From positions 1 through 61,151 of the forward strand of contig MEDY01000295.1 in NCBI GenBank assembly GCA_001724265.1: a stretch of 61,151 bases of DNA, written 5' to 3'. The translations under genes and the position numbers were made by a program. The notes beneath the pieces were generated by a model. That model did no database searches, had not been told where the DNA came from, and saw only the letters and a list, made by a program, of their open reading frames with translations. Positions 1-61,151 of the stretch are shown here, in pieces. Each line of letters opens with the position of its first letter. Positions within the stretch are counted from its first letter, which is position 1. Source of the stretch: Rhizaria sp. SCN 62-66. Its lineage: Eukaryota.

Positions 1-253
1 ATTGAAATGTTGTGCACGAACTAAAACCCAGTTTTACGACATATCCATCAAGATTTCGTCAATAACAGCAAACGGCCCAATTCGCGACCCCCGTGTTAAC
101 CGGCCCCACTCGAACCTGGATGTACGCACAAATCAGTCTGGAAAGCATGTGCTACAAATGACAGCTGATCAAGCAAAAATAGAGATGGAAGGACAGTGGA
201 CCTAAAAAAACTATATGTATGCGCATTGCGTCTTGAATTTCTAAAATATCACG

Positions 254-3200
254 TTATTTCTCTCCCTTGATAATTGTTTCTCTCTTCACCACAGTCTCCA
301 TCAAAGGCCTACCCGCAGTGTCCACGCTACTACCTGAGCCCCCCGTGGTAGCGTCAGTGTCGGCGCCGCCGGTCCGGCCAGGCATGGCCTCAAGCGGCGG
401 CGGCAAATCCGCTCCCGTGCCAGCCTCTACAGCAGCCTCCGCCTCAGCCGCAGCACTCGCAGTCAGTGTCGCGGGCGCAGTCGTCGCGATCGCCCCCGTG
501 ACAGCGCCGGCGACGGAGCCGCTTACGATCGGGCTAGCGGTGGCCGGGGCAGTGCGATTCGCGCTGCCGATCAGAGGGCTCTCCTGGTCTTCATCTCTCA
601 GGCCCAGGCCCAGGCTCCGTCCCCCAAACACAGGTCCGCCGTTGCCGGTGCCGGCGCCGGTGCCGGTGCCGTGGCCGTGGCCGTGGCCGTGGCTGTTGTC
701 GACACTGTCGGCTCCTTGCGGTTGTTGTTGCTGCTGCGTTGGTTGCTGCTGCCGAGACTGGTGCGACTGGGACTGCGGTTGTTGAGCCTGAGCCTGAGCT
801 TGCGCATGTGCTTGCGCCTGCAAGTGGAGATGGAATTGCCATTCCATCTGTTGATGGTCGTACGGCTGCTGCTGCTGGTACTGATACTGCTGGAATTGCT
901 GCTGTTGCGGCTGCTGCTGCTGCGTCTGCGTCTGCGTCTGAGTCTGAGGCGGCGACTGCTGCTGCTGCTGCTGCTGCTGCTGCGGCTGCTGTTGTTGCTG
1001 CTGTTGTTGTTGCTGTTGCTGTGACGGCGATTGCAACGGCGCTGTTTGATACGGCGTATACTGCAACGGAGTCTGCTGTTGCTGTTGCTGCTGCTGCCGC
1101 TGTAAACTGTTGATGAAAATCTGATTGTACGCCACCTGCTGATGGTACGCAGCCACAGCCGCTGCATTCGTCGCGGCACTCGCGCTCGCGTCACTGCCAT
1201 TGCCGTTGTTCGCGTTCACAGCAGACCCGGCCGCAGGCGCTGCAGCTGCACCGACCGTCGCACTGCCGCCGCCGCCACTGCCGCTGCTGCCGCTCGTGTT
1301 GCTGGCGGCGTTGCCCTCAGTCTGCTGCGCCTGCTGCAACTGCTGCATCTGCGGTAGTTGTTGCATTTGCGCGTGATTGTGGCTGAGTGCGTGCGGGTGC
1401 GCAAACGGAGGCTGGTGCTGATACGCAGCTGCAGCCGCCGCAGCCGCAGCCGCCGCGGCCGCAACAGCAATCGCAGGGCTCTTGGCCATTTGTTGTTGTT
1501 GCTGTTGTAGCTGCGGTGTGCGCTGCAGTGGGAGGTTGGTAGCGCGCACGAGGGCTGCCGCCGCGGCCCGCGCCGCCGCCGCCGCCGCCGTGGCCGCCGC
1601 GGCTGCATTGCTAGCAGAGCCTGTATGAATGCCAACAGCGTTGCCAGCGCCAGCGCCAGTGATGTTGACACTCATTGCCGGAGCTGCTGCGGTGGCGGTG
1701 GTTTGAGCTCCTTGCGCCGCCGCAGTGGCCGCAGCAGCCACCATCGCCGCCGAGGCCGCGCTAGCAGCAGCCGGCGCAAGCGGCATTTGCAGACCCGCGG
1801 GAATAGTACTCGGCGTCCCTGTGCCGGCAAGTGCGCTGCCACCGCTAGAGCTGTTGTTGTTGTTGTTGTTGTTGTTGTTGTGGTTGTTACTGTTGCCAGT
1901 AGTGGCGAGGGCAGCGGCGGCGGTCGCGGCTGTGAGGCTACTATTGAGCGGGGGGTTGGGTGTGCGAGGTGTGTGCTGAAACCCGGCGTTGATGAGCCGC
2001 TCAACGACCTTCTCCTTGGGTCCGTAGGGTGAAATGCGGTGCTTCTTGCATAGGTCGCCGAGCTGCCGGAGCGTCAATGCGTGAAGGTAGTGCGTCGTGA
2101 TGCGGCGCGCGCGGGCCGCCTCGGCGTCGCGCTCCGAGACCGCCGTACTGCCGCCGCTAACGCTGGCGCTGGCGCTGCTGCTGCTGGTGCTGAGGATGGG
2201 AAGATGAATGCTGCTGCTACCGTTGCCGCTGGTCACGCCGCCGCTCACTGCAACGCCACCGGGCTTGAAGCCGGCGTTGTTGCTGCTCGTAAGGGCAGCG
2301 TGGCCGTGGACTGACGACACGGTGAGGGGCGCGAGGCCGGGCTGAGCGGGCGGCGGGTGACTGGGCCCGGGGCCGCCGTGGCCTGTGTGGGGGCCTGTGG
2401 GGCCGGATGTCGGCATCGACACCTCGGACACAGCGCCCAACGCATGCCCGTGCCCGTGGGGGTGAGCGTGGTTTGCAGCCATTGCGTGGTTGAGACCGTG
2501 GGGGTGGCCGTGAGCGTGAGTGTGTGGATGCGGCACTAGCGACTGCGGCGGGGGCGGTGGCGGCGGCGGCGGGGGAGCCATCAAGTGACTGTGAGCACCC
2601 ACTGTGTGCAGCTGACCGTGAGAAGCGCCCGCCAAGTGACCGTGGGCAGACGGCAGATGCGCGTACAGGGCAGCAGCAGCCCCAGGCAAGTGGCCGTGGG
2701 CGGCGGTCGCGTGCAATAACCCAGCACTCAACGCGCTCGCATTGAGCGCACTTGCATTGAGCGCGCCCCCAGTCATCCCGGGACCGCCAATAGAGCCGGC
2801 GCCCATAGAGCCGGCGCCTAAAGCAACAGGCGGTCCGTGGCCGTGGCTGTGGCCGTGAAGCGGAGGCATTGGCAGGCCGGCAGCGGCCGCCGCGGCTGCT
2901 GCTGCGACAGCGAGGGCGCTGGCGTCCCCGCCTGCCAAAGGCATTGCAGGCATAGTGCCCAGTGGTGGCGGCGGCGGATGCAGCCCGCCAGTCATGCCGT
3001 GACCGTGGCCGTGAATGTGACTGTGAAGGGGGTGACCGTGAGCCGATCCCATTGCAGAGCCCATCGCTGAGCCCATTGCCAGCGGCGGCGGCGGCGGTCC
3101 CGGTGGCAAAGTGCCGGGCAACGGCATTGAGGCCGGCAGCGCGGAAGTTAGGCCGCCATTGACCGAAGTTAGGCCGCCGAGGTTGAGGTTCATGATTGCA

Positions 3201-5854
3201 GCGACGGTAGCAGCATTGCTGTTGGTCCCAGCGTTACTGGTACTGTTCGCATTACCGTTGCTGTTGTTGTTGCTGTTGCTGTTACTTTCAGCCGCCGTCT
3301 TTGCAGCCCCAGTCGCAGCGCCCCCGGTAATGCCAGCCGCCGCCGCAGCGCCAGTCGCGGCCGTTGCGGCGGGGGCAGCAGTGGCTGCAGCAGTGGCGGC
3401 GGCGACCGCAGCCGGCAGCAGCGGCATGCCAGCCAGCGGCCCCAGCGTGTGCGGCAACGGCGGCGCAGTGCCCGCAGTACCCGTGGTCCCAGGTACCGGC
3501 ACTGCCACAGACACAGCGACTGGGACTGTGGACGCGCCCGAGACCGGCAGGGCTGCTGCCGTGGAGGAGCCAGCGGTTGCGGCCAGCGTGCTGGGATGCG
3601 GCGGCGGCACCACGCCCGGCTGCAGCGGCGGGGGCGGCTGCAACGGCGGTGGCGGCGGGTAGCCGGCTGCTGCGGCCGCGGCGGCGACTGCGGTGGCGGC
3701 GGCAGCGTGCATGGCTGCCATGTGTTGCTGCTGCTGCTCGGGCGTCTGCTGCTGCATCTGTTGTTGGATCTGCGGGTGCAGCTGCGGGTAGAGCAGCATC
3801 GGCGGCATCGGCGGGTAGCTTCCCTGAGGCAACGCGCCCTGAGGCAAAGCTCCTTGTGGAGGCAGTGTGAGGTGGCCGCCCGGGGGCAGCGGCGGTGCCA
3901 GACCGGGCCCAGTCGCAGCAGTCGTAGCCGCATTACTCAACTGCGCTACATTCAGCTGTGCAGCGCTTAGCTGAGCTGCGCTGAGTTGAGCCATGCTGCT
4001 CAGCTGTGCGGCGGTGAACGGAGGCGCCATCGGCAGCACTGCGTTGGGGGGGTCGCTGATGTTGCGACTGCTGGTAACGGTGCTCTCACCAGCGGCATTT
4101 GCGGCAGCGTGGTTGTGGCCGTGCGCAAGCGCGTAAGGGTGTTGCAGCTGCTGCAGTTGTTGCAGCTGCTCTAATGGCATGTGTGCAAACATGTTGACGT
4201 TGCTGTTAATAACGTTGCTGCTCGGATTCGTGTTGACGGGAGCGTTATTGTTGACCGTGACGCTGTTCTGCTCTTGTCCGTTGCGGTTGATTGCGTTGGC
4301 CGCAACAACTGTTGTAGAGGCTTCAGCGGAACCATTCTGCAGCTGCGGCTCTGCATGGGGCTGCGAAAGTGACTGTGAGCGCGAAATAGTGCCGGTGTTA
4401 TTTTCGCTCGCAGCAGTACCCGCGGTACCTGTGGTGCTCACGGTCTCTGGCGTCGGCAGCGGCAGCGACGGCAAATGGCCCTGTCCGTGGCCCTGCGACT
4501 GGAGCGACTGCGAATGCGGCTGTGAAGACTCCGTCTGTGATGACTGTGTCCGTGCATATGACTGTGACGGCGTGATGTGATGGTGATGAGAAGGTGTCGG
4601 CTTCACAGGCCTGAACGACAGCGGCGGCGAATCTGCGTCCGCTGCCGCCGCGGCCGCCGCAGCCGCGGCCGCCGCTGCCGCCACCGCCCCTCCTGGCTGC
4701 GCCTGCGTCTGCGCCTGCGGCTGAGACTGTGAGGGGGTGACCGTAAGCGCTGGCAGCGGCAGCAGTGCGGGCGACGACACGGCGCTGGGCCCGGCTGACC
4801 TGAGCGCGAGCGCGAGCGCGAGTGAAGACGCTGACGCTGACGCTGACGCTGACGCTGACGCTGCAGCTGAGGCTGAGGCTGCAGTGATCAAAGGCGAGGC
4901 AGCGGCTGCGGCGGCTGCGGCTGCGGCGACGGCTGCGGCGGCGGCGGCCACCGATGACGACGACGATGATGCAGTTGTAGTAGCTGTCGTCGGATTCGCA
5001 GCCGGTGGCAGCGAGGGGCCGTGCATCATAGCAGCAGCGCTACGGTTACTCCCCGTCGCGCTGCTGCCGTGCGTAGCGCTGCTGCTGTTGCTCGAGGCAG
5101 CGGCGACGGCGGCGGCCGCAGTACGCGCGGCAACGGCGACGGCGCTGTCACTGTCACTATCATTACCGCAGTCGCTCTCAGCGCTGCTGCTCGCCAGGGG
5201 CCGAAAACGCTTGAGTTCACCACCCTTGGAAGCGTCAACCTCAGTCTCAGCTTCAGCTTCGATCTTTCCGTTGACGTCTGCAGTTGTCGTCGTGTCGCCT
5301 TGCGAATTAGAGTTGTTTGCACCAGGTTCGACTTCACAGATGCTGTTACTCGGCTCCAATGTACGTTTGCGGCTACTCACAGCACTAATCATCGAGTCAC
5401 TCTAACCGTGAGGAATGCTGTGACCGTGGCCGTGACCGTGGGCAGGTGGCAGCGGCGCCAGTGCAACGCTATCCTCCACACTGCCGCGCCTCACCGGCTG
5501 CGTACTGCTGCTCTCACCCACAGTGAGAGTCGAGTTGCCCGCAGCTGCCGTTGCAACGGATACAGGAACCGGTGCTGGTGATGGCGCTATGGTGGCGCTG
5601 TTGACTGTAGGCGCAAGCGGCGGGGAGACTGGGGGCGTCATCAAGGCCGAGAAACCAAACGCGAGCGCAGGGGAGAGTGCACCAGAATGCAAGCGCATCG
5701 CATCAGCACCGGCGCCGCCTGTGATGCCGGCAGAGACCGAGCCAGAGCCAGAGCCAGCGCCAGAGCTCGAGTTGGAGTTGGAGTTGGAGGCTGTGACTGC
5801 GGGGGCTGCGGAGAGCACTGGGGAGCCGGTGCCGGGCGCGCACGCAGGCTGCAT
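254..5854 (-). CDS. Large low-complexity (Ala/Gln/His/Pro-rich) SAP-domain protein, ~1866 aa, with one in-frame TAG at 5402-5404
   Basis: ORFs 5402..5854 and 254..5392 share a frame and are joined by TAG-AGT-GAC-TCG-ATG (HSIPHG*SDSMISAV), with the same composition on both sides. There is no further in-frame ATG before a TGA at 5942-5944. Ends with TAA at 254-256. SAP-like segment YLHALTLRQLGDLCKKHRISPYGPKEKVVERLINA. Confidence 0.85.
885..1100 (-). repeat. CAG/CAA microsatellite tracts encoding poly-Gln
   Basis: Runs of (ctg)n and (ttg)n on the + strand translate as QQQQQ tracts in the SAP gene. Confidence 0.9.
1987..2092 (-). other. SAP domain (helix-extended-helix DNA-binding motif)
   Basis: Pattern L..LT...L...CK...I...G.K..VV.RL fits the SAP consensus; it is the only globular-looking part of the protein. 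Confidence 0.75.
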
Positions 5855-6781
5855 AACCGCCTAGCAAGCGCACAGGCGCGGGGCAGCGCGGCGAGAGCGT
5901 GCGAGGCTAAGCTGAGCGAAGCGGCAAGGGCTTGGTGAAGCTCAGCGGAGCCGCGATGGGCGACAAGGTTGGTGTGAAGCGGGACAGCGTTGTAGCCCCA
6001 GGAAAGAAAGGGAGTGCAATATAAGCGCAATTTCGAGATAAAGAAAAAAGGAAACGCTTTCAAGGCACGTTGGTTATTAGAATGAAGTGTGTTGTCGAGG
6101 TGAGCGCGCGGGGTAAGGTAGGAGTGGTGAGGGAGCAATGGCCAGCGAGTGCAAGCGCAGAGAGGTCGGCATCAAGGGATAACAATAAATTTAAGGCACA
6201 CAATTAAAGTTACCAAAACAAACAAAGCAGTTGAAACCAAAATCATGTTCTGTTCCGCAGCTGACGTTGACAAGCACGTAGGCGAGATCGTTTTTGTGCT
6301 TGTTCGCGGCGCAGCTTTCTCAGCTGGCCGCAGTCCCCCCAAATCGACCACAAGCGTAGTCCACACAGGCAAACACGTCTTCTTCAAGACGTTACTGCTC
6401 TGACCGAGAAACAAGCACGAACATAAGCTTTATTTCCATGGTCTATAAGAGATAAGACAGAATAATTAATTGAGCTTGGAGTCATAGATAGACACTGTAT
6501 TCTGCAAATCGCTCTTGCGAATAAGTAGCCTGAGTATATCAGACAAGCAGCTGGCCCTAAGTTCTATTATATCACAGATGCAAAGCTCCAACTATCAATA
6601 GCAACGTCGTTATCAAAAGAACAACGTTCATAATTATTATTAAATACCACCACACAAGAAGAAAAGCTAAATGCAACTCGAACAACGAACCACAAGAACA
6701 CATGAACCACCAGCTTCCTTATCGCTGTCGTTTTCGCGTTTGCTTTCCTTGCTTGCGTCAGCGCTTGCGCGTCCAGCGCGC

Positions 6782-8616
6782 TCACTTGTTCTCCCAAGGC
6801 TTGCCGAGGTGCGGCACCATGGCATCGAGGTCCTTCTCGCTGGCGCCGGCTGGAATGCCTCCCAGCGCGCCGACGCCGCGCGCGATGTTGTCCCTACGCT
6901 GCTGCCAAGCCATCGCCGTGGGGTCGTTGAACTCCTGGTACGGCGCGCGCAGAACGCCGAAGAACTTGCGCGACGGCGGCAGCAGCGGCGACGGCCACAG
7001 CTCCGTGCGCACGGGCGTGCCAGCGTCGCCCAGCGCACGCTCGGTGGGGTTTTGCAGCAGTTCGTTGCGCCACAGCGGCCGCGGCTGCTGCTGAGACGGC
7101 TCTGGCATCGGAATGAGCTCCATGGTGTTGCTCTCGTGGAAGCGGTTTGGCCGCCGCGTCTGCGCCGCCACGTCGAGGCTGTACCGGTGCGCGCGCCGCT
7201 GGTTCTCGGACCACGTCTTGAGCAGCAGGTCGTCAGGCTCGATGTTGCGGATGCCGGGATGCAGTGGCTGGATGAGCCAGTCCTGCGCGTCGACTTCGAG
7301 CCCCGCGCGCATGCGGAGCCCGCGGACGTACTCGAACTTGCGCAGCGCTTCGCTGGGCACCATGTGCGTGCGGCCCTTCATCAGCTTGTCGAAGTCAGGC
7401 CGTACGTCGTCACGTTGGTCGGGGAACATACGGTAACGAATGCGCTCGTAGTTTTGGATGTATTCGCGCCACATGTTGTTGCGGCCCAGGTACGGCTCCA
7501 TGTTGGTGTAGAAGAGCAGCGACAGGTCGTCGATGTACGTGTGGAAGCTCTTGAGCACCTGTGTTTGTTGTTGAATTTGCAACAGAGAAAACAATAGGAA
7601 GAATCAAAGCAAAACAAAGCAAACACAAAAAGAGTCGAGATACGTGAGATATATCGGGTTGTTATCAAACAGAAAGAAAGGATACGGTACATTTCAGTTT
7701 GGCATAAAAATAACAGCATGCTTGAAATTGTCATATGTTTGTGTAATGCGGCAATATATAGTGCGGTATATCGTGTGTAATTGCAACGTACCGTGCCGAT
7801 GATGAAGAAGGACGCCACAGCCCGCGGCACACGCTGCAGCATCGTGCGTTTGCCGCCCAGCACAGTCATGTTAAGATAAGCCGCGTAGGCGCCGATGCCG
7901 AACGACACGCCGCGCTCGGCGCCGGTCTGCGGCGCGAAGAAGAGCGGAATGGGCATGAACGTGGCCCAGGTGCGCTTGAGTCCGCGCTTGAGGTAGAAAG
8001 GCAGCGTGCGGAACGTGGAGCGGAAGCTGCGGACGAGGTAGTAGATCGAGTACATGCCCTGCGCGCGGCCCGTAGTGGTGATGCCGCGCTGCATCACAAA
8101 GCGTCGCATCCCCACGTGGAAGTTGTTGGCGAAGCCGTACATGAGCCCCCCGATTGTGACCCACGGGAAGAGGTTCCAGAAGGCCTTGTAGTTCATGAGC
8201 GGGCCGAGAGGAAGCATTTGCTCCCACTGGGGCGGCTCCACGCCGCGCGGGACGGGGAACCAGAGCCCGTGCTCGTCGCGGATGCGCGACTCGCCGGGCT
8301 GGATCGGCTCGCGCGGGCGCGGGCGCGAGTGGTCGTGCACGATCTCCTCGATGTCGGGCTTGTTGGGGTCGCGGCGCAGGAGGATGTTGGGGTCGCGCAT
8401 GATCTGCCACGCAACCGGGAAGAAGGACTTGTAGTCGAGTTTGCTCACGTCCACGTCCGCGTACGCGGGGTCTTTGGCGCGCTGTCGCGCGAGCACGTGT
8501 CCGAGCGCGAGGTCGTACTGCGTGCGCACGGCTTCGTCGACGCGCGACGACGGCAGGTCGAGCGAGGCCGCCTCGCCGGGCGGCAGGATGCTCTGCAGGT
8601 ACGCGCGCTTCTCCAT
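6782..8616 (-). CDS. Two-exon orphan protein, ~533 aa (exons 8616-7792 and 7558-6782), possibly membrane-associated
   Basis: Strong C/G third-position bias in both exons, separated by an AT-rich gap with GTACGT...ACAG ends. The phase-0 join gives FFIIGT|VLKSFHTYIDD. Ends with TGA at 6782-6784. Several moderately hydrophobic Gly/aromatic segments. Confidence 0.85.
7559..7791 (-). other. Spliceosomal intron, 233 nt
   Basis: Donor GTACGT, acceptor AAACACAG, AT-rich; removal keeps the frame. Confidence 0.85.
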
Positions 8617-8895
8617 TGGGACCGGGGGCCGGGAACGAGGCGCCAGGAGCGCGGCTGCGGGGAGGCAAAGGGGTGCAGGGAAGTTGTGAAGGGGTGCTGA
8701 GAGAGAGAAGGAAGCTCAACTCTTCACAGTGAGCGCCTGTCTGGGGGAGCGAAAGAGAGACTGGGGTGTGGAAAGGCAAGACGAAGTGTAAGTGACTGAT
8801 AATAAACAAATTACAGAGATTAAGAGCGCTTCTATCAGAAAATTACTATTATTTGATAAAGCAACGTTCGCTATACCACGAAATCGATGCCTCCA

Positions 8896-9037
8896 GACAG
8901 CCCGCTTTTCTGCTGTCGGTCTCTCTTCAGGCGGTCAGTCGGTCTAACAACGGGCCAGTTAATGACTGTGGTCGGCTGACTGAGACTGTTAGCGGTGAGG
9001 CAAGTCAAGCCGCAGACCGGCTGGCCCAGTGAGAGAC
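8896..9037 (+). ncRNA. Candidate structured RNA, family unassigned
   Basis: Nested helices: 8919-8925/9031-9037 (7 bp) and 8933-8945/9014-9026 (13 bp, two G-U) enclose two hairpins; a 5' hairpin gacagc/gctgtc precedes them. The G-U pairs favour the + strand. Confidence 0.35.
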
Positions 9038-9974
9038 GAGAATGCCGTGACTTTGAGGACTTTACCAAAACCTAATACTTCCACGTTCTGGACGTGTTGT
9101 CGGTTTGGGATTGCTTCAAATGGTACGTTGCGCTCTTGTTGTGTATTTGTTTATTTTTGTTTTTTCTCGTGCGGCGCGTTTTGTGTGTCAAATCGCGGAC
9201 GTCGGGAGAAAGCTTGGTTGCTGGGGCGTTCAGTGTGTCCTACTCGGGCGCATTGGGCGACCTCTCGCGCAAGTTAAGGCGAGAGCTCAATTATCACGGC
9301 TTAAATTCGTCCATGCGTACCAACCTACAACGATTGCAGGCCAGAGGGCGAGTGACTTCGGGTCCACGCTGCTGGTTTTGACTTTACTCCATATTCCTAT
9401 TCCTTTCGTAAAGAGGCGTCGTCTCGTTTGCTGACTGGGAATTACCATGGAAGAAACATCCCAAACCACCACAACACTTTTCTTTCTAAGATACTACTGC
9501 TATATTTTGAACACATTTCTTACTCTTTTCTCTGTTTGATCTGTTTTACCTCTTCTATTCTTAGCTCTTTTGAAACACTCCCCACTGGCTCCCGATGTTT
9601 TGAACTCTTGCCTTTCTCGACTGCTCTCGTCTGATTACTGCCCCCAAGAGTCTCTCTTTTGCGAGAGAGCCTTTGCGTCAGCTCAGCTGCTGTAGTCACG
9701 ATAGGGTCACGAGTCTTAAACATCGGTTTGTGACAGCGCTATGAGGGCAATCAAATAATCTATTGCTTGAGGGCCTTTGAGCGCTTGGCTCCCCGAAAAC
9801 GTACGTTTACTTTGCTATCCGCAGTCTTTACTTTTATCGCATAATACTCATCTGCGAGCGTCCTGTCATGAGGCGTATGATCACAATTTTGCGTACATTC
9901 TCGATATTTATCACTTTCTCTTTAAAAAGACCCCACTTTATGTAAACGTTACTTTGCACTCACATTTCCTTATC

Positions 9975-10017
9975 GTTTTTCTCCCCCTGACCTTGTTTTT
10001 CTCCCCCTGACCTTGTT
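9975..10017. repeat. Perfect 20-nt tandem duplication
   Basis: (gtttttctccccctgacctt)x2 followed by gtt. Confidence 0.9.
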
Positions 10018-10766
10018 GCCATCCGCCCATAGTCTGTCTTGCAGCTGCTTAGCTTACGCTTGCTTCTATGTCGGGAAATTCTTTACTTTGCGATGCTAAG
10101 CAACGCTCTTAAGTATCTGCACTTGCCAGTTGATGCTATGCACTTTTGTGTCGTTTCTCGCTTTTCTGATTCTAGAACAATACACACATCTATTCAGATC
10201 ACTACACACGCTTGTTAGATCACTGTCTGGAATTATCACTGTTTGATCAAGTCAAGAGGGTGTACATGCAGATTTCGCTTGTAACCGGACTGTTCGAAGC
10301 GGCGGTGACGTCGATGCAGGAGAGCATAGTGAAGCCATAACACACATATTCCTCCGATAACAAGGATATTTTAACATTCTTGCTGTTTAACAAATCTATT
10401 GTGACAACATTCTATTATTCCACATCTACCAGTGCACTTCTTGGTCTCCACTGAGCATTGAGTCATTGGTCCTTTCACGTTTGTGGTGCTTTGCGTCCAG
10501 TCCTCCTATGAATCTACTTGCCGTACTCGCTCTTTTCCTTCGCTATCATTTTAGCAAAGATGTTTCTGTCATTTCATTTGCTTGATATGACATTCTAATC
10601 TTTTCCATCCTTAATTCCGCTTTATGACAGGTTTTCGCACTACCAGACAAGCGCCAACCTCAACTTGCTCAAACTCCCACTCGCCGCTGTGCTCTTGCTC
10701 TGCTCCAGCTTTTGCCCCGAGCAAAGGTCTGTGCAGCCGACCGCGCACAGCTTGCTTTAAAGCTTA

Positions 10767-13700
10767 ATGTACTCCAGCGGCCGCTGCAACATGCCTCACG
10801 CAGCAGCGACCGCTCAGCTTCCCAACAGCAACATCACAAACAACAGCAACAGCATCAGCAACAACAGCAGCAACAACAGCAGCAACAGCAGCAGAAGTAG
10901 CATCAGTAGCGGTGGTGGCAACATGTCTCTCTTGTCCACGACTGCTGTCCGCACCCGCGGTACAACTAGCGCCACGGGCGTCGGATTCCGACTCCTCACC
11001 CTCGCCAGCCTTTGCCTCTGCCTATGCCTCGCGCTTGCCAGCGCGCCCCTCGCCACCGCCGCCGCCATGACCGCCGCCGCCTCGGCCTCCGCCTCAACCG
11101 CTGCCACTACCACATCCTCAGCTTCTGCCTCTGCTTTTGCGTCTGTGTCGGCATCAGTTTCGAGCCGTCGCCGGTCCTCCAACCCCGAACCGCAGCCGTC
11201 CCAGTCATCGTCATCCGCGTCTTCGTTCCCTCTCGGCTTCAACTCGCGTCTGTCAGCCCCCCGCAGCGCGCGGCTCCTCGCGGCGCTGACGGCGCGCGAC
11301 CGCTCCGCCGCCTCCGCGCTGGCGTGGCTATCAGCGCCCGTGCTGGACCTCGCCACGCCGCTGCCGCTGCTGCCGCCTTCGCCGCCGCTCCGCCGCACCT
11401 GCACCGAGTACACCCGCCAGGGCCACTGCGCTCCCGGCAAGCTCACCAAGGACCTCCCACGCTGCCCGTCGGCGCTGCTTGCCAACGCGCTCCACAAGAC
11501 GGCCGCCGCCGCCGCCGCTGCAGCAGCAGCAGCAGCGCCGGCAGAGGGCTTGCAAGCGGCGGCGGCGGCGGCGGCCGCGGAGGCCGAGGCGGCGGCGGTC
11601 GATGTCGTCCACTTTGCAGTGCTGGGAGACAGCGGCTTGACCAACAGCGGCTGTGCGGAGGCTGTCGGTGAGCTTCACTCCGCCTACCACAATCAAATTG
11701 CATCCCTGCCCACAGCAACGCTCAGCCCCAGCGATCATGCGAACGCAGGTGCTGATTCTAACGCGCGCGCGCTGCCCCCGCTGCGCGAGACGGCCGGGCT
11801 TGACTTCACGCTGTCGGCGGGCGACAACGCGTACTGGTCCGGCAGCTGTGATGACCACGCCTCCGCCTTCACGCGGTTGCCCTACGGCAAGTTGTTCCCG
11901 CTGTCGGCGACGACGCACTGCGTGGACCCCACCAAAGCGCCCCGCCGCGCGCGCGCGCAGCAGAGCTGGGGCGCGACGGGCGCGGTCGGCTTCAACCGGC
12001 AGCGCCACCGGGCTCTGCGGGCGGCGGCCGTCTCGGTCGCCGTCGGCGCCGCCAGCGCTCGGTCTTCGCTCGGCGCAGGCGCCGCGGGGGTCACGGGTAC
12101 CGGTGAGAGGGTCGCGGGTACCGGTGCGGGCGGCGACTGGGAGAGTGACTGGGGGTACGTGCCCACCGTCACGGGTTACTCTGGCGAACTCGGGCTCATT
12201 CTTCTCCAAAACAGCAGCAACAGCAATATCAACAACGCCGGCCCTGCGACAGCGACTGCGACTGCGGTGTACCGGCTGCCGGCGCCGTTCCAGCCCACGG
12301 CGGGCGAGCCCGGTACAGTGCAATTGGCACAACGAGTGGAGTACCTTCGCCACTTACTCGCCGGTCTGACCCGCGTCACCGCCACCGCCACCGCCACCGC
12401 CACAGCGACTGCGGCCGCGATTGACGGCGATTCAGAAACAGAGAGTGTGCATGCGGGCGCGGGCCCGCTGCCGCCCCAGGTGGCTGACCCGACTGCCGCG
12501 GCCGAGTTAAGGATGCGGGTTTCGGCGTTTCTCTCGGCGCAATTCAGGCTGGGGGCGGTCGCCACCGGCAACTCCGCCGCGTCCGCGTCTGATGACGACG
12601 GCGCCAACGGTGATTTGAGTGACAACAATGGATCAACGATGTTGAGTCCCGAAGACGCGGCGGCCGCTGCGATCGCATCCGCGTTCCCGCAAGCCATGAA
12701 CTCTAACATCAACGACAACAACAACAACAACAACAACAATTACAAGAACGGCCGGTCTAACGGCCACGGCCAGAGTAGGAACAGTAACTCCCAGTTGCAA
12801 CCGCAACCACAGTCTCGGCGTGTCCGTTACTTCCCCATTCCTGGTAACCACGATTACGACCTGTGCTGGGACCGGATTGGCACCATGCCTTACGACCAAT
12901 ATTTCCCATTTCTCGCTTCCATGTCGCCGGGCGCCGACCTCTCGGGCGGCTTATTTTACCGCCATGCCCCGACTTCACTTAAAGGTTCTGTCGAGTTCTT
13001 TACTCTCAACTCCAACTTCGGTCACCGCAAAGAGAGCGCCAACCTGGCCGACGCGCTGCTACACCGCGCCCAAATCGCCTGGCTCCGCGCCGCGCTCGCT
13101 GAGTCAGCAGCGCCGTTCAAAGTGGTTTTGCTGCACCACCCGCCGCACGCGTCGGCGCGGCACGACGCGAACGCGCAGTGGATGAATCTGCCGTTCAAGC
13201 AGTGGGGCGCGCATGCCGTGCTCACGGGGCATCAGCACGCGTACGAGCGGGTACAGCTGACTGACGAGTACGCGCAATACCAAGATGTGAACGCACAGAG
13301 CGCATCACAGGGCAAGAATAGTGCGGTGAATACCTCGCCGTTCGCGCCCGCTGTGACTGCTGCTGCGGCCAGTTCGAAAGACAGTGAACCGCTGTCGCCG
13401 CCGTTTCCCAACCCGCGGCCTTCTGCTGACTCAGCAGTGTACATCATGAACGGACTGGGTGGCCACAACTGGGTGTACTCGGTCGACGACTGCGACGCGC
13501 ATCCGGGCTCCATGAAGCGGTACAACGCAGCGCATGGCATGCTGGTGGGGCAGCTGACTCGCAAACGCAACTCTGGCTCCAGCCCCAGCCACAGTCGCGG
13601 GCACAGTCAGAGTCACAGTCAGAGTGGCAGTCGCAGTAGCGGTCAGAATGCGCACAGCCAGTCCTCGGTGAGGGCTGCTGATGTAGCAACGGTGGGGCGC

Positions 13701-14063
13701 GGTCTTCGCGAGACGGTCGAAGTCGCTCCCCCCTCCAGCTCCGAATCTGGAGAGGTCTCCACCACTTCTTCCGCGGCGACGTTCACAGCGCCCGAGGACG
13801 CGTCGATGGAGCTGTCATTCTGCTTCCTCTCGCTGGGCCCCGCGGCCACGCCCACCGCCACCGCCGCCGCCGCCGCCACCGCCGCCGCAGCTGGCGACAG
13901 CGGGCGCGACAGCAGCAGCAGCGGTGACAACAACGACAACAACGAAGAAGGGGGCTGGTTTGCGGCGGCGGCGGCGGCGGCTGGGTTTGGCCGGCCGCAG
14001 CCACAGGAGAAGAAGCAGCCGGAGCTGGGACAGCTTGTGGATCACGTGTCGCTGTTTGCGTGA
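10767..14063 (+). CDS. Calcineurin-like metallophosphoesterase (purple acid phosphatase-type motifs), probably secreted
   Basis: Five ordered metal-ligand motifs: LGDSG, GDNAY, GNHD, VLLHHPP, GHQH. Hydrophobic signal-like stretch after the alternative ATG at 10923. Ends with TGA at 14061-14063. Confidence 0.88.
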   Translation: MYSSGRCNMPHAAATAQLPNSNITNNSNSISNNSSNNSSNSSRSSISSGGGNMSLLSTTAVRTRGTTSATGVGFRLLTLASLCLCLCLALASAPLATAAAMTAAASASASTAATTTSSASASAFASVSASVSSRRRSSNPEPQPSQSSSSASSFPLGFNSRLSAPRSARLLAALTARDRSAASALAWLSAPVLDLATPLPLLPPSPPLRRTCTEYTRQGHCAPGKLTKDLPRCPSALLANALHKTAAAAAAAAAAAAPAEGLQAAAAAAAAEAEAAAVDVVHFAVLGDSGLTNSGCAEAVGELHSAYHNQIASLPTATLSPSDHANAGADSNARALPPLRETAGLDFTLSAGDNAYWSGSCDDHASAFTRLPYGKLFPLSATTHCVDPTKAPRRARAQQSWGATGAVGFNRQRHRALRAAAVSVAVGAASARSSLGAGAAGVTGTGERVAGTGAGGDWESDWGYVPTVTGYSGELGLILLQNSSNSNINNAGPATATATAVYRLPAPFQPTAGEPGTVQLAQRVEYLRHLLAGLTRVTATATATATATAAAIDGDSETESVHAGAGPLPPQVADPTAAAELRMRVSAFLSAQFRLGAVATGNSAASASDDDGANGDLSDNNGSTMLSPEDAAAAAIASAFPQAMNSNINDNNNNNNNNYKNGRSNGHGQSRNSNSQLQPQPQSRRVRYFPIPGNHDYDLCWDRIGTMPYDQYFPFLASMSPGADLSGGLFYRHAPTSLKGSVEFFTLNSNFGHRKESANLADALLHRAQIAWLRAALAESAAPFKVVLLHHPPHASARHDANAQWMNLPFKQWGAHAVLTGHQHAYERVQLTDEYAQYQDVNAQSASQGKNSAVNTSPFAPAVTAAAASSKDSEPLSPPFPNPRPSADSAVYIMNGLGGHNWVYSVDDCDAHPGSMKRYNAAHGMLVGQLTRKRNSGSSPSHSRGHSQSHSQSGSRSSGQNAHSQSSVRAADVATVGRGLRETVEVAPPSSSESGEVSTTSSAATFTAPEDASMELSFCFLSLGPAATPTATAAAAATAAAAGDSGRDSSSSGDNNDNNEEGGWFAAAAAAAGFGRPQPQEKKQPELGQLVDHVSLFA

Positions 14064-14786
14064 GCGAAGTCTATATCCAAATGCTTTTTGTTTGACAGTG
14101 GATCTGGCTCCTAGAGGTTGGGCGACGCTGCGTGGTGGAAAAGTCTTCAGAAGAATTTAATGTGATAGGTACGACTGGTGATGCTACTAAGGCCCCAAGT
14201 CGGCGTTTCATAACGATGAATTTGAACTTAGTTACAATAGAGATCGTTTTCCGTTTATTTTGACGAATTTTCTTGGTGTTCAGGTTGCTTTCGTGACAAG
14301 AAGTATTACTACTGTAATATGGTACATGTAATACTTACATAAATGTAAATATACAATTAGCACTGTTTTATTTATAAGCTTAAGGTATACGCCTTAAAAC
14401 AAACGTATATAATCAAAAGCTGCTCATATCAAATTAGTCATCGTATAGCACCAGTACTGGGCATGCGACTGACCACCCACGCACATGTAACACACATGTA
14501 TGCGCTCACAATCACAAAGCAACAGTATGAGGTTGTTGTTTACAACACCTTTTGCCAGAGAATATGAGCCAATGGTTATAGTGGAAGGGAACTAATGAAC
14601 TAAACGACATTAAAGTGATGAGAGCACGCTCGAAGCTAACAATACAACAATAACAGTAAGCTTGACTCAAAACCAAAACAATATTGCGACAGAGCAAAAG
14701 GGGAAAGACTCGCACTGCAATAACGTGAAAAGTACGACAAAGCACAGCGTTGCAACAATCAAGGCTTTGGTAATTTCTAACAATAT

Positions 14787-15277
14787 CTTTGCTCCACCAG
14801 ACACGCGAGTTACTCACGGAGGAACGATGAAAAGAGTCGAGAAATAAAGACAAACGCCACCTTGTTAAAATAAAAACAAGACAGACATATCATAAAATAA
14901 ACAAACAATTAGTGTGGATACAAAGACGCATCTGCAAACGTACAACGCGCAGCACGATACTGCGGAGAGACAGTAACAAGCTCTATCCTTCACAAATACG
15001 ACAGATCAAAAGACATTTTCAACTAACATAATTTCCAACAATATCATCCAATAATTCCTGAATTATACACATAAGCTTATGACTATTTTCCCTTTGCTCC
15101 ATCAGACACGCGAGTTACTCACGGCGGAACGATGAAAAGAGTCGAAGAATAAAGACAAACGCCACCTTGTTAAAATGAAAACAAGACAGACATATCATAA
15201 AATAAACAAACAATTAGTGTGGATACAAAGACGCATATGCAAGCGTACAACGCGCAGCACGACACTGCGGAAAGACA
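14787..15277. repeat. Direct duplication of a 186-bp block (14787-14972 and 15092-15277)
   Basis: By eye about 9 substitutions in 186 nt and no indels; shorter shared flanks suggest a ~305-bp unit. Confidence 0.92.
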
Positions 15278-15377
15278 TTTTTAACTACCTAACGATCAAA
15301 CAAATCGAAGCATTTGAAAAAAAAACGTAGACAAAAAAACGCAGTTAGAAAAACAATTGCATGCCGATATTTGGCGC

Positions 15378-18300
15378 TTACTCTGGCAAATCGGGCTGAA
15401 GTGCGAGATCGAGGTCACGGCTCTCGCCAAGCATATGAGCGTGACCGACCTGTCTCCGGGCGTCCTCAATGAGCCACTGCGCCACGTCTTCCGTGCTCAA
15501 CTGGAGCGCGGCCGCAGAAGATGACAGAAGTCCGGTGCTGATATCGCGGCCCACATCGAGCGCGCCCGCGAGAGCAGCGCCGCGCTGCGCATTGGTCAGG
15601 ATCTCACTCGACTGCATATTATGCATCTCTTCGCTTGACTTGTCATGTCCGCCGCCGAATTGCAGCCCAGCATTAGCACTGTTGCCGCCGATGCTTTCGA
15701 GCGCGTGCTCACGGAGCATTTCAACAGATTTTGCGAGTGTTGACGCCGGTGCAGTGCTCGTTGGCGCGGTGACGAACATATTTAAGTCAGCGCTGCGTGC
15801 GGTGCGAGAGCGAGACTCTGATCCATCTGCTGAAGGCATATTAATTAGCTCATTATTGACGTTATTGTGATCGTTGACGTCAATAGTTGCGGCTCCATTG
15901 CGCTTTGTTTGTTCCGCGCGGCGACGCTCTCTCACCATGGCAATGCGCCATTCGCGAATCACAGGCTCCGCCTCCATCCCTTTGGCGTGCGCCTCACGGA
16001 GCGCATTGCGAAGTGGGACTAGCTTCGCCTCCTGCTTTTGTAGCACAATGAACGCAAGCACAACAGCGGTGATGAAGATGACGACCAGCATGCAGATCAA
16101 AACAGTGATGACAGTCTTAGCCGTTTCACTCACGGTGTCAACGAAAAGGAAATTAGCAAGGAAGAAAACCATGAAAGACATAAAAAGTGACAGTAACTCA
16201 GCAATTTCAGTTACTTTGTTTTCAAAGGGTTTCATGAAAATCTGCAGGAGAATCGAGAGGAAAATAAACAGCGACGCCAGTAAAAGCTGTGTGTGAAGCG
16301 CACCGGGGAAGAAAACAGCAATAGCAACCAGAATTGCTTTGCGTGCCATCTCATTGAGGAACCAATAGTAGCGCGTAGGTTTGTAGCCACGGTAGAGGAA
16401 GGCCATCTGCGACTCGAACACCTTCTTTTGATTCCGCATCACTGTTGAGGCGCCCTGCGAGGACATTATCACTAAGTCACGGTTGCGGAAAAGCACAAAC
16501 CAGGCAAAAAAGGGGATGTCCAGCACCCAGAGGATTAACATCGGCATCCCAAGTGTGACAATGAAAAAGATATGTTGAGAAGAATAACACTTTTCAAGCA
16601 TATTGCCCAATACAACATTTGCCGACGAATCGTCATCGCCGCCAACGTTCTTGCATGAAAGCATTGTGAAGAATTGGCGAGTTACGTTCGGGTGAATCAT
16701 AAACATAACAACAGTGATTGTGGTGATAATGTAGCCAGAGTACTAAGAAATAATGTTGTTGTACTGCGTCTCAGCAACATCCAGGCGAACGCGCATTTCA
16801 GACGCAGTCAGCTTTGGTGGCTCTGATTTGAGACGTTGTTCACGGGCCTTTTCAAACATTGCCTTCCCGTCCTTTTCGCCATAGTTGCCAACGTACCACT
16901 GTTGCTGTTGCTCCGCACGCACGCGTTGGAATGCGCGCTCACGGCGGAGAACGCGGTCCCTCAGAAGCTCGGCGTTGTACAACGAGTCAAACGGTAAAGT
17001 AGACAGAAGACGCATGTTCTCCAAGTCCTCGGCGCTCTGTACGACTCGCGCAAACTCAAATGTTGATGTCGCCTTGTTCTCAGCTTCCTTTGACTTCTTA
17101 GCATTAAACTCGGGTGTTTCGCGCACAATCATTGAGTACACCTCGACCTCACGAGCCACACGCTCATATATCGACTCGCGACTTTGGTGCATTAACGCAT
17201 ACGCACGTGAAAGAGCTGCCTCGCTCACTTGCGCTTCATCTATAAGAGTGCTGCGCAAAATAAATGCCGCATCATCGCACAGCACAGAGCTAAATAAGTT
17301 AGCAATGGCGCTGGGGTCGTCGTCGTGAGAGTTCTGAATCGTCGCGTCGTTGTTGACGGAAGAACCAGTTGGAGGGAAAGGGAGGCTTTGCTGGCGATAG
17401 GGGACGCCGCGCGTCTCCGGCAATGATTTTGTGCCAGAGACAGGCAATACAGCATCATGTTTCTCCTGCATGCCAGAAAGTGGTGGCGTAAGATTAATTG
17501 AGACTGCTGGTGCGTCACGATCACTAAAGCTTGTGTTGATGTAACTGTTGAGGTTATTCTCATCAACAAGGTCGTTATGCTCAAACACCACGATATCGGA
17601 GGTTTCATCAAGCTCATCAGCGGCTCTACGGTCAGGGTTGCTGTGAATCTTGCTCGAAGGGCCCCAAGTGCGGGTCGCAATCCCGGCTTGTTCAGAGCTT
17701 AAAACTGGTGTTACTGATGACGTGTTTGCACTCTGCTGGGTCATCATTACGTCGTAGTTAAACGGGTGCATTACATCAGCTTCAGACGCAGACTCAACCA
17801 CAGCTGAAGAGGAACACACGCGCATTGTCACTCCACGGCCCGGCAAAAGCGCGGACACTCGTTGAAACGGCGAGCGGTTATCATTACTCACATCAGAAGC
17901 GATTCTCATAATGCCGAACAATGCGGAAGTTGTGGGTGAGTCGCCTGAGTGCGGACAATTACCGGACTGTACAGTGTCTGTTGTCACTGCGCGCAGACCA
18001 CGCTCCTCAAGCAACGCATCACGCGTGCGCGCGGGAGATGCTGTTGTAGCTCGAAATCCCCGACAACCGTACGAGACCCTCATAGGTGACTCGTCCCGGT
18101 GGAAGGGGCCGCCAACTGGGGATCCAGGTGGAGGAGCAAAGATATGCTGTGCTGAGCCTCTGTTCACGCCTATCTGTTGCGCGACGCTTGCGCTTGAAAT
18201 GCGGGACACGCTATTGCTGCGACTGACGCTGGGTAAGCCTGTACGCCGACGGTGCAACGGGGTACGAGGAGCTCCATAGCCGGAAACTTGTGTTGAGAAC

Positions 18301-21300
18301 TCTGGTGTGGTTGGTGGGACAGGCGGGGCTAGAGGACCTGTCTCGTCAGGTAAGCTCACCGAAGGCTTTTTTGAGCTTTTTCGCATAAGCTGGCGACGCT
18401 TTCCAACGGTTTTGCGTGCGTTTATTATATGCACACCTGCGCTCTCTTTGGTACTCAGGTCGATACCTGTGTGGACGCTGTTAGTAAACCCAGTGGGCCG
18501 ATTGCGTGCTGTCAAAGCATCAGAAAGCAATCCCATGTCATGTGTATCATCAACGTTATCCCAGACACCGGAAGTAACGTAATCCTTGCTGCGCTCAGCC
18601 GCGGCCACTTGGTCTTGTGCTTTCATGACGCGGTCGCGTTGACGAGCGTAGCTCTCGAATTCGGTCACGATCTCCGCCATCAGATGGCGTTGTTCAGCCA
18701 TCTCAGCAAGAACATGCATCTTGTATCGACGCTTTGTGATGTAGTAGCGTGGCATGAAGAAAATAAACGGTAAGATAATGCCCATGACAGGAAGCACCAT
18801 GATACCGATTGATGTCACCCAAAACGAGTTGATCGATGGGTTATCTCCCAGGAAACAATCGAGGGACACCAATGCAGTACCGACGCCAGCGGCTGAGTCC
18901 GCTCCGGAAAATAGACCATTAAGGAAGCCCGGCCATCGGAGATCATACTTATTTGCAATTGCCATGACTTGAAGACCGGACACAGCAACCTTAAATAACA
19001 GTGGCACTGCAGGCGCAGGAAGCTCGTTCATTGACTGACGACCGTCGACAATTTGTTTCCATGCAAGAACAGCACACCCAACAATTGCGGCAAGCGTGCT
19101 CGCAACAATAATAAACCAGGCAAGAGCAGGTTCATTACAGCGACCACACTTAAACACCGAGGTCTTTCCGTAACCTGGCGAGCAGACGGTGCAGAGCGGA
19201 CCGCTGTGGCCTTCAATACAGGCGTTGCCACCAACGCACGTTGAGTCTAAGCACGTTTGGAACGATAGAACAGCGTGCCGTTTGTAGTTTGCATCGATTA
19301 TAGGTGCTTTTATATATACCTGCTCTGCCAATAGAATGCTTTTCTGAGCGTTATAGTCCGAAATGGCATCATCAGCAAGCTCCTGTGCTGATGGATCACT
19401 TTCGATTATCGAGGGATTCACGTCTACCATGACGTAGAATGTCCGCAATTTATCTTCGATGGTTTCGCTTGCCTTAGTGCCAACGTTTGCTCCCTCTAAA
19501 ACGCTGTCTGGCAGTATGTCGAGAACTGAAGCAAACACAAACCGGCTCCGTGGGCGTGAGTTGGAGTCAAAGATTGCCTTGATAACAAGGCTTTGCGCGG
19601 TACGACTGACATCGACGCGGGAAGTGTTATACGCAATGCTGATTGGGAAATAAACTCGTACGACATTGGGTGGATTGAGGTATGTTATTGAAGGCGCGTA
19701 CGATAAAATAGAAAGAATGTTATAGACTGAAACGCCGGGCATTGAGCAATCTCCACCGAGCATGCATGGCTGACACACACCCATGATGTCACGATATGAG
19801 CCGGCTTTGCATTGACAAAACGAATAGTCGCTCGTGTGCTCGGCGCCGAGCGGACAAGTCTCACACTGAGCGCTGCCTTCGTGCTCAGCAAACGTGCCTG
19901 GGGCGCACTGAAGGCAGCCTTCGGCTCGTTTCTGAGAAAACGTCCCACGCGGACAACGCGGACAGCTGGACTGGCCTAAACCGGAATACGTGCCAACAGG
20001 ACAATCTGAGCATGCTGTTGCTCCATATTGGTCAGTGAAAGTACCTGGCTGGCACTGGCGGCACAGCGCCTGAGACCAGATATCGTTGTAGTAACCAGGC
20101 TCACATGGCACACATTTGACATCGCTGTTATGTTGACCAGGTGGACACTGGACGTATGACAACAACACAGTCTCTTTTGAAAGCTCACCATAACGCTGCA
20201 ATACTGTAACAGGGCGGTCAATTGTAGCGTCTGCAGGTGTTGTGCACATGAGCTCGCGGTGGGGATTAGAATCTGTGTGAACGACTTGAGAGCACGTTAG
20301 TCCGCCAATTGAAACGGCTGCACCAAAGGCACCAAAGTTGTCACCAAGTAGCAGAATTCGATCACCACCATCGCGATTGCACTCGCGGATTGACTTTATC
20401 GAGTTTTTCTGGCAGCCTCTGATTTCTGTGATTGAAGGAGCAGCATAGTTAACTCGGCCGCGTGACTCGACGCGCTGTGAACCAGCCTTAACAATCAATG
20501 ATAACCCAGAGCCGGAGCCAGCAGGGAGCTTGCACGTAAGCTTGAGGTTGCTCTCGCGCAATAGTGACAAACACTGGCGGCCACCAACCATAACTTGAAG
20601 CGGATCCAGAAAGCCCGAGCCAGTGACTGTGAGGCGGATATCCCCACCATCGGTCGGGCAGTCAGAGGTGATACCGCTCAGGAAATTGTCGATTCCACAA
20701 CCGAACACTGACGATACAAGAGGCACTTGCGGGTACGAGTACATATCTGTTGAATAAGCTGCGCGGTGCGCGATGATTAGTTTAAACTTTAGATCGATCT
20801 CGTTCACGCCGTCTTTGGTGTGACAGATAATGGTTCGTTGATTCGGACTATTTGTGAGAGATAACTCTTGATTAAAGATGCACTCATGTGGATAATCTTC
20901 AGTGTTACTTCCTGCGCTGTACATCATTCGCACTAGCCCGGCGCGCTCAACAAACAGATTATCGATATCAAAGCCAATGTCCTCACCAAGACTTGTAAGA
21001 CTGACGTAGTCATTTGTGCGCTGCCCGATCCCAGTAGATGTGACGGCGTGCAGTGATGATGGAACAAATGCGTGTAGAGGATAGGAAATGCGGACATTGT
21101 AGTTGGAGCCGAGAGTTGCAAGCTCTGCCAAAGCTGAGGTGCCGTCCCAAGCCCAATTCCAGCGGGAGCAATCAACGTCGCCTGCGTTGTTTGCAACAGC
21201 ATCCGGCTGGATACAGTACTGCATGCGCACGTAAAGATCAGCACCTTGACCGGCACTCAAGGTACATTGCACCTGAAGGTACTTCAGTTTCTCTTGATTA

Positions 21301-24300
21301 AGGACGGGCATCACTAGAATATCCGTACATTCATATGTAACAATTGCCGCGTTAGAGTATAGCGTGGCGTTTGTGTTAAGATATTGAACGCGGGCAACGT
21401 ACGGCGCAACAACGTTAACACCGGCGTTCAATGTAAACTTAACGGTCTGGCTTCCATGGGAATGGTTTGGAATAAGCTCATGTGTTTCCACGTTAAAGTT
21501 CACGACACCATCTGACCAGGGAACCGACATGGGGACAATATCAAGAGTGATTTGTGGCGTGCAGACGTAAGAACCGAACGTGTTGATGCAACGCGAGTGA
21601 GAGCCATACACCGCGGCGCAGTCGACAAAGTACTTACCATTGAGCTTGTCTGGGTCACACTCGTCAATGTCGATGCATGCCGGTACCGCTGGCAGCCACT
21701 GAGACGCCTCCGTGCATGTACGCTCATAGCGATCACTGCCTCCTGCAAACGTGAAGCCAGGCATGCATCGGTACACTGCAATAGACTGATAGCGTGTGGG
21801 GCCAGCAACAATGAGGTCGTCGTATTTAAACTCAATCTCCTTGCTGTACGGGACTATGCCGTCCTTGTCAGGGCGCTTGCAGTCAATCGCGCCACACATC
21901 GGCCCAACTGCAGGAAGCCAACCGTCGGCAAGTGATCCGCATCGTCGTTTGGCTGAGGTCACGGTGTCCGTCAGCGGATCCCGCGGCTCGTAACCCGGTT
22001 TGCACACATACGTTGCCGTAGTGCCATACGAACGCGCAATAACCCCGTTGTTACCCGTGCCTAGCGTGTCCTCAAAGACGATATTTGCTCCGTTTATCGG
22101 TACCTGGAGCGATTCACACTGATGAACGTCACATGCCGGCAGCGTCAGCGGGACCCAACCAAGCGGCGTACATTCGCGGCGCGCAGCCAGCACTGGAGTA
22201 CTTTGTTGAATAAACTGGACCACATAGCCCGTGCCATCGGTCAGGTTATAACCCGAGTAACGCAAATTGTAGCCAGCGTTGCAGCGGTACTCTACTAAAG
22301 ACGTGTTGAGATACATACCCAAGCTGCCATGCGTACCGTTATTGGCAACGGATACTTGCGCAAATGGAATACTTCCTGGAGCGCCACAGTTGTATGGAGA
22401 GCAGGTGCGAAGTGGTCCTGACCAGTTGCCAGTTGCTGTGCAGATGATCTGGCTATCGGTGTGACTCATTACAGCACCGTATTCACACGAGAATGTTGCA
22501 GTAACGCCGTACATGTTCATTAGAGAAGACGGGGCTTGCACCACGGCGCCAAAAGCGACCGTTGAGAGCGTAGGGCACGGTTGTGGTACACAACGCGGGG
22601 AATCAATCGGCTCCCAACCTTCGGACAAAACGCACTTGCGCGTTGTATATGCCAAGTCCCTTTCCCACATATAACCCTCGGCGCACGCGTAACTGGCAAT
22701 GGTATCGACCGGATATGTGTTGGATCCAGAATCGTACGTGACATTGCTGCCATATCGCGTAAATACAATCGGTTTCATTGTTGTTGGCTCGTGATAGATC
22801 CGCACGCACGTGTTGGAGCGGCAAATTGCCGCGGTTCCAGACCAAGTTTGATTGGCTTGGCAGACACGTTTTTCGTCTCCATCAGTCCTAACATAAAGCT
22901 CAAGACACTCCTGAGTAGCGATAGATTGGAACTTACGTGCACCGTATGGTAGCGTCGAGTAAGTAATGTTGCCAACATTGTTTGTTGTTAACAAAACAGG
23001 GCATTCAATCGGGACGCATGCAGGTGCTGTAGGGGAGCTCCAACCACCAGCAGAACATGTGATTTCTTGAGACCCCGCAAGGACAAAACCATCGATGCAG
23101 CCATATGTGTAACGAGCCCCGAACGAAGTTGCATTGCCTTCGGGTGCAATCTCCGTTTGTTTCGGCGTAGTGCCAAAAGTCGGGTACCTTTGCGGCACAG
23201 GGCCGCAGTTAAACACCTCACATGTGGGAGCTTGTGCGGACCACCCAGTGGCAAGACACGTCATGCTTTGAGTACACGTCGTCACCGGTGGGTTTGTTGC
23301 GGGGTTGACAGTGCATGTCCTGCTCGCGTTGCTTGGAGAAATCAAGGTATATCCTGAGTTGCAGCTCACTGAGGCTTCTGCCTTGTAGAACGTGAGACCA
23401 AATCCGTTGTCTTGGTATGTCACAGAACCACGGATAATGGTTCCCAGAGTTTGGCAGTCAATGAGCGTCACGCGAATTGGCTCCGACGTGAAAGACATGA
23501 AGGTTATACCCAAGAGACGTGTGACCACAACGCGAGGCAACACAGCATCATCGACTAAACCAAGATCACTGCGGTGTGTAAACGTCATGCACTTGAACCA
23601 AAAGTCAAAGCTTGTCGCATAAGCTGCAGTCAGCTCAAGCTTGCCTCCAGAAAGACTCACCCACGTACTGTTATCGGGTTTGCCGCCCGTGATAGTATTC
23701 AACGGGGCACCAAAGCAGTTGGTAAAGCTTGAATCAACCGTAATTGCGACGCGAACAAAACGACCAACGCCATTAACAGCGTCCATGGGAAGGAACGACA
23801 TTGTTATCAGCTTCGGTTCTTGAGCGTGAATTGCTTCTGGCAACGTAGAAGTGGTAAACCGGTTCTCAACGGCAAATGGAACAGTGGTAAACTGGCTAAA
23901 GTACGTTGTGGCGCTACTGATAATGGTTAGTTTAACGGATGGATTTGCGCGGACGCAGTACAAAGCAAGGTCAACTTCAGAGACACTAGAGGCAACGGAG
24001 AAGAGGAGGCTATCACTGAACAGGATAGGGTCAGTGACGTTAGTAGTTGCGAGCTTGCAGTCATCGCTGCTTGATGATGTGATATCAAACACAGCCGTGT
24101 GCGTCGGTGCAGGCATCAAGCGCACACGCAAGTTGTGAATCAATTGAACAGCAACGCGTTTAAGCGTTGTCGGCGTCGCAAGAGGTGGGAAAGCGACTGT
24201 GCGAAGGGCCTTTGAATCCTCAATCCAGACTGCACCGCGGACGCGGAAGGGCGCGCTGCGAAACACGTCGTACCAAGTGTCTTTGCTGTTGGTAATAAGT

Positions 24301-27300
24301 ATCACGGCAGGATTCAGCTCTGTCTCAACTGAGCAACTCATAGCAATGTCAATTGCCAGCGTTGTGGCGTTGAATGTAAATTCAAATGCACCATACGTTA
24401 AATTCTCAAACGCAACAGTGTCAGCAAGAAGGCGGAATGCACATGTGGGCTGTGGACCGACCAGAGAGTCAGCCAGAACATCAACAAAAAGCGTAGTACT
24501 TTCGGCGGCGTACGGCGCAAGGGCAACTGTAAACACCCAGTCGCGGTTGGCCACAATCTCACCTGTAAAGGCTAGATTTGATTCAACCTGCTCTGTCGAA
24601 AATAAGATCGATCCGCGCACGTGCAGCGGCAGTGATAGTACAGGGAGGTGAACGTTACCTGAGGTTACTTCAGCCAGTAACATCACTGTCGATGCTGTTG
24701 TGTAGCTGCACGATGGATAAATTGTAGAAACGGCGTCTCCAAGGACAAACAGAACGTTAACAGTGGATGAAAATGTGGGAACACCTGTGTCAGAGTAGAT
24801 CATGAAACCACACATGCCAATCATGCTGGTAAAGCTTATACGGACTGTTGTCATTGACAAAACGGCAGGAATCATACGTAAGCGTACGCTTGTTACGTTG
24901 GTGTTCGGTGTGCGCATGTAGTAGGGACTTAACAGAGCTGCACTGCCAGACGGTGCAACAAGGAGCTCAAAATTGTCGCGAGAGTCTAAATCTGTGATCT
25001 CCCGATCAGCACCAAAATTTGTAGCGGGCATTACATAGTCAAAGGCCATGAGGCCGTAGACGGGCACGGGGCCAATTGCTGAACCCTTGTAGGCGTTGCT
25101 ACTGATAGTGATGTGTGAGCCGACGCTATGTGTGCGGCGGCACATCATGTTGGCAGTGAAGCTCTCAATAGTATTGATCTGCACAAACACTGGTTCGCGT
25201 GTGTATAATCCAGTACCGCGCAGCTGGAACACGCAGTCTGCAGGAGTCGTGAGCTGTGATATCATTACAGTCTGTGTTGCCGTTGGCGTCGGAGCAAACT
25301 GAGCTACCACGGTGTAGATTTGGCCAACGACAAAGCTGGTGTGCGCTTCAATCGGTTGGTTGTTAATAGTAAACACTAGGTCGCCCTTTGTCTGCAGCGC
25401 TGCTGACTTGACGTCTTGGTAGTAAACACCTGAGCCTGTGGCAAACTGGGCAATAACTTGTGGTGGCTCGAAGGCAGGAGAGTTGCATTTGATATTGACC
25501 GTGTAACTGGCAGTGGTTGCAGTTATTACAGCTGAGCCTGACTCATCGTTGAATTCCAAAAAAATACATTCCGCAGTCGGATTACTAAAAGAGAGCTCCA
25601 AAACAGCAGCTGTCGGTAGTGCAGGGGAAAAGGCAAAGTGCAGCGGCGTCACATCGGAAAGGGGGAACTCGACAATCAACTCTGGGTCAGTAAGAACAAG
25701 AGGACCTTCAGCCGTAATTGCAGTGAGCGAAATCCGGCCTATCAAACGGAGCCGCTGCACGCGCCACGTTGCGTTTCCAAGAGTTGTCCGTGTCTTAAGG
25801 ATCTCCGAGAACCGCATTTGAGAGCACGCAAAGATAAACGTCAGATATCCGGTTGCAGCGTCCGTCGTGACGACCTCATGTGTGATGTTTGTCTTCGCTG
25901 CGTCTCCTCCAAAAAAGCATGGACCAATATCCGAGTAGTCCAGAGTCACAGTTGCGTTGACCGTTCGGACTGCAGGGAAAGTCCACTCAAGTCGAAGCGT
26001 GACTGGAAGTGAGTCAAAAAAATACTTGTACGGCGCCGGTTCGTCGAAAGCGGCACCTGTAAGCACATTAGGTCCGCGCTCTGGATCGTAGACGTGTGCT
26101 CGAGGCTGTAGCGCGACACGGAATGTGTCCGGATGCGTCACCAGTCGAGGTGGGTACAGGAACGACTCTGCATAACGCGAGGCCGTGATATCAATCGGAC
26201 CATCTGCAATAGCTGCCGAAGAGCACATAAACAGAACAGTGTGACGTTCATCAGCCAAGAGGCTAAATCGGTATATAATCGACTCTAAAAGAAGACCATC
26301 AGTGAGGGCATTTGTAAAAGCGACTTCAGTCCGGATGGTGTCGATTTCCATAAGATTATATGCATAACCAAACGCACAACCAGAGCCCGCGGTGTGCTGA
26401 AAGAGATTTGTGGTATAACGTTCGATTTGGGCAGAGATAGAAACTTCAACGTAGATTGGCGTAAACACTGGGATCGTATTAAAGCTTAAAGCAATAGGAG
26501 AGTATGCGCTCACAAGCCGTAACGACGACGAAACCCAAGCCACTATGGGATTGTCAATAATGTTGTAAGATCCGTCGTTTGCCGGATACGAAAGCAGAAG
26601 CGCAACATTCTCGCTTGGTGCAATTGACTCGGTACAGACCATGAAAATGTCGAACAGTGTCAGAAGAAAGCGTGCAAGGCACAACCAACGGCAATAAGTT
26701 GCGCGTAAGCTCAACGGTAACGGGTCGAGCAGATGCAAATGTTGGTTGCGCAGCAATTGTGACCATACGCGTTTGTGGAGCACCTGTAATTTCAAACTCA
26801 AACGGAACCGGCATCGCCGGTGTTGCAAAAATGTTGCCAGTAATAATGCGCGCAGGTAATTGAACATCGACAAAACCTTGATCAACTGAAACTGCAAGCA
26901 TGGGAACTAAGCTTGTGTTCGTGGGGGTTGTGCAAGACATTCGCGCAATTAGGATCGAGTTACCTTCAATACGCGCCGCGTCTGCAGGCAGCGTAATTGG
27001 AACCGCGAGAGTTGCGACGGCAGCGCCAGTGTGTCCTACAGCGCCAACGTACGTGCAGCCAGCCAGTGAATGAGAGACTGACAGCGTGACAGCAGTTGAG
27101 TCTAGCAGAGGAACATCAAAGTGCAGCGTAATGTCAACATCGGTGCCGGCAGGATAAGCAGCTGGCGCAGAGTCAACAATCGCACCAACGCGAATCGTGG
27201 CCAATAGCGTAAATGTTGGCCGGACGTGCAGCGGACCGGGAAGCAAAAATTTGTCGTCAGATGTGTGCCCCAGAGCAAGCGATCCCACCCATGAGGTAAG

Positions 27301-30300
27301 CTCGACGCGAACCGGGTTAGTAAGCCCAGTTGCCTCTGTGCAAAAAATGATGAAGGGATCGGACAAACCGCTGCCAGCAACAATCGTCGTAAGCGTCTCG
27401 GGTCCGCTGTCAATCAAGCAAGGAGCCGCATTTCCATCTTCAAGAATCAGGCGTACGCGATAGATTTGCGTCTTCGCAAGTGCTGACTCGTCTAAAAGAA
27501 CCAGGGGCTCAGTTGACATGGCATGCAGATAAAGCAAGACTACTTGCGTGCTTGCGGTGGCTAACTGCAAATTCCATGGGAACGGGTCAGGAATTTGCGG
27601 CTTTGCTGCTGACCGCACCATTTCTGTGTACGTTGCTACGGGCAGAGCAATTCCTGACCAGGCTGGCGTAATACTGCCGGTATATGTCCATGTCATTGCT
27701 GTGGGATCTATGGGGTCAACCCAATGTGAACACGCAATAGTGGGTTGTAGTTCATTGTCTGCCTCAATGGACGGGTTAGAGGCATTGACCACTGTAACTT
27801 GCCATATACCGTTCGCTGAACTGATACCGCCTGTGATGGTAAATGTAAGTTCGTTAAGCGATGAATTTATGCTTGCCACAACACCATTCGTAGAAGCAGG
27901 CATTGACACAAGTTCGACAGAGGTAACCAAGGTGAAAGAAGATGATTGAGGACCCCAAACAGTGCACACGACATCTGAGTCTGGCATTGGGAAAGACTGC
28001 AGAGGAAACGCCAGAGTCAAGGTCGTCAGCCCACCACGCGTCATATCACTAACCGTCACTGTTGTAGGTGTCTCGTCAACGGAACGCAAGAACTCAATAA
28101 CCGGCGTCTCACTCGGATTGAGCGCACCCATGACCGCAAGATACGCGCCATGCTGGGTGTAAGACATGCTAATTACCCGTGCAAAACCAGTTTCCCGCGC
28201 GTAGTAATATACGACGTCACTATCTCTGGTGCTGTAAGGATCGGCAATGTCGGCCTTGCGATAGTCGCGGCTGGGAGATTTCGTTATACGAACCATTGAA
28301 CCTAAGGTTTGGTCACTGCGCAGCAGGAGATTTGCTAAATCCGTGTTCGCAAGGATGCGTACAGCCACAAGTGAGCCCGTGTCAGCGCAAGCGGCAGTAA
28401 GCATGGTGCCTGAAGGATGGACAGCAAGTGCGGAGACCGGACAAACGGTGTGAAGCGAGCGCACAGAGTTCATAGTGTATGTCACAACGCCAAATATGAC
28501 GGCAAAACGCAGCGTAACAATGTCTCCTTCCGCTGTGCCAATGTAAATCTGACCAGAAGATGCATCCAACGCAGCTGCCGTTGGAGTGACTAACCCCCCC
28601 TCGGAGGTTGTCAACGTTTCAGTCGCGGAGCCAAACCCTGAGCACGTGAGGCCGAAATCGTCGACTGTCGGGTCGTCTGTTGCGCGGTTTGGCACAGCGA
28701 GCTTTTCGCGGATAGAAGCAGCGCAAATGCGGACAACACCAGAAGAATAAACGAATACAATGCGGGTGGTCGGAGATGTCTTAAGCGTGAGCTCGGTTGG
28801 CGAAGTCCAGTCTAGAACGGCAACCAGCTCGTCACCGGCAATTGGGCTAGCGAAGCTAATGGGAGTCTGCATGCGGGTCAGTAGCTCGCGAGTTAGCACA
28901 TTTGCGGCACCTGAGGCGCGCAGCGTACGCGGATTAAGCCGGGCCAAAAGCACAACCTCCTTATCGTCATTGTATACAATAACGAGAGCGCCAGTGATTT
29001 CAGCCGAGGATACAATGTACATGTGCGCTGCACCGCCGCCAATGCGAAACTCAAAGAGATCAGGATCAAACGGCAAGTCGACATACCACTTTGCGTGATC
29101 TACTGGGAGTGGCTTAGATGCAGAAAGGGTAAAAAAGCGCATTGCACCAACTCGCGTGCCTGTCGGGGTTTCAGGGACGAGACTCACGAACGTTCCCTGG
29201 AAGCCATATGCTGCAGCGTGCGTTGGTACAGGGGCGGCGCGTGTATTGTCTTGCACCGTCCAATCACCCGTAATTGTGGTTGACTTGTAGGCGTACTCAT
29301 AGCATCCACGATGGTAGCTTGAGAAAGCGTAACAAAAGGCGTATTGCGAGTTAGCATTCCAGCTAACCTTAACACCTGACGGAGGTAAGTACCGGAGCGG
29401 CGCGCGGTGAGAGTAACCAAAATGACCTGTTGGGCGCGGCGCTGGTCTCCTATACGCATATGGTGCAGCAGTTACAGATGCAGTCGCGGATCGTGTAGCT
29501 GAAAGTGCGCTGGTAGTCAAGGCTGGGTCAACACTGTCGGCGGTGGACATTATACCGATAAGATCAATACGAAGCACAACTGAGCTCGGATATATTGAAG
29601 GTAATTGTGGAGTGCATGTTATCGTTGTGGTCGGTGTGCCGATAGTGCAAGTTGCTGCGTAGGTCTGAGCAGAGTTGTGTGCGGTCACGGTGGCTGTTTG
29701 CGAGGTCATTTGGAAGTAGGGCTGCGTAAACGTCCATGTTGCGGCACTGTGAGTGGAGTCTGGCGAGGCAAAGACGATGCTCATAATGCCCGTTTCGCCC
29801 ATAACAGGGTTGCTGAACTCGATAGCGATGACTGTCGGTGTGGAGCCACCAAACCAACTTGTCTCCGGAAAAGACGTGTCTCCCATGCCCAGCAGAAAGC
29901 CATCACCACTGGCGCGAGAGACAACGCGAAGAGGGTTATTAACGCTAATACTGGAGGAGTTACTCAAACTGCCGAATTCACCATAGGCAAGATCGCGTGT
30001 GTACGGGGATATTGTGTCGTACAATGGGGCGGTCAACAGGAACGTAGCGGGCACGGTCATAGTCGTTCTGAACGCAGTGCTTGTCGCAACTGATAGTGTG
30101 GTGTAAGAGCCCACAACGGCACCAGGAGTTGTCATTGCAATGGTCTCACTGTTTAGAAGAAACTCGTGCGTCTCGCCACTGCGGGCATAGCTTACAGTGA
30201 TATCAACGGATGAGCGTGCCGTTACTGTAGGGCTTAGCACAGGCATTGCGCGAAGCGTGCGCCACAGAGCCGGATCACCAATAGCAATGAAGAACGTCTC

Positions 30301-33300
30301 GCGGTCAGGAGACGCTATGATGGAAGGGATGCTGAGATGGGTGGCAGCAGTAGACCCCGATGGAAGCACAAAGTCAACCTTGGTGTGAATGCTGCTACTC
30401 TCATACTGGGGCGTGTCGCTAATGCGCGACAACACCGTAATATAGCCGTATTTTGCAAGTACTTGATCGACAGCACCCGCCCGGAGCAACACAATTTGGT
30501 TCTCGAATGAAGTAAATTTCATGTCAATAATAGGCTCACCAGGAACAACGGCTGCGAGGATGGCTGTGTTGCTAACGCCGGAAACCATAGAGATCTCGCT
30601 TATCAAGGGTTGGTCCTTTGTATCAATCCTTGTAGCAACAGCTAAGCACTCTTCCGGGCCGACTCCCGTTTGCGCACCAAAGCACATGTCAACGGCAGTG
30701 ATTGTAGCACCTGGTCGCGAGTCATTATAAACGGTTGAGAGCTCGAATATTGTCGTCTGCTGATCGCGCTTCAGAAGTTTGCACGTGCTTCCCAAGGATA
30801 AGGATCCGGGCTTGCTAATTCGCAAGCAAGCAACAAAGCCAAATGCGGCCTGTGAACTCGCAAAGGCAGTGATGACACTAAACTCGTTAAAAAGAATCTG
30901 TGTGCTCAGAAAGCTTAACGTGTTATCATTAGACAGTGCATATGTGACTATCGATGGCCCAACAGGGACCAGGACAACCGCAGACGCAGTGTTGCGCAAA
31001 TGCCAGCCGTTGATAGCAGGAGCAAAAACTGGAAGCTCTGTTGCTGCCAGCCCCGTGGACACTGTTGTTTGTTGAAACGGGAGCGCAACGTCGCACGTAA
31101 TGTGTCCAATGGTAAAGCTAGCGCCAACAACAACGAGCAGTGTGTTGTCGATGTTAACAAAAACAGTGCGGTCATCGGGCGCTACAGTCATCGCGTAGCG
31201 CGCGCCCTTGGGCAGGTCAGCAATCTTACTCCACCCCGTCCCCTGCAGTTGATATGACGTGTAAGGCGAGGACGCGTCACTATACTTATCGAGCGTCAGA
31301 GAAGTCATATAAAGCGCATTGTTGGCAACCGAATAAATCACGCTCATGCTCGGCGAAAGTGCAGTTGCAGAGATCTGTACAAGGGGTGCAAATGAAGACA
31401 TTTTTGGTGCACCCATGTACAGACTCCGCGGCAGGATGCGGTTGCGAGGCGGAGGTGGCGCATAGGTGATAAGAAACTCTCCCGACACCGCCGTAAGCGC
31501 TGTGTCCATATACCACGCAGCAAACAGCGCAGGTCTTAGACTACTATCAGCAGTCGTTATGTCGTGTGAGATACCACTGATCAGCATTGTGACAACATAT
31601 GTTGTCTGCTTTAATCCTGATGCAGCCGAAGTACAAGCGCAACGCGCTGGAAGCACGGCCCCCAATAACTCTGGTGACGACAATGGATCCCCATGAACAG
31701 ACGCGCCGTTGAACTCAACAAGAGCCTCTGTAAGCCTAACTGAAGAACATGTTTTCATCAAGAGCGTTGATGTCTCCCACTGGTCAAGCGAGGAAACACC
31801 GCGAGTGTGAAAAGCCACTGTAGTTCCAAGCGAAGTCGTCGTCCCAGTCGGCAGCGAGAAACAAAAGGACGTCTCTTCAGCGGAAGGCACCGCGTTAACC
31901 TTAAACGAAACTGCGAGCGCAAAGCTCTCACCAAGACCAACGTATCCATCGCCTTGAACTGCTGCATTGGCGGCAAGATACACCGGCGCGACAGTACTAA
32001 ACTTACGGTCGGTTGCGAGGTAGCGGTACGGCCCGGTCGTTGACATAGAAAGATTGGCTGTGGGCACAAAGGACATGCGCGACTCGGGTTTTGGCTTTGC
32101 GGGAAGCAGCACGAAAGGTGCATTTGTTAGTGTCCCGCTGAAGAGGAAACGGTTTAGCCGAGTTTTTGTTGGAGATACAGCACGCATTATCATTATGACA
32201 TTGCTTTGCGTTGCAAGTAAATCACGGTAGCTAGAGTCCTCTGTGTAAAAGACATTGGTTGTGAGAAGCGTACACACAACACCCGCTGCGACAGCGTCAT
32301 CGCTGTACTTCAGCACATACTGAAACCCTAGTGCTTGCTTCGTCTTTGCATACGTGCTATTTGTAACGCCGTGAGCAAAAAGATCAAACACAGGCGTTGT
32401 CTGTGTCAAGGCAGACCCCGTGCCACACGTAAGCGTGGTTGTCGCCGTAGGTGACAAGAAAAGCAGTGATTGCTCGTGCATAACGCCTGTTAGCACCGGC
32501 ATCAATGGAAACATGACATAAAGCACCGCAAAAACACTCCCCGATGTCGGCATGAATACAGACTCCTGCGCGGCAAATGTGGCCTGAAATGAGAACGCAC
32601 GCCCATACGTCCCGCCGTGCGCAATCTTGCGTAGTGTGAAAGACACAGTCATCGGCACAGCAAAATCAGTGCGCAGTGCAAGAGGGACGGTACTCTTGGC
32701 AATCGCAGTTTCGGCTGTCGCAGTCCGATCGAGACAAACCGTTAAGGTTGCCGTGGGCGAATCAACCAACCGATCAATATCGATGGTGGAGTTACGGCGA
32801 ACTATAATGAACGATTTTTCTGCTGGCCATCCTTTTGTGAACTGAATCCAGGCCTCACCTGTCGCTAAGTCAACCCCGGTTGAGCCCATATTGGAGTTGG
32901 TATAAGACACCAACGTGTCCGGTGAAAGAACGATAAGCTGCAGTGCATCTGCAATATTGGCCCATGACATAGTCAGTGTAAGAAAGTAGTTTGGTGGAAT
33001 TGGCATTGCAGGCGTGACCAAGATCCCCATGTCAAGAGCAGCGGTGACAAGCGCAACAGGAAAGTCGCCACTTTGGGGCGCCAAACTCTGACCGGCATCA
33101 GCCCACTGTGGATACCAATACATCGAGTGCATTATAGCGGCAACTGTGCCCAGCAAAAGTGGGTTGCTTTCGGTGCTAACCAAGACGGTTTTTGCGTACG
33201 CACACGACGCTCCGTTAAAGAAAACTTGGAACGCGACAGCAACAGTGACATTAGAAATACAAATCACGCCAGGAACGCTTACACTTTGTGATGAGTTGTT

Positions 33301-36300
33301 TGTGAGTTGTACTGCATATGTAGCCGTTGGAACATCCCACTCTCCAAAGCGCTGGTGAGTGTAAGCAGCAAGTCCTGTGTTTTGCAAAACGCGGAGCGTT
33401 GTCAGGAACGGAAAAAAAATGACACTACGGCCCGAAGGTCACCTCGATTAAGGCCTCACTCAGGAGTTCATTTGGCACAGTATCAAGAGTAGTTTCCAGC
33501 GTCAAGTACGAGCGCCCAGAAGCAGAGTGCAGTGTCGGAACTAATGTGGGCGCCACAACCATTGTTGCTGAACTCATCACTTGGAGTTCCGCAAAGTGTC
33601 TATAGCGGACAAGACTGTTTGGTGACACAATATCAAGCGTATACACTTCACCCGCCCGATAGCTTGCGGGAGCAGGAAACGTAATTACAAGCACCGCACT
33701 GACAGATTGCAAGCAGTAGTATTGCGATGGACTCGCTAGAGTCAGCTTGAGTGAGCGCAATGGGCTCAATGGAACCATCGTCAACGTGAGAGTATTCGTC
33801 CCCCCCGCAGTAAGCGGCACAGTCATCTTAATCGCGGCAGCGCTGAATGCAGCGAGCACGGCACCAGTTTGCATCGAAGGGGGAAATGTCAACACCATAT
33901 ACTCATCAGAATTAATCATCACATTGCCACCAGCGCACATGTCCGTTGGCGCAATGAGCGTGTGAACCAGATCTGTGGTTGTTGCAGCATTAAAGTATGA
34001 AGAAATGCTCCCGCGGATCACGTCAAAGCGCCCAGTATACAGCTGTTGACTTTTGTCGTTCAAGATCGTCATCTCAACCTCAGCGCGTTCAGATGTCGAG
34101 GTGCCAATTTCAGTGTTCTCAATAGTGAGCGTCAACAGATCGCCTGAGAGTGTACCACAAGAAAAAATAGGACAATTGATAGCGCGTAGCACGTCGGGTA
34201 GCGAGCTCTCGGTCGCAATGCAGACAAGGTCACAGCGATTTGACGACGAGTCTGTCAACGATGCCTCCACAGTCATTGTGGGCGGCGTCGTTGCGACAAA
34301 ACGTACCGTGGCAGATGCGCCTTGAAGCTTAATTTCTAGTCTCTGTGTTGCTGAGACTGCTGGGCTCCAATATGGTACGTTAATCACAGCGCGCAGCGGA
34401 CCATAGTTCTTTTCAGGTGTGAGTGAATGTGTCACGTCCGTTATTGAAGTTGGGTACGCACCAGCGGCAAAAGCTGGAATTACAGCTATTGCGCGCAGAG
34501 CAGTACTGGACATTAGCCGCAGCTCGAGTTGCTGCTCAATAATAAGATGACTGCAAGAGACTGTAACGCGCAGAGTCGTTGAGCTTGTACCTGCTGCAAA
34601 GCACGAAGTCAGAGGAACATTAGCACCTGCAGTCAGAGGTTTGCACAGCAAACTTATAGGCGTCGGTAACAAACGTTGAACGCTCTCAAGCACAACGTCA
34701 ATGGGGGTGTTGTGTGGTAATGCGTCGCGCGTAACTAAGGCAAGCTCCATGTCGGCTGCGACGTCGTTGATCGAAGTCCAGGTCATGTCACAAGTAATCA
34801 TGTAGCGAGTAGTTCCAACCGAGTGGGTGCACGATGTTGCTACCGAGTGCGCGGGTGTGTCTGAGAGAATCATCTGTTTTGTGGCATACGCAAAGGCAGT
34901 TGTGACGGCTACGGCCACTGCGCCATAACCAATGTTCATAAGCTTATGTTCATAGAGAGTCATTGCGGCAGACGTTGTGCGACTTCCCATAAGCTCCGCA
35001 ATCACAACCAGGCGGTCAGATAGCGCAGAGACAGCTACTTGCTTCACATCTACAGTCACCTTCATATTGATCATGCTTGCGACATATGGAATGACGATTA
35101 CACCCGTTGCGCCAACGGCCACAGGCGCACTTGCAGAGCCGGTTTCCACAAGCACACTGTACTGTGCAGAGCCGTAGCTGATACCAGTTAAAGGCAGTGT
35201 TAGAACAAAGTTCATGTCAAGATGAGCCATTGCTGTTTGTGTCGAAAAGAGTACAATGCTTAGAGCCCTCTCGTTTGTTCCGGAAACTGCAAATAACGCA
35301 CTAAAAATACTTAGGGGCGGTGTCGGCGCTTGCTGGGGCTCAAGAGCATCGGGAAGCACAGCGATTGGCACAAGCGTGACAATTTGTGCTGGCTCAGTCA
35401 TTGTCCGCGAAAGAATTGTCAGAGACTGCATTGGGTTTGCAGGACCTGAAGTAAATCTGCGTTCAAGCGGGAAACGCAACACGCAACCAGCTGTGGACGA
35501 GCACGCAGGTACTGCAGCCGTGACTTCGGTGGTAACGGTGACCGCGAATGATGATGATGGAATCTTTATAGCAGTAAATCCTGCAGTGGTGAGAGGAATA
35601 TCCGCCGGGTAGTCGTAGAATGTAAAGTCTCCAGTAGTCGGAAGAACAAAGTCAAAGCTTGGCATTCCCGTATACCAGAACATGTCAAAGAACGTAACCT
35701 GCAGGTGAAATGGTGCCGCAGTAAATACGTCAGTAGTGCGAGTACGGTCTACAGTAGCCTGTAACGGTGGAGGCGCTCCAACAGGGTAGAGCGGGGCACC
35801 TGAGGTGGTTGAGGCCTCGAATATAAGTTGGACGATAATACAATCAGGCGCAACGTATGCCGGGGAGTCGAAAGTAACAAGCTTTGTGGGGTCAAGCTCT
35901 AAATGAGAAAAGCCAAACGCAATCGGATATGAGGGCTCAAACGGGCCATCAGTGCATGTAACTGTCAGGACTGTAGCTGTGACACTTGCAAGCAAACAGC
36001 CCGATGTACCGGGATGAAAGACCGAGTTCACAAAGCTCGACTTCGGTGACACAGGACAAGTCGTGCTCTTTGCGCTCAGAGTAACTTTCACATCAATTGT
36101 CACAGTTGGAATGACGTTTGTGAGCACAGCACGAATGTCAAGCCGTGCGCGGTGCTGCGTCGCTGTCGAGTCACGCGTTAGTGTGGCGCCGTACATAAAC
36201 ACATTAGGCGGTGGGATTGAGCCGAGCTTGACATCTTGCAGCGGATGGTATGTTGTGACTGGTGCTTCGGTGCTAGTTAAGTTGAAGCAACTCTTGGGTA

Positions 36301-39300
36301 TAGTAAGTGTATCCTTAAAGGCGCTTTCATTTACATGCTCAAGAAAGTAAGCGTCAGCTATCCTAAATCCAATGTACTTGGGTTGAGGCGTTGGCATACA
36401 CGATGCGGGGACAGACATTGTGGTGAAACCGCCACTATACCGAGTGGTGCAAGTGCCACTGTCTTGATTGAGCAGATTGACTGGCAGGCCGCTGGTGTAG
36501 ACACCGCAGTCAGAGCCCAGCGAGAGTGTAAACTCGGCAACCGGCGATCGAAGTGGGAATACAAAAATGTGCAACGCTGTTGTCAGGTCTGTCATCGCCC
36601 AAGAGTGCGCGGCTAAAACTATGTGATACGCAAAGGGCAGCACACTTGTCGACAACGGGTTTGTCAGTGGCTGATCGAGGAATGCATTTGCAACTTCTGT
36701 AATAAGTCCGCCAAACATGTAGCTGGTATCAAGGGTAAACGTGAAGTCTGTGGTAGCAAAGGCGTTGAACTCATAAGGAACACTGAACTTGGCCAAAAAC
36801 GAAGTGAAGCAACGTTCTTCAAGAAGGCAGTCCGTTACTTTGCCAGAAACCGTGTTAGAGCATGTTTCTGAGATAGTTGGTGCATCAACCACCTGCGTTG
36901 ACAGAGCGTACGCATAGCTTGCAGTTAATAATAACACAGGGCGGAAGAAAAATATCTTGAAAAGATATGTCTGGTCTGTCATGGCCAACACAGTGGGAGG
37001 CTCTGTAGCGTTCGAAACTGTGGCTGAGGTAATTGTGGTGATTTGGTGAGAGATAACAACGGCTGGAGGGGAATTCTCAATTGTTTGCACATCCACATTA
37101 GTGTTCTGCTGCGGAATAACAACGGAAGCAACATTCATACCCGTCATGCCAGTTGACGCGGAGTAAGTCATGAACAGGTCGTTGTAATTAGCGTACGTGG
37201 TGCGCACGGGACCAAAGCGAATAACGCGCGGGACAAAGAAGAGATTGCCTGCACTCGTGACAGCGTCGCAACCACTTAAACAAAGCTCCGTCGCGCTGTT
37301 TGCCGTAACGGTGCAGGACAACGCTGTATATGAAGACATCGAAGGTTTGGTCACGATACCCGAGTTAAAGACAAGTGCTGGTGCAATCGTAGCCTGCGCA
37401 GTGAAGTTAATACCCCAGTCTGCTGAAAGCGCTTTATGCGGGAAGATAACAACTTCCCATGTGACGTCGATTGGAGCGGTTGCGTGCGTGGCCTCAGCTG
37501 GGTCCACAATGGATGCAAGGTTTGCGGTCACAGGATACCATGCAAAATCCAGGTCATGTGTAATGGCCTGATCGAGGGCAACTATAGATGTCCCGGCCTT
37601 AGCTAAAGTGCCGGTGGCGCTTGAAAAACCAAAACACTTTGCCGTGTCAAAAGGGTAATAGCTTGCTGCAGTCACATCGAATTCCACAAACGTCGCAGTG
37701 TAAGTGTTTGAGCGCTGACCTGCCGTAAAGCTAACTGCGCCTGTGCCAGCAGAAATTGTCAGGCCAGGGCAAACAGCGGTGAGAACAGAAGTGACAAAGT
37801 TGAATGCAACTGCTGTGGTGGGAGTTGTTGGATACGCGTAAAGGGCCAAAGACAACTTCAATAGCCGTGTAGCCATTGTCGCACCCTGGACAAGAACGCG
37901 GTCCGTTGAAGCCCAGTGATAGTAAAATGCAGGCGTTGACGTAATGCGCAGCACAATATTTGTCGCAAGCGCCGCACCAACAGTGGGGTTCGAAGGTGAG
38001 CGAAGAACAACAGCAGTTCGTAGCAAAACATACGGATCGTCGGCAACGACCCGCGATGCAGAATTGGCAAACGCTACAGTCATGCCTGTCACGGTGCACA
38101 TAAGCAGAGTTGACACACCCTGAGAAATTGTCTTAGTTGAGGTGAACAACAGCTGCGTTGGTGTTGGCGTTCCCGACACAACACAATCACCGGAAAGCGT
38201 CACCGCTGTAAAAATTAGTGAGTCTGAGATTGAAACTAACGAAAGCACGTCAGTAGTTGTCAGGGCTTCTGCACCTGTGATGGCAAACGTTCCTGAGACG
38301 GTTGTAATAACTTGCAGCGGATTCGATGCTGGCGTAATTGAAAATTCAGTCGCGGTGTACGTCACCTTGACGTACGGAATGTGGCCCAGTGAAACATCAT
38401 ACAAAGGATAGGTACTAGTCGGTGTGGCAGTGACAAGGCTAAAACAAGACGCGCTAAGAGTCTCGTTTGAGTAAAACGGCGAGTCTTCGGCATCGCTAAG
38501 AAAGTAGCCCGTGTCAATCTTGTAGGCCAAGTACTTTGGTTGCGGGGTTGGCATGCAACTTGTTGCCACTGAGACTGACGTGATCGTGGTTGGAGCGCAC
38601 GCGCCTTCAAGATTCTGATATGTCACCATCTTTCCAGTACCCTGATAAATGCCACAGTCACTGCGCACTTGAATTGTGCTTGTGTCGACAGATGTTGTAA
38701 GCGGAAAGATGTACAGTTGCAAAGTTGCTGTGAGATCTGTCCCAACCCAGACCCGATTTGTCAGACGCCACACCCAGTGTGTCCGTCGTAAATGCGTTGA
38801 CAGTCGCACTGCTGGCACCGCCAAGAGAGTACGTGTAAGTCATGGTAAAGACAAAGTTTTCCTTGTCGTATGAGGTTTTCTCGTAGGAGACAGTAAATGT
38901 GGAGCTAAACGAGACAGACATTTTAACAGTTCCTGACGCTTGGCACGTCACACTTCCGGCAACTAGAGTGGGGCATGTACCATTCGTTGTTGGCGTCCCC
39001 ACGTGAGCTGCCGAAGCACTGTACGAGTAACCAATCGTCGATGTTGTGATGGCTTTGAAGAAAAAAACCTTGAAAAAATAATTCTGGTTCGTGATCGCGG
39101 TCACCGTGGGTGTTGTTGTTGTCGGATCCTCAACGTTAGCCGAGACAACATCTTTTGTCCACAGCATTGGAACAATGTTTGGCAGAGACTGCTCGGCAAA
39201 AATACTGCCATCGGTCACGGCAGTATTTTGCTGCACAATACCAGCCTTTATGCTGTGCGTAGCAAGTACACCAGGATCTGCCGCATAAGACTGAAACACA

Positions 39301-42300
39301 GTCATGTAGTCGGCGTATGTGGTCTTAGTTGCGCTGAAGCGCAGGACACGTGGAGTAAATTTACCGCTGCCGTCATTATCAATACTACTACAATCAGAAA
39401 ACTGTAGCAACACTGTACTTATCGGCGTAATCGTGCACGACAGCGAAGAATACTTAGTCGTAAGTGGCGACTTTGCGACTAGGCCTGGCGCAAACACGAG
39501 CGTTTCTGCCATTGCTGCTAGGGTTGAAATGTTAAAAGACCAGCTAAACAACGCCATGTGAGCGTAAACCACAACTTCCCAGTCAACGTCAACCGGGGCT
39601 GTGGCATGTTCCGGATCACGCGGGTTCACACTGCTTGCAAGCTGTGCAACCACAGGGTAAATGACAAAGTCAAAGGGATATGTTGTTGAAACGTACGAAA
39701 TGTCGATAGCGCCAGCGCGGGCAATGGCACCTGTGTTTGAGCTTACAGTGAGACACGTGTTTGTGATAATGGGATAGTAGTCAAACGTATCTGCGTCAAA
39801 CCTAAAGCTGAGGACTGTCGATCCACTTGTAACGCGGTACAACGTCGCTGAACTGGTTGCCATACTGTTAGAGCCGCCTGATAATGTGAGTCCCGGGCAT
39901 ACGCTCGAATCAAGTGCAACGGTGTAGTCAAACGTGACGGATGATGGTGTCGACATATACATGTAAAAACGCGTCTGAATCTCAATTTGCCGCGTTGATA
40001 AAGTCGCACCACGTACTATCGAACGAGATATGGCCCCGATGTGCCAGAAGTATGGAATAGCATCAGTCGGGCGCGCAACAATGTTTGCGATGGAAGGCAA
40101 GCCCGCTGAGTTGACAGGTGTGCGCAACAAAAGAGCATTAGGCAGCAAGACATATGGATCTTCATCCGTTACACGTGCGGCGGCGTTATTGTGTGCAATC
40201 TGTAGGTTGGTGAACACACAGAATATTGAGGCAGATGAATTAGCTGTGAAGCTTTCGGTCAATGTAAAGCTAACCGCAGTGCTTGTAGGTGTGCCACTAA
40301 TAACGCACTGCCCGGAGATTGTCACACCAGATAGATCAAAACAGGATGCAATTCCGGAGGCCAGTGTGAGGACTGCACCAGCCGCGAAGGTCTCACCGCG
40401 GACAATCGCAATTGTTGCTGTAATCAGTGTTATTGTTTGTGTGAAGTCTAAAGCAACGGGACTAATTGCAAAAGCAGTTGTTGTAAACGTGTAGGGCGTT
40501 TGAGCAGGTCCAATGGCAATATCATGTAAGGCTGTAACTGTTACTGCCATGGTGTCTGTTAGAGTGAAACACGATTGTGGCACTAGTTGATTTGATGCGT
40601 ATAACGTCGAATATACGTTGTTTAATTTGTACGCCGCAGCAAGCTGGAAACCAATAAATTTGGGCTGATCAGGCATGCACGCTGCGGGCATTGACATCGC
40701 AGTAAAACCGCCACTGTAGCGACTCACGCATGTGCCATTAGTCTGACTATTAATCAAAGCAACCGGTTGGCCGGAAACAAAAGCACCACAGCCACTTTGT
40801 ACAACGAAATTATAAGGGATAAACACATTTGTGTGGGGGAATAGATAAAGATGGATCTTTGCCGTCAAATCCACTCCCGTCCATGTGATATCAGTCAACA
40901 CAGTCGTAAACTAAAAGGGGAGACTTGACGTAATGGGCGCGCCAAGAGATGATCCTGCAAACGCTGGCATTGTTAAGGAGTCGTTTCCAGCAGTCACATA
41001 AGTAAGGTCGACTGTAAAGCTAAACTCGTTGTCTGAAAACGACGTTTTCTCGTAGGGAACTGTGTACTCACCAGTATAGAATGAGAAAAACATTGCGGGC
41101 GTTAGTATAGACGAGCACGTAATGCTGCCCATTGCGTAGCCGGAGCAGGCACCTGTCAAACCTGTCGAGCTCGTGGTGACCATGCCCGACGATGCGCTGT
41201 AGCTGTAGACGACAGTTGCAGCTGAGATGCGTTTAAAGAAAAACAAACGGACAAAGTAGTTTTGTCTCGATGAGCCCGTGACCGTTGGTGTGAGTGTGAC
41301 GGCATCCGCAACGGTCGCAGTCGTGATTTTGTCGAGTAAAGCGCAGCCACTGCGCTTGGTTTGGAGATCGTGGCATCGATTGTGTCATCAGACATATCGG
41401 TGTTTTGCTGCGATGCACTGACGCCAGAGGCTGTCGTGACAGCGCCTTCAGATACGTTGTACGTCTTGAACAAGGAGAGGTAGTTCGCGTACGTGGAAGT
41501 CACAGGACCAAACCGGAACACACGTGGTGCATAGTAGTTACTAGAGCCGCTGACATTACTACAGTCACTCGCAGAGACCGCAGCTGCGGTGCTATACGTG
41601 ACCGTACAGTCAATCTGTGTCAGCCCAGAGCTGGCGGTAAATAACGATGTCGGAGTCGCAGTCGTGCTCGACGCAAATGCGCTACGGGAAGCAAGGTCAC
41701 CCTGCAATGTGAGTGTGAATCCCCAACCGGCAGCAAGCGTTTTATGTGCGTAAACAATGACTTCGTACTCTAGGTCAACAAAAGCTGCTCCATGTGTCAT
41801 GCCGCTTAAATTGATGCCAGATTGTAGAGTCGCACGCACAGGATAGAACAAAAAATCAAAGTGACGTGAGTACTCTGACACTGGCTGCACTGCACCAATA
41901 GCCCGTGTAATCGACCCCATACTAAAGCAAGACAAGTCTAATAAGTAACGCGCCGTGTTTGTGACATCAAATGTAATCGAGAAAGTTGTGTCTTGTGTGA
42001 CGCGAAAATCGCCCGTTGGCGTAACGGAGTTCGAAGGTGTCACAATTAAAATGTCAGAACATGACGATATGACTGTGTACGAGATGACCGCCGAGTTCGG
42101 GTTGGTGGCGTACAAATATACGCGCAACCCGACATTGATTGCACGCGTAGCTGACAGCACAGAGCCTCGGACGAGGGAGCGGTCGCTTGGCGACATGTGC
42201 CACCAGTAGGCTGCCGTATTAATGGCACGGATGACAATGTTGGCAGATGCGGAAACGCCAGTTGTAATTGCCGGCGACGTAAGAATTAACGCGTCTTTGT

Positions 42301-44755
42301 TGATTATATACGGGTCGTTTGCCGACACGCGCGAGTCCGTATTGGCAAAAACAACGCGCAGATTGGCAACGGAACAATAGATTATGCTTCCGACATTTGC
42401 GGAAGCTGTTAATTTAATTGTTAACTTGTCACTTACTTGTGTTGCAATAGCACACGTGCCGCCTGAAACTGTGGCAGACGAAAAGTCAAAGGATGTAAGC
42501 GCCACAGTGAAAGCAAGCAGCGAGCCTGAGGAAAGAGCTTGACCAGTCATGATTGCAAATGTTCCAGCAAACGTTGAAACAACTTGGGCATAGTTTGTTG
42601 CTTCTGGAGTAAGAACTAGCGAGCTTGGAGTGTAAGTGTACGATAGTGTGTGCATGTTGGCAATAATGGGATCTGCCAGTGATGTTGCAACAGTGGTAGG
42701 CGTTCCCGTGGTTGATCGTGTTGTCAGATAAATCATCAGGCAATATCCTGGAATAGCTGGTTCCTTATTGTCCATTGGCGCCTGTACATTAGTAATGCTG
42801 AGCTGAATCCCACCTGCAGCACTTATAGATGCACCGACGTTGCATTGAAAAATAAAACGCGTTGTGTCAGCTGAAACTGTGGTGCACCCTGTGTTTGCAA
42901 TTGTCGACTCTGGCGAGAAGAAGACCGGAGAGTCTGAACAGAAGCGTATCACACCACGCATGCCACCACCGTTGTTAAAAAACACCTCGAGCCCGGTATT
43001 GTACCACGTTGAGAATGATGTCGTATACAAGTTGTTCGAGCCTGAAGTGCCCGTGAGTACTAGGCCCACAACTTCGAGCTGAAGCTGAGCAGGCGTATAG
43101 ATGCGGGTTGAAGCGTAGTAGTTACCACATCCAAAGTAGTCCCAGTAACTCGCATTCATATACGTAAAGCATGTTGCTGGGCGCGCCGCTACCTTCAGAT
43201 CTGATGACGAGAATGTTGAGAGTGTGTCGTTAGTGGTCGCTAGAAAGCGCAGCGTAAGGCTGTTTGCAATATCATGTTGATAGAATGGATAACCAAGATC
43301 AAGCATGAAAACATAGTCAGTGTTTGATTTCTTCTATTTAAGTGATATAGACTGAATTGGCGCTTCGTTGGACTCAATAAGTGGTTCTGAAAATGGGAGG
43401 TAGGGATGACCTGGAGTGATGTAAGTGAGTGAGTCAATAATGGCGCCGGACGAGGTTGAAATCTCAATATCAAAATCGCACTGATTTGTGTAAGTAAACG
43501 TATAAATCGCGTCTGCGTGCGCAGCTTTAATTGACGCCAATGAACGTTCTATAATATTGCGTATGTTAACTTCTAGAATAAACGACGTTTCTAGGGGGGA
43601 CCCCACGCTTAAGATTGCTACAGAAAGCTGGTATGGGTCATGTACTGCCACTGAAGTGTTGACTGTCATTTTTGTTCCCCCGATTGAGTACTGTGCGGCA
43701 AGTAGCCTGTAAAGCGTGATGAAATTTGAGTCAAAAGTTGATCCGCTTTTTGAAACAGATGCCGTCGGGCCATAACCGGATCCTACAGTTGATGTCCACA
43801 TCTTTTGCGTGAGCGCTAAAGTGCTGGAACATCCAGACACGACTAAGCCCGACGGCAAGCAGGGGGTGTAGCTGCAATTCTTAAATGCGGTTGCAGTGCT
43901 ACATGGCGAATCTACAAATGCATTGTTCTGAGGGAAGAGTGTCAAGTACGTCGAGAGTGTAAACGACGAGCAGCCTGTACACGACAGAGATATGAGTGTC
44001 TATGAGGCAAAGAGAAAGCTAGCATCTAACACGCCCTCCTAACTTTCATACCTTACCTCTGACACAACCCTGACTCCATGAACAGTACCACCTGCTGCAG
44101 CCTGCGTCGCAAACAAATGATCTTGTTGCTGTTGCGGTAGTGCTGTGGGGAAGAACGTGTTGGAACTTGGGTTAGCTAAAAGGTAGTCAGCATTCTTATA
44201 AATGCCTTGAATTCTTTTAAAGTTACTGAGGAGACCTTCATGTTGTTGTAGGTGTTTTTGTGCGTGCAGCAACGCGAAGCGTTCGTCACGAGCGGCAGCG
44301 ATGCGCTCGGCTTGGAGAGCGACGACCTGCTCCTGAGTCTCGAGCGGCGTGCCGGGGGTAAGCGGCGGCGGAAGTCCGTCAAGTGGCTCGCCAAGCTCGG
44401 CCCCAAGGGCACGCCAAAGGCCCGGGGGCAAGTGTGCCGGGTTCTGGAGCAAGAGGCTGTGCAGCGTCACATTCTTGATGTTGAGGCGATCGACGAATGT
44501 CTTGTACAGAATGGTGCGTGGCAACGAGTTTAGGTTGAACGGGAAAGAGCTGGGGAGTGCTGAAACAGGAAAGTTGGCTTTAGGAGAGTACTAAGAGGCG
44601 TCAACGCTGCTCTGCTATTGTGCCTGCTCTGAGTTGGCATAGCCCGCTAGAGAGACTGAAGTTGCAGAGCCTGAAGGAGCACAAAACATCACCATGAAGA
44701 ATGCCAACATGGCGAGCGCGATGAACGCGTCTCTGATACCCCATCTCCCAAACAT
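15378..44755 (-). CDS. Giant (~9,800 codon) multi-pass surface or receptor-like protein; up to 8 in-frame TAGs and 4 frame breaks
   Basis: ATG at 44755 (upstream in-frame TAA at 44816-44818) followed by a signal peptide. Successive ORFs join in frame through TAG at 44615, 44591, 44039, 44000, 43334, 40911, 33425 and 16743. Frame changes near 41330, 38765, 33415 and 26655. Domain order is coherent and the gene ends with TAA at 15378-15380. It may be a damaged allele or carry assembly errors. Confidence 0.78.
16040..19125 (-). other. Multi-pass membrane module (~9 hydrophobic helices) split by a ~660-aa low-complexity loop
   Basis: Preceded by C..GH.GPLC.VC..GY; contains FKVAVSGLQV...WP, SLDC, HP.VT..FF..LSC, FLYRGYK...YYW.....RK and KPF. 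This pattern is typical of protist Cys-rich TRP-like transmembrane proteins. Confidence 0.75.
19740..20730 (-). other. Two IPT/TIG-like domains followed by TNFR/ephrin-receptor-like Cys-rich repeats
   Basis: CPTDGGDIRLTVTGSGF...VGGRQC...LTCKLPAGSG and a second similar unit; then repeated C..C.PG.(F/Y) units. Confidence 0.75.
21556..23460 (-). other. Eight Sushi/CCP modules plus one calcium-binding EGF domain
   Basis: Eight repeats of C...Y.C..G(Y/F)...C....W....P.C, then DIDEC...C...CINTFGSYVC. Confidence 0.85.
36210..42650 (-). repeat. Three tandem, diverged ~715-aa (~2.15 kb) protein modules
   Basis: Motifs recur at that period: DPY(I/V)..; PRV(F/L/I)RF...TYA(N/D)Y; QQNT; (I/L/V)FFF; V(P/S)YE; CMP..QPK(Y/F). 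Confidence 0.85.
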
Positions 44756-45540
44756 TCTGTTCTGCAGTAACAATAGTGGCGCTGGTGATAGCACTGTCAC
44801 CACAGAAAGTGGGTGTTATGTACGTCTAGCGAGCACAGATTGTGGTGGAGGGCCGGTCTTACTGAATGCGAGCCGCTAGGCAATGCTTATGTCCTCTGTT
44901 CTAGGGTCAGACAAGATTGCAATCACAGGACAAAACGTGGTGAGCCAGGATAAAATGAAGTGATATCACAACTTGCATGTGTGACCATGGTGAGTCGAAA
45001 AGAAGTTGGTGGCTGAGGTCGCACTGGGCGACAGCTGCTTCCCAGGAAATATTGCTCTAATATACTATCAATACAGGGCTTTTGAGCAAGCCAGCCCGCT
45101 AATTAGATGTGAATATGAGTGATCTGTCTAATGATGTTTGACACCGACTCGCTCCCTGGAGTCTTGGCGAGCTATCGAGCGCGAAATGAGATACTGTCAC
45201 CATGGCGCCTTTGGGGCCTAGTCGACTGCCTGCAGCCGAAATAGGTGCCCATAAAATCGAAGCACCGCAAAGCCTATAAGTTTCCAAGTACAATATTTTG
45301 TGTGCTAACTATATGCCGAGCTCAAATCTTCAATCCTGCTTTTAAAACACCGAAATACACTGGAGTCTGACACCCGTCGGGCGACTCTTCTTCTCCACAG
45401 GGTCGCCAGTCTGCTTCTTCAGAATTTTTTTTTTTTACTGCGGTGGATTTTTCGGCCCTGGTGACAATCCGCGACTCCACCAAACTTGCTTGCTTGAGAA
45501 GCAGGTTAACCTTGAGAGAGTATATTTCTGTAATGAGATC

Positions 45541-45635
45541 GTAAGTGGCTGCGAGATTGAATTATTTTTTTTAAGTGCATGATTTATATATGTTTCGCTT
45601 TTATTACTTTGTGAAATTGTTATTGTGTTTCACAG
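45541..45635 (+). other. Possible 95-nt intron in a 5' leader or small upstream ORF
   Basis: GTAAGT...T-rich...TTTCACAG, clearly more AT-rich than its flanks; no long ORF around it. Confidence 0.4.
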
Positions 45636-46132
45636 TGGACATGAACGGTTTGCCACCCGTTGGAGTGGCTGAACTTGCTCCAACTCTTCATTTCTCGCTG
45701 TACAAGTCGGCTCTATCGTCGTTTTGGGCGGTGATACTTTGGGTGCCTTAACAACGCGGCTGATCATAACCCAAACTGCTATTTAGCAGGCAATCTGATA
45801 CGCCTGTGTGTTTGCAGATCTTCGTTAGCTTCCCTCGCTTTGAAATTGCGACTTGAGACCACGGCAATTACGCGACTCTATAGCACGTCGTACTGCAAGA
45901 TATTGAAAACCGTGTCTTCTGCACCACTATCTATATGAATTTTGTCTATGGAACCGACTTTGTTATGTCTTTCAATCTTTGTTTATCATCTTCGCAGCAT
46001 CGTTTGTTTTTAACTTTCGCGGAAACAGTTGGCTTTAACGCTAAATACTCTCGGCTGTTCAGGACGCTAGCACAGCTCTCGCAGCGCGTACAAACCGATC
46101 AGCATAGCATCGCGGAGTCTCGACTGCACAGA

Positions 46133-46957
46133 ATGGCCGACAACGGCAAGAACGTTGAGGAAGCCACGCGCGAGGCCCTTGTGTCTCTCCTCTCCAACGT
46201 ACGTCTAAACCCCGCATACCATGTCACTATATCGCACTTTTCGACACAATGATTCTATCAAAGTCAAAGTAATTCAAGATATAGTACGACTCAAATATTG
46301 AAACACGATTTAAGTTAAATTAACACATAAATCATGATATCTATGTTGTTTACTCGTTCACAGTTCCGCCAGTTCACCGCGAACCTCGAGTCGCTGCGCG
46401 CCGACGTCAACACACTCGACGGACTGATTCGCCGCACAGAACACAAGGTCGACCTCACGCACACGCCATTTGAGCGCGAGTACTATACTCTTGTTGGAGA
46501 ATTCAAGAGCAAAATCGCCGAAATTGCCGCCGCAATGCCCTCCGCCGCCGCCCAGTCAAACTCACACTCCAACTCACAGTCTCAGCAGGCCCAGGCTCAG
46601 GCGCAGGCGCAGGCGCTGTTGCAGTAGCAGGCGCTGCTGCTGCAGACGCAGGCTCAGAGCTCTGAGCCCGTCTCTGTCGCTGCGACAGTGGCCGCGCTGG
46701 GCCCAGCGTTGGCCGCAGCTATTACCGCCTTTCCGGCTTCCCTTTCAGCCCCTAACGACCACAGCAACAACAACAAGAAGAGCGGCGCTAACGCGAACAG
46801 TGCGAGTGCGAGTGGCGTTGGAAAGGGCCGGCGTAAGAGTGCTGCTGCTGGTGCTGGTGCTGGTGCTGGCTCAGCTAATGCGAGTGCAAGTGCAACTGAT
46901 GCTAAGACGCCTGTCACCGGCCGCAAGCGGCGCGCGCCTGAGGTTGAGGCTGATTGA
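46133..46957 (+). CDS. Small two-exon protein (~219 aa): helical or coiled-coil N-terminus, low-complexity basic tail; in-frame TAG at 46625-46627
   Basis: Exons 46133-46198 and 46364-46957 join in phase 0 (VSLLSN|FRQFTAN). CAG-TAG-CAG links ORF 46334..46627 to ORF 46688..46957 in frame. Ends with TGA. NLS-like GRRK and RKRR lie after the TAG. Confidence 0.8.
46199..46363 (+). other. Spliceosomal intron, 165 nt
   Basis: Donor GTACGT, acceptor TTCACAG, AT-rich; removal keeps the frame. Confidence 0.85.
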
Positions 46958-47267
46958 GCAATATATTCATACTTATTGGACTTCTATGCTAGATTGTGTT
47001 CCACCAAGATAATTGTCAAGCAAATGCCATCAGATGACACCTTGACGGATGTCAATGACTGGCCCCAAACTCTTTCTGGTTGAAGATGAAGTATATCATA
47101 AAGTGGAAATAAACTAAAAATCACTAGTATATTTAAAAAACTTAAATAAATTCAACATAAATACTAATTTTTAAATAACTCTCACCAAGCTTTAGACATA
47201 TCTCGAGCTTCAGTAGGATTTGACACTCAAGAGCGAGCAACTAAGTCTCCCCTTAGTCGTCCCTACC

Positions 47268-50200
47268 TTAGACCGCCTGCCCCACTGCCCCCGGCAGCAT
47301 AACCGCAGCGGCAGCAACAAACCACAGCGGCAGAAACAGATTATCCACATGCGCCGTCGCGGCCTCTAGCAACGCCGCCCCTGCCGCTAAGACAGCGACG
47401 GCTCCAGCCCCCACTGAGTCGCCGCCGCGCGCGAGTCCCCCCAGCACCGCAGCCACCGCGGCCCCCGTGGCGGCGGCGGCGGCGAGCGTGCCCGCGAGCG
47501 TTTTGCGCCCTCCTCCGGGCCAGCGCGGCCCGCGGAGTAGGGTCCCGGCGATCGAGGCCGCGGAGTCGCCGACGCCCAGTGTGATGAGGCCGGCGAGCGC
47601 GGTGACCGTGGCCGCGGCAGGCAGCTCGGGCGCCCACCAGGGCTCCATCACCGAGGGCGCAAACGGGCTCACCACAGCAGGGTCAGATGAGCTGTGACTG
47701 GGCGGCTCAGACTGCTGACTCTGACTGTGGCTATGAGAGTCGTCCTTGTTTTCATTGTTGTTCTTGTTTACGTGGGAGTCTAAGGAGATGGTACTTGGAT
47801 CAGGCTGTTCTTGGACAGGGCGATAGGGCGTATATATAACATGGCAGACATCAAAGTTGTCATTGTTTAAGTGTGACTGCAGTGACTGTGCGCGTGAGAA
47901 AGCGTTCAACACGACAGTGGACAGCAGTGGCGGCACCGCAGGCGCTTCCCCAGCCGTGAAATCAATACGACTGCGACTAGAACTAAAGGCACTGTTACTA
48001 TCATCGTTGCGACTCTTGTCGCTCTTGCTGTTGCTGTTGCGATTGATATTGATCTTATTGATGTCGTTAAAGACGACAGAGCTGCAGCGTAACGGCCGCG
48101 TCGTCGGTGCACTGATGCCCAGGGCCCGCCACGCTGCCGCGACGACGGCCGCAGCCGCAGGCGCCGCGGGCCCCTCGAGCGGGGTCGCCACCGCCAGGGC
48201 GCGCGCGGGCGCCGTGGGCAGCGGTGCCAGTGCCGTGACCACCCAGACCGGCACCGCGCATCCTAACAGGAGAAACACGTGGGTCAGCGTGAGCTCGCCA
48301 GAGTCGCGGGAGTCGGTGAAGGCGCTGTAAAACGACTGGAGCAGCGGGCCGAGCGGGCGGAGACGCGGGGCGCGCACGGCTTCGGCCAGCAGAAACAGCG
48401 CCAGCGCCGCTGCCAGGGCTAAGGAGGCGAAGCCCGGGTCAAGCAGGATAGGCGGTGCGAGTAACATGACTGCAAGCAAGTGGTAACCTTTGCGGAGAAT
48501 GGTCAGTGGCGTGCTCACGGTCACTTTAGGGCTACTCACGGTCAATTTAGGGCTGCTCACGGTCACAGCTTGGTAGTGGTCTGCTTGATCGAAGTCGTCG
48601 TCGCTGCTCAGCGTCACTCCTTGTTGCTGCTGTTGTAGCTAGGCAGCATTGCTCACAGTCATGTTCGCACTGCTCCGGTCCACATGAAGCTCGGCAGTTG
48701 CCGTGAGGTCGCTCACAGTCATCTCCTTACTGCTCACGGCCACTTTGCTCACGGTCAGTCGGTCCAGAACAAGGGACGCACGGTCACTGTTCTTCGCAAT
48801 CACAGCATAACCCCTGCTCGCGTTCATGGAAGCGCCGGCACTCGTGCTGCGCACGGCTTTAAAGCACTTGCTATACACTGACTGCTGCTTCTGTGCTTTG
48901 TGATTCACACGACTAGCGTGCTTACATCCGCGTTGATTCGTGTTCTTGTCCCCTTCACAGTCGCTGTTGCTGTTGTCGTTGTCGCAGCAGCCCTCGTTGC
49001 CGCTTTTGACCGCCGCGACCGCGACCCCGCCCACCACAAGCGCGAAACACGCCCCCAGCAGCCAGACGCGGGGCGCCGCGGTCCCCGCCGCGACCGCGGC
49101 CGCCAGCAGCCCACGCGGTGACTGTGAGCCCACGGGGTACGGCCCCGCCGCCACACCGGCCAGTGACGCCGCCAGCGGCAGCAGCAGCGGGGACGGCGCC
49201 AGCAGGAAAGAGAGAAACCACGATAGCGGCTCTTGCGGCAGCGCGAGCGTGACCAAGACGTAACACACGGGCAACAGTACGGCAGACAACACGAGCAACA
49301 CACGGGAGCCACGGCCAGACGCGTCTACGTGTCCCTCAGACCTAGAGCCCCCGTCAACAGCGTCTAAGTGCCCCTTAGACGTATCACTACCTGCACTCTT
49401 GTGATCGCGATTGCGATTATGTGGCTGTGCGTTATCGTCCTCTGTTGTTGTTGTTGCTGCTGCTGATATGATGAGTGGGAGGTCTAAGTACCCCTTACAC
49501 AGCGCCAGCGACACTGCGGCAAACAGTGCCCCGGCCGCGGCCACTGCTAGAGCCGCCGCAAGTGGAGGGTACAGAGGCTGAGCCAGCAGCGACGGTAACG
49601 GCTTCATAGTCAGCTGCCTCGCCGTGGTCGAAGACAGCGATGACCACCACGTTGACCACGATGACTGTGGGACACCACCGCCAGCGACCGTGAGCATCGT
49701 ATCCGCGACCGCGAGCACCGCAGAGATGACCGTGAGCAGTGTTTGCGTGACTGTGGGCAGCGCGACCGCGGCCCACAGAGCTGCGGGAGCTGCTGTAAGC
49801 AAACAAAGGCACCGAACATCACTGGCACCAAGAGATAACGGCGCTATAGCGCGAGCGCCGCGTAATAAAAGCACGGGCAGCGCTGTCAAAAGCGACAATA
49901 GCGCTACGAGGGAGACGGCGGCGACTACGGTCTGAATATCAGCGTGATAGACATCAATTGCGTTGCTGCTAATTTTGTTGTCGTTTTCGCTCCGAGTGGC
50001 TGCGAGCGGAGGGCGGTGGTGACGCGGCAGCAGCGACAGCAACGCCGGTCCCTCAGAGCCTGCAGTGACCGCGAGCACCCATCGCGCGGCTGTAGCAGTG
50101 GCCGCGAGCGCAGCGCGGGCGACCGCGAGCAGGCCAGAGCCAGAGCCCAGCGCCAGGCCAAGGCCGAGGGCGGCCGCGGCGACGGCGGCCGTGACCAGAG

Positions 50201-51371
50201 GAGACGACCCCCACAACAGCGGCTTCGACGGGGGTTGCGGTTGCGGCTCAGCGACAACTGGGGCAGCAGGGACAAACAAGCGGGGATTGACACCGAGACG
50301 GCTATTTGAGCTCGCATTAGTACGGCCGTTAGAGTGACACTCATCATCATCATCATCATCATCATCGTCAATAACACTCCCACAATCACTGGCGCGACTG
50401 CTGCTATTGCTGATCTTGTTGCGACAGCACTTGTCACAGTATATATCGTAGACAATGATCATCGCTGCAGCTAGAATGGTCCCCAGCGCCGCCAGCCTCA
50501 GCCCTGCCGCCGTGGCCGCCGCCGCCGCCGCCGCTGCGGCCTCCGAGGCGTGCGCATACGACGGTAACACGGCGCCAGACGCGGCGACCGGGAAGCGCCA
50601 TAGTAATAAGGCGGGGGGTAGTACCAACGACGCCGACGACGTCGACAACTCAGTGTTGTCATCCGCGTCCACGCCGCCCACAGTGAGGTCGGTGAGATTG
50701 GACGATAGGGCGGCTGCGAGTGCACAGACCAGCACGGGCGGCGTTGTGAGGCCGAGGAAGCGGCTACGGGGCAAGCGTCTGGCCACAGACCGGCGCAATA
50801 GACGCATGCGCTGCAACGCAAAGTCGGCAGCAACGCTAGAAACGTCGGGCTGTCGCTAACGCTGCTGAACTGCTTCAATAGGACTTGACAGAGAGCTAGA
50901 GCTAGAGCTGGAGCTCGAGTTAGATTTTCCGCTAGATTCAGAACCAATACAGCTATGAGAACCTGAGCTTACGACTGCGACTGCGCCCTGACTGCACACA
51001 GCCCCACTCTGCCGCCCATGCCCCTGCGGCTGCGATTGCGGTTGCTACAACCGCTCGACAGAGTCAGTGAGTGCTGCGACGGAGCACAGCAGCAGCAGCG
51101 CCGCCGCAAGCACTGGCCCCGCCAGCAGCCCCAGCCTCGCCACAGCACTGCTAAGCGCCGCGGGGGACAGCGCAGCCCACAGCGCCCACAGTAACCCCTG
51201 CGGCACCGCCTCAGCACCCGTGGCACTCGCGGCCTCGGTCAGTGGAGCCGGTGCAGAGGCAGTGAAGAAGGGGGAGCTGAGTGGGCGGCCGAGGAGCAGC
51301 GCAGCGGCGGCGGCGAGCGCGAGGGCCAGCAACAGCGCGCGCTCCAGAGCGCCCAGGAAGCCCACGCCCAT
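47268..51371 (-). CDS. DOLK: Dolichol kinase (Sec59/DOLK family), ~1367 aa with low-complexity insertions; in-frame TAGs at 51045, 50856 and 48639
   Basis: Family motifs RKGYH, FTDSRDSG.LTLTHVFLLLGCAVPVW, GLITLGVGDSAASIAG...RWP...KTLAG and LLEA....VDNLFLPL. Three ORFs form one frame from ATG 51371 to TAA 47268-47270. Confidence 0.9.
48513..48570 (-). repeat. Imperfect 21-nt tandem repeat encoding (V/L)TVSSPK
   Basis: About three copies: VTVSSPK-LTVSSPK-VTVSTP. Confidence 0.8.
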
Positions 51372-51789
51372 CACTTGGCGCGCAAGAGAGGGCGTTGTAG
51401 GCGCCAGAGGAGACTGGGAGGGGACTCGGGGAGCGCTGGCCTCGGGGTCACCACTTCAGAACGGGTCCTAAGACTTTGAAAGAGGAGCAGATTAAAAAGA
51501 GATAGATGAGTGGCTGGCGACCGCCAAGTAAAGGATACTTTTAGGAGCACAGTTTAGTTATGTTTTTGTTATTAGCACCTTATTAATATTTATAGTATCG
51601 GAAACCCCATCGATATATTTGAAATTTCGTTTTAACTCACCACCCGTTTCCCGACCTTGCTCTGCCCCACACCACACAAGTTATTTTCTTTCTCCCGGCC
51701 CTTCCAGTCCCTCTACTTGGGACTTTCTCCTCCACACTTCGCTTTCAGGGGTTGCAAGGCGTTCCCTCAGCGGCCGCGGCTGCAGCCCG

Positions 51790-54700
51790 ATGAGCTCTCC
51801 CGCTGCCGCGCCCGCCCGCGCGCCCCCGGCCGCCTCAGACGCTGCCTCTGCCCCAGCCCAGAGGCCCGACTCTGCCGCCACGGGCTCCCGCGCCGCGGCC
51901 GTCTCCGCCGGACACCATTTGCCGCCGCCGAGCGTGGTACGCTTGGACGTCGCGCACAGCACCGCTGCAGTGGCACTGGGCCCCGTCCGCGGACCGCAGC
52001 GCCCGCGCCCGCTGCTGCTGCCGACTTCACCTTCCTCGGCCGCCGCCGACGCTCAGACTGCCCCGGCCTCTGACGATGCCTCTGTCGCGGCTGCTGCGGG
52101 CTCTAGCGTTTTTGCAGGGGTTGCCGCGACGCCGGCGCACGCGTTTAATCGTGTTCCACCCACTTCACGTGCTACAAACAACGACAACAACAACTTCAGT
52201 AGCAACAGCAGCAACAGCAGTAGCAACGGCAATGCTCGAGGTGATAGATCGACTAGAAACAGTGATACAGCTGGCTTGACTGCTGCTAGTATCAATGTGA
52301 GGGTTATTCCCGCTAGTGGCGTGCAGAAACACGAATCTAACACATATAGTACTTCGAGGAGCAACACTTTTGCGAACGCAGCTACTGCAGCTACTGCAGC
52401 TACTGCAACGAATGCAACTTACGCAGCTAATGCAGCGAACGCAGATAATGCAGCGACAGCGACCACAAACGTCACGAGTGCGTGCGCGAGTGCCATTGCC
52501 AGTGCCAGTGTCAGTGCGGCTAGAGCTGCGCCCGCAGGCGACGCGTTTGACTTTGACGCCGCGGGCCGGCGCTACATGCACCACCGCCCGCGGCCGCAGT
52601 CGTCATTGCACGCACAGTTGACCGCCAAGGCGGCTGCAGCGGCGACGGCTGCGGCGGCCGCGAGGTCACAGGCGCTGGTGCATCCACAGTCGGTGTTGCG
52701 CTCACAATCACTCTGCTCACAGTCGCCGGTGCAGTCACCGGCACATGCGACGCAGTCACCTCTGCACTCAATGCAGGCACAGGCATCACTGTCACAGTCG
52801 CGGTCTAAGCAGTTACAGCCGCAGTCCCAGTCTAAGCAGGCGTTTGTACCCGGAACTCGTCCGCTCACTGCTCTGTTACGACCCTCTACTGCGACTGCTC
52901 TGTCAGAGCGTCAAGGGGCCGTTAGCAGCCGCGGCAAAGAGACTGTGGGTAACGGAAAAGTGACTATGGGCAAGGTTATGGTAGGCAAAATCATGCCATT
53001 GGTGCCGCAGACGCCAGTGAGTCCTCCTCAGTTGACAGTGCCGTTGGGTCACTTGAACACAGGCACTGCGCCGACTGAGCAGTTAACACACGGAGCGAAA
53101 GCCCCTGTGTTCACCTTTGACAACAATAACAGCAACAATATCGCAGTGTCGTCAAATAGTGCAACTGTTGCAGTAAACATCGCACTTAGCCCTCGCAACA
53201 CGGCGAACACCCCCGCCGCTGCAAACGCGACTGCGACTGCAGCTGCAGCTGCAGCTGTTGCCAACGCCAGTGCGACTGCGACGAGTGCGCCGCCGCCGGT
53301 CGTGGGCACGTCGCCGTTGCTGGCCTGGGTGAGGGAGGTGGTTGCGATGGGCTTGGGCTCTGATGACTCTGAGACAGACTTTGCTCTCGACGACCGCCAC
53401 AGCTCACGCAACAACAACACTAATGACCACACTACTAACCCTAATAACTTTACGATCAGCAATAGTAGGAATATCATGAACGTTAATCCTGCACAGAGTA
53501 CTGGCCCAAGCCCTGATCCCAGTCCCAGCTCTAGCCACCCTCTCTTTCCTCCCTTGGCCGCTGCAGCCGGGACTGCGACTGGCACAGCCGGGACTGCGGC
53601 CACCGTGGTGACTGAGGCTGCGGCTGAGGGAGAGCAGCAGAAGGGCGACCGTTGCCGTCGCAAGCGTGCGCCGACCGTCGTTTTGACCATGAACCGTGTC
53701 GGCAGTGACAGCGACACGGACAAGAAGCAACAGCAGCTCAGGCGTCTGGCGGCCGGCGATGGCGACGATAGCGACTACGACGACGTCGTTGACTGTGAGC
53801 AGCAGCAGCAACAGCAACAGCAACAGCGAGAAGATGAGTACAGCGGCAGTGAGCAGCCCAGTGACTGTGAGCGGAGCGGACGCGACAAAAATGACCGTGA
53901 GCAGAGTGACTGTGAGCAGAGTGACCGTGAGCAGAGTGACTGTGAGCAAGCGCCCCGGCTCAGCCCTGCGCCCCGCAAACTCACCCTTAATGCCCCGTCT
54001 CCGAGAGCCGCAGTGACTTTGAGCGCTGGAAACACAGTCACGCTCACAGTCACTGCCCCCACACCGACAAGCACAGTCGCCGCCAAAGTCGCTGCGAACG
54101 CGATGGCTGAAACGACAACAACGGTGACTACTGCAGCGCCCTTTACAGACTCGCTTAACGACGACGGCGACGACGACAATGATGACCTCCCGCAGTCAAG
54201 TGTCGCTGACATTGCAGCCGCGCCCCGCCTCAGTCCTTCACCTGTAGACGGCTTAAATTACGACGCCGCCCGCGGCCTAACCCCCGACGTCGCAGCAAGG
54301 AGCCCCGGCGGCTTAACCCCCGACGCGGTGGGAGGCGGCTTAACTTCCCTGCTGCCGTCAGCGTCGTGCGACTCTGACTCGTCTCTGCAGTCGCAGTCGC
54401 TGCCGCGGCTGCCGTCGCCGCACCTGGGGCTTGAGATGGTGCTGTCAACGCTGCCGCAGCCGTCGCCGCAGTCTCAGTCTCGGTCTCAGTCGCAGTCTCA
54501 GGCGCACTCACGCTCGCAGTCGCTGTCCCAGTCCCAGTCGCAGTCGCAGGTGAGTTCAACTGCGCCGTCTCCGTCGCCGTCGCCGGCACCGCCACTGCCA
54601 CTGGAGCAGATTGAGGCGATCGCAGAGCGCGCCACTGAGCACGTCACGGAGCCCGCCCGTGTCGCCGACAGCTATGACGCCGCGGTCTCTGCTGAGTCTG

Positions 54701-57700
54701 CACCTGCTAATACCAGTGTTGTTCCGCCTTCTGGCGACGCTAATGCGCGGATGGCCCCTGGTTTGACAGCGCAGGACCACCACTTAGACCGGTTTAAGTA
54801 CTTCGAAGACCGCTTCAATCCGTCGAGCAACAACAACACTACTAACAGCAGAGACAGTCTCTATGAAACTCGTAGCCATGACCGTGGCCGTGACAGAGAC
54901 GGTGACCGCGAGCAGAAGCAGCCATCAACCGCAGCTGACCGTGAGCTTCAGAGCGACCGTGAGCGCCTGCGTCCGCAGCCGTGGTACCAGCCTTACCTGC
55001 AGCCGCGCCTGCGTTTGCTGTCCGCGCCCGCCACGCCCGCGCTCGAAGACAGGCTGCGTTTTGCGGCGCACAGCATTCTCGCCCGCTTGGCCCCCTCTGC
55101 GCCCGCTGCGGCGAGCGCCATCTCGAGCTTAGCCGCGACTAACTCTCTGATGAGCGCTGGCCTTACTGCAAGTGCTAGCGGGGGGCCCGGGGTCGTATTT
55201 GCCCGGCCGGCGACTGCTGGCAGGGGCAGCAGCCGCAGTAGTAGTAACAGGGCTAGCGGTGACCTTACCACCGCTACTACGGCCACCAGCGCTCGTCCGA
55301 GCACTGCACGGGCTAGTTTACATAGGAGCAGCAACAGCAGCATCAACGCGCACGCAAATGCCGGCGCTAGCACTCCGCTGCAACCCGTTGGCGGTTTCAC
55401 TTCGTCATCGTACCACGGAGGCGGCATGACTTTTGCGACCGCGGCGCCCTTCTTGCGCGCTCTGTTTCCGAAGCTTGACGAGTCGTTCACGATTGCACCG
55501 CGGCCCAAGAAGCGCGGTTTGCTGGAGTATAGCAGTAGCAACGACGCGTCCAGTGGCGGCACTGCTGCTGGCGCTGTGGAGACTGATGCTAGCGTGAAGA
55601 CCGGCGTAGTGGACGAAAGCGATGACAGCGGCAGCGATGACAATGCTGACGGCGCTTCTCTTTCGTCAGCTGTCGAGCAAAGCGCAACAGCAACTGCAAC
55701 GACAGTGACCAAGCGCCGCAGTCAGTTGCGGCGCTCAAGCATCACCGCTAACGCTAGCGCAGCCAACGGTGGTAACGCCAGTCGCCCCCGCGACCGCAGT
55801 GCCAAGCGTCGCAGCTTTCAGCTCAAACAACAACAGCAGCAGCAGCAGCAGTTACAGCGGGCTGAGGGTGAGGACCAGGATCTAAGTACGCTAGTTGTTG
55901 AGGCGATCGAGCTTGCGCGTACGGCCCCCTTAGACCGCCGCGGGTACTTAGACGGTGGCCCCTTAGACTTCGACAGCGACAGCGACGACGAGCTCGGCGG
56001 CGTAGATCGCGGTCAGTCACATGAGGCCAACACTCAGAGCGTTGATGCTGCCGCGGGGCCAAACGCAGAGCGCCGCAACAGCACCAGCTCCTCTGGCGAC
56101 AGCAGCGGCGGCGGCGCCCCTGCGCTGATGACGGCTCTGAAGCGCGCGCTGCTGTCGGTGCTGAGCTCGTGGCGCGCGGCCGAGACGGCGACAGCGACAG
56201 CGCACGCGAAATTAGCAGAGCGCGCGAGTGCCTTCGCTGCCGCCTTCGCGCCTGTGGCCGCGGCGGCGGTGCCGACGCTGGCGCTGGTGACCGACCCGTC
56301 CTCCGCCGCGACGGCCGCGACGGCCGCGGCTGCCGCCGCCGCCGCGGACGCCGCCGCCACCGCGCTCTCAACAGCCGTCCTGTCCTACAGCAGCGTGAAC
56401 ACAGCGGACGCAAGCACGAGCACAAGCATTGCTAACAATGCAAGCGAGATTGTGACTGCGGCTGCGAGCAGCGCGCACTGTGCTCTCCTGGCGTCTCTGG
56501 TGCTTTTACCGGCCCCCGCGCGCCGCTTGCATGCGTTTGCGCAGTGGGCCGAGTCCGAGCGCGCGCGCGCCCATAACGCACTCGCGGCGGGCGCTGTCGT
56601 AGCCGCCGTGCCCCGCTCCCGCGCCCGCGTCGCCACCGGCAGCGTCGGCGTCACCACCACCAGCACAGCCACGGGCGTGGGCGGCTTGACTTCCGTCGCG
56701 TACACGCGGCAGGGCGACGTGGGTCGCGCGTACTCGTCGCCGGTACTCGCGAGGCGGCTCGGCCACCTATACGACCCGCGTTTGCTGTATCTCTCCGTGC
56801 TGGCACACCGCGCGCTTACTGCGCCGGCGACCGCGCTGCACCGGATGGCGCCCGCGGAGGCTGCGGAGGTGGCCGAGGCGGCGGCCGCGGCGGACGCTGC
56901 CAGGGCAGAGGGGACACAGGGCACTGCGCTGGGTACGTGCTTTCTATGATATCGCTATTTATCAAATTAGATATTTAGAATATTCCAATTATTATCTATC
57001 TAAAACATATGGCGCTATATCTAAATACTCTTTATTATTTTAAATTGATTTGATTTCAACTCACTGTACGTACGCACATCTTTTCATTTCTTTCCCGCTT
57101 CTTCAGCCCCCGTCACGCACGCGGCCTACATTTCCTTCTTCCTGCGCGCCGCCCTGCTGCTGACCGCGCCCGCCTCGGCGCCACAGACCGCGCACGGCGG
57201 CGGGCTGCGGCGTGAGCGCTCGTGGCTGCGCGCCGGCGCCGCCGCGGGCCGTGTCGTGCAAGATTGGCGCCGGGATTTGGCTGATGCGACCGAGGACGCC
57301 GCCATGGCCGCTGCGGCGGTCGCGGCTGCAGTCACGGCGGCCCGCTCCCGCTTACGCGCTCTGAACAACAACAGCAACAACAACATCAACAACAATAGCG
57401 GCAATGCGGCTCGTGTTGATGAGGAGGAGCGGCGTGACTTCACGAGGCGGCTTAACTTCCTCCTCGCAGTCCAAGCCACTTTCACCACGACAAGTGCGAG
57501 TGTGAATGCGCCCGCGACGACGCTGACTCCGGTGCGGACACTTACTTTCTGGCAGCTTCACCGGTCCCTGTACCGGCTGGCCGATACGTGGACGGTGGGT
57601 ACGAACGTCGCCGAGTATGCCGACTTCATCTCTTACATCATCACCAACTGCACCGTCTCCCCTAAACTCCCACCGCAGCAACAACAGCAATCAGCCGCGC

Positions 57701-60700
57701 TTACGGCAGTCGCAGGTGCTGCCGGTGCTAGACCTGACTCGCTTGACGACACTGTTGACAGCGGTCATTTACAGGCGTTTCTCTCAGCGCAGAGAGCGGA
57801 TTCGGCTGCCCGAGCGCGCGCTCTGCCGGACGGGGCCCGCGCGCGCGCGCTAGCGCTGGCGAACCGTTGTAGCAGCAGCAATGTGAGGACTGATACCTTA
57901 GGCGGCATGAACGCTAACGGTGGAGATGCTGAGGACGAGGACATTGACCCTGAAGTTGCGGCTGCGTTGGCTGAAGCGCGGGCACTTGGCGCCGCTGTCA
58001 GCAACTATCTCCTGCCCTCACCATCAACACAGTCAGTGCAGGCGCAGTTTCAGTCGCAGTTGCCGACACGGAGAAATGCCGCCGCCACAACTGCGGAGGA
58101 TCAGGCCCACTTAGATAGTGTAAGTGCGTGGACGACTTTCTTCCTCGACCCGCGCTCCAGCACCGGCCTCCCAGCCTCTCTCGCTTCTCTGCCCGCGTTT
58201 GTTGCCGCCGCGCGCGCGCGCCCGGCGCCGCTGCCCGCCGCGCCCCGCGCCGCCGCCCGCGAGGCCGCAGCGGCGGTGCGGCGCGAGCTAGGCCTGCCGC
58301 CGCCGCCGCCGCTGCCGCCGCCGACTCCGCAGAACGCGTTGCCCCGGCGCACGGCCGCCGCGCTGGCCGCCGCCGAGGCCACAGGCGGCGGGAGAAGCGG
58401 CGGCGGCGGGCGCCGCAGGGGCCGGAGCTTCGGCTCCGGCGACGACACTGCGGACACCGCCGCGACAGGTGGCGACGGCGACGGTGACAACGATGGCACC
58501 GACGACGCGATGCCACTGCCGCTGTCGTCGTCTTCGCGGCTGTCGAGCGCACACGCCTCCGCGGTGTCATCGCCAGCGCACGGGTCCGCGCACGCCGCGG
58601 CGCATCGGCGCTCGCCATCTCCGCTGCCTCTCTCCCCCACAGCCGCCGCCGCAGCCGCCGCCGCTGCAGCAGCCGCAGCAGGTGGGGTTGCCGGTCACGG
58701 CCAGCGGCGGCAGCGCGCGCGCCCCCCCGTTGGCCCCGGGGGTCCCCACGGCAGGCTGCACTCGCGGCCCCCCGCGGCCGACGCGCTGCGGCTTAACTTC
58801 AACACCGTGGAGGCGCTGCTGGCGCGCGCTGTGCAGGATCTGTACGGCAACTCCACTGCGGCCACCCGCGGCGGCGGCGGCAGTGGCAGCGCGAGCAACG
58901 CGTCCACGCGCGCGGGCTCGCCAGACAGCGCTCTGCTACCCGGCGGCCATCGCGACGCAGCCGAGAGCAGAGGCGGGGCCCTGCCGGCGCCGTTTGCGGA
59001 CGCCGCGGTGCTGCCGGCGCCTCTGTCTGACGACTCGCCGGTCGACCCCGACGCTACGGCTAACGCTGATGCTGGCGCTGATGATGACAACGCGGATGAG
59101 ACAAACGGAGGCAAGGGGATGGCAGCACTGGGGCGGCTTAACATCGTCCTCTCCGCCGCCGCCGCCGCCACCGCATCAGCAGCAGCAGCGGCGGCGGCAG
59201 GGAGCGGACAGACGACGCCGCCGCTGTCGCCGCAGCTGCACGGCTCGCGCGTCCCCACCCCTGGCTCCGGCCCCGGCGCCAGCGGCCGCGTGTCGGCGCT
59301 CTCTCTCGCTGGCAGCGGCGGCCACGCTGGCGCGACTGGGACCGACGGGCTCTCGCGCGCGGGGTCGCCGACCCCGTCAAGCTCGCTGTCTGCGGCCGGC
59401 CCACGCGCGGCGTCGTCGCTGAGCGGGAAGCCGCGGATTGAGCTGACTCTGGACGAGATCACGCTCTCGCCGCTCAACAGCGCGACCCACGGCGCGGCGG
59501 CCGCGCACACCGCGACGACGGCGGCGACCGGGGGCCTGCGCGCGCTGTCGCCCGTCTTCGGCGGCCTCGGGCTCGGGGTCGGCTCCGGCAGCGATGACGG
59601 GCCTGGCTCGCCCGGCAGCGGCCACGGTCACGGCCACGGGCACGGTGCGTCGCCGTCGTCGTCGTCCTCTCTGTCGTCGCCGTCGGCCTCGGCTTCCGCG
59701 TCCTCGGCGGCCGCGGGGGCCTCGGGAGAGCGGGGTTCGCTGCCGCGGTCGTCCCCGTCCCCTGCCCCGGGCAGCGCACACCTGCTGCCGCCGCTACAGC
59801 CTTCTCTATCCCCACATTCGCACGCAATCGCCGCCAGCCGGGCGCAGTCGCCAGCGTTCATGCGCATCCCAGCCTCGCCGCTGTTTTCCTCAGCGCTGCA
59901 GCCGCCGCTGCCGTCGCGCGCGCCGTCTCCGCTCTCACGCCACGGCGGTAGCGGCGACGCCGGCGACGAGTCGGGCGTGATCACGGTCACACTGGCGCCG
60001 CCGCAGCGCGTGTTTGACGTCGACGACTCCTGGGAAGGCCGCGCATCGCGCTACGCGTACTTGCGCCGTCTGCGGCTGCACCGCACACTCCGCGGCCTCC
60101 TCACCGCGGGGCCCACGGCGTGGTACCCCGCTCCGTCCCCCGCCGCGACCGAGCCGCAACTCGCGCTGCTGGCCGCGCTCTCGGAGGCCGCGGGGCCCGG
60201 CGGCGGCGTGTTGTCACTCCTCGCCGACTTGCGTGACCTCAGGATCACGACTCCGTCAGTCACCGCGCTTGTATCGGCGCTCGCACTGTGCTTCGGCGAT
60301 GACGGCGCCGCCACGCGCGTCCAAATCGCGGCCGCCGTGGCCCCGCTGGCGCCCGCGGCCGCGCGGTTTTTCCTGCACTACTACGTCGCGCAGAGGCGGC
60401 TTAACTTTGCGACGGCGGACGATTTGATCCCCGCGCTGCCGCTGCCGGCGCCGCGCCCCCCCGCGCCCGTGTCTGCGGCTGCTGCGACTACGGACACCAG
60501 CGGTCCTTCTGACGCTGTCGTCGGGCCGTTGCCGCTGACAGTGCTGCCCGCGCCAGTGCTGCCTCTGATCGAGCAGCCGGCGCTTAAAATCACCCCCAGC
60601 AGTGACCGTGAGCAGCTCAACGAGGCCGCGGAGCCGACTGTGAGCGTCGCCGTTGCCGTGCGCGACCCCCGTGCGCGCTACGTCGCCCGCGTGCCGGAAG

Positions 60701-61151
60701 TTAAGCCGCTGTCCGTCTATCTCATTACCCTCTCTGCTGCGACGGCCGCTGCCAACGCAGCCGCGGCCGCCGCAGCCGCCGCGTCCGGCGGGCTGTCGGC
60801 GCCCTACATCGGCGGCGGCGGCGGTAGCAACTCAAGCTCTGATTCCGCCTCGAGCTCGCCTTCCTCTGCTTCTGCCTCTGCTGCCACTGCCAAGGCCGCT
60901 GCCCGCCGCGCCCGCCGCCCCCCCACCGCCGCCGCCGCCACCACTCACGACGACGACGACGATGATAATGACGATGGCCGGTTCAGCGTCGAGCTGCACA
61001 TGGCCCTGATCACCGCCGCCGCGGTCGCCGTCGCTGCCGAGGCCGCCGACGGGGCCGGCGGCGGCGCGGGCGGCGCGGGCGCGGGCGCCGACGCGGGCGG
61101 CGCGGGCAGCGACGGCGACGGCGACGACGACGACGGCGCCGCGGCGGGCGC
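51790..61151 (+). CDS. Very large low-complexity protein, 3' partial (exons 51790-56932 and 57107 to window end)
   Basis: First ATG at 51790. The phase-1 splice gives GTAL-A-PVTHAAYISFFLR. The exon 2 frame appears open to the end of the window (read by hand to about 58200; the ORF track lists no stop-terminated ORF in that frame). Contains an ordered helical block (QDWRRD, SLYRLADTWT...EYADFI). Confidence 0.82.
53892..53949 (+). repeat. 15-nt tandem repeat (tgacYgtgagcagag) x~4 encoding (S)D(C/R)EQ
   Basis: NDREQ-SDCEQ-SDREQ-SDCEQ. Confidence 0.85.
56933..57106 (+). other. Spliceosomal intron, 174 nt
   Basis: Donor GTACGT, strong polypyrimidine tract and TTCAG acceptor; very AT-rich between GC-rich exons. 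Confidence 0.9.

Follow-up and report, generated by a model that had tools for sequence, protein, structure and literature searches.

In-frame UAG codons in conserved genes of an uncultured, GC-rich wastewater eukaryote, and their probable reading as sense

Changes to the nuclear genetic code are rare. According to the part of PMC5304391 that treats the question, no case of UAG changing its meaning without UAA was on record before 2017, and the stop-codon sections of PMC11687900 indicate that such cases are still few. In these same parts of the literature, UAG is given as glutamine, with UAA and UGA kept as stops, in the fornicate Iotanema spirale and in the ciliates Protocruzia tuzeti, Hartmannula sinica and Trochilia petrani (PMC5304391; PMC11687900), as serine in the green alga Scotinosphaera, and as leucine in the rhizarian exLh and a phyllopharyngean lineage (PMC11687900; PMC5304391). 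Glutamate is reported for UAG, together with lysine for UAA, in an uncultured oligohymenophorean ciliate (PMC11687900; PMC10553269), and for both UAR codons in Blastocrithidia nonstop (PMC12153298), in the passages of these sources devoted to stop codons.

Here we describe a eukaryotic contig out of a bioreactor metagenome (the window, meaning the whole stretch of 61,151 nucleotides analysed), in which TAG lies inside conserved coding sequence, TAG alone does so, and no TAG stands at the gene ends examined. From this pattern we consider it probable, at roughly 0.6, that UAG is read as sense in this organism, and translation through UAG itself is what we infer.

TAG triplets and the genes that carry them

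The window is made of GC-rich DNA (GC 0.45-0.75), and searches of it returned 0 tRNA and 0 Rfam matches. Its features are collected in Table 1. The putative spliceosomal-type intron at 7560-7790, whose sequence was read directly, indicates that introns exist in this genome.

Table 1. Genes, in-frame TAG triplets and related features of the window
Feature	Coordinates	Strand	Description
Gene A	254-5392	-	1,715 codons, low-complexity, end TAA
TAG	5402..5404	-	between a 152-codon open stretch and gene A
Spliceosomal-type intron (putative)	7560..7790	-	GTACGT...AACACAG, about 231 nt, AT-rich, bridges two minus-strand ORFs
Gene C			end TGA
Giant gene D	15378..44755	-	about 9,700 codons, end TAA, five frame pieces in the window
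TAG	16743..16745	-	at conserved Glu, S-E-F/Y motif, just upstream of helix 1 of the TRP-like domain
TAG	33425..33427	-	coding; against Gln in P0170, Asn in P0005
TAG	40911..40913	-	inside repeated module, against Ala
Frame change	41336..41345	-	one base, at A4 run inside module; paralogue alignment without missing residues
TAG	43334..43336	-	between 221- and 725-codon open stretches
Candidate intron	44000..44056	-	57 nt, GTAAGG...CTCTTTGCCTCATAG, polypyrimidine-TAG end; contains TAGs 44039 and 44000
TAG pair	44591..44617	-	44615 and 44591, 8 codons apart, right behind the signal-peptide-like start
TAG	46625..46627	+	in CAG-rich part of small ORF, ATG 46334, TGA 46955-46957
Gene E	47268..51374	-	dolichol-kinase homologue, long low-complexity inserts, end TAA, start uncertain
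TAG	48639..48641	-	49 codons upstream of conserved RK.YH block of gene E
TAG	50856..50858	-	gene E; covered by polyA metatranscriptome contig (run X5)
TAG	51045..51047	-	near putative gene E N-terminus
Gene F			end TGA
Gene G			runs past the window edge

All of the TAG triplets listed in an earlier, sequence-only reading of this DNA are present (13/13), 12 on the minus strand and one, 46625, on the plus strand. That reading had stated that neighbouring ORFs share a frame and are separated only by TAG, which is correct for 12 of the 13 and wrong for 33425, where the flanking ORFs lie in different frames in the window and come into one frame only in run X2, where the T8 run at 33412 is shorter by a single T. 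Moreover, ORF junctions flanked on each side by 100 codons or more, counted over six frames, comprise 10 TAG but also 14 TGA, so that a shared frame is an insufficient criterion in GC-rich DNA; all five junctions with a side of at least 450 codons are TAG. In run X2, from a sample taken ten years later, at least 8 of the 11 TAG sites compared are found in the contigs listed, all unchanged.

Giant gene D has a signal-peptide-like start, paralogous modules of ~700 aa, Sushi and Ephrin_rec_like repeats, and a TRP-like (PF06011) membrane domain at its C-terminus. Its description as a gene split simply by TAG was incomplete, since it left out four frame breaks, near 41340, 38764, 33412 and 26640. 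The break at 41340 occurs in contigs of run X1 as well as X2, and the T8 run (33412-33419), just after TAG 33425, shifts the frame in the window and not in run X2.

Homologues place several of the TAGs within protein-coding sequence. For TAG 16743, 58 homologue hits were examined, 31 of which span the site; the column holds Glu in the 18 best of these 31, other residues in 11 and gaps in 2, and the codon at this position in relatives is GAG at 11 of the 12 loci where the motif was found and GAA at the other. Over the position of TAG 33425, a 55% identical relative (P0170) has a single unbroken ORF, and TAG 40911 aligns without gaps to Ala in 4/4 aligned modules (one in p3, one in P0170, two in P0005). 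Gene E was identified through its homologues P0163 and P0168 by their JGI names; TAG 48639 falls between its membrane part and its catalytic block, P0163 being continuous over the same span, and no Met occurs from this TAG to the RK.YH block, ahead of which the homologues have 240-420 residues.

The proposal that the TAGs lie inside coding sequence is upheld at the homology-testable sites, while 5402, 43334, 44591, 44615, 46625 and 51045 lack independent coding support. Two of the 13 (44039 and 44000) probably belong to a short intron at 44000-44056, in phase 0 and 3n in length, and three or four further ones might lie in a UTR or mark a genuine stop: an ATG four codons past TAG 5402 makes a 5' UTR location possible, TAG 51045 could also be located in a 5' UTR, and TAG 46625 could equally be the true stop of a small plus-strand gene.

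Stop types and gene ends in the window and in related loci

The homology-supported frames of giant gene D contain 7 TAG, 0 TAA and 0 TGA in 9,762 codons, and that of gene E contains 3 TAG, 0 TAA and 0 TGA in 1,368 codons; the off-frames of giant gene D hold 244 TAA, 147 TAG and 515 TGA. The reported lack of in-frame TAA and TGA is partly circular for genes defined by their ORFs, and it survives in these homology-supported frames. Under neutral single-base change, TAG is expected as 0.41-0.43 of nonsense events in giant gene D and 0.46-0.51 in gene E, giving a chance of TAG only of about 0.036 across the four window sites with support, or about 2e-4 when three TAGs of locus L015 and three internal TAGs of locus L001 are added, with 0.42 assumed for those.

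These two related loci show the same restriction. In L015, 2,726 codons include 3 in-frame TAG, 0 TAA and 0 TGA; two of these TAGs (947 and 1859) align ungapped with homologues in conserved context, and the nearest relatives have GAG at one of the TAG sites. In L001, a B-box-like ORF neighbouring the giant gene has 3 internal TAG, 0 TAA and 0 TGA in 800 codons. TAG use is very uneven (in L001, 0 in 3,964 giant-gene codons against 3 in 800 next door). The giant-gene frames of relatives are without in-frame TAG at 15 of 16 loci, including the 3,964 codons of L001, and without TAA or TGA before the terminal stop at 14 of 16. L014 and L016 carry homopolymer frameshifts, with stops only downstream of the frameshift.

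Gene ends had been reported as TAA or TGA, and this was borne out: 0/5 window genes end in TAG, and the small plus-strand gene has a TGA (Table 1). The first stops of relatives' genes, read directly, are 10 TAA, 3 TGA and 0 TAG (n=13, mutually homologous and hence non-independent). In total, the tabulation finds 0 TAG ends among 5 window genes and 13 relatives' genes, a small and partly non-independent sample.

Explanations for the in-frame TAGs and the residue involved

If UAG is read as sense, it would be no efficient terminator in the window organism and in two or more of its relatives from other metagenomes. In giant gene D the codon is rare, at about 0.7 per 1,000 codons, and it is scattered over positions whose origin lies in GAG, CAG and other codons close to it; this rarity and scatter agree with a young or weakly used reassignment.

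The residue had been named as most likely Gln, which is not established: Gln stands in the nearest relative at only 1/5 informative columns, and its summed log-odds is -2.6. The five columns are Glu; Gln/Asn; Ala; variable, with Glu in the nearest relative; and Ser/Ala, and the sums over them, described as near zero throughout, come to A 1.6, S 1.0, E -0.5 and Q -2.6, with Leu at -5.5. By a Codetta-type criterion, these columns do not agree on one residue and none wins the log-odds sum, five columns being too small a number for a firm negative; Ser has a log-odds of -0.58 at the invariant Glu column, and Leu suits no column. TAGs 44615, 46625, 48639, 50856 and 51045 adjoin Gln-rich stretches, surroundings that are suggestive only of Gln. 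The residue would most likely be Glu or Gln, Glu being about as likely as Gln.

Under a standard code, large surface-protein genes and the genes beside them would be present as decaying, allelic or phase-variable copies, with the TAGs as nonsense lesions in them and the restriction to TAG reflecting chance or some further bias. This account is kept alive by frameshifts that share a gene with the TAGs, namely the four breaks in giant gene D, and it is favoured by the homopolymer frameshifts of L014 and L016, by most relatives being entirely without TAG, and by the failure of any one residue to suit the TAG positions, since residue-heterogeneous columns are the pattern expected of random nonsense positions. 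Furthermore, near-identical variants of another relative, with an out-of-frame start, terminate at Glu or Trp positions of P0158 and, from these end positions, look like segregating nonsense alleles. Against decay, TAG is the only in-frame stop in each of three organisms (10 in two window genes supported by homology, 3 in L015, 3 internal in L001), with a neutral expectation of about 0.42-0.49 per event, and we know of no mutational process that yields TAG from GAG, CAG and GCG alike. Indels should generally outnumber nonsense changes in a decaying gene, yet the X2 haplotype has 8 TAGs against one shown frameshift in the part compared. Downstream of every lesion, the domain retains 107 of the 113 columns at which 7 homologues are invariant; leave-one-out controls range from 107/108 to 107/137. 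Frameshifts are present, but TAG is the only stop type and constraint is kept. A dolichol kinase is an odd candidate for a pseudogene, and no second copy of it was seen among the contigs examined. We regard decay as unlikely, and if the TAGs are lesions, the TAG-only bias itself needs explaining.

A leaky or ambiguous UAG, a stop in some contexts and in others read through with the help of near-cognate tRNAs or of a suppressor that acts weakly, would leave the residue unspecified and in-frame TAG mildly harmful, in line with the heterogeneous columns and with a TAG use that is low and uneven. The ORF at 46334 would yield a plausible 97-residue product if ended at TAG 46625, and ambiguous stop/sense codes exist in ciliates, as set out in the parts of the sources concerned with them (PMC4967479; 10.1101/2022.04.12.488043). 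Nevertheless, the homology-defined gene ends at TAG number 0/5 in the window and 0/13 in relatives, no common context was found among the sequences downstream of the TAGs, and with eight TAGs in a gene of 9,700 codons hardly any product would be full-length unless each readthrough were highly efficient, all of which makes leakiness improbable in our judgement. We consider it less probable still that the TAGs are eliminated or altered ahead of translation, whether as short in-frame introns, as UTRs, or by mRNA editing such as UAG to UGG or CAG. The 44056-44000 stretch, with its GTAAGG start and polypyrimidine-TAG end, contains two TAGs; the genome has introns, TAG 14369 of L001 lies at a probable acceptor, and 5402 and 51045 are possibly 5' UTR. 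In some fungi, A-to-I editing corrects a premature UAG codon to UGG. The GT...YAG bounds of an intron, judged from sequence alone, occur only at 44056-44000, and TAGs as intron ends were rejected at the three testable sites, since ungapped alignments through 16743, 33425 and 40911, and through two L015 TAGs, make introns impossible there. The Trp that UAG-to-UGG editing predicts is absent from the nearest homologue in 5/5 informative columns. Moreover, an RNA-library contig of 293 nt (run X5, 50655-50947) shows TAG 50856, the single TAG site reached by the RNA pieces listed, unspliced and unchanged, with 0 other letters and 0 gaps, although the library may contain DNA carried over.

The reading of UAG as sense may be narrowed to one clade of uncultured eukaryotes from wastewater, rich in GC and poor in introns, with an early-stage UAG=Glu code, UAA and UGA kept as stops and homopolymer frameshifts tolerated, a combination that we hold as doubtful. 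UAG would then be still rare, missing from the largest genes of some members, and would arise mainly from GAG and CAG, while one-base homopolymer frameshifts would be tolerated, slippage in transcription or translation possibly correcting them.

Comparison with described codes

If true, a sense UAG here would add a case outside ciliates, in a lineage recovered from wastewater metagenomes of several years and studies, and a codon still rare would represent a stage seldom seen yet needed by codon-reassignment models. In practical terms, standard gene callers break such genes at each TAG, and the organism's database proteins P0001 and P0019 are such fragments.

As they are characterized in the compared parts of the literature, the UAG=Gln codes of Iotanema and the ciliates resemble the code proposed for the window in that UAG alone is sense and UAA and UGA stay stops, and UAA is the commonest stop in the window organism (3/5 genes) and its relatives (10/13), as in that group. 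Likewise, one window TAG (33425) stands against Gln and five adjoin Gln-rich stretches. Unlike that group, the window's conserved columns are Glu and Ala, not Gln, and its UAG is far rarer. Ciliate genomes are also unlike the GC-rich DNA of the window (0.45-0.75).

With the UAG=Glu systems, insofar as the compared sources describe them, the window shares its only strongly conserved TAG column, which is Glu, with GAG in relatives. In contrast, the oligohymenophorean ciliate and Blastocrithidia nonstop reassign UAA too, and in the window UAA ends genes; a nuclear genome combining UAG=Glu with UAA and UGA stops is not named in the portions of the literature on UAG reassignment that were compared. 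The ambiguous codes of Condylostoma, Parduczia and karyorelicts, as these portions present them, resemble the window in having an in-gene stop codon at positions untied to one residue; there, ambiguity extends to several or all of the stops, and the same codon also ends genes, whereas in the window only TAG lies inside genes and 0 TAG gene ends were found among those examined. The leucine of exLh and the phyllopharyngean lineage does not suit the window (sum -5.5), and the serine of Scotinosphaera comes second in the five-column sum (1.0), with one column mostly Ser and a poor fit at the invariant Glu column. In the descriptions compared, Scotinosphaera, exLh and the phyllopharyngean lineage nonetheless share with the code proposed for the window a UAG uncoupled from UAA.

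The window and its setting

The ends of the window are GC-rich (0.59-0.75), and one huge minus-strand gene fills the part between them, where GC is about 0.50; the step is sharp and lies within one contig, the giant gene (in the region 14000-46000) standing at about 0.50 against 0.60-0.75 in the neighbouring genes. The giant gene is built of repeated modules of about 700 residues, with Sushi and Ephrin_rec_like repeats, and its C-terminus carries a TRP-like membrane domain (PF06011) whose score falls slightly below the Pfam cut-off. The remaining ORFs encode low-complexity products rich in Ala, Gln and Ser, and low-complexity inserts such as those of the phosphoesterase gene are present in most genes of the window. 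A two-exon gene, whose product matched no Pfam family, contains a GTACGT...AACACAG stretch that reads as a spliceosomal-type intron. Searches of gene E (47268-51374, minus strand), the low-complexity gene A and further ORFs against Pfam and NCBIfam returned no family, and tRNA and Rfam searches of the window gave no tRNA, no rRNA and no Rfam match. This DNA was found in bioreactor, wastewater and activated-sludge runs from several studies and several years, one of which, run X1, may be where the window itself comes from. Its neighbours in the Atlas are spread broadly over eukaryotes (Chlorophyta, Haptophyta, Ciliophora). We regard the window as nuclear DNA from an uncultured eukaryote.

Coordinates of genes, candidate introns and repeated motifs in the window
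Feature	Position	Strand	Remarks
Two-exon gene	6782-8616	minus	AT-rich putative intron of about 231 nt, 7790-7560, GTACGT...AACACAG
Calcineurin-like phosphoesterase (PF00149)	10767-14063	plus	Interrupted by long Ala/Ser/Asn-rich inserts
Giant gene, five stop-to-stop pieces	44803-41156, 41384-38658, 38839-33425, 33438-26554, 26906-15378	minus	
57-nt stretch GTAAGG...CTCTTTGCCTCATAG	44056-44000	minus	Contains two TAGs; intron-like ends
12-mer TCTTAGTACTCT	16737-16748	minus	Ser-TAG-Tyr-Ser
12-mer TCTTAGTACTCT	44585-44596	minus	Ser-TAG-Tyr-Ser

In-frame TAGs and the intron explanation

All 13 TAGs named by the sequence-only reading were recovered in the window, together with its observation that TAA and TGA do not interrupt the genes: in the coding frames, TAG occurs seven times in 9,762 codons of the giant gene and three times in 1,368 codons of gene E, TAA and TGA not at all. 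In the other two frames of the giant gene, 244 TAA, 147 TAG and 515 TGA were counted. Likewise, the gene ends (TAA, TGA, TAA, TAA and TGA, and TGA in a small plus-strand gene) include no TAG, as had been claimed. The description of the giant gene as neighbouring ORFs joined in one frame by TAG stood only in part, since TAG is the sole stop within each frame piece, but four frame changes between pieces had been missed and at 33425 the flanking ORFs lie in different frames in the window. Among same-frame ORF junctions with at least 100 codons on each side in all six frames, 10 TAG and 14 TGA junctions were counted, so that the same-frame criterion alone is weak here. The TGA junctions are all short (at most 310 codons on either side), and all five junctions with one side of at least 450 codons are TAG. 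In this genome, codon-position GC around the TAGs showed no periodicity clear enough to use.

In-frame introns were expected at first, because several TAGs follow pyrimidine-rich runs and the stretch at 44056-44000, which is probably a short intron judging by its ends, begins with GTAAGG. As a general explanation, introns were overturned by homology at every testable site. At 16743, the C-terminal 654 residues were searched against 1.84 billion representatives, giving 3,015 matches. When the best 58 of these were aligned, 31 spanned the site, 26 did not reach across it and one gave no alignment; the 18 top-scoring spanning sequences all carry Glu in a gap-free S-E-F/Y motif, 11 more distant ones have other residues and two have gaps. 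The corresponding codon in relatives' DNA is GAG in 11 of the 12 loci with the motif and GAA in the other. TAG 40911 stands opposite Ala in all four aligned modules (from the window and the homologous proteins P0170 and P0005). TAG 33425 lies opposite Gln in P0170, which is 55% identical and a single ORF across the junction, and opposite Asn in P0005, and is followed by a conserved Cys-x-Phe-Phe-Pro; an 85-nt intron (GTGAGG...ACACAG) modelled around it was dropped, as both proteins align through the stretch. In X2, a sequencing run holding the same DNA, the T8 run at 33412 is one T shorter, which places both window ORFs in one frame through this TAG. The N-terminal 700 residues, with five TAGs, had no homologue among longer proteins and no paralogues.

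The 12-mer TCTTAGTACTCT surrounds two TAGs (two exact matches against 0.10 expected with at most one mismatch allowed), a pattern noticed post hoc. A TAG followed by TAC also occurs at 1859 in the metagenome locus L015.

Gene E contains two conserved blocks matching homologues that JGI names dolichol kinase, and its identity is taken from those names only. Its homologues have 240-420 residues ahead of the first block, and in one of them, P0163, the membrane part continues into the block without a break. TAG 48639 lies 49 codons upstream of the first block and the first Met comes only after the block begins; because the homologues extend so far upstream and no earlier Met is available, this TAG is placed inside the coding sequence. 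Furthermore, a 293-nt contig from one polyA metatranscriptome run (X5), in which DNA carry-over is possible, shows TAG 50856 unchanged and without a gap. This was the one TAG covered by the listed X5 contigs, coverage in a second RNA run (X12) was almost nil, and no splice joints were seen at the covered parts.

Relatives, and decay against a translated codon

A scan of JGI metagenome contigs yielded 16 related loci; scans of genome contigs and viral contigs found no further relatives. The homologue of the giant gene has no in-frame TAG in 15 of the 16, five of which are open over about 3,850-3,960 codons. Its first in-frame stop is TAA in ten loci, TGA in three and TAG in none, a count that leaves out the frameshifted L014 and L016 and L015, which runs off its contig. 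In the 2,726 codons of L015, TAG stands in frame at 947, 1859 and 5780, and neither TAA nor TGA occurs; two of the sites lie in conserved context without gaps. One of these faces Glu in the nearest relatives and Asn, Ala, Thr, Lys or Ser elsewhere, and the second faces Ala or Ser. The closest relative, L001, is 70% identical over 3,787 residues; downstream it has an 800-codon ORF in which TAG occurs four times and TAA and TGA never. Three of these TAGs are internal and the fourth probably sits at an intron acceptor; the start of the ORF shows what we read as a B-box-like Cys/His pattern, and the ORF had no match in Pfam.

Under the standard code, the TAGs could be nonsense lesions in decaying or allelic copies, and the frame of the giant gene offers several points in favour. 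At 41336-41345 (minus strand) the frame shifts by one base at an A4 run in a repeated module, without residue loss relative to paralogues; the shift is seen in contigs of runs X1 and X2, sampled ten years apart, and represents either a true frameshift allele or a transcriptional or ribosomal slippage site. The window has T8 where X2 has T7 at 33412. At 38764/38765 X2 has 35 extra letters, which restore the reading frame by hand count, and near 26640 relatives are about 14 codons longer than the window; at both breaks the window seems to have undergone a small deletion or an assembly collapse. The contigs of X1 are interrupted at 38753/38765, and coverage in this run is about 8 over 32.7-38.7 kb and about 25 on both sides. 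Two relatives are broken inside the conserved membrane domain, L014 near 2060 (T7 against T6 in its 99.7%-identical twin L013) and L016 near 2022 (one A missing from AA). Homopolymer frame breaks recur in this family across metagenome assemblies. Lesions are also suggested by protein comparison: variants that share more than 94% identity with P0158 (P0152, P0155, P0156, P0157 and P0159) end at its Glu or Trp position, the intact form having 5,912 residues and coming from a 65%-identical relative. A single substitution turns either GAG or TGG into TAG, and no other single stop is one step from codons of both residues.

Nevertheless, the share of TAG among nonsense events expected from neutral single-base change is only 0.41-0.43 in the giant gene and 0.46-0.51 in gene E, whereas in three organisms every in-frame stop is TAG. 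In addition, the domain downstream of every lesion has kept 107 of the 113 columns invariant in seven homologues, within the range of leave-one-out controls. Decay is thus considered unlikely. We conclude that TAG appears to be tolerated in frame and TAA and TGA not, and it is on this difference that we infer UAG to be read as a sense codon, with a probability of roughly 0.6.

The residue and known code variants

Residues were scored over five columns with BLOSUM-based pseudocounts. The columns hold a strongly conserved Glu, Gln/Asn, Ala (conserved among modules), a variable polar residue (Glu in the nearest relative) and Ser/Ala, and the summed scores (A 1.6, S 1.0, T -0.4, E -0.5, Q -2.6, L -5.5) make no residue prominent. 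The earlier preference for Gln keeps one site opposite Gln and five TAGs adjoining Gln-rich stretches, but its summed score is against it. Glu is favoured by the invariant GAG column and by GAG in the nearest relatives of L015. The residue would be Glu or Gln, between which we do not choose, and an ambiguous UAG is a third possibility.

Uncoupled UAG changes are described in two papers (PMC5304391; PMC11687900) for the rhizarian exLh (Leu), Iotanema (Gln), Scotinosphaera (Ser), Protocruzia (Gln) and three phyllopharyngean lineages (Leu, Gln, Gln), and a ciliate with UAA as Lys and UAG as Glu is also described (PMC11687900). In the titles and abstract openings from a literature search, no changed meaning of UAG is reported for a wastewater eukaryote with GC-rich DNA. 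The present case, known from sequence alone, resembles the uncoupled changes in outline, but differs in that UAG is rare and scattered and the genes are GC-rich and largely intron-poor. In brief, the organism probably joins the known uncoupled UAG reassignments, and if UAG encodes Glu here, it would represent a new code variant.

What the first reader, a model, noticed from the sequence alone, without database searches (positions are those of the whole stretch)
15378..44755. Hidden ~1 MDa receptor-like protein encoded almost without introns
Standard-code calling gives about ten fragments. With UAG as sense they form one unit: signal peptide, ~7,000 aa of Thr/Ser/Val-rich beta-type modules, 8 Sushi, cbEGF, IPT/TIG, Cys-rich repeats and a multi-pass membrane module. 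Inference: a giant adhesion, prey-capture or mechanosensory receptor or channel; I do not recognise this domain combination.
Basis: partly seen in the sequence, partly recalled or inferred. Interest (0 to 1): 0.75.

Follow-up and report, generated by a model that had tools for sequence, protein, structure and literature searches.

The report
Giant UAG-containing surface receptor gene, broken copy
One almost intron-free gene of an uncultured wastewater protist would encode a roughly one-megadalton cell-surface receptor and reads the UAG stop codon as an amino acid, but the copy in this window also carries four frame-breaking insertions or deletions.

Summary
The observation largely holds. Minus strand, ATG 44755 to TAA 15380-15378, is one gene. 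Standard code gives nine open blocks. Homologues or other runs' contigs bridge every block boundary.

The conceptual product has 9,771 codons here and 9,798 in the intact haplotype, about 1.05 MDa. It has a signal peptide, about 7,300 aa of Thr/Ala/Ser/Leu/Val-rich beta-sandwich chain without Pfam hits, 8 Sushi, a cbEGF-like motif, IPT/TIG, ephrin-receptor-like Cys repeats and a 9-10-helix membrane core weakly like PF06011.

UAG as sense is supported. All 10 in-frame stops in three genes of the window are TAG (P about 3e-4). They align with Glu or Gln in homologues.

UAG alone does not fuse the fragments:
- Two TAGs lie in a canonical 57-nt intron.
- Four joins are frameshifting indels (-1, -35, +1, -41 nt).
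- Three of these indels are absent from another population's contigs. The fourth is present in every assembly seen.

So this copy is a damaged allele, or partly misassembled, of a real giant gene. The likely function is a contact or adhesion sensor, analogous to apicomplexan and ciliate CRMPs. The organism is unidentified.

The parts
15378..44755 (-). Whole giant gene: ATG 44755-44753 to TAA 15380-15378. 9,771 in-frame codons in this window; 9,798 in the intact haplotype.
   Evidence: Every block junction is bridged by homologues or by other runs' contigs.
44663..44755 (-). Signal-peptide-like N-terminus (31 aa: basic start, hydrophobic core, small residues at the end).
   Evidence: Read directly from the translation. 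No predictor was run.
44000..44056 (-). The only intron: 57 nt, GTAAGG...polypyrimidine...CATAG, in frame. It contains the TAGs at 44041 and 44002.
   Evidence: Orthologue P0012 has an in-frame insertion of about 21 aa, encoded by AT-rich codons, at the same place. No RNA contig crosses the intron.
44615..44617 (-). In-frame TAG 1, in a Gln-rich context just after the signal peptide.
   Evidence: Unchanged in X2 and X3/X4 contigs. No homologue covers it. A weak 66-nt in-frame intron candidate cannot be excluded.
44591..44593 (-). In-frame TAG 2. It sits in the same 12-nt word as TAG 6.
43334..43336 (-). In-frame TAG 3. It aligns with Gln in P0012 and with Val in the distant P0020.
40911..40913 (-). 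In-frame TAG 4. It aligns with Glu in the closest orthologue P0013, and with A/A/S/N/G in paralogous modules.
33425..33427 (-). In-frame TAG 5. It aligns with Gln in P0024 and with Glu in the distant P0016.
16743..16745 (-). In-frame TAG 6, at a conserved Glu just before the first helix of the second half of the membrane core.
   Evidence: 18 of 19 loci have Glu (GAG 17, GAA 1) and 1 has Asp. 6 of 6 database proteins that cover it have Glu. The alignment is colinear, so there is no intron here.
41327..41330 (-). J1: run of four A. A one-base frameshift relative to the orthologue. Present in all assemblies seen.
38764..38765 (-). J2: the window lacks 35 nt that the X2, X3 and X4 contigs carry. 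With them the frame is continuous and the module boundary motif is restored.
   Evidence: (table 5c), translated by hand, compared with the module boundaries.
33412..33419 (-). J3: run of eight T (minus strand). The X2 contig has seven, which keeps the frame through TAG 5 into the next block.
   Evidence: (table 4). Orthologue P0024 is colinear.
26654..26666 (-). J4: site of a 41-nt deletion (28 nt plus one copy of a 13-nt direct repeat) relative to the X2 contig. X3/X4 match the window.
   Evidence: table 5c. L001 and L005 encode the residues that the window lacks.
36197..43069 (-). 3.2 tandem copies of a family-specific module of about 720 aa (30-37 % identity between copies), predicted as a chain of beta-sandwich domains.
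   Evidence: AF2 model: mean pLDDT 68.5, residues 136-700 mostly 70-94. Fold searches.
23457..36196 (-). About 4,200 aa of non-repetitive Thr/Ala/Ser-rich ectodomain with no Pfam family.
   Evidence: The atlas gives only low-score leads to beta-propeller families (0.78). PDB sequence searches found nothing.
21675..23456 (-). Eight Sushi/CCP repeats.
   Evidence: Pfam PF00084 at 103 bits for the whole block. 5 + 3 stretches in tiles. Cys/Trp pattern by eye.
21555..21671 (-). cbEGF-like motif.
   Evidence: By eye only. No Pfam EGF hit at E <= 0.1.
20157..20678 (-). Two IPT/TIG domains.
   Evidence: PF01833 at 35.5 and 47.5 bits, cut-off 20.9.
19737..20150 (-). Ephrin-receptor-like (GCC2/GCC3-type) Cys-rich repeats, three stretches.
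   Evidence: PF07699 at 43.9-50.2 bits, cut-off 23.1.
19137..19247 (-). DUF7630-like Cys knot directly before the first membrane helix.
   Evidence: PF24633 at 17-21 bits, below the cut-off of 27. 7 of 14 family members match.
18753..19124 (-). Membrane core, first three helices.
   Evidence: Hydropathy. Conserved in relatives.
16746..18689 (-). Cytosolic insert of about 650 aa. Mostly disordered, with a conserved helical domain in its last 190 aa or so.
   Evidence: AF2 pLDDT 25-35 over the loop and 83-93 for residues 710-850 of the model. Conservation.
16047..16742 (-). Membrane core, six further helices. Weak PF06011 (TRP) similarity.
15381..16046 (-). Cytosolic C-terminal tail, poorly conserved.
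47268..51374 (-). Neighbouring gene (1,368 codons) with three in-frame TAGs (51047, 50858, 48641) in Gln-rich contexts. Ends in TAA.
254..5854 (-). Neighbouring gene (1,866 codons) with one in-frame TAG (5404). Ends in TAA.

Best explanation
The interval is one nuclear gene of an unidentified, GC-rich, intron-poor microbial eukaryote found in wastewater and bioreactor metagenomes.

In its intact form the gene is a single frame of about 9,800 codons with one 57-nt intron. It encodes a membrane protein of about 1.05 MDa, built as follows:
- a signal peptide;
- about 7,300 aa of lineage-specific beta-sandwich stalk;
- 8 Sushi repeats, a cbEGF-like motif, 2 IPT/TIG domains and 3 or more ephrin-receptor-like Cys repeats;
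- a 9-10-helix core distantly related to PF06011, split by a 650-aa cytosolic insert.

The organism translates UAG as an amino acid, Glu or Gln. UAA and UGA terminate.

The copy in this window is damaged. It carries a one-base deletion that is present in every assembly examined, and three further indels that another population lacks. It is therefore a recently disabled allele, or in part an assembly error, of a gene that is functional in the lineage.

Inferred function: the long stalk holds binding modules far from the cell, and contact is passed to the membrane core and its cytosolic domain. This would be a contact or adhesion sensor, or possibly a mechanosensitive channel, comparable to CRMPs.
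For: One gene:
- Locus L001 aligns at 70 % identity over 3,787 aa in one HSP without a stop. L004, L005, L007, L014, L016 and L018 have ORFs longer than 11 kb.
- P0012 bridges A|B and B|C.
- P0013 bridges C|D and D|E.
- P0024 bridges F|G.
- L001 and L005 bridge G|H.
- 19 loci bridge H|I.
- E|F is closed by 35 nt carried in X2, X3 and X4.

UAG as sense:
- All 10 of 10 in-frame stops in three genes are TAG, with 0 TAA and 0 TGA, in 13,005 codons. P = 2.8e-4 if nonsense changes hit the three stops in proportion to one-step targets.
- All 5 complete large genes end in TAA or TGA.
- The five TAGs in the laid stretch are unchanged in X2 and X3/X4.
- The four alignable TAGs fall on Glu, Glu, Gln and Gln of the closest homologues, in colinear alignments. 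They are therefore not intron ends.
- Only Glu and Gln score well.
- A neighbour gene of the closest relative, L001, has an in-frame TAG inside a weak B-box match.

Damage.

Architecture.

Transcription (weak): a poly(A) metatranscriptome holds 9 contigs at 99 % identity or more on the gene, both upstream and downstream of J1, and none in the 1.3 kb upstream of the start.
Against: - J1 is a real frameshift in X2, X3 and X4. P0011 includes the out-of-frame tail and sits on 7 contigs, which implies J1 in those too. As sequenced, translation would stop 57 codons later, so the gene may be dead in this species.
- X3 and X4 look like one data set filed twice. Independent support is therefore two populations, not three.
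- Polymorphic frameshifts, and 4 nonsynonymous against 3 synonymous differences between haplotypes, fit relaxed constraint.
- The TAG at 16745 replaces a Glu conserved in 18 of 19 aligned loci, which is also what a nonsense mutation would look like.
- Relatives show no TAG in about 3,700 codons each of the homologous C-terminal part.
- One apparent TAG join in a relative (L018) proved to be an intron end.
- No tRNA(CUA) was found in the window or in 18 loci.
- The RNA evidence consists of short contigs that cover no TAG, no junction and not the intron.
- The PF06011 match is below Pfam's cut-off (23.9-24.7 against 28.5 bits).
- The membrane-core model is poor (pLDDT 52).
Confidence: 0.65

Rival explanations
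1. Dead gene. The locus is a decaying pseudogene, and both the TAGs and the frameshifts are disabling mutations. No code change exists.
For: - J1 is in all assemblies.
- Three further indels are polymorphic.
- TAG replaces a Glu conserved in 18 of 19 aligned loci.
- Haplotype differences are 4 nonsynonymous to 3 synonymous.
Against: - All 10 of 10 in-frame stops are TAG, four of them in two neighbouring genes that have no frameshift and stay open for 456 and 1,715 codons after the TAG. P = 2.8e-4.
- In the X2 haplotype about 8,650 codons downstream of J1 contain no TAA or TGA.
- The closest relative also shows an in-frame TAG in another gene.
Confidence: 0.12
2. The gene is intact and functional. 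J1 is decoded by -1 slippage of tRNA-Lys on the run of A, and J2-J4 are assembly or minor-allele artefacts.
For: - The slip would give exactly the orthologue-like junction, by hand reading.
- A stem begins 5-8 nt downstream.
- The downstream frame is kept open.
- J2 is absent from X2, X3 and X4; J3 and J4 are absent from X2.
Against: - The site is not a classical X_XXY_YYZ heptamer (recalled rule).
- The downstream fold is not better than shuffles (z -1.59; 13 of 200 shuffles fold as well).
- The orthologue P0013 needs no shift.
- J3 and J4 are shared by the window and X3/X4.
Confidence: 0.1
3. The in-frame TAGs are the 3' ends of short in-frame introns, not codons.
For: - Two TAGs (44041, 44002) are indeed explained by a 57-nt intron.
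- An in-frame TAG in L018 is the end of a GTAAGT...TAG intron.
- Several TAGs follow pyrimidine-rich stretches.
Against: - At 16745, 40913, 43336 and 33427 the flanking residues align without gaps to homologues, which leaves no room for an intron.
- No GT at a suitable in-frame distance has a consensus donor.
Confidence: 0.03
4. Several independent genes lie head to tail in the interval.
For: Standard-code gene calls in public databases list the blocks as separate proteins (P0001, P0011, P0014, P0023).
Against: - Homologues are continuous across every boundary.
- There is only one signal peptide and one terminal membrane module.
- The blocks abut or overlap, with no intergenic space.
Confidence: 0.02

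Closest known systems
Cysteine repeat modular proteins (CRMPs) of apicomplexans and ciliates
   Same: Both have a large modular ectodomain with adhesion-type and Cys-rich (EGF-like, ephrin-receptor-like) repeats placed directly before a multi-pass core and a cytosolic C-terminus. The core has nine helices in Toxoplasma and Plasmodium. Some members have long N-terminal internal repeats. CRMPs are proposed to be contact sensors that trigger exocytosis (PMC9815656 and PMC9670195, passages read).
   Different: No sequence comparison with a CRMP could be made here. This protein is several times larger. It has Sushi and IPT/TIG domains and a 650-aa cytosolic insert within the core. The organism is unknown, and nothing shows that it is an alveolate.
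Pfam PF06011 'TRP' family (fungal Flc/Pkd2-type multi-pass proteins; the fungal membership is recalled)
   Same: The last six helices give the only Pfam hit of the core (E 1.3e-5). 8 of 14 family members match. The nearest atlas clusters are PF06011 proteins of green algae, haptophytes and ciliates, and one cluster combines Ephrin_rec_like with PF06011.
   Different: The score is below the curated cut-off (23.9-24.7 against 28.5 bits). Only profile positions 185-399 of 426 are matched. There is no TRP_N/ML-like domain. Channel activity is untested.
Nuclear codes with UAG as sense and UAA as stop (Iotanema spirale UAG=Gln; rhizarian exLh UAG=Leu; some phyllopharyngean ciliates UAG=Leu or Gln)
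   Same: Only UAG occurs in frame, while UAA and UGA terminate. UAG codons are rare (PMC5304391, passages read; PMC11687900, abstract).
   Different: The organism is unidentified and is unlikely to be a ciliate (GC 50-75 %, contigs up to 190 kb; inference). The meaning is Glu or Gln and is unresolved. UAG=Glu with UAA kept as stop would be a combination named in neither of these two papers as far as they were read (passages and abstract only; no literature search was made for that combination). The evidence rests on 10 codons.
Beta-sandwich stalks of integrin alpha legs and bacterial or fungal adhesins (MSCRAMMs, pilins, AgI/II, Als)
   Same: The 720-aa module is predicted as a string of Ig-like beta-sandwiches. 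Foldseek gives E of 1e-8 and weaker to integrin alpha chains and 7e-6 and weaker to adhesins. VIA-align gives Z 8-9.7 to FnBPA, SdrD, ClfA and SpaD.
   Different: TM-scores are 0.13-0.16, identities 6-12 %, and Z is near the background of 7-8. This shows only a shared general fold, not homology.

Membership tests
Pfam PF06011 (TRP) | Score at or above Pfam's gathering cut-off (28.5 bits) | tested here: not met
   24.7 bits for the last block and 23.9 bits for the whole core. 8 of 14 relatives match at E <= 0.01, best 1.4e-6.
Pfam PF06011 (TRP) | N-terminal ML-like TRP_N domain before the helices (recalled feature of fungal members) | tested here: not met
   No such Pfam hit in any block or tile.
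Pfam PF06011 (TRP) | Ion-channel or transporter activity | not testable with these tools
   The AF2 model of the core is poor (pLDDT 52). The fold search gave only generic helical bundles.
CRMP | Cys-rich EGF-like or ephrin-receptor-like repeats directly N-terminal to the membrane core | tested here: met
   Ephrin_rec_like in three stretches and a DUF7630-like knot that ends 4 residues before the first helix.
CRMP | Nine transmembrane helices with a cytosolic C-terminus | tested here: inconclusive
   The hydropathy scan gave seven non-overlapping hydrophobic stretches; reading the sequence adds about two more, giving 9-10 helices. Topology was not predicted.
CRMP | Sequence or structural homology of the conserved core | not tested
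The resemblance is architectural.
Sushi/CCP (PF00084) | Pfam score above cut-off; four-Cys, one-Trp pattern | tested here: met
   103 bits against 20.7. Eight units.
IPT/TIG (PF01833) | Pfam score above cut-off | tested here: met
   35.5 and 47.5 bits against 20.9.
Calcium-binding EGF | Pfam EGF_CA-type match | tested here: not met
   No EGF family was reported at E <= 0.1. An acidic/Cys motif is visible by eye.
Adhesion GPCR | Seven-helix core with GAIN/HRM region | tested here: inconclusive
   Only a sub-threshold HRM hit that overlaps a Sushi repeat (16.1 bits against 26.2). No 7TM family was reported.
Nuclear code with UAG sense, UAA/UGA stop | In-frame UAG at positions that are sense codons in homologues, with no in-frame UAA or UGA | tested here: met
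   10 TAG, 0 TAA, 0 TGA in 13,005 codons. The 4 alignable sites fall on Glu or Gln.
Nuclear code with UAG sense, UAA/UGA stop | UAG not used as a terminator | tested here: inconclusive
   0 of 5 complete large genes end in TAG, which is too few to judge.
Nuclear code with UAG sense, UAA/UGA stop | A tRNA with anticodon CUA; altered eRF1 | tested here: inconclusive
   No tRNA gene at all in the window or in 18 loci. No whole genome is held.

The most novel reading that the evidence does not exclude
A still unplaced, non-ciliate lineage of wastewater eukaryotes reads UAG as glutamate while keeping UAA and UGA as stops. Neither of the two code papers read here (passages and abstract only) names that code; no literature search was made for it. 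The lineage also maintains a family of single-exon genes of about 30 kb for megadalton contact receptors, whose membrane core links the protist Ephrin_rec_like + PF06011 proteins with CRMP-type exocytosis triggers. In this species the gene would stay functional through -1 ribosomal slippage at the run of A.
Probability: 0.12. Interest if true: 0.85.

Novelty: new variant of a known kind. Interest (0 to 1): 0.6.

Why it matters
If the reading holds, it matters in three ways.

1. It adds a eukaryotic lineage with a UAG-only reassignment. This lineage is invisible to standard gene callers, and public protein databases list this gene as unrelated fragments.
2. It defines a new family of extremely large surface receptors. 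About 7,000 aa of the ectodomain belong to no described family. The family is present as several paralogues per sample in the JGI metagenome contig collection.
3. It offers a free-living counterpart to CRMP-type contact sensors, whose mechanism in parasites is open.

It is also a caution. The copy in this window is broken, so it cannot be taken at face value as an expressed 1-MDa protein.

Tried and rejected
- **No whole genome** is held for the window.
- **Taxon:**
  - Homologues of the last block and of the neighbouring Metallophos gene carry no names.
  - Flanking genes of the loci gave only Cation_efflux, His_Phos_1 and Sugar_tr.
  - There is no synteny between the loci flanks and the window.
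  - No tRNA or Rfam family was found.
  - Earlier findings of the scan gave nothing.
- **Intron at J1:** a 44-nt GT..AG candidate would fix the frame. I rejected it because orthologue P0013 and the sister modules are colinear across the site and its donor and pyrimidine tract are poor.
- **TAG joins in relatives:** the L018 join is an intron end. The L001 join rests on a B-box match below cut-off (15.6 against 24.1 bits).
- **Frameshift stimulator at J1:** not significant.
- **Membrane core:** the PDB sequence search gave nothing relevant. The AF2 model was poor. VIA-align gave only generic helical bundles, Z <= 10.
- **Unique ectodomain:** no internal repeats by BLAST, no PDB relatives for two propeller-like stretches, and only low atlas scores (0.78).
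- **Tandem Repeats Finder:** nothing inside the gene.
- **Parts of the gene without RNA contigs** in X5, and the joints with sides <= 30 nt, were not interpreted.
- **Supplementary files** of the papers were not consulted.

Full report
**What is there**

The window is GC-rich (60-75 %) except for 14-46 kb, which is about 50 % GC. On the minus strand of that stretch the standard code gives nine stop-to-stop open blocks of 183 to 3,387 aa. 44755 is the A of an ATG followed by a signal-peptide-like sequence. 15378 is the end of the terminal TAA. No whole genome is held. The sequence occurs at 0.96-0.98 of its sampled words in four bioreactor or wastewater runs from three studies.

**How the blocks join**

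Reading TAG as sense leaves five ORFs, not one. The joins are of three kinds.

1. *One intron.* It spans 44056-44000, is 57 nt long and in frame, and has a GTAAGG donor, a pyrimidine tract and a CATAG acceptor. It contains two of the TAGs. Orthologue P0012 has an in-frame insertion of about 21 aa at the same point.

2. *Six in-frame TAGs in coding sequence:* 44617, 44593, 43336, 40913, 33427 and 16745.

3. *Four frame changes.*
   - J1 (41327-41330) is a run of four A. The sister modules and orthologue P0013 are colinear across it, so one base is missing and there is no intron.
   - J2 (38764/38765): contigs of X2, X3 and X4 carry 35 extra nt. Translated by hand, they close the frame and restore the motif seen at the other module boundaries.
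   - J3 (33412-33419): a run of eight T. X2 has seven, which carries the frame through TAG 33427 into the next block. P0024 is colinear there.
   - J4 (26654-26666): X2 carries 41 more nt, made of 28 nt plus a 13-nt direct repeat. L001 and L005 encode the residues that the window lacks.
   - X3/X4 share J3 and J4 with the window but not J2. X3 and X4 give identical tables and may be one data set filed twice.
   - J1 is in X2, X3 and X4. P0011, the block that includes the out-of-frame tail, is recorded on 7 contigs.

With these corrections the gene is 9,798 codons. The window itself holds 9,771 in-frame codons, whose only internal stops are the six TAGs. The mass is about 1,049 kDa.

**One gene**

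A scan of metagenome contigs returned 21 loci.
- L001 aligns at 70 % identity over 3,787 aa in a single HSP with no stop.
- L004, L005, L007/L008, L014/L015, L016 and L018 also have uninterrupted frames of more than 11 kb that run off the fetched DNA.
- Together with P0012, P0013 and P0024, every boundary between the nine blocks is bridged.
- Relatives differ in the number of 720-aa modules. P0013 passes from the first module almost directly into the unique region.
- Several paralogue groups occur per metagenome.

**UAG**

Two neighbouring genes also contain in-frame TAGs.
- 51374-47268 has three, in Gln-rich contexts.
- 5854-254 has one.
- Both remain open for 456 and 1,715 codons after the last TAG and have no frameshift.

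Altogether 10 of 10 in-frame stops in 13,005 codons are TAG. From the share of one-step mutational targets (0.41, 0.46 and 0.60), the chance of this under random nonsense mutation is 2.8e-4. The five complete large genes end in TAA (three) or TGA (two). The five TAGs within the laid stretch are unchanged in X2 and X3/X4.

Alignments at the TAG sites:
- 16745 falls on Glu in 18 of 19 loci (GAG 17, GAA 1) and on Asp in 1. Several loci are near-duplicates. It also falls on Glu in 6 of 6 database proteins that cover the site.
- 40913 falls on Glu in the closest orthologue and on A, A, S, N, G in paralogous modules.
- 43336 falls on Gln (P0012) and Val (P0020).
- 33427 falls on Gln (P0024) and Glu (P0016).

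BLOSUM62 sums put Glu (8.5) and Gln (6.6) far above every other residue. With the closest homologues only, the two tie. Leucine, the meaning in the rhizarian exLh (PMC5304391, passages read), does not fit.

The alignments are gap-free around the four sites, so these TAGs are not intron ends. That check matters, because an in-frame TAG in L018 did turn out to be the end of a GTAAGT...TAG intron. In L001, the closest relative, a neighbouring gene has an in-frame TAG inside a weak B-box match (15.6 bits, below cut-off). Its giant-gene part has none in about 3,770 codons. No tRNA gene lies in the window or the loci.

**Is this copy alive?**

J1 would end translation 57 codons downstream. The haplotypes differ by seven substitutions in 20 kb (3 synonymous, 4 nonsynonymous) and by three frameshifting indels. 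This pattern suggests relaxed constraint, or errors in low-depth assemblies (contig depth 4-8).

In the X2 haplotype, about 8,650 codons after J1 contain no TAA or TGA. Any inactivation is therefore recent, or J1 is bypassed. A -1 slip of tRNA-Lys on the A run would give the orthologue-like junction. However, the site is not a classical heptamer (recalled rule), and the downstream stem is no better than shuffles (z -1.59).

A poly(A) metatranscriptome run (X5) holds 9 contigs at 99 % identity or more on the gene, on both sides of J1, and none in 44676-45999. None covers a TAG, a junction or the intron. This is a weak sign of transcription only.

**Architecture**

Pfam finds nothing in the first 7,300 aa or so.
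- That part begins with 3.2 copies of a 720-aa module, at 30-37 % identity between copies.
- An AF2 model of one module (13-row alignment; mean pLDDT 68.5; residues 136-700 mostly 70-94) is a string of beta-sandwiches.
- Foldseek lists integrin alpha chains (E 1e-8, TM 0.13-0.16) and bacterial adhesins.
- VIA-align gives Z 8-9.7 to MSCRAMM adhesins and pilins, close to background.
- I take this as a general Ig-like stalk fold, not homology.

The next 4,200 aa or so are non-repetitive and have no known relatives.

Then follow:
- eight Sushi repeats;
- a cbEGF-like motif, by eye only;
- two IPT/TIG domains and three Ephrin_rec_like stretches;
- a DUF7630-like knot;
- three hydrophobic helices, a 650-aa cytosolic insert whose last 190 aa or so form a confident helical domain, six more helices and a 220-aa tail.

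The core gives a sub-threshold PF06011 match (23.9-24.7 against 28.5 bits). 8 of 14 relatives match. The atlas's nearest clusters are PF06011 proteins of algae and ciliates, and include one cluster with Ephrin_rec_like in 78 % and PF06011 in 12 % of members. The AF2 model of the core was too poor for a fold search.

**Mechanism (inferred)**

The build is a secreted stalk of hundreds of nanometres if extended. Binding modules (Sushi, TIG, Cys repeats) sit next to the membrane, followed by a conserved multi-pass core and a conserved cytosolic helical domain. This points to a surface contact or adhesion sensor that passes a signal, or a mechanical pull, to the membrane core.

The nearest functional analogy in print is the CRMP complex of Toxoplasma and Tetrahymena. 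CRMPs have Cys-rich repeats and multi-pass cores: nine helices in Toxoplasma and Plasmodium, five predicted in Tetrahymena. They are proposed to sense the target and trigger exocytosis (PMC9815656 and PMC9670195, passages read). Homology to CRMPs was not tested. Channel activity is suggested only by the weak PF06011 link.

**Verdict**

The claim that UAG alone fuses the fragments is incomplete, because the window copy carries four frameshifts.
- The gene family, with its unassigned ectodomain of about 7,000 aa, is new.
- The membrane module and the kind of code change have precedents.
- The code evidence rests on ten codons, and the meaning (Glu or Gln) is open.
- The organism is unidentified.

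Noticed in passing
window 44585-44596 and 16737-16748 (minus strand): Two of the ten in-frame TAGs sit in the same 12-nt word, which occurs nowhere else in the window. With one mismatch allowed, 0.10 matches are expected and 1 of 100 shuffles reaches 2. At 16745 the closest orthologue differs by exactly two bases in 30: the TAG and the adjacent codon.
   Followed up: partly
window 14000-46000 against the flanks: The giant gene has about 50 % GC (GC3 0.51), while neighbouring genes have GC3 0.67-0.79. Orthologues in other samples range from 0.49 to 0.64 GC.
   Followed up: no
window 47268-51374 and 254-5854 (minus strand): Two large low-complexity genes without Pfam families carry in-frame TAGs: three (51047, 50858, 48641) in the first and one (5404) in the second. 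The three in 47268-51374 lie in Gln-rich contexts, and that gene starts with a signal-peptide-like stretch.
   Followed up: partly
window 51619-56946, 57256-61149, 10767-14060 (plus strand): Three further long intron-free ORFs (1,776, more than 1,298, and 1,098 aa). Only the last has a Pfam domain (Metallophos). None contains TAG. Its only clear database relative (E 5.6e-109) is an unnamed metagenome protein.
   Followed up: partly
window 44365-44397: A 33-nt stretch is shared with other contigs of X2 and X5 whose flanks on both sides do not match the window. It may be a short dispersed repeat.
   Followed up: no
L018:16359-16500 (minus strand): A cation-efflux gene of a distant relative has an in-frame intron (GTAAGT...CTCTAG) that mimics a TAG read-through. 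This shows that short canonical introns exist in the group.
   Followed up: yes
L001:13781-16180: The gene next to the closest orthologue has a B-box-like Cys/His motif and a coiled coil. It has three in-frame TAGs after an intron-like acceptor at 13787.
   Followed up: partly
P0025 C-terminus, P0012 C-terminus: Relatives' database proteins also break off in out-of-frame-looking tails inside modules. Frameshifts or unrecognised introns may therefore be common in this gene family's assemblies.
   Followed up: no
window 6000-10700: A lower-GC stretch (54 %) holds overlapping ORFs of 270-440 aa on both strands, with no Pfam family. The coding strand is undecided.
   Followed up: partly

Follow-up and report, generated by a model that had tools for sequence, protein, structure and literature searches.

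In-frame TAG codons in a dolichol kinase gene and the probable reading of UAG as glutamate in the nuclear code of Rhizaria sp. SCN 62-66

Results and discussion

The dolichol kinase gene and its three TAG codons

The question raised by this locus is how a gene with three in-frame TAG codons ahead of its conserved domain could give a full-length protein. The gene lies in the window, by which we mean the whole stretch of 61,151 nucleotides that was analysed (Table 1). Its 1,367 codons contain no TAA and no TGA, and each of the other five frames of the same DNA has 22 to 52 TAA and TGA codons. Two of the eight matches (identity 68% and 46%) are named 'dolichol kinase' by JGI, and the homologues share with this gene the motifs RKxxH, DxRD, H, G-D and KT and a C-terminal E-A-x-T...DN. 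From these named homologues and shared motifs the gene is identified as a dolichol kinase (DOLK), with CTP-dependent dolichol phosphorylation as its predicted activity; no significant match to it was found in Pfam, PDB or NCBIfam. The segment from GVGD to RKT would correspond to K470/K471/T472 in the CTP-binding region of human DOLK (PMC4281381). The predicted protein of ~1,367 amino acids is longer than most of the matches (519-622 amino acids) because of low-complexity insertions, and it is these insertions that hold the TAGs.

Table 1. Positions of the features discussed; those without a contig name refer to the window
Feature	Position	Strand	Remarks
DOLK/Sec59-like coding sequence	51371-47268	-	1,367 codons from ATG, then TAA; three in-frame TAG; long low-complexity insertions
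DOLK TAG1	51047-51045	-	Codon 109, Gln-rich low-complexity loop
DOLK TAG2	50858-50856	-	Codon 172
DOLK TAG3	48641-48639	-	Codon 911, in an insertion without alignment to the closest relative, P0248
RKGYH (RKxxH) motif	48494-48480	-	Common to DOLK homologues
DSRDSG...THVFLLLG block	48314-48261	-	D, D and H invariant in the homologue alignment
GVGD...G to RKT segment	47576-47490	-	Likely CTP-binding region
DOLK stop TAA	47270-47268	-	Directly after the conserved C-terminus
In-frame TAG of the neighbouring gene	46625-46627	+	Gln-rich stretch; frame 46331-46957, ends in TGA
Giant Sushi/ephrin-like/TRP-like gene	15378-44758	-	7 TAG, 0 TAA, 0 TGA in 9,762 codons counted
tRNA(CUA)	G000:C84 (L041:1489-1561)	-	Rfam tRNA 58 bits, T-run downstream

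The initial annotation placed all three TAGs before the C-terminal domain and held that re-initiation at the first ATG after TAG3 would clip it. The coordinates bear out both points, as the TAGs are all upstream of the RKGYH motif and that ATG, at 48467, is downstream of it. The claim that no AT-rich intron or donor surrounds the TAGs stands as to base composition (GC content is 0.56-0.64 within 150 nt of them and 0.37-0.52 in three eRF1 introns) but not entirely as to donors, since donor-like 5-mers occur upstream of TAG2 (one) and TAG3 (two). Searches of the 34.9-Mb assembly (G000) found no second DOLK copy, and the gene is otherwise intact. The view that the C-terminal domain can be reached only by decoding the UAGs is supported.

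Behaviour of TAG, TAA and TGA in the genome

In-frame TAG was at first described as a feature of DOLK; it is instead a genome-wide trait, and within the window it recurs in the neighbouring gene and in the giant gene (Table 1). In ~980 kb of the assembly (132 stretches, less than 3% of the genome) coding-like sequence goes on after 24 of 37 TAGs, as opposed to 1 of 94 TAAs and none of 84 TGAs (Fisher p 2e-21). Seven of the 24 continuing TAGs were sampled because a family search had flagged TAG, and three are in decayed XPB copies; the one continuing TAA is in a transposon-like remnant. About 121 of the TAA and TGA cases have no donor-like motif upstream. Ten TAGs are followed by sequence that is not coding-like, and in this sample of under 3% of the genome none of them is a clear terminator and three are possible ones. 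The DOLK, eRF1 and dynein frames terminate in TAA, which is the commonest stop of this genome. Intact genes with an in-frame TAG are those for eRF1, DOLK, SUV3, a Brr2/ASCC3-type helicase, three kinases and a USP5-like protein.

A CUA-anticodon tRNA and an altered eRF1

One tRNA gene with a CUA anticodon was found in the assembly. It is fully paired and its T and D loops are intact. When its acceptor and T stems were compared with 23 tRNA stem types, it was identical to tRNA-Glu(CUC) at 21 of 24 positions and to tRNA-Glu(UUC) at 18 of 24, against 7 and 8 of 24 for the two Gln tRNAs, and over its whole length, ungapped, it matches Glu(CUC) at 47 of 73 positions against 36-38 for Gln. Its body is thus, by sequence, of the tRNA-Glu type, and it would presumably be expressed and charged with Glu. 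ARAGORN labels any CUA tRNA 'Pyl'; the Rfam match here is to the generic RF00005 only, with normal GG and TTC loops. Pattern searches for CUA tRNAs found only this Glu-type tRNA, and a pattern search of the assembly for a UUA-anticodon tRNA found none.

The single eRF1 gene found in the assembly has an in-frame TAG itself, and no second copy was found. This TAG aligns with human E107, a column with Glu in 108, Asp in 8, Val in 1 and Gln in none of 117 homologues; the closest eRF1 relative has Val. The protein is changed at T32S, G57S, T58K and L124M, and of these residues T32 and G57 are invariant in all 117 homologues. Thr32 has been linked to the reading of the G of UAG (PMC5304391), and the changes may weaken the recognition of UAG. 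A close relative has T58K alone.

The second strongly conserved column comes from an intact TKL kinase (L123), where a TAG in the kinase hinge faces Glu in all 145 aligned homologues from a set of 148, and Gln in none; HRD, DFG and APE follow in frame. For eRF1 and this kinase the homologues were searched with Glu at the TAG and the columns then counted with X. These are the only two strongly conserved TAG columns found, and both are Glu. Published code reassignments reportedly rest on tens to thousands of conserved columns.

The most probable explanation is that in the nuclear code of this organism UAG codes for Glu and UAA and UGA are stops. UAG in intact genes would then be translated by the Glu-type CUA tRNA, UAA and UGA would terminate its genes, and DOLK would be made full-length. 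On this reading UAG would be scarce and inefficiently decoded. Strongly biased genes would have lost it, and low-complexity loops, those of DOLK included, would tolerate it; many of the TAGs in such loops probably derive from CAG, with a change from Gln to Glu.

Rarity of TAG and incomplete decoding

No coding triplet in the sample is rarer than TAG, which occurs 33 times in 165,770 codons, and frames free of it reach 14,166 codons. The dynein heavy chains (ten loci) have no exonic TAG in 25,289 codons; they were dropped as a test set for the residue and speak to rarity alone. Nor was a usable exonic TAG found in searches of the kinesin, SNF2, ABC, DEAD, myosin, AAA, tRNA-synt_1c, metallophosphatase and HECT families. 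The flagged TAGs that were cut out in these searches are intron acceptors or internal to introns, and most of the mixed-stop matches, as well as a TAG-only SNF2 match (C217), lay outside the inspected set. Such rarity fits costly or incomplete decoding, so the early dismissal of leaky readthrough is not established.

An alternative which we regard as unlikely is that UAG has no single meaning. The lone CUA tRNA would compete with an eRF1 that retains some termination at UAG, and near-cognate Gln, Tyr and Lys tRNAs may add other residues. The yield of DOLK would be reduced, and the UAG within the eRF1 gene could serve as a negative-feedback switch. Besides its overall scarcity, TAG is rare in Q-X-Q and in E-X-E contexts alike, one CUA tRNA stands against at least eight Glu(CUC) loci, eRF1 keeps NIKS, L69, S70 and E55 and changes T32 only to Ser, and the probability that eRF1 contains a TAG, given the rates sampled, is 0.02-0.08. 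However, some other sense codons come close to this scarcity in the dyneins (ATA 2, AGA 2, AGG 3, TTA 4), the sample holds no clear TAG terminator, and DOLK tolerates three TAGs in series. A doubtful possibility is a code in mid-transition. A lone tRNA-Glu(CUA) would compete with an eRF1 that has become partly blind to UAG, and the UAG at a conserved Glu of eRF1 would close a feedback loop, more eRF1 leading to more self-truncation, that may tune readthrough of DOLK and of all genes with UAG. If real, this loop would be the eukaryotic analogue of RF2 autoregulation in bacteria.

Which residue UAG specifies

That UAG specifies Gln, as in Iotanema (NCBI table 15 type), with TAG a synonym of CAG, is less likely still. 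All three TAGs of DOLK and several others stand in Gln-rich sequence, and TAG faces Gln in human NEK1, in the organism's own ubiquitin compared with a ubiquitin-like gene, in one XPB copy compared with the other, and among the Sel1-kinase paralogues (Q, Q/D and K). These cases are mostly in decayed or repeated copies, in which a change of CAG to TAG arises easily. When the DNA was searched with tRNA-Gln(CUG), only five identical CUG copies came up, and no tRNA-Gln(CUA) was found in this search, in the pattern searches or among the 63 of 506 candidates scored with Rfam. Gln is absent from both conserved columns. With a Gln codon on either side, CAA is found 94 times, and TAG is outside the 30 commonest codons (2 among the listed sites). 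Gln had been the first guess because of the Gln-rich contexts in DOLK, and it was dropped as the tRNA body and the conserved columns point to Glu; the contexts of the DOLK TAGs are Gln-rich, yet the likely amino acid is Glu.

The remaining sites are mixed. TAG faces Glu in human Brr2 and Asn in ASCC3 for the helicase, Asp in human SUV3 and Ser in a second PDB protein, Lys or Tyr in CaMK1, and, in a broken RecQ, Tyr or the junction of a deletion. Summed over 12 Pfam segments, Glu scores above Leu by 13.3 bits, Tyr by 9.8 and Ser by 5.1, and above Lys by 2.6 and Gln by only 2.1 (3.4 without the broken RecQ). The neighbours of TAG are not Glu-like, with 13 Asp plus Glu among 198 against ~14% for GAG (p 0.001), and their Gln content (14 of 198) is between the values for Glu and Gln codons. 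Kinase columns L097, L098 and L102 were uninformative against TKL-type homologues, the USP5 column is beside a gap, and a second scan against Pfam, with 20 proteins, added no discriminating column. A Glu match of XPB in the closest relative was withdrawn because frameshifts or broken splicing affect both XPB pieces, and the RecQ-like L131 and Sel1-kinase L102, which are broken, were left out for either residue. Leu (table 16 type) was rejected, given its Pfam deficit and the failure to find a long-arm CUA tRNA of the tRNA-Leu type.

The standard code and a shorter DOLK

We consider it very unlikely that the standard code holds and that the TAGs are pseudogene nonsense, errors of assembly or of G-to-T oxidation, or codons lost by splicing or editing, the CUA tRNA being a pseudogene. 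Decayed copies with TAG do exist in the assembly (two XPB pieces, a RecQ and a Sel1-kinase), the giant gene of the window has four unexplained frame changes, and the assembly may be incomplete. Against this, apart from the TAGs there is no sign of decay in eRF1, DOLK, SUV3, the helicase or three kinases, no second copy of eRF1 or DOLK was found, and the tRNA has the structure described above. Errors or decay should also yield TAA and TGA, and these continue in 1 and 0 cases against 24 for TAG and number none against 7 in the giant gene.

The DOLK TAGs also recur in another study. Contigs of run X4 (study P3, distinct from P1, the possible source study) cover all three and keep them, TAG1 in a contig at 50379-51279 and TAG3 in one at 47550-48910, with only two further differences, both synonymous. 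An RNA-library contig (X5, 50655-50947) covers TAG2 without a single difference or gap, unspliced and unedited, and TAG2 is also unchanged in X2, X3 and X4 (X2 and X3 are identical pieces and were counted once). RNA thus spans TAG2, and no RNA piece among those listed lies at TAG1 or TAG3; window bins without RNA cover and the small-share runs X6-X11 were left out as evidence. In addition, gene calls on record for the kinase, SUV3 and eRF1 split at the same TAGs on 3-7 contigs, although these contigs may have been re-assembled from the same samples.

That DOLK alone is bypassed, a short enzyme starting from a GTG just after TAG3 (the 449-amino-acid gene call P0247) and the upstream TAGs being irrelevant, deserves almost no weight: all conserved C-terminal motifs are within P0247 and upstream homology is weak, but nine predicted hydrophobic segments and RNA-library contigs lie upstream of TAG3, and TAG in other genes and the CUA tRNA are left unexplained.

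Meaning and comparison with known codes

The organism is an uncultured wastewater flagellate, tentatively placed as a probable cercozoan. Its best named XPB match is Amorphochlora, with grouping support of 85/79 on a decayed, partly out-of-frame copy, and its ubiquitin starts MSM, seen without an assembled monomer junction for the polyubiquitin insertion test. Metagenome scans with a relative's DOLK and with the CUA-tRNA pattern gave no matches. A relative at 84-88% is represented by P0005, P0127 and P0248.

If the reading of UAG as Glu is correct, it adds a nuclear code with UAA and UGA as stops in which the tRNA and eRF1 are both visible in one genome, and it separates the fate of UAG from that of UAA in a genome rich in GC, outside the usual account by AT pressure. 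The altered eRF1 (T32S/G57S/T58K) and the close relative's would offer a direct test of how eRF1 loses recognition of UAG. Public gene calls already break these genes at TAG. At so low a frequency of UAG, standard code predictors could overlook the code, and such codes may therefore be undercounted.

No description of a nuclear code with UAG as Glu and UAA and UGA as stops was found in the literature searched, the published UAG-only codes met there being Leu, Gln and Ser: Rhizaria sp. exLh (Leu) and Iotanema spirale (Gln) (PMC5304391), and phyllopharyngean ciliates (Leu, Gln), Protocruzia tuzeti (Gln) and Scotinosphaera (Ser) (PMC11687900). This genome is like them in having UAG as sense, UAA and UGA as stops and a CUA tRNA expected or found, and it differs in that the amino acid is likely Glu. 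As in Iotanema, where it is T32G (PMC5304391), Thr32 of eRF1 is changed, here to Ser; the eRF1 of exLh has L69A, and L69 is kept here. UAG is also far rarer, at ~0.4% of Glu codons plus TAG in our sample against ~8% of Gln codons in Iotanema.

UAG as Glu is itself known. In Oligohymenophorea sp. PL0344 UAG is Glu and UAA is Lys, with 10 CUA tRNAs (PMC10553269). The likeness would be the reading of UAG as Glu by tRNA-Glu-like CUA tRNAs; however, UAA is sense there and the commonest stop here, where one CUA tRNA was found, and PL0344, unlike the probable cercozoan studied here, is a ciliate. In peritrich ciliates and Blastocrithidia UAA and UAG are both Glu, and in Blastocrithidia highly expressed genes avoid the reassigned codons and AT pressure has been invoked (PMC11687900, PMC12153298). 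They too have a tRNA-Glu(CUA) derived from tRNA-Glu, and the codon avoidance in Blastocrithidia is a second likeness. By contrast, no UUA-anticodon tRNA was found here, UAA is almost never followed by coding-like sequence, and the genome is GC-rich.

The DOLK gene and its three TAGs

The frame of the dolichol kinase gene (DOLK) has TAG at codons 109, 172 and 911 (TAG1, TAG2 and TAG3), ends with TAA and contains no TAA or TGA within its 1,367 codons, and every other frame of the same DNA has 22 to 52 of them. The initial annotation had placed the TAGs ahead of the conserved C-terminal domain, and this was confirmed: RKGYH (48494), DSRDSG, THVFLLLG, GVGD, RKT and LEAAT..DNL all lie 3' of TAG3 and are retained in the homologue alignment. 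Re-initiation would clip the domain, as had been argued, because ATG 48467, the first after TAG3, is already beyond RKGYH. With the C-terminal part as query, eight homologues were returned, two of them labelled dolichol kinase, and nothing significant was obtained against Pfam, PDB and NCBIfam. The segment from GVGD to RKT is probably the CTP-binding region, by its presumed correspondence to human K470/K471/T472 (PMC4281381). An ENA variant (P0247, a gene call of this part) reads RKGSH where the window, with Y at 48483-48485, gives RKGYH. DOLK is normally an essential gene, and the second copy that had to be looked for was not found in the assembly (34.9 Mb, 714 contigs) with either its own domain or the homologue P0249 as query.

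The TAGs do not appear to lie in an AT-rich intron, in agreement with the earlier claim: GC nearby is 0.56-0.64 versus 0.37-0.52 in the introns of eRF1. Thirteen runs from bioreactor, wastewater and sludge samples were listed and four were compared across DOLK; contigs of run X4 from study P3 (the possible source run belongs to P1) cover all three TAGs and differ from the window gene at two other positions, both synonymous. The suggested RNA check succeeded in part: a contig from an RNA library, which may contain DNA, crosses TAG2 with no changes and no gaps, and the RNA pieces listed cover TAG2 and neither TAG1 nor TAG3. Thus, as far as tested, the TAGs are neither sequence errors nor spliced out. 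Three TAGs in one gene exceed the sampled rate (p 0.003); they sit in unalignable loops and are uninformative on the amino acid.

Coordinates of features in the window and in stretches cut from the assembly (G000)
Feature	Location	Strand	Remarks
DOLK	window 47268-51371	-	start ATG at 51371
Giant gene	window 15378-44758	-	~9,760 codons with internal repeats; domains of Sushi, ephrin-receptor-like and TRP-like type
Metallophosphoesterase	window 10761-14063	+	split by long Ala/Asn/Ser-rich insertions
eRF1 in-frame TAG	L032:1596 (G000:C63)	-	conserved Glu107
18S rRNA gene	L040:1500-5945 (G000:C706)		AT-rich, divergent, ~4.4 kb
Ubiquitin-like domain joined to Peptidase_S74 chaperone domain	L046:1555-2139 (G000:C681)		in a repeated element; related text in L150 near 5100

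UAG as a probable sense codon across the genome

A Markov coding model was run on ~980 kb of the assembly in 132 stretches, part of them picked for flagged TAGs, and gave 215 stops with coding-like sequence upstream. Coding resumed past 24 of 37 TAGs (7 of the 24 pre-selected and 3 within decayed XPB copies), 1 of 94 TAAs and none of 84 TGAs; in a stricter earlier run the counts were 10/11, 1/37 and 0/23, the sole TAA continuation being presumably a copia-like remnant. Ten TAGs had non-coding-like sequence downstream: three are intronic, two in the wrong frame, two inside Sel1-kinase genes, and the other three, reaching TGA after 6-16 codons, may be gene ends. No donor-like motif was present upstream in 67 TAA and 54 TGA cases. 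Among 142 Pkinase matches, TAG was the sole stop in nine (five exonic, four intron acceptors). Exonic TAGs occur in otherwise intact genes for eRF1, DOLK, SUV3, a Brr2/ASCC3-type helicase, a USP5-like protein, and TKL, CaMK-like and NEK-like kinases. We consider it very probable that UAG decoding is real and genome-wide.

TAG is rare, with 33 in 165,770 sampled codons (some TAG genes pre-selected, a few broken) compared to 83 ATA and 105 AGA; dynein genes have none in 25,289 codons and 2-4 each of ATA, AGA, AGG and TTA. At the sampled rates, the probability that eRF1 would carry a TAG is 0.02-0.08.

The tRNA, eRF1 and the amino acid

Of six pattern-search matches for a CUA-anticodon tRNA one is genuine (contig C84; 58 bits against the Rfam tRNA model; a T run downstream). 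Two more patterns, non-exhaustive like the other tRNA searches, among them an Rfam search that scored 63 of 506 candidates, found no further CUA and no UUA tRNA in the assembly, and tRNA-Gln(CUG) as DNA query gave just five identical copies. In its acceptor and T stems the CUA tRNA matches Glu(CUC) at 21 of 24 bases, Glu(UUC) at 18, the best remaining isotype at 16 and Gln at 7-8.

One eRF1 gene was found, with four exons, GT-AG introns, a TAA end and its own TAG; we take the second match of the search to be Pelota. Compared with 117 homologues, in all of which positions 32 and 57 are T and G, it carries T32S and G57S, besides T58K (shared with P0005 alone, the closest relative, 84% identical) and L124M, and is unchanged at NIKS, L69, S70 and YxCxxxF.

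The eRF1 TAG stands opposite human E107, in a column with E 108, D 8, V 1 and Q 0, and the TKL kinase hinge TAG is E in 145/145 homologues, two likely orthologues included. From these two columns a profile estimate puts Gln ~25 bits under Glu, a gap overstated because the homologues are related. The helicase TAG is E in human Brr2 and N in ASCC3, that of SUV3 is D in human, and E is commonest (12/40) in the L103 column. Pfam bit sums over 12 segments put Glu ahead of L by 13.3, Y by 9.8, S by 5.1, K by 2.6 and Q by 2.1. Both the tRNA and the sites under constraint point to Glu, and UAG as Glu with UAA and UGA as stops is our preferred reading, held with reasonable confidence.

Near-cognate tRNAs can read UAG, and the rarity of TAG is compatible with incomplete decoding as well as with eRF1 feedback; leaky or mixed decoding is considered unlikely. 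Gln is still less likely, although several sites run counter to Glu: the NEK-like TAG is opposite Q in human NEK1, the CaMK-like one opposite K or Y in CaMK1, that of a ubiquitin-like gene is CAG in the genome's own ubiquitin, and Sel1-kinase paralogues have Q, Q/D and K. Of the TAGs in two decayed XPB pieces one is opposite E in the relative and the other opposite CAG in the second copy. A CAG codon turns into TAG by one easy transition, which under either code would dominate where sequence is loose or decayed. Among 198 TAG neighbours D+E number 13, lower than around GAG (p 0.001), and Q 14, lower than around CAG (p 0.008). That the TAGs are decay or artefact is improbable given the otherwise intact genes.

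The organism and other genes

With at least ten loci for dynein heavy chains, the genome points to a flagellate. The best named match of XPB is the cercozoan Amorphochlora (tree support 85/79, with a decayed copy), and ubiquitin begins MSM, which fits the insertion that PMC6133090 describes for Rhizaria; a cercozoan/rhizarian placement is tentatively suggested by these sequences. Both XPB pieces (L130, G000:C658; L128, G000:C310) are decayed, by frameshifts or a splice-donor TGA, and no intact XPB was located in the assembly. Ubiquitin in L157-L160 is unusually divergent, e.g. LANKTITLDVDHSDTIETVKQ, and two copies terminate in RGG plus a short tail. The length of the 18S gene implies ~2.6 kb of inserted sequence, which probably consists of group I introns.

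The giant gene changes frame near 41320, 38780, 33380 and 26700 without an AT-rich intron, which may reflect indels in the assembly, decay of recent date or programmed frameshifting; its counted parts hold seven TAGs and no TAA or TGA. Long Ala/Asn/Ser-rich insertions are general in the genome, and HECT frames reach 14,166 codons. L102, L103 and L104 belong to an enlarged family of kinase plus Sel1-like genes, each of which carries several TAGs; one member is frameshifted. The element holding the ubiquitin-like/Peptidase_S74 fusion is possibly mobile.

Comparison with known codes

As listed in PMC5304391, PMC11687900, PMC10553269, PMC12153298 and PMC4381064, UAG-only codes give Leu, Gln or Ser, and UAG as Glu is paired with UAA as Lys or Glu. 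No report of UAG as Glu with UAA as stop was found in the literature searched, which held few subscription papers and no supplements, whose eRF1 alignments and code tables could bear on novelty. The TAG at Glu107 of eRF1 is a possible autoregulatory site; related papers concern plant eRF1 autoregulation (PMC5397192) and prfB (PMC13245932).
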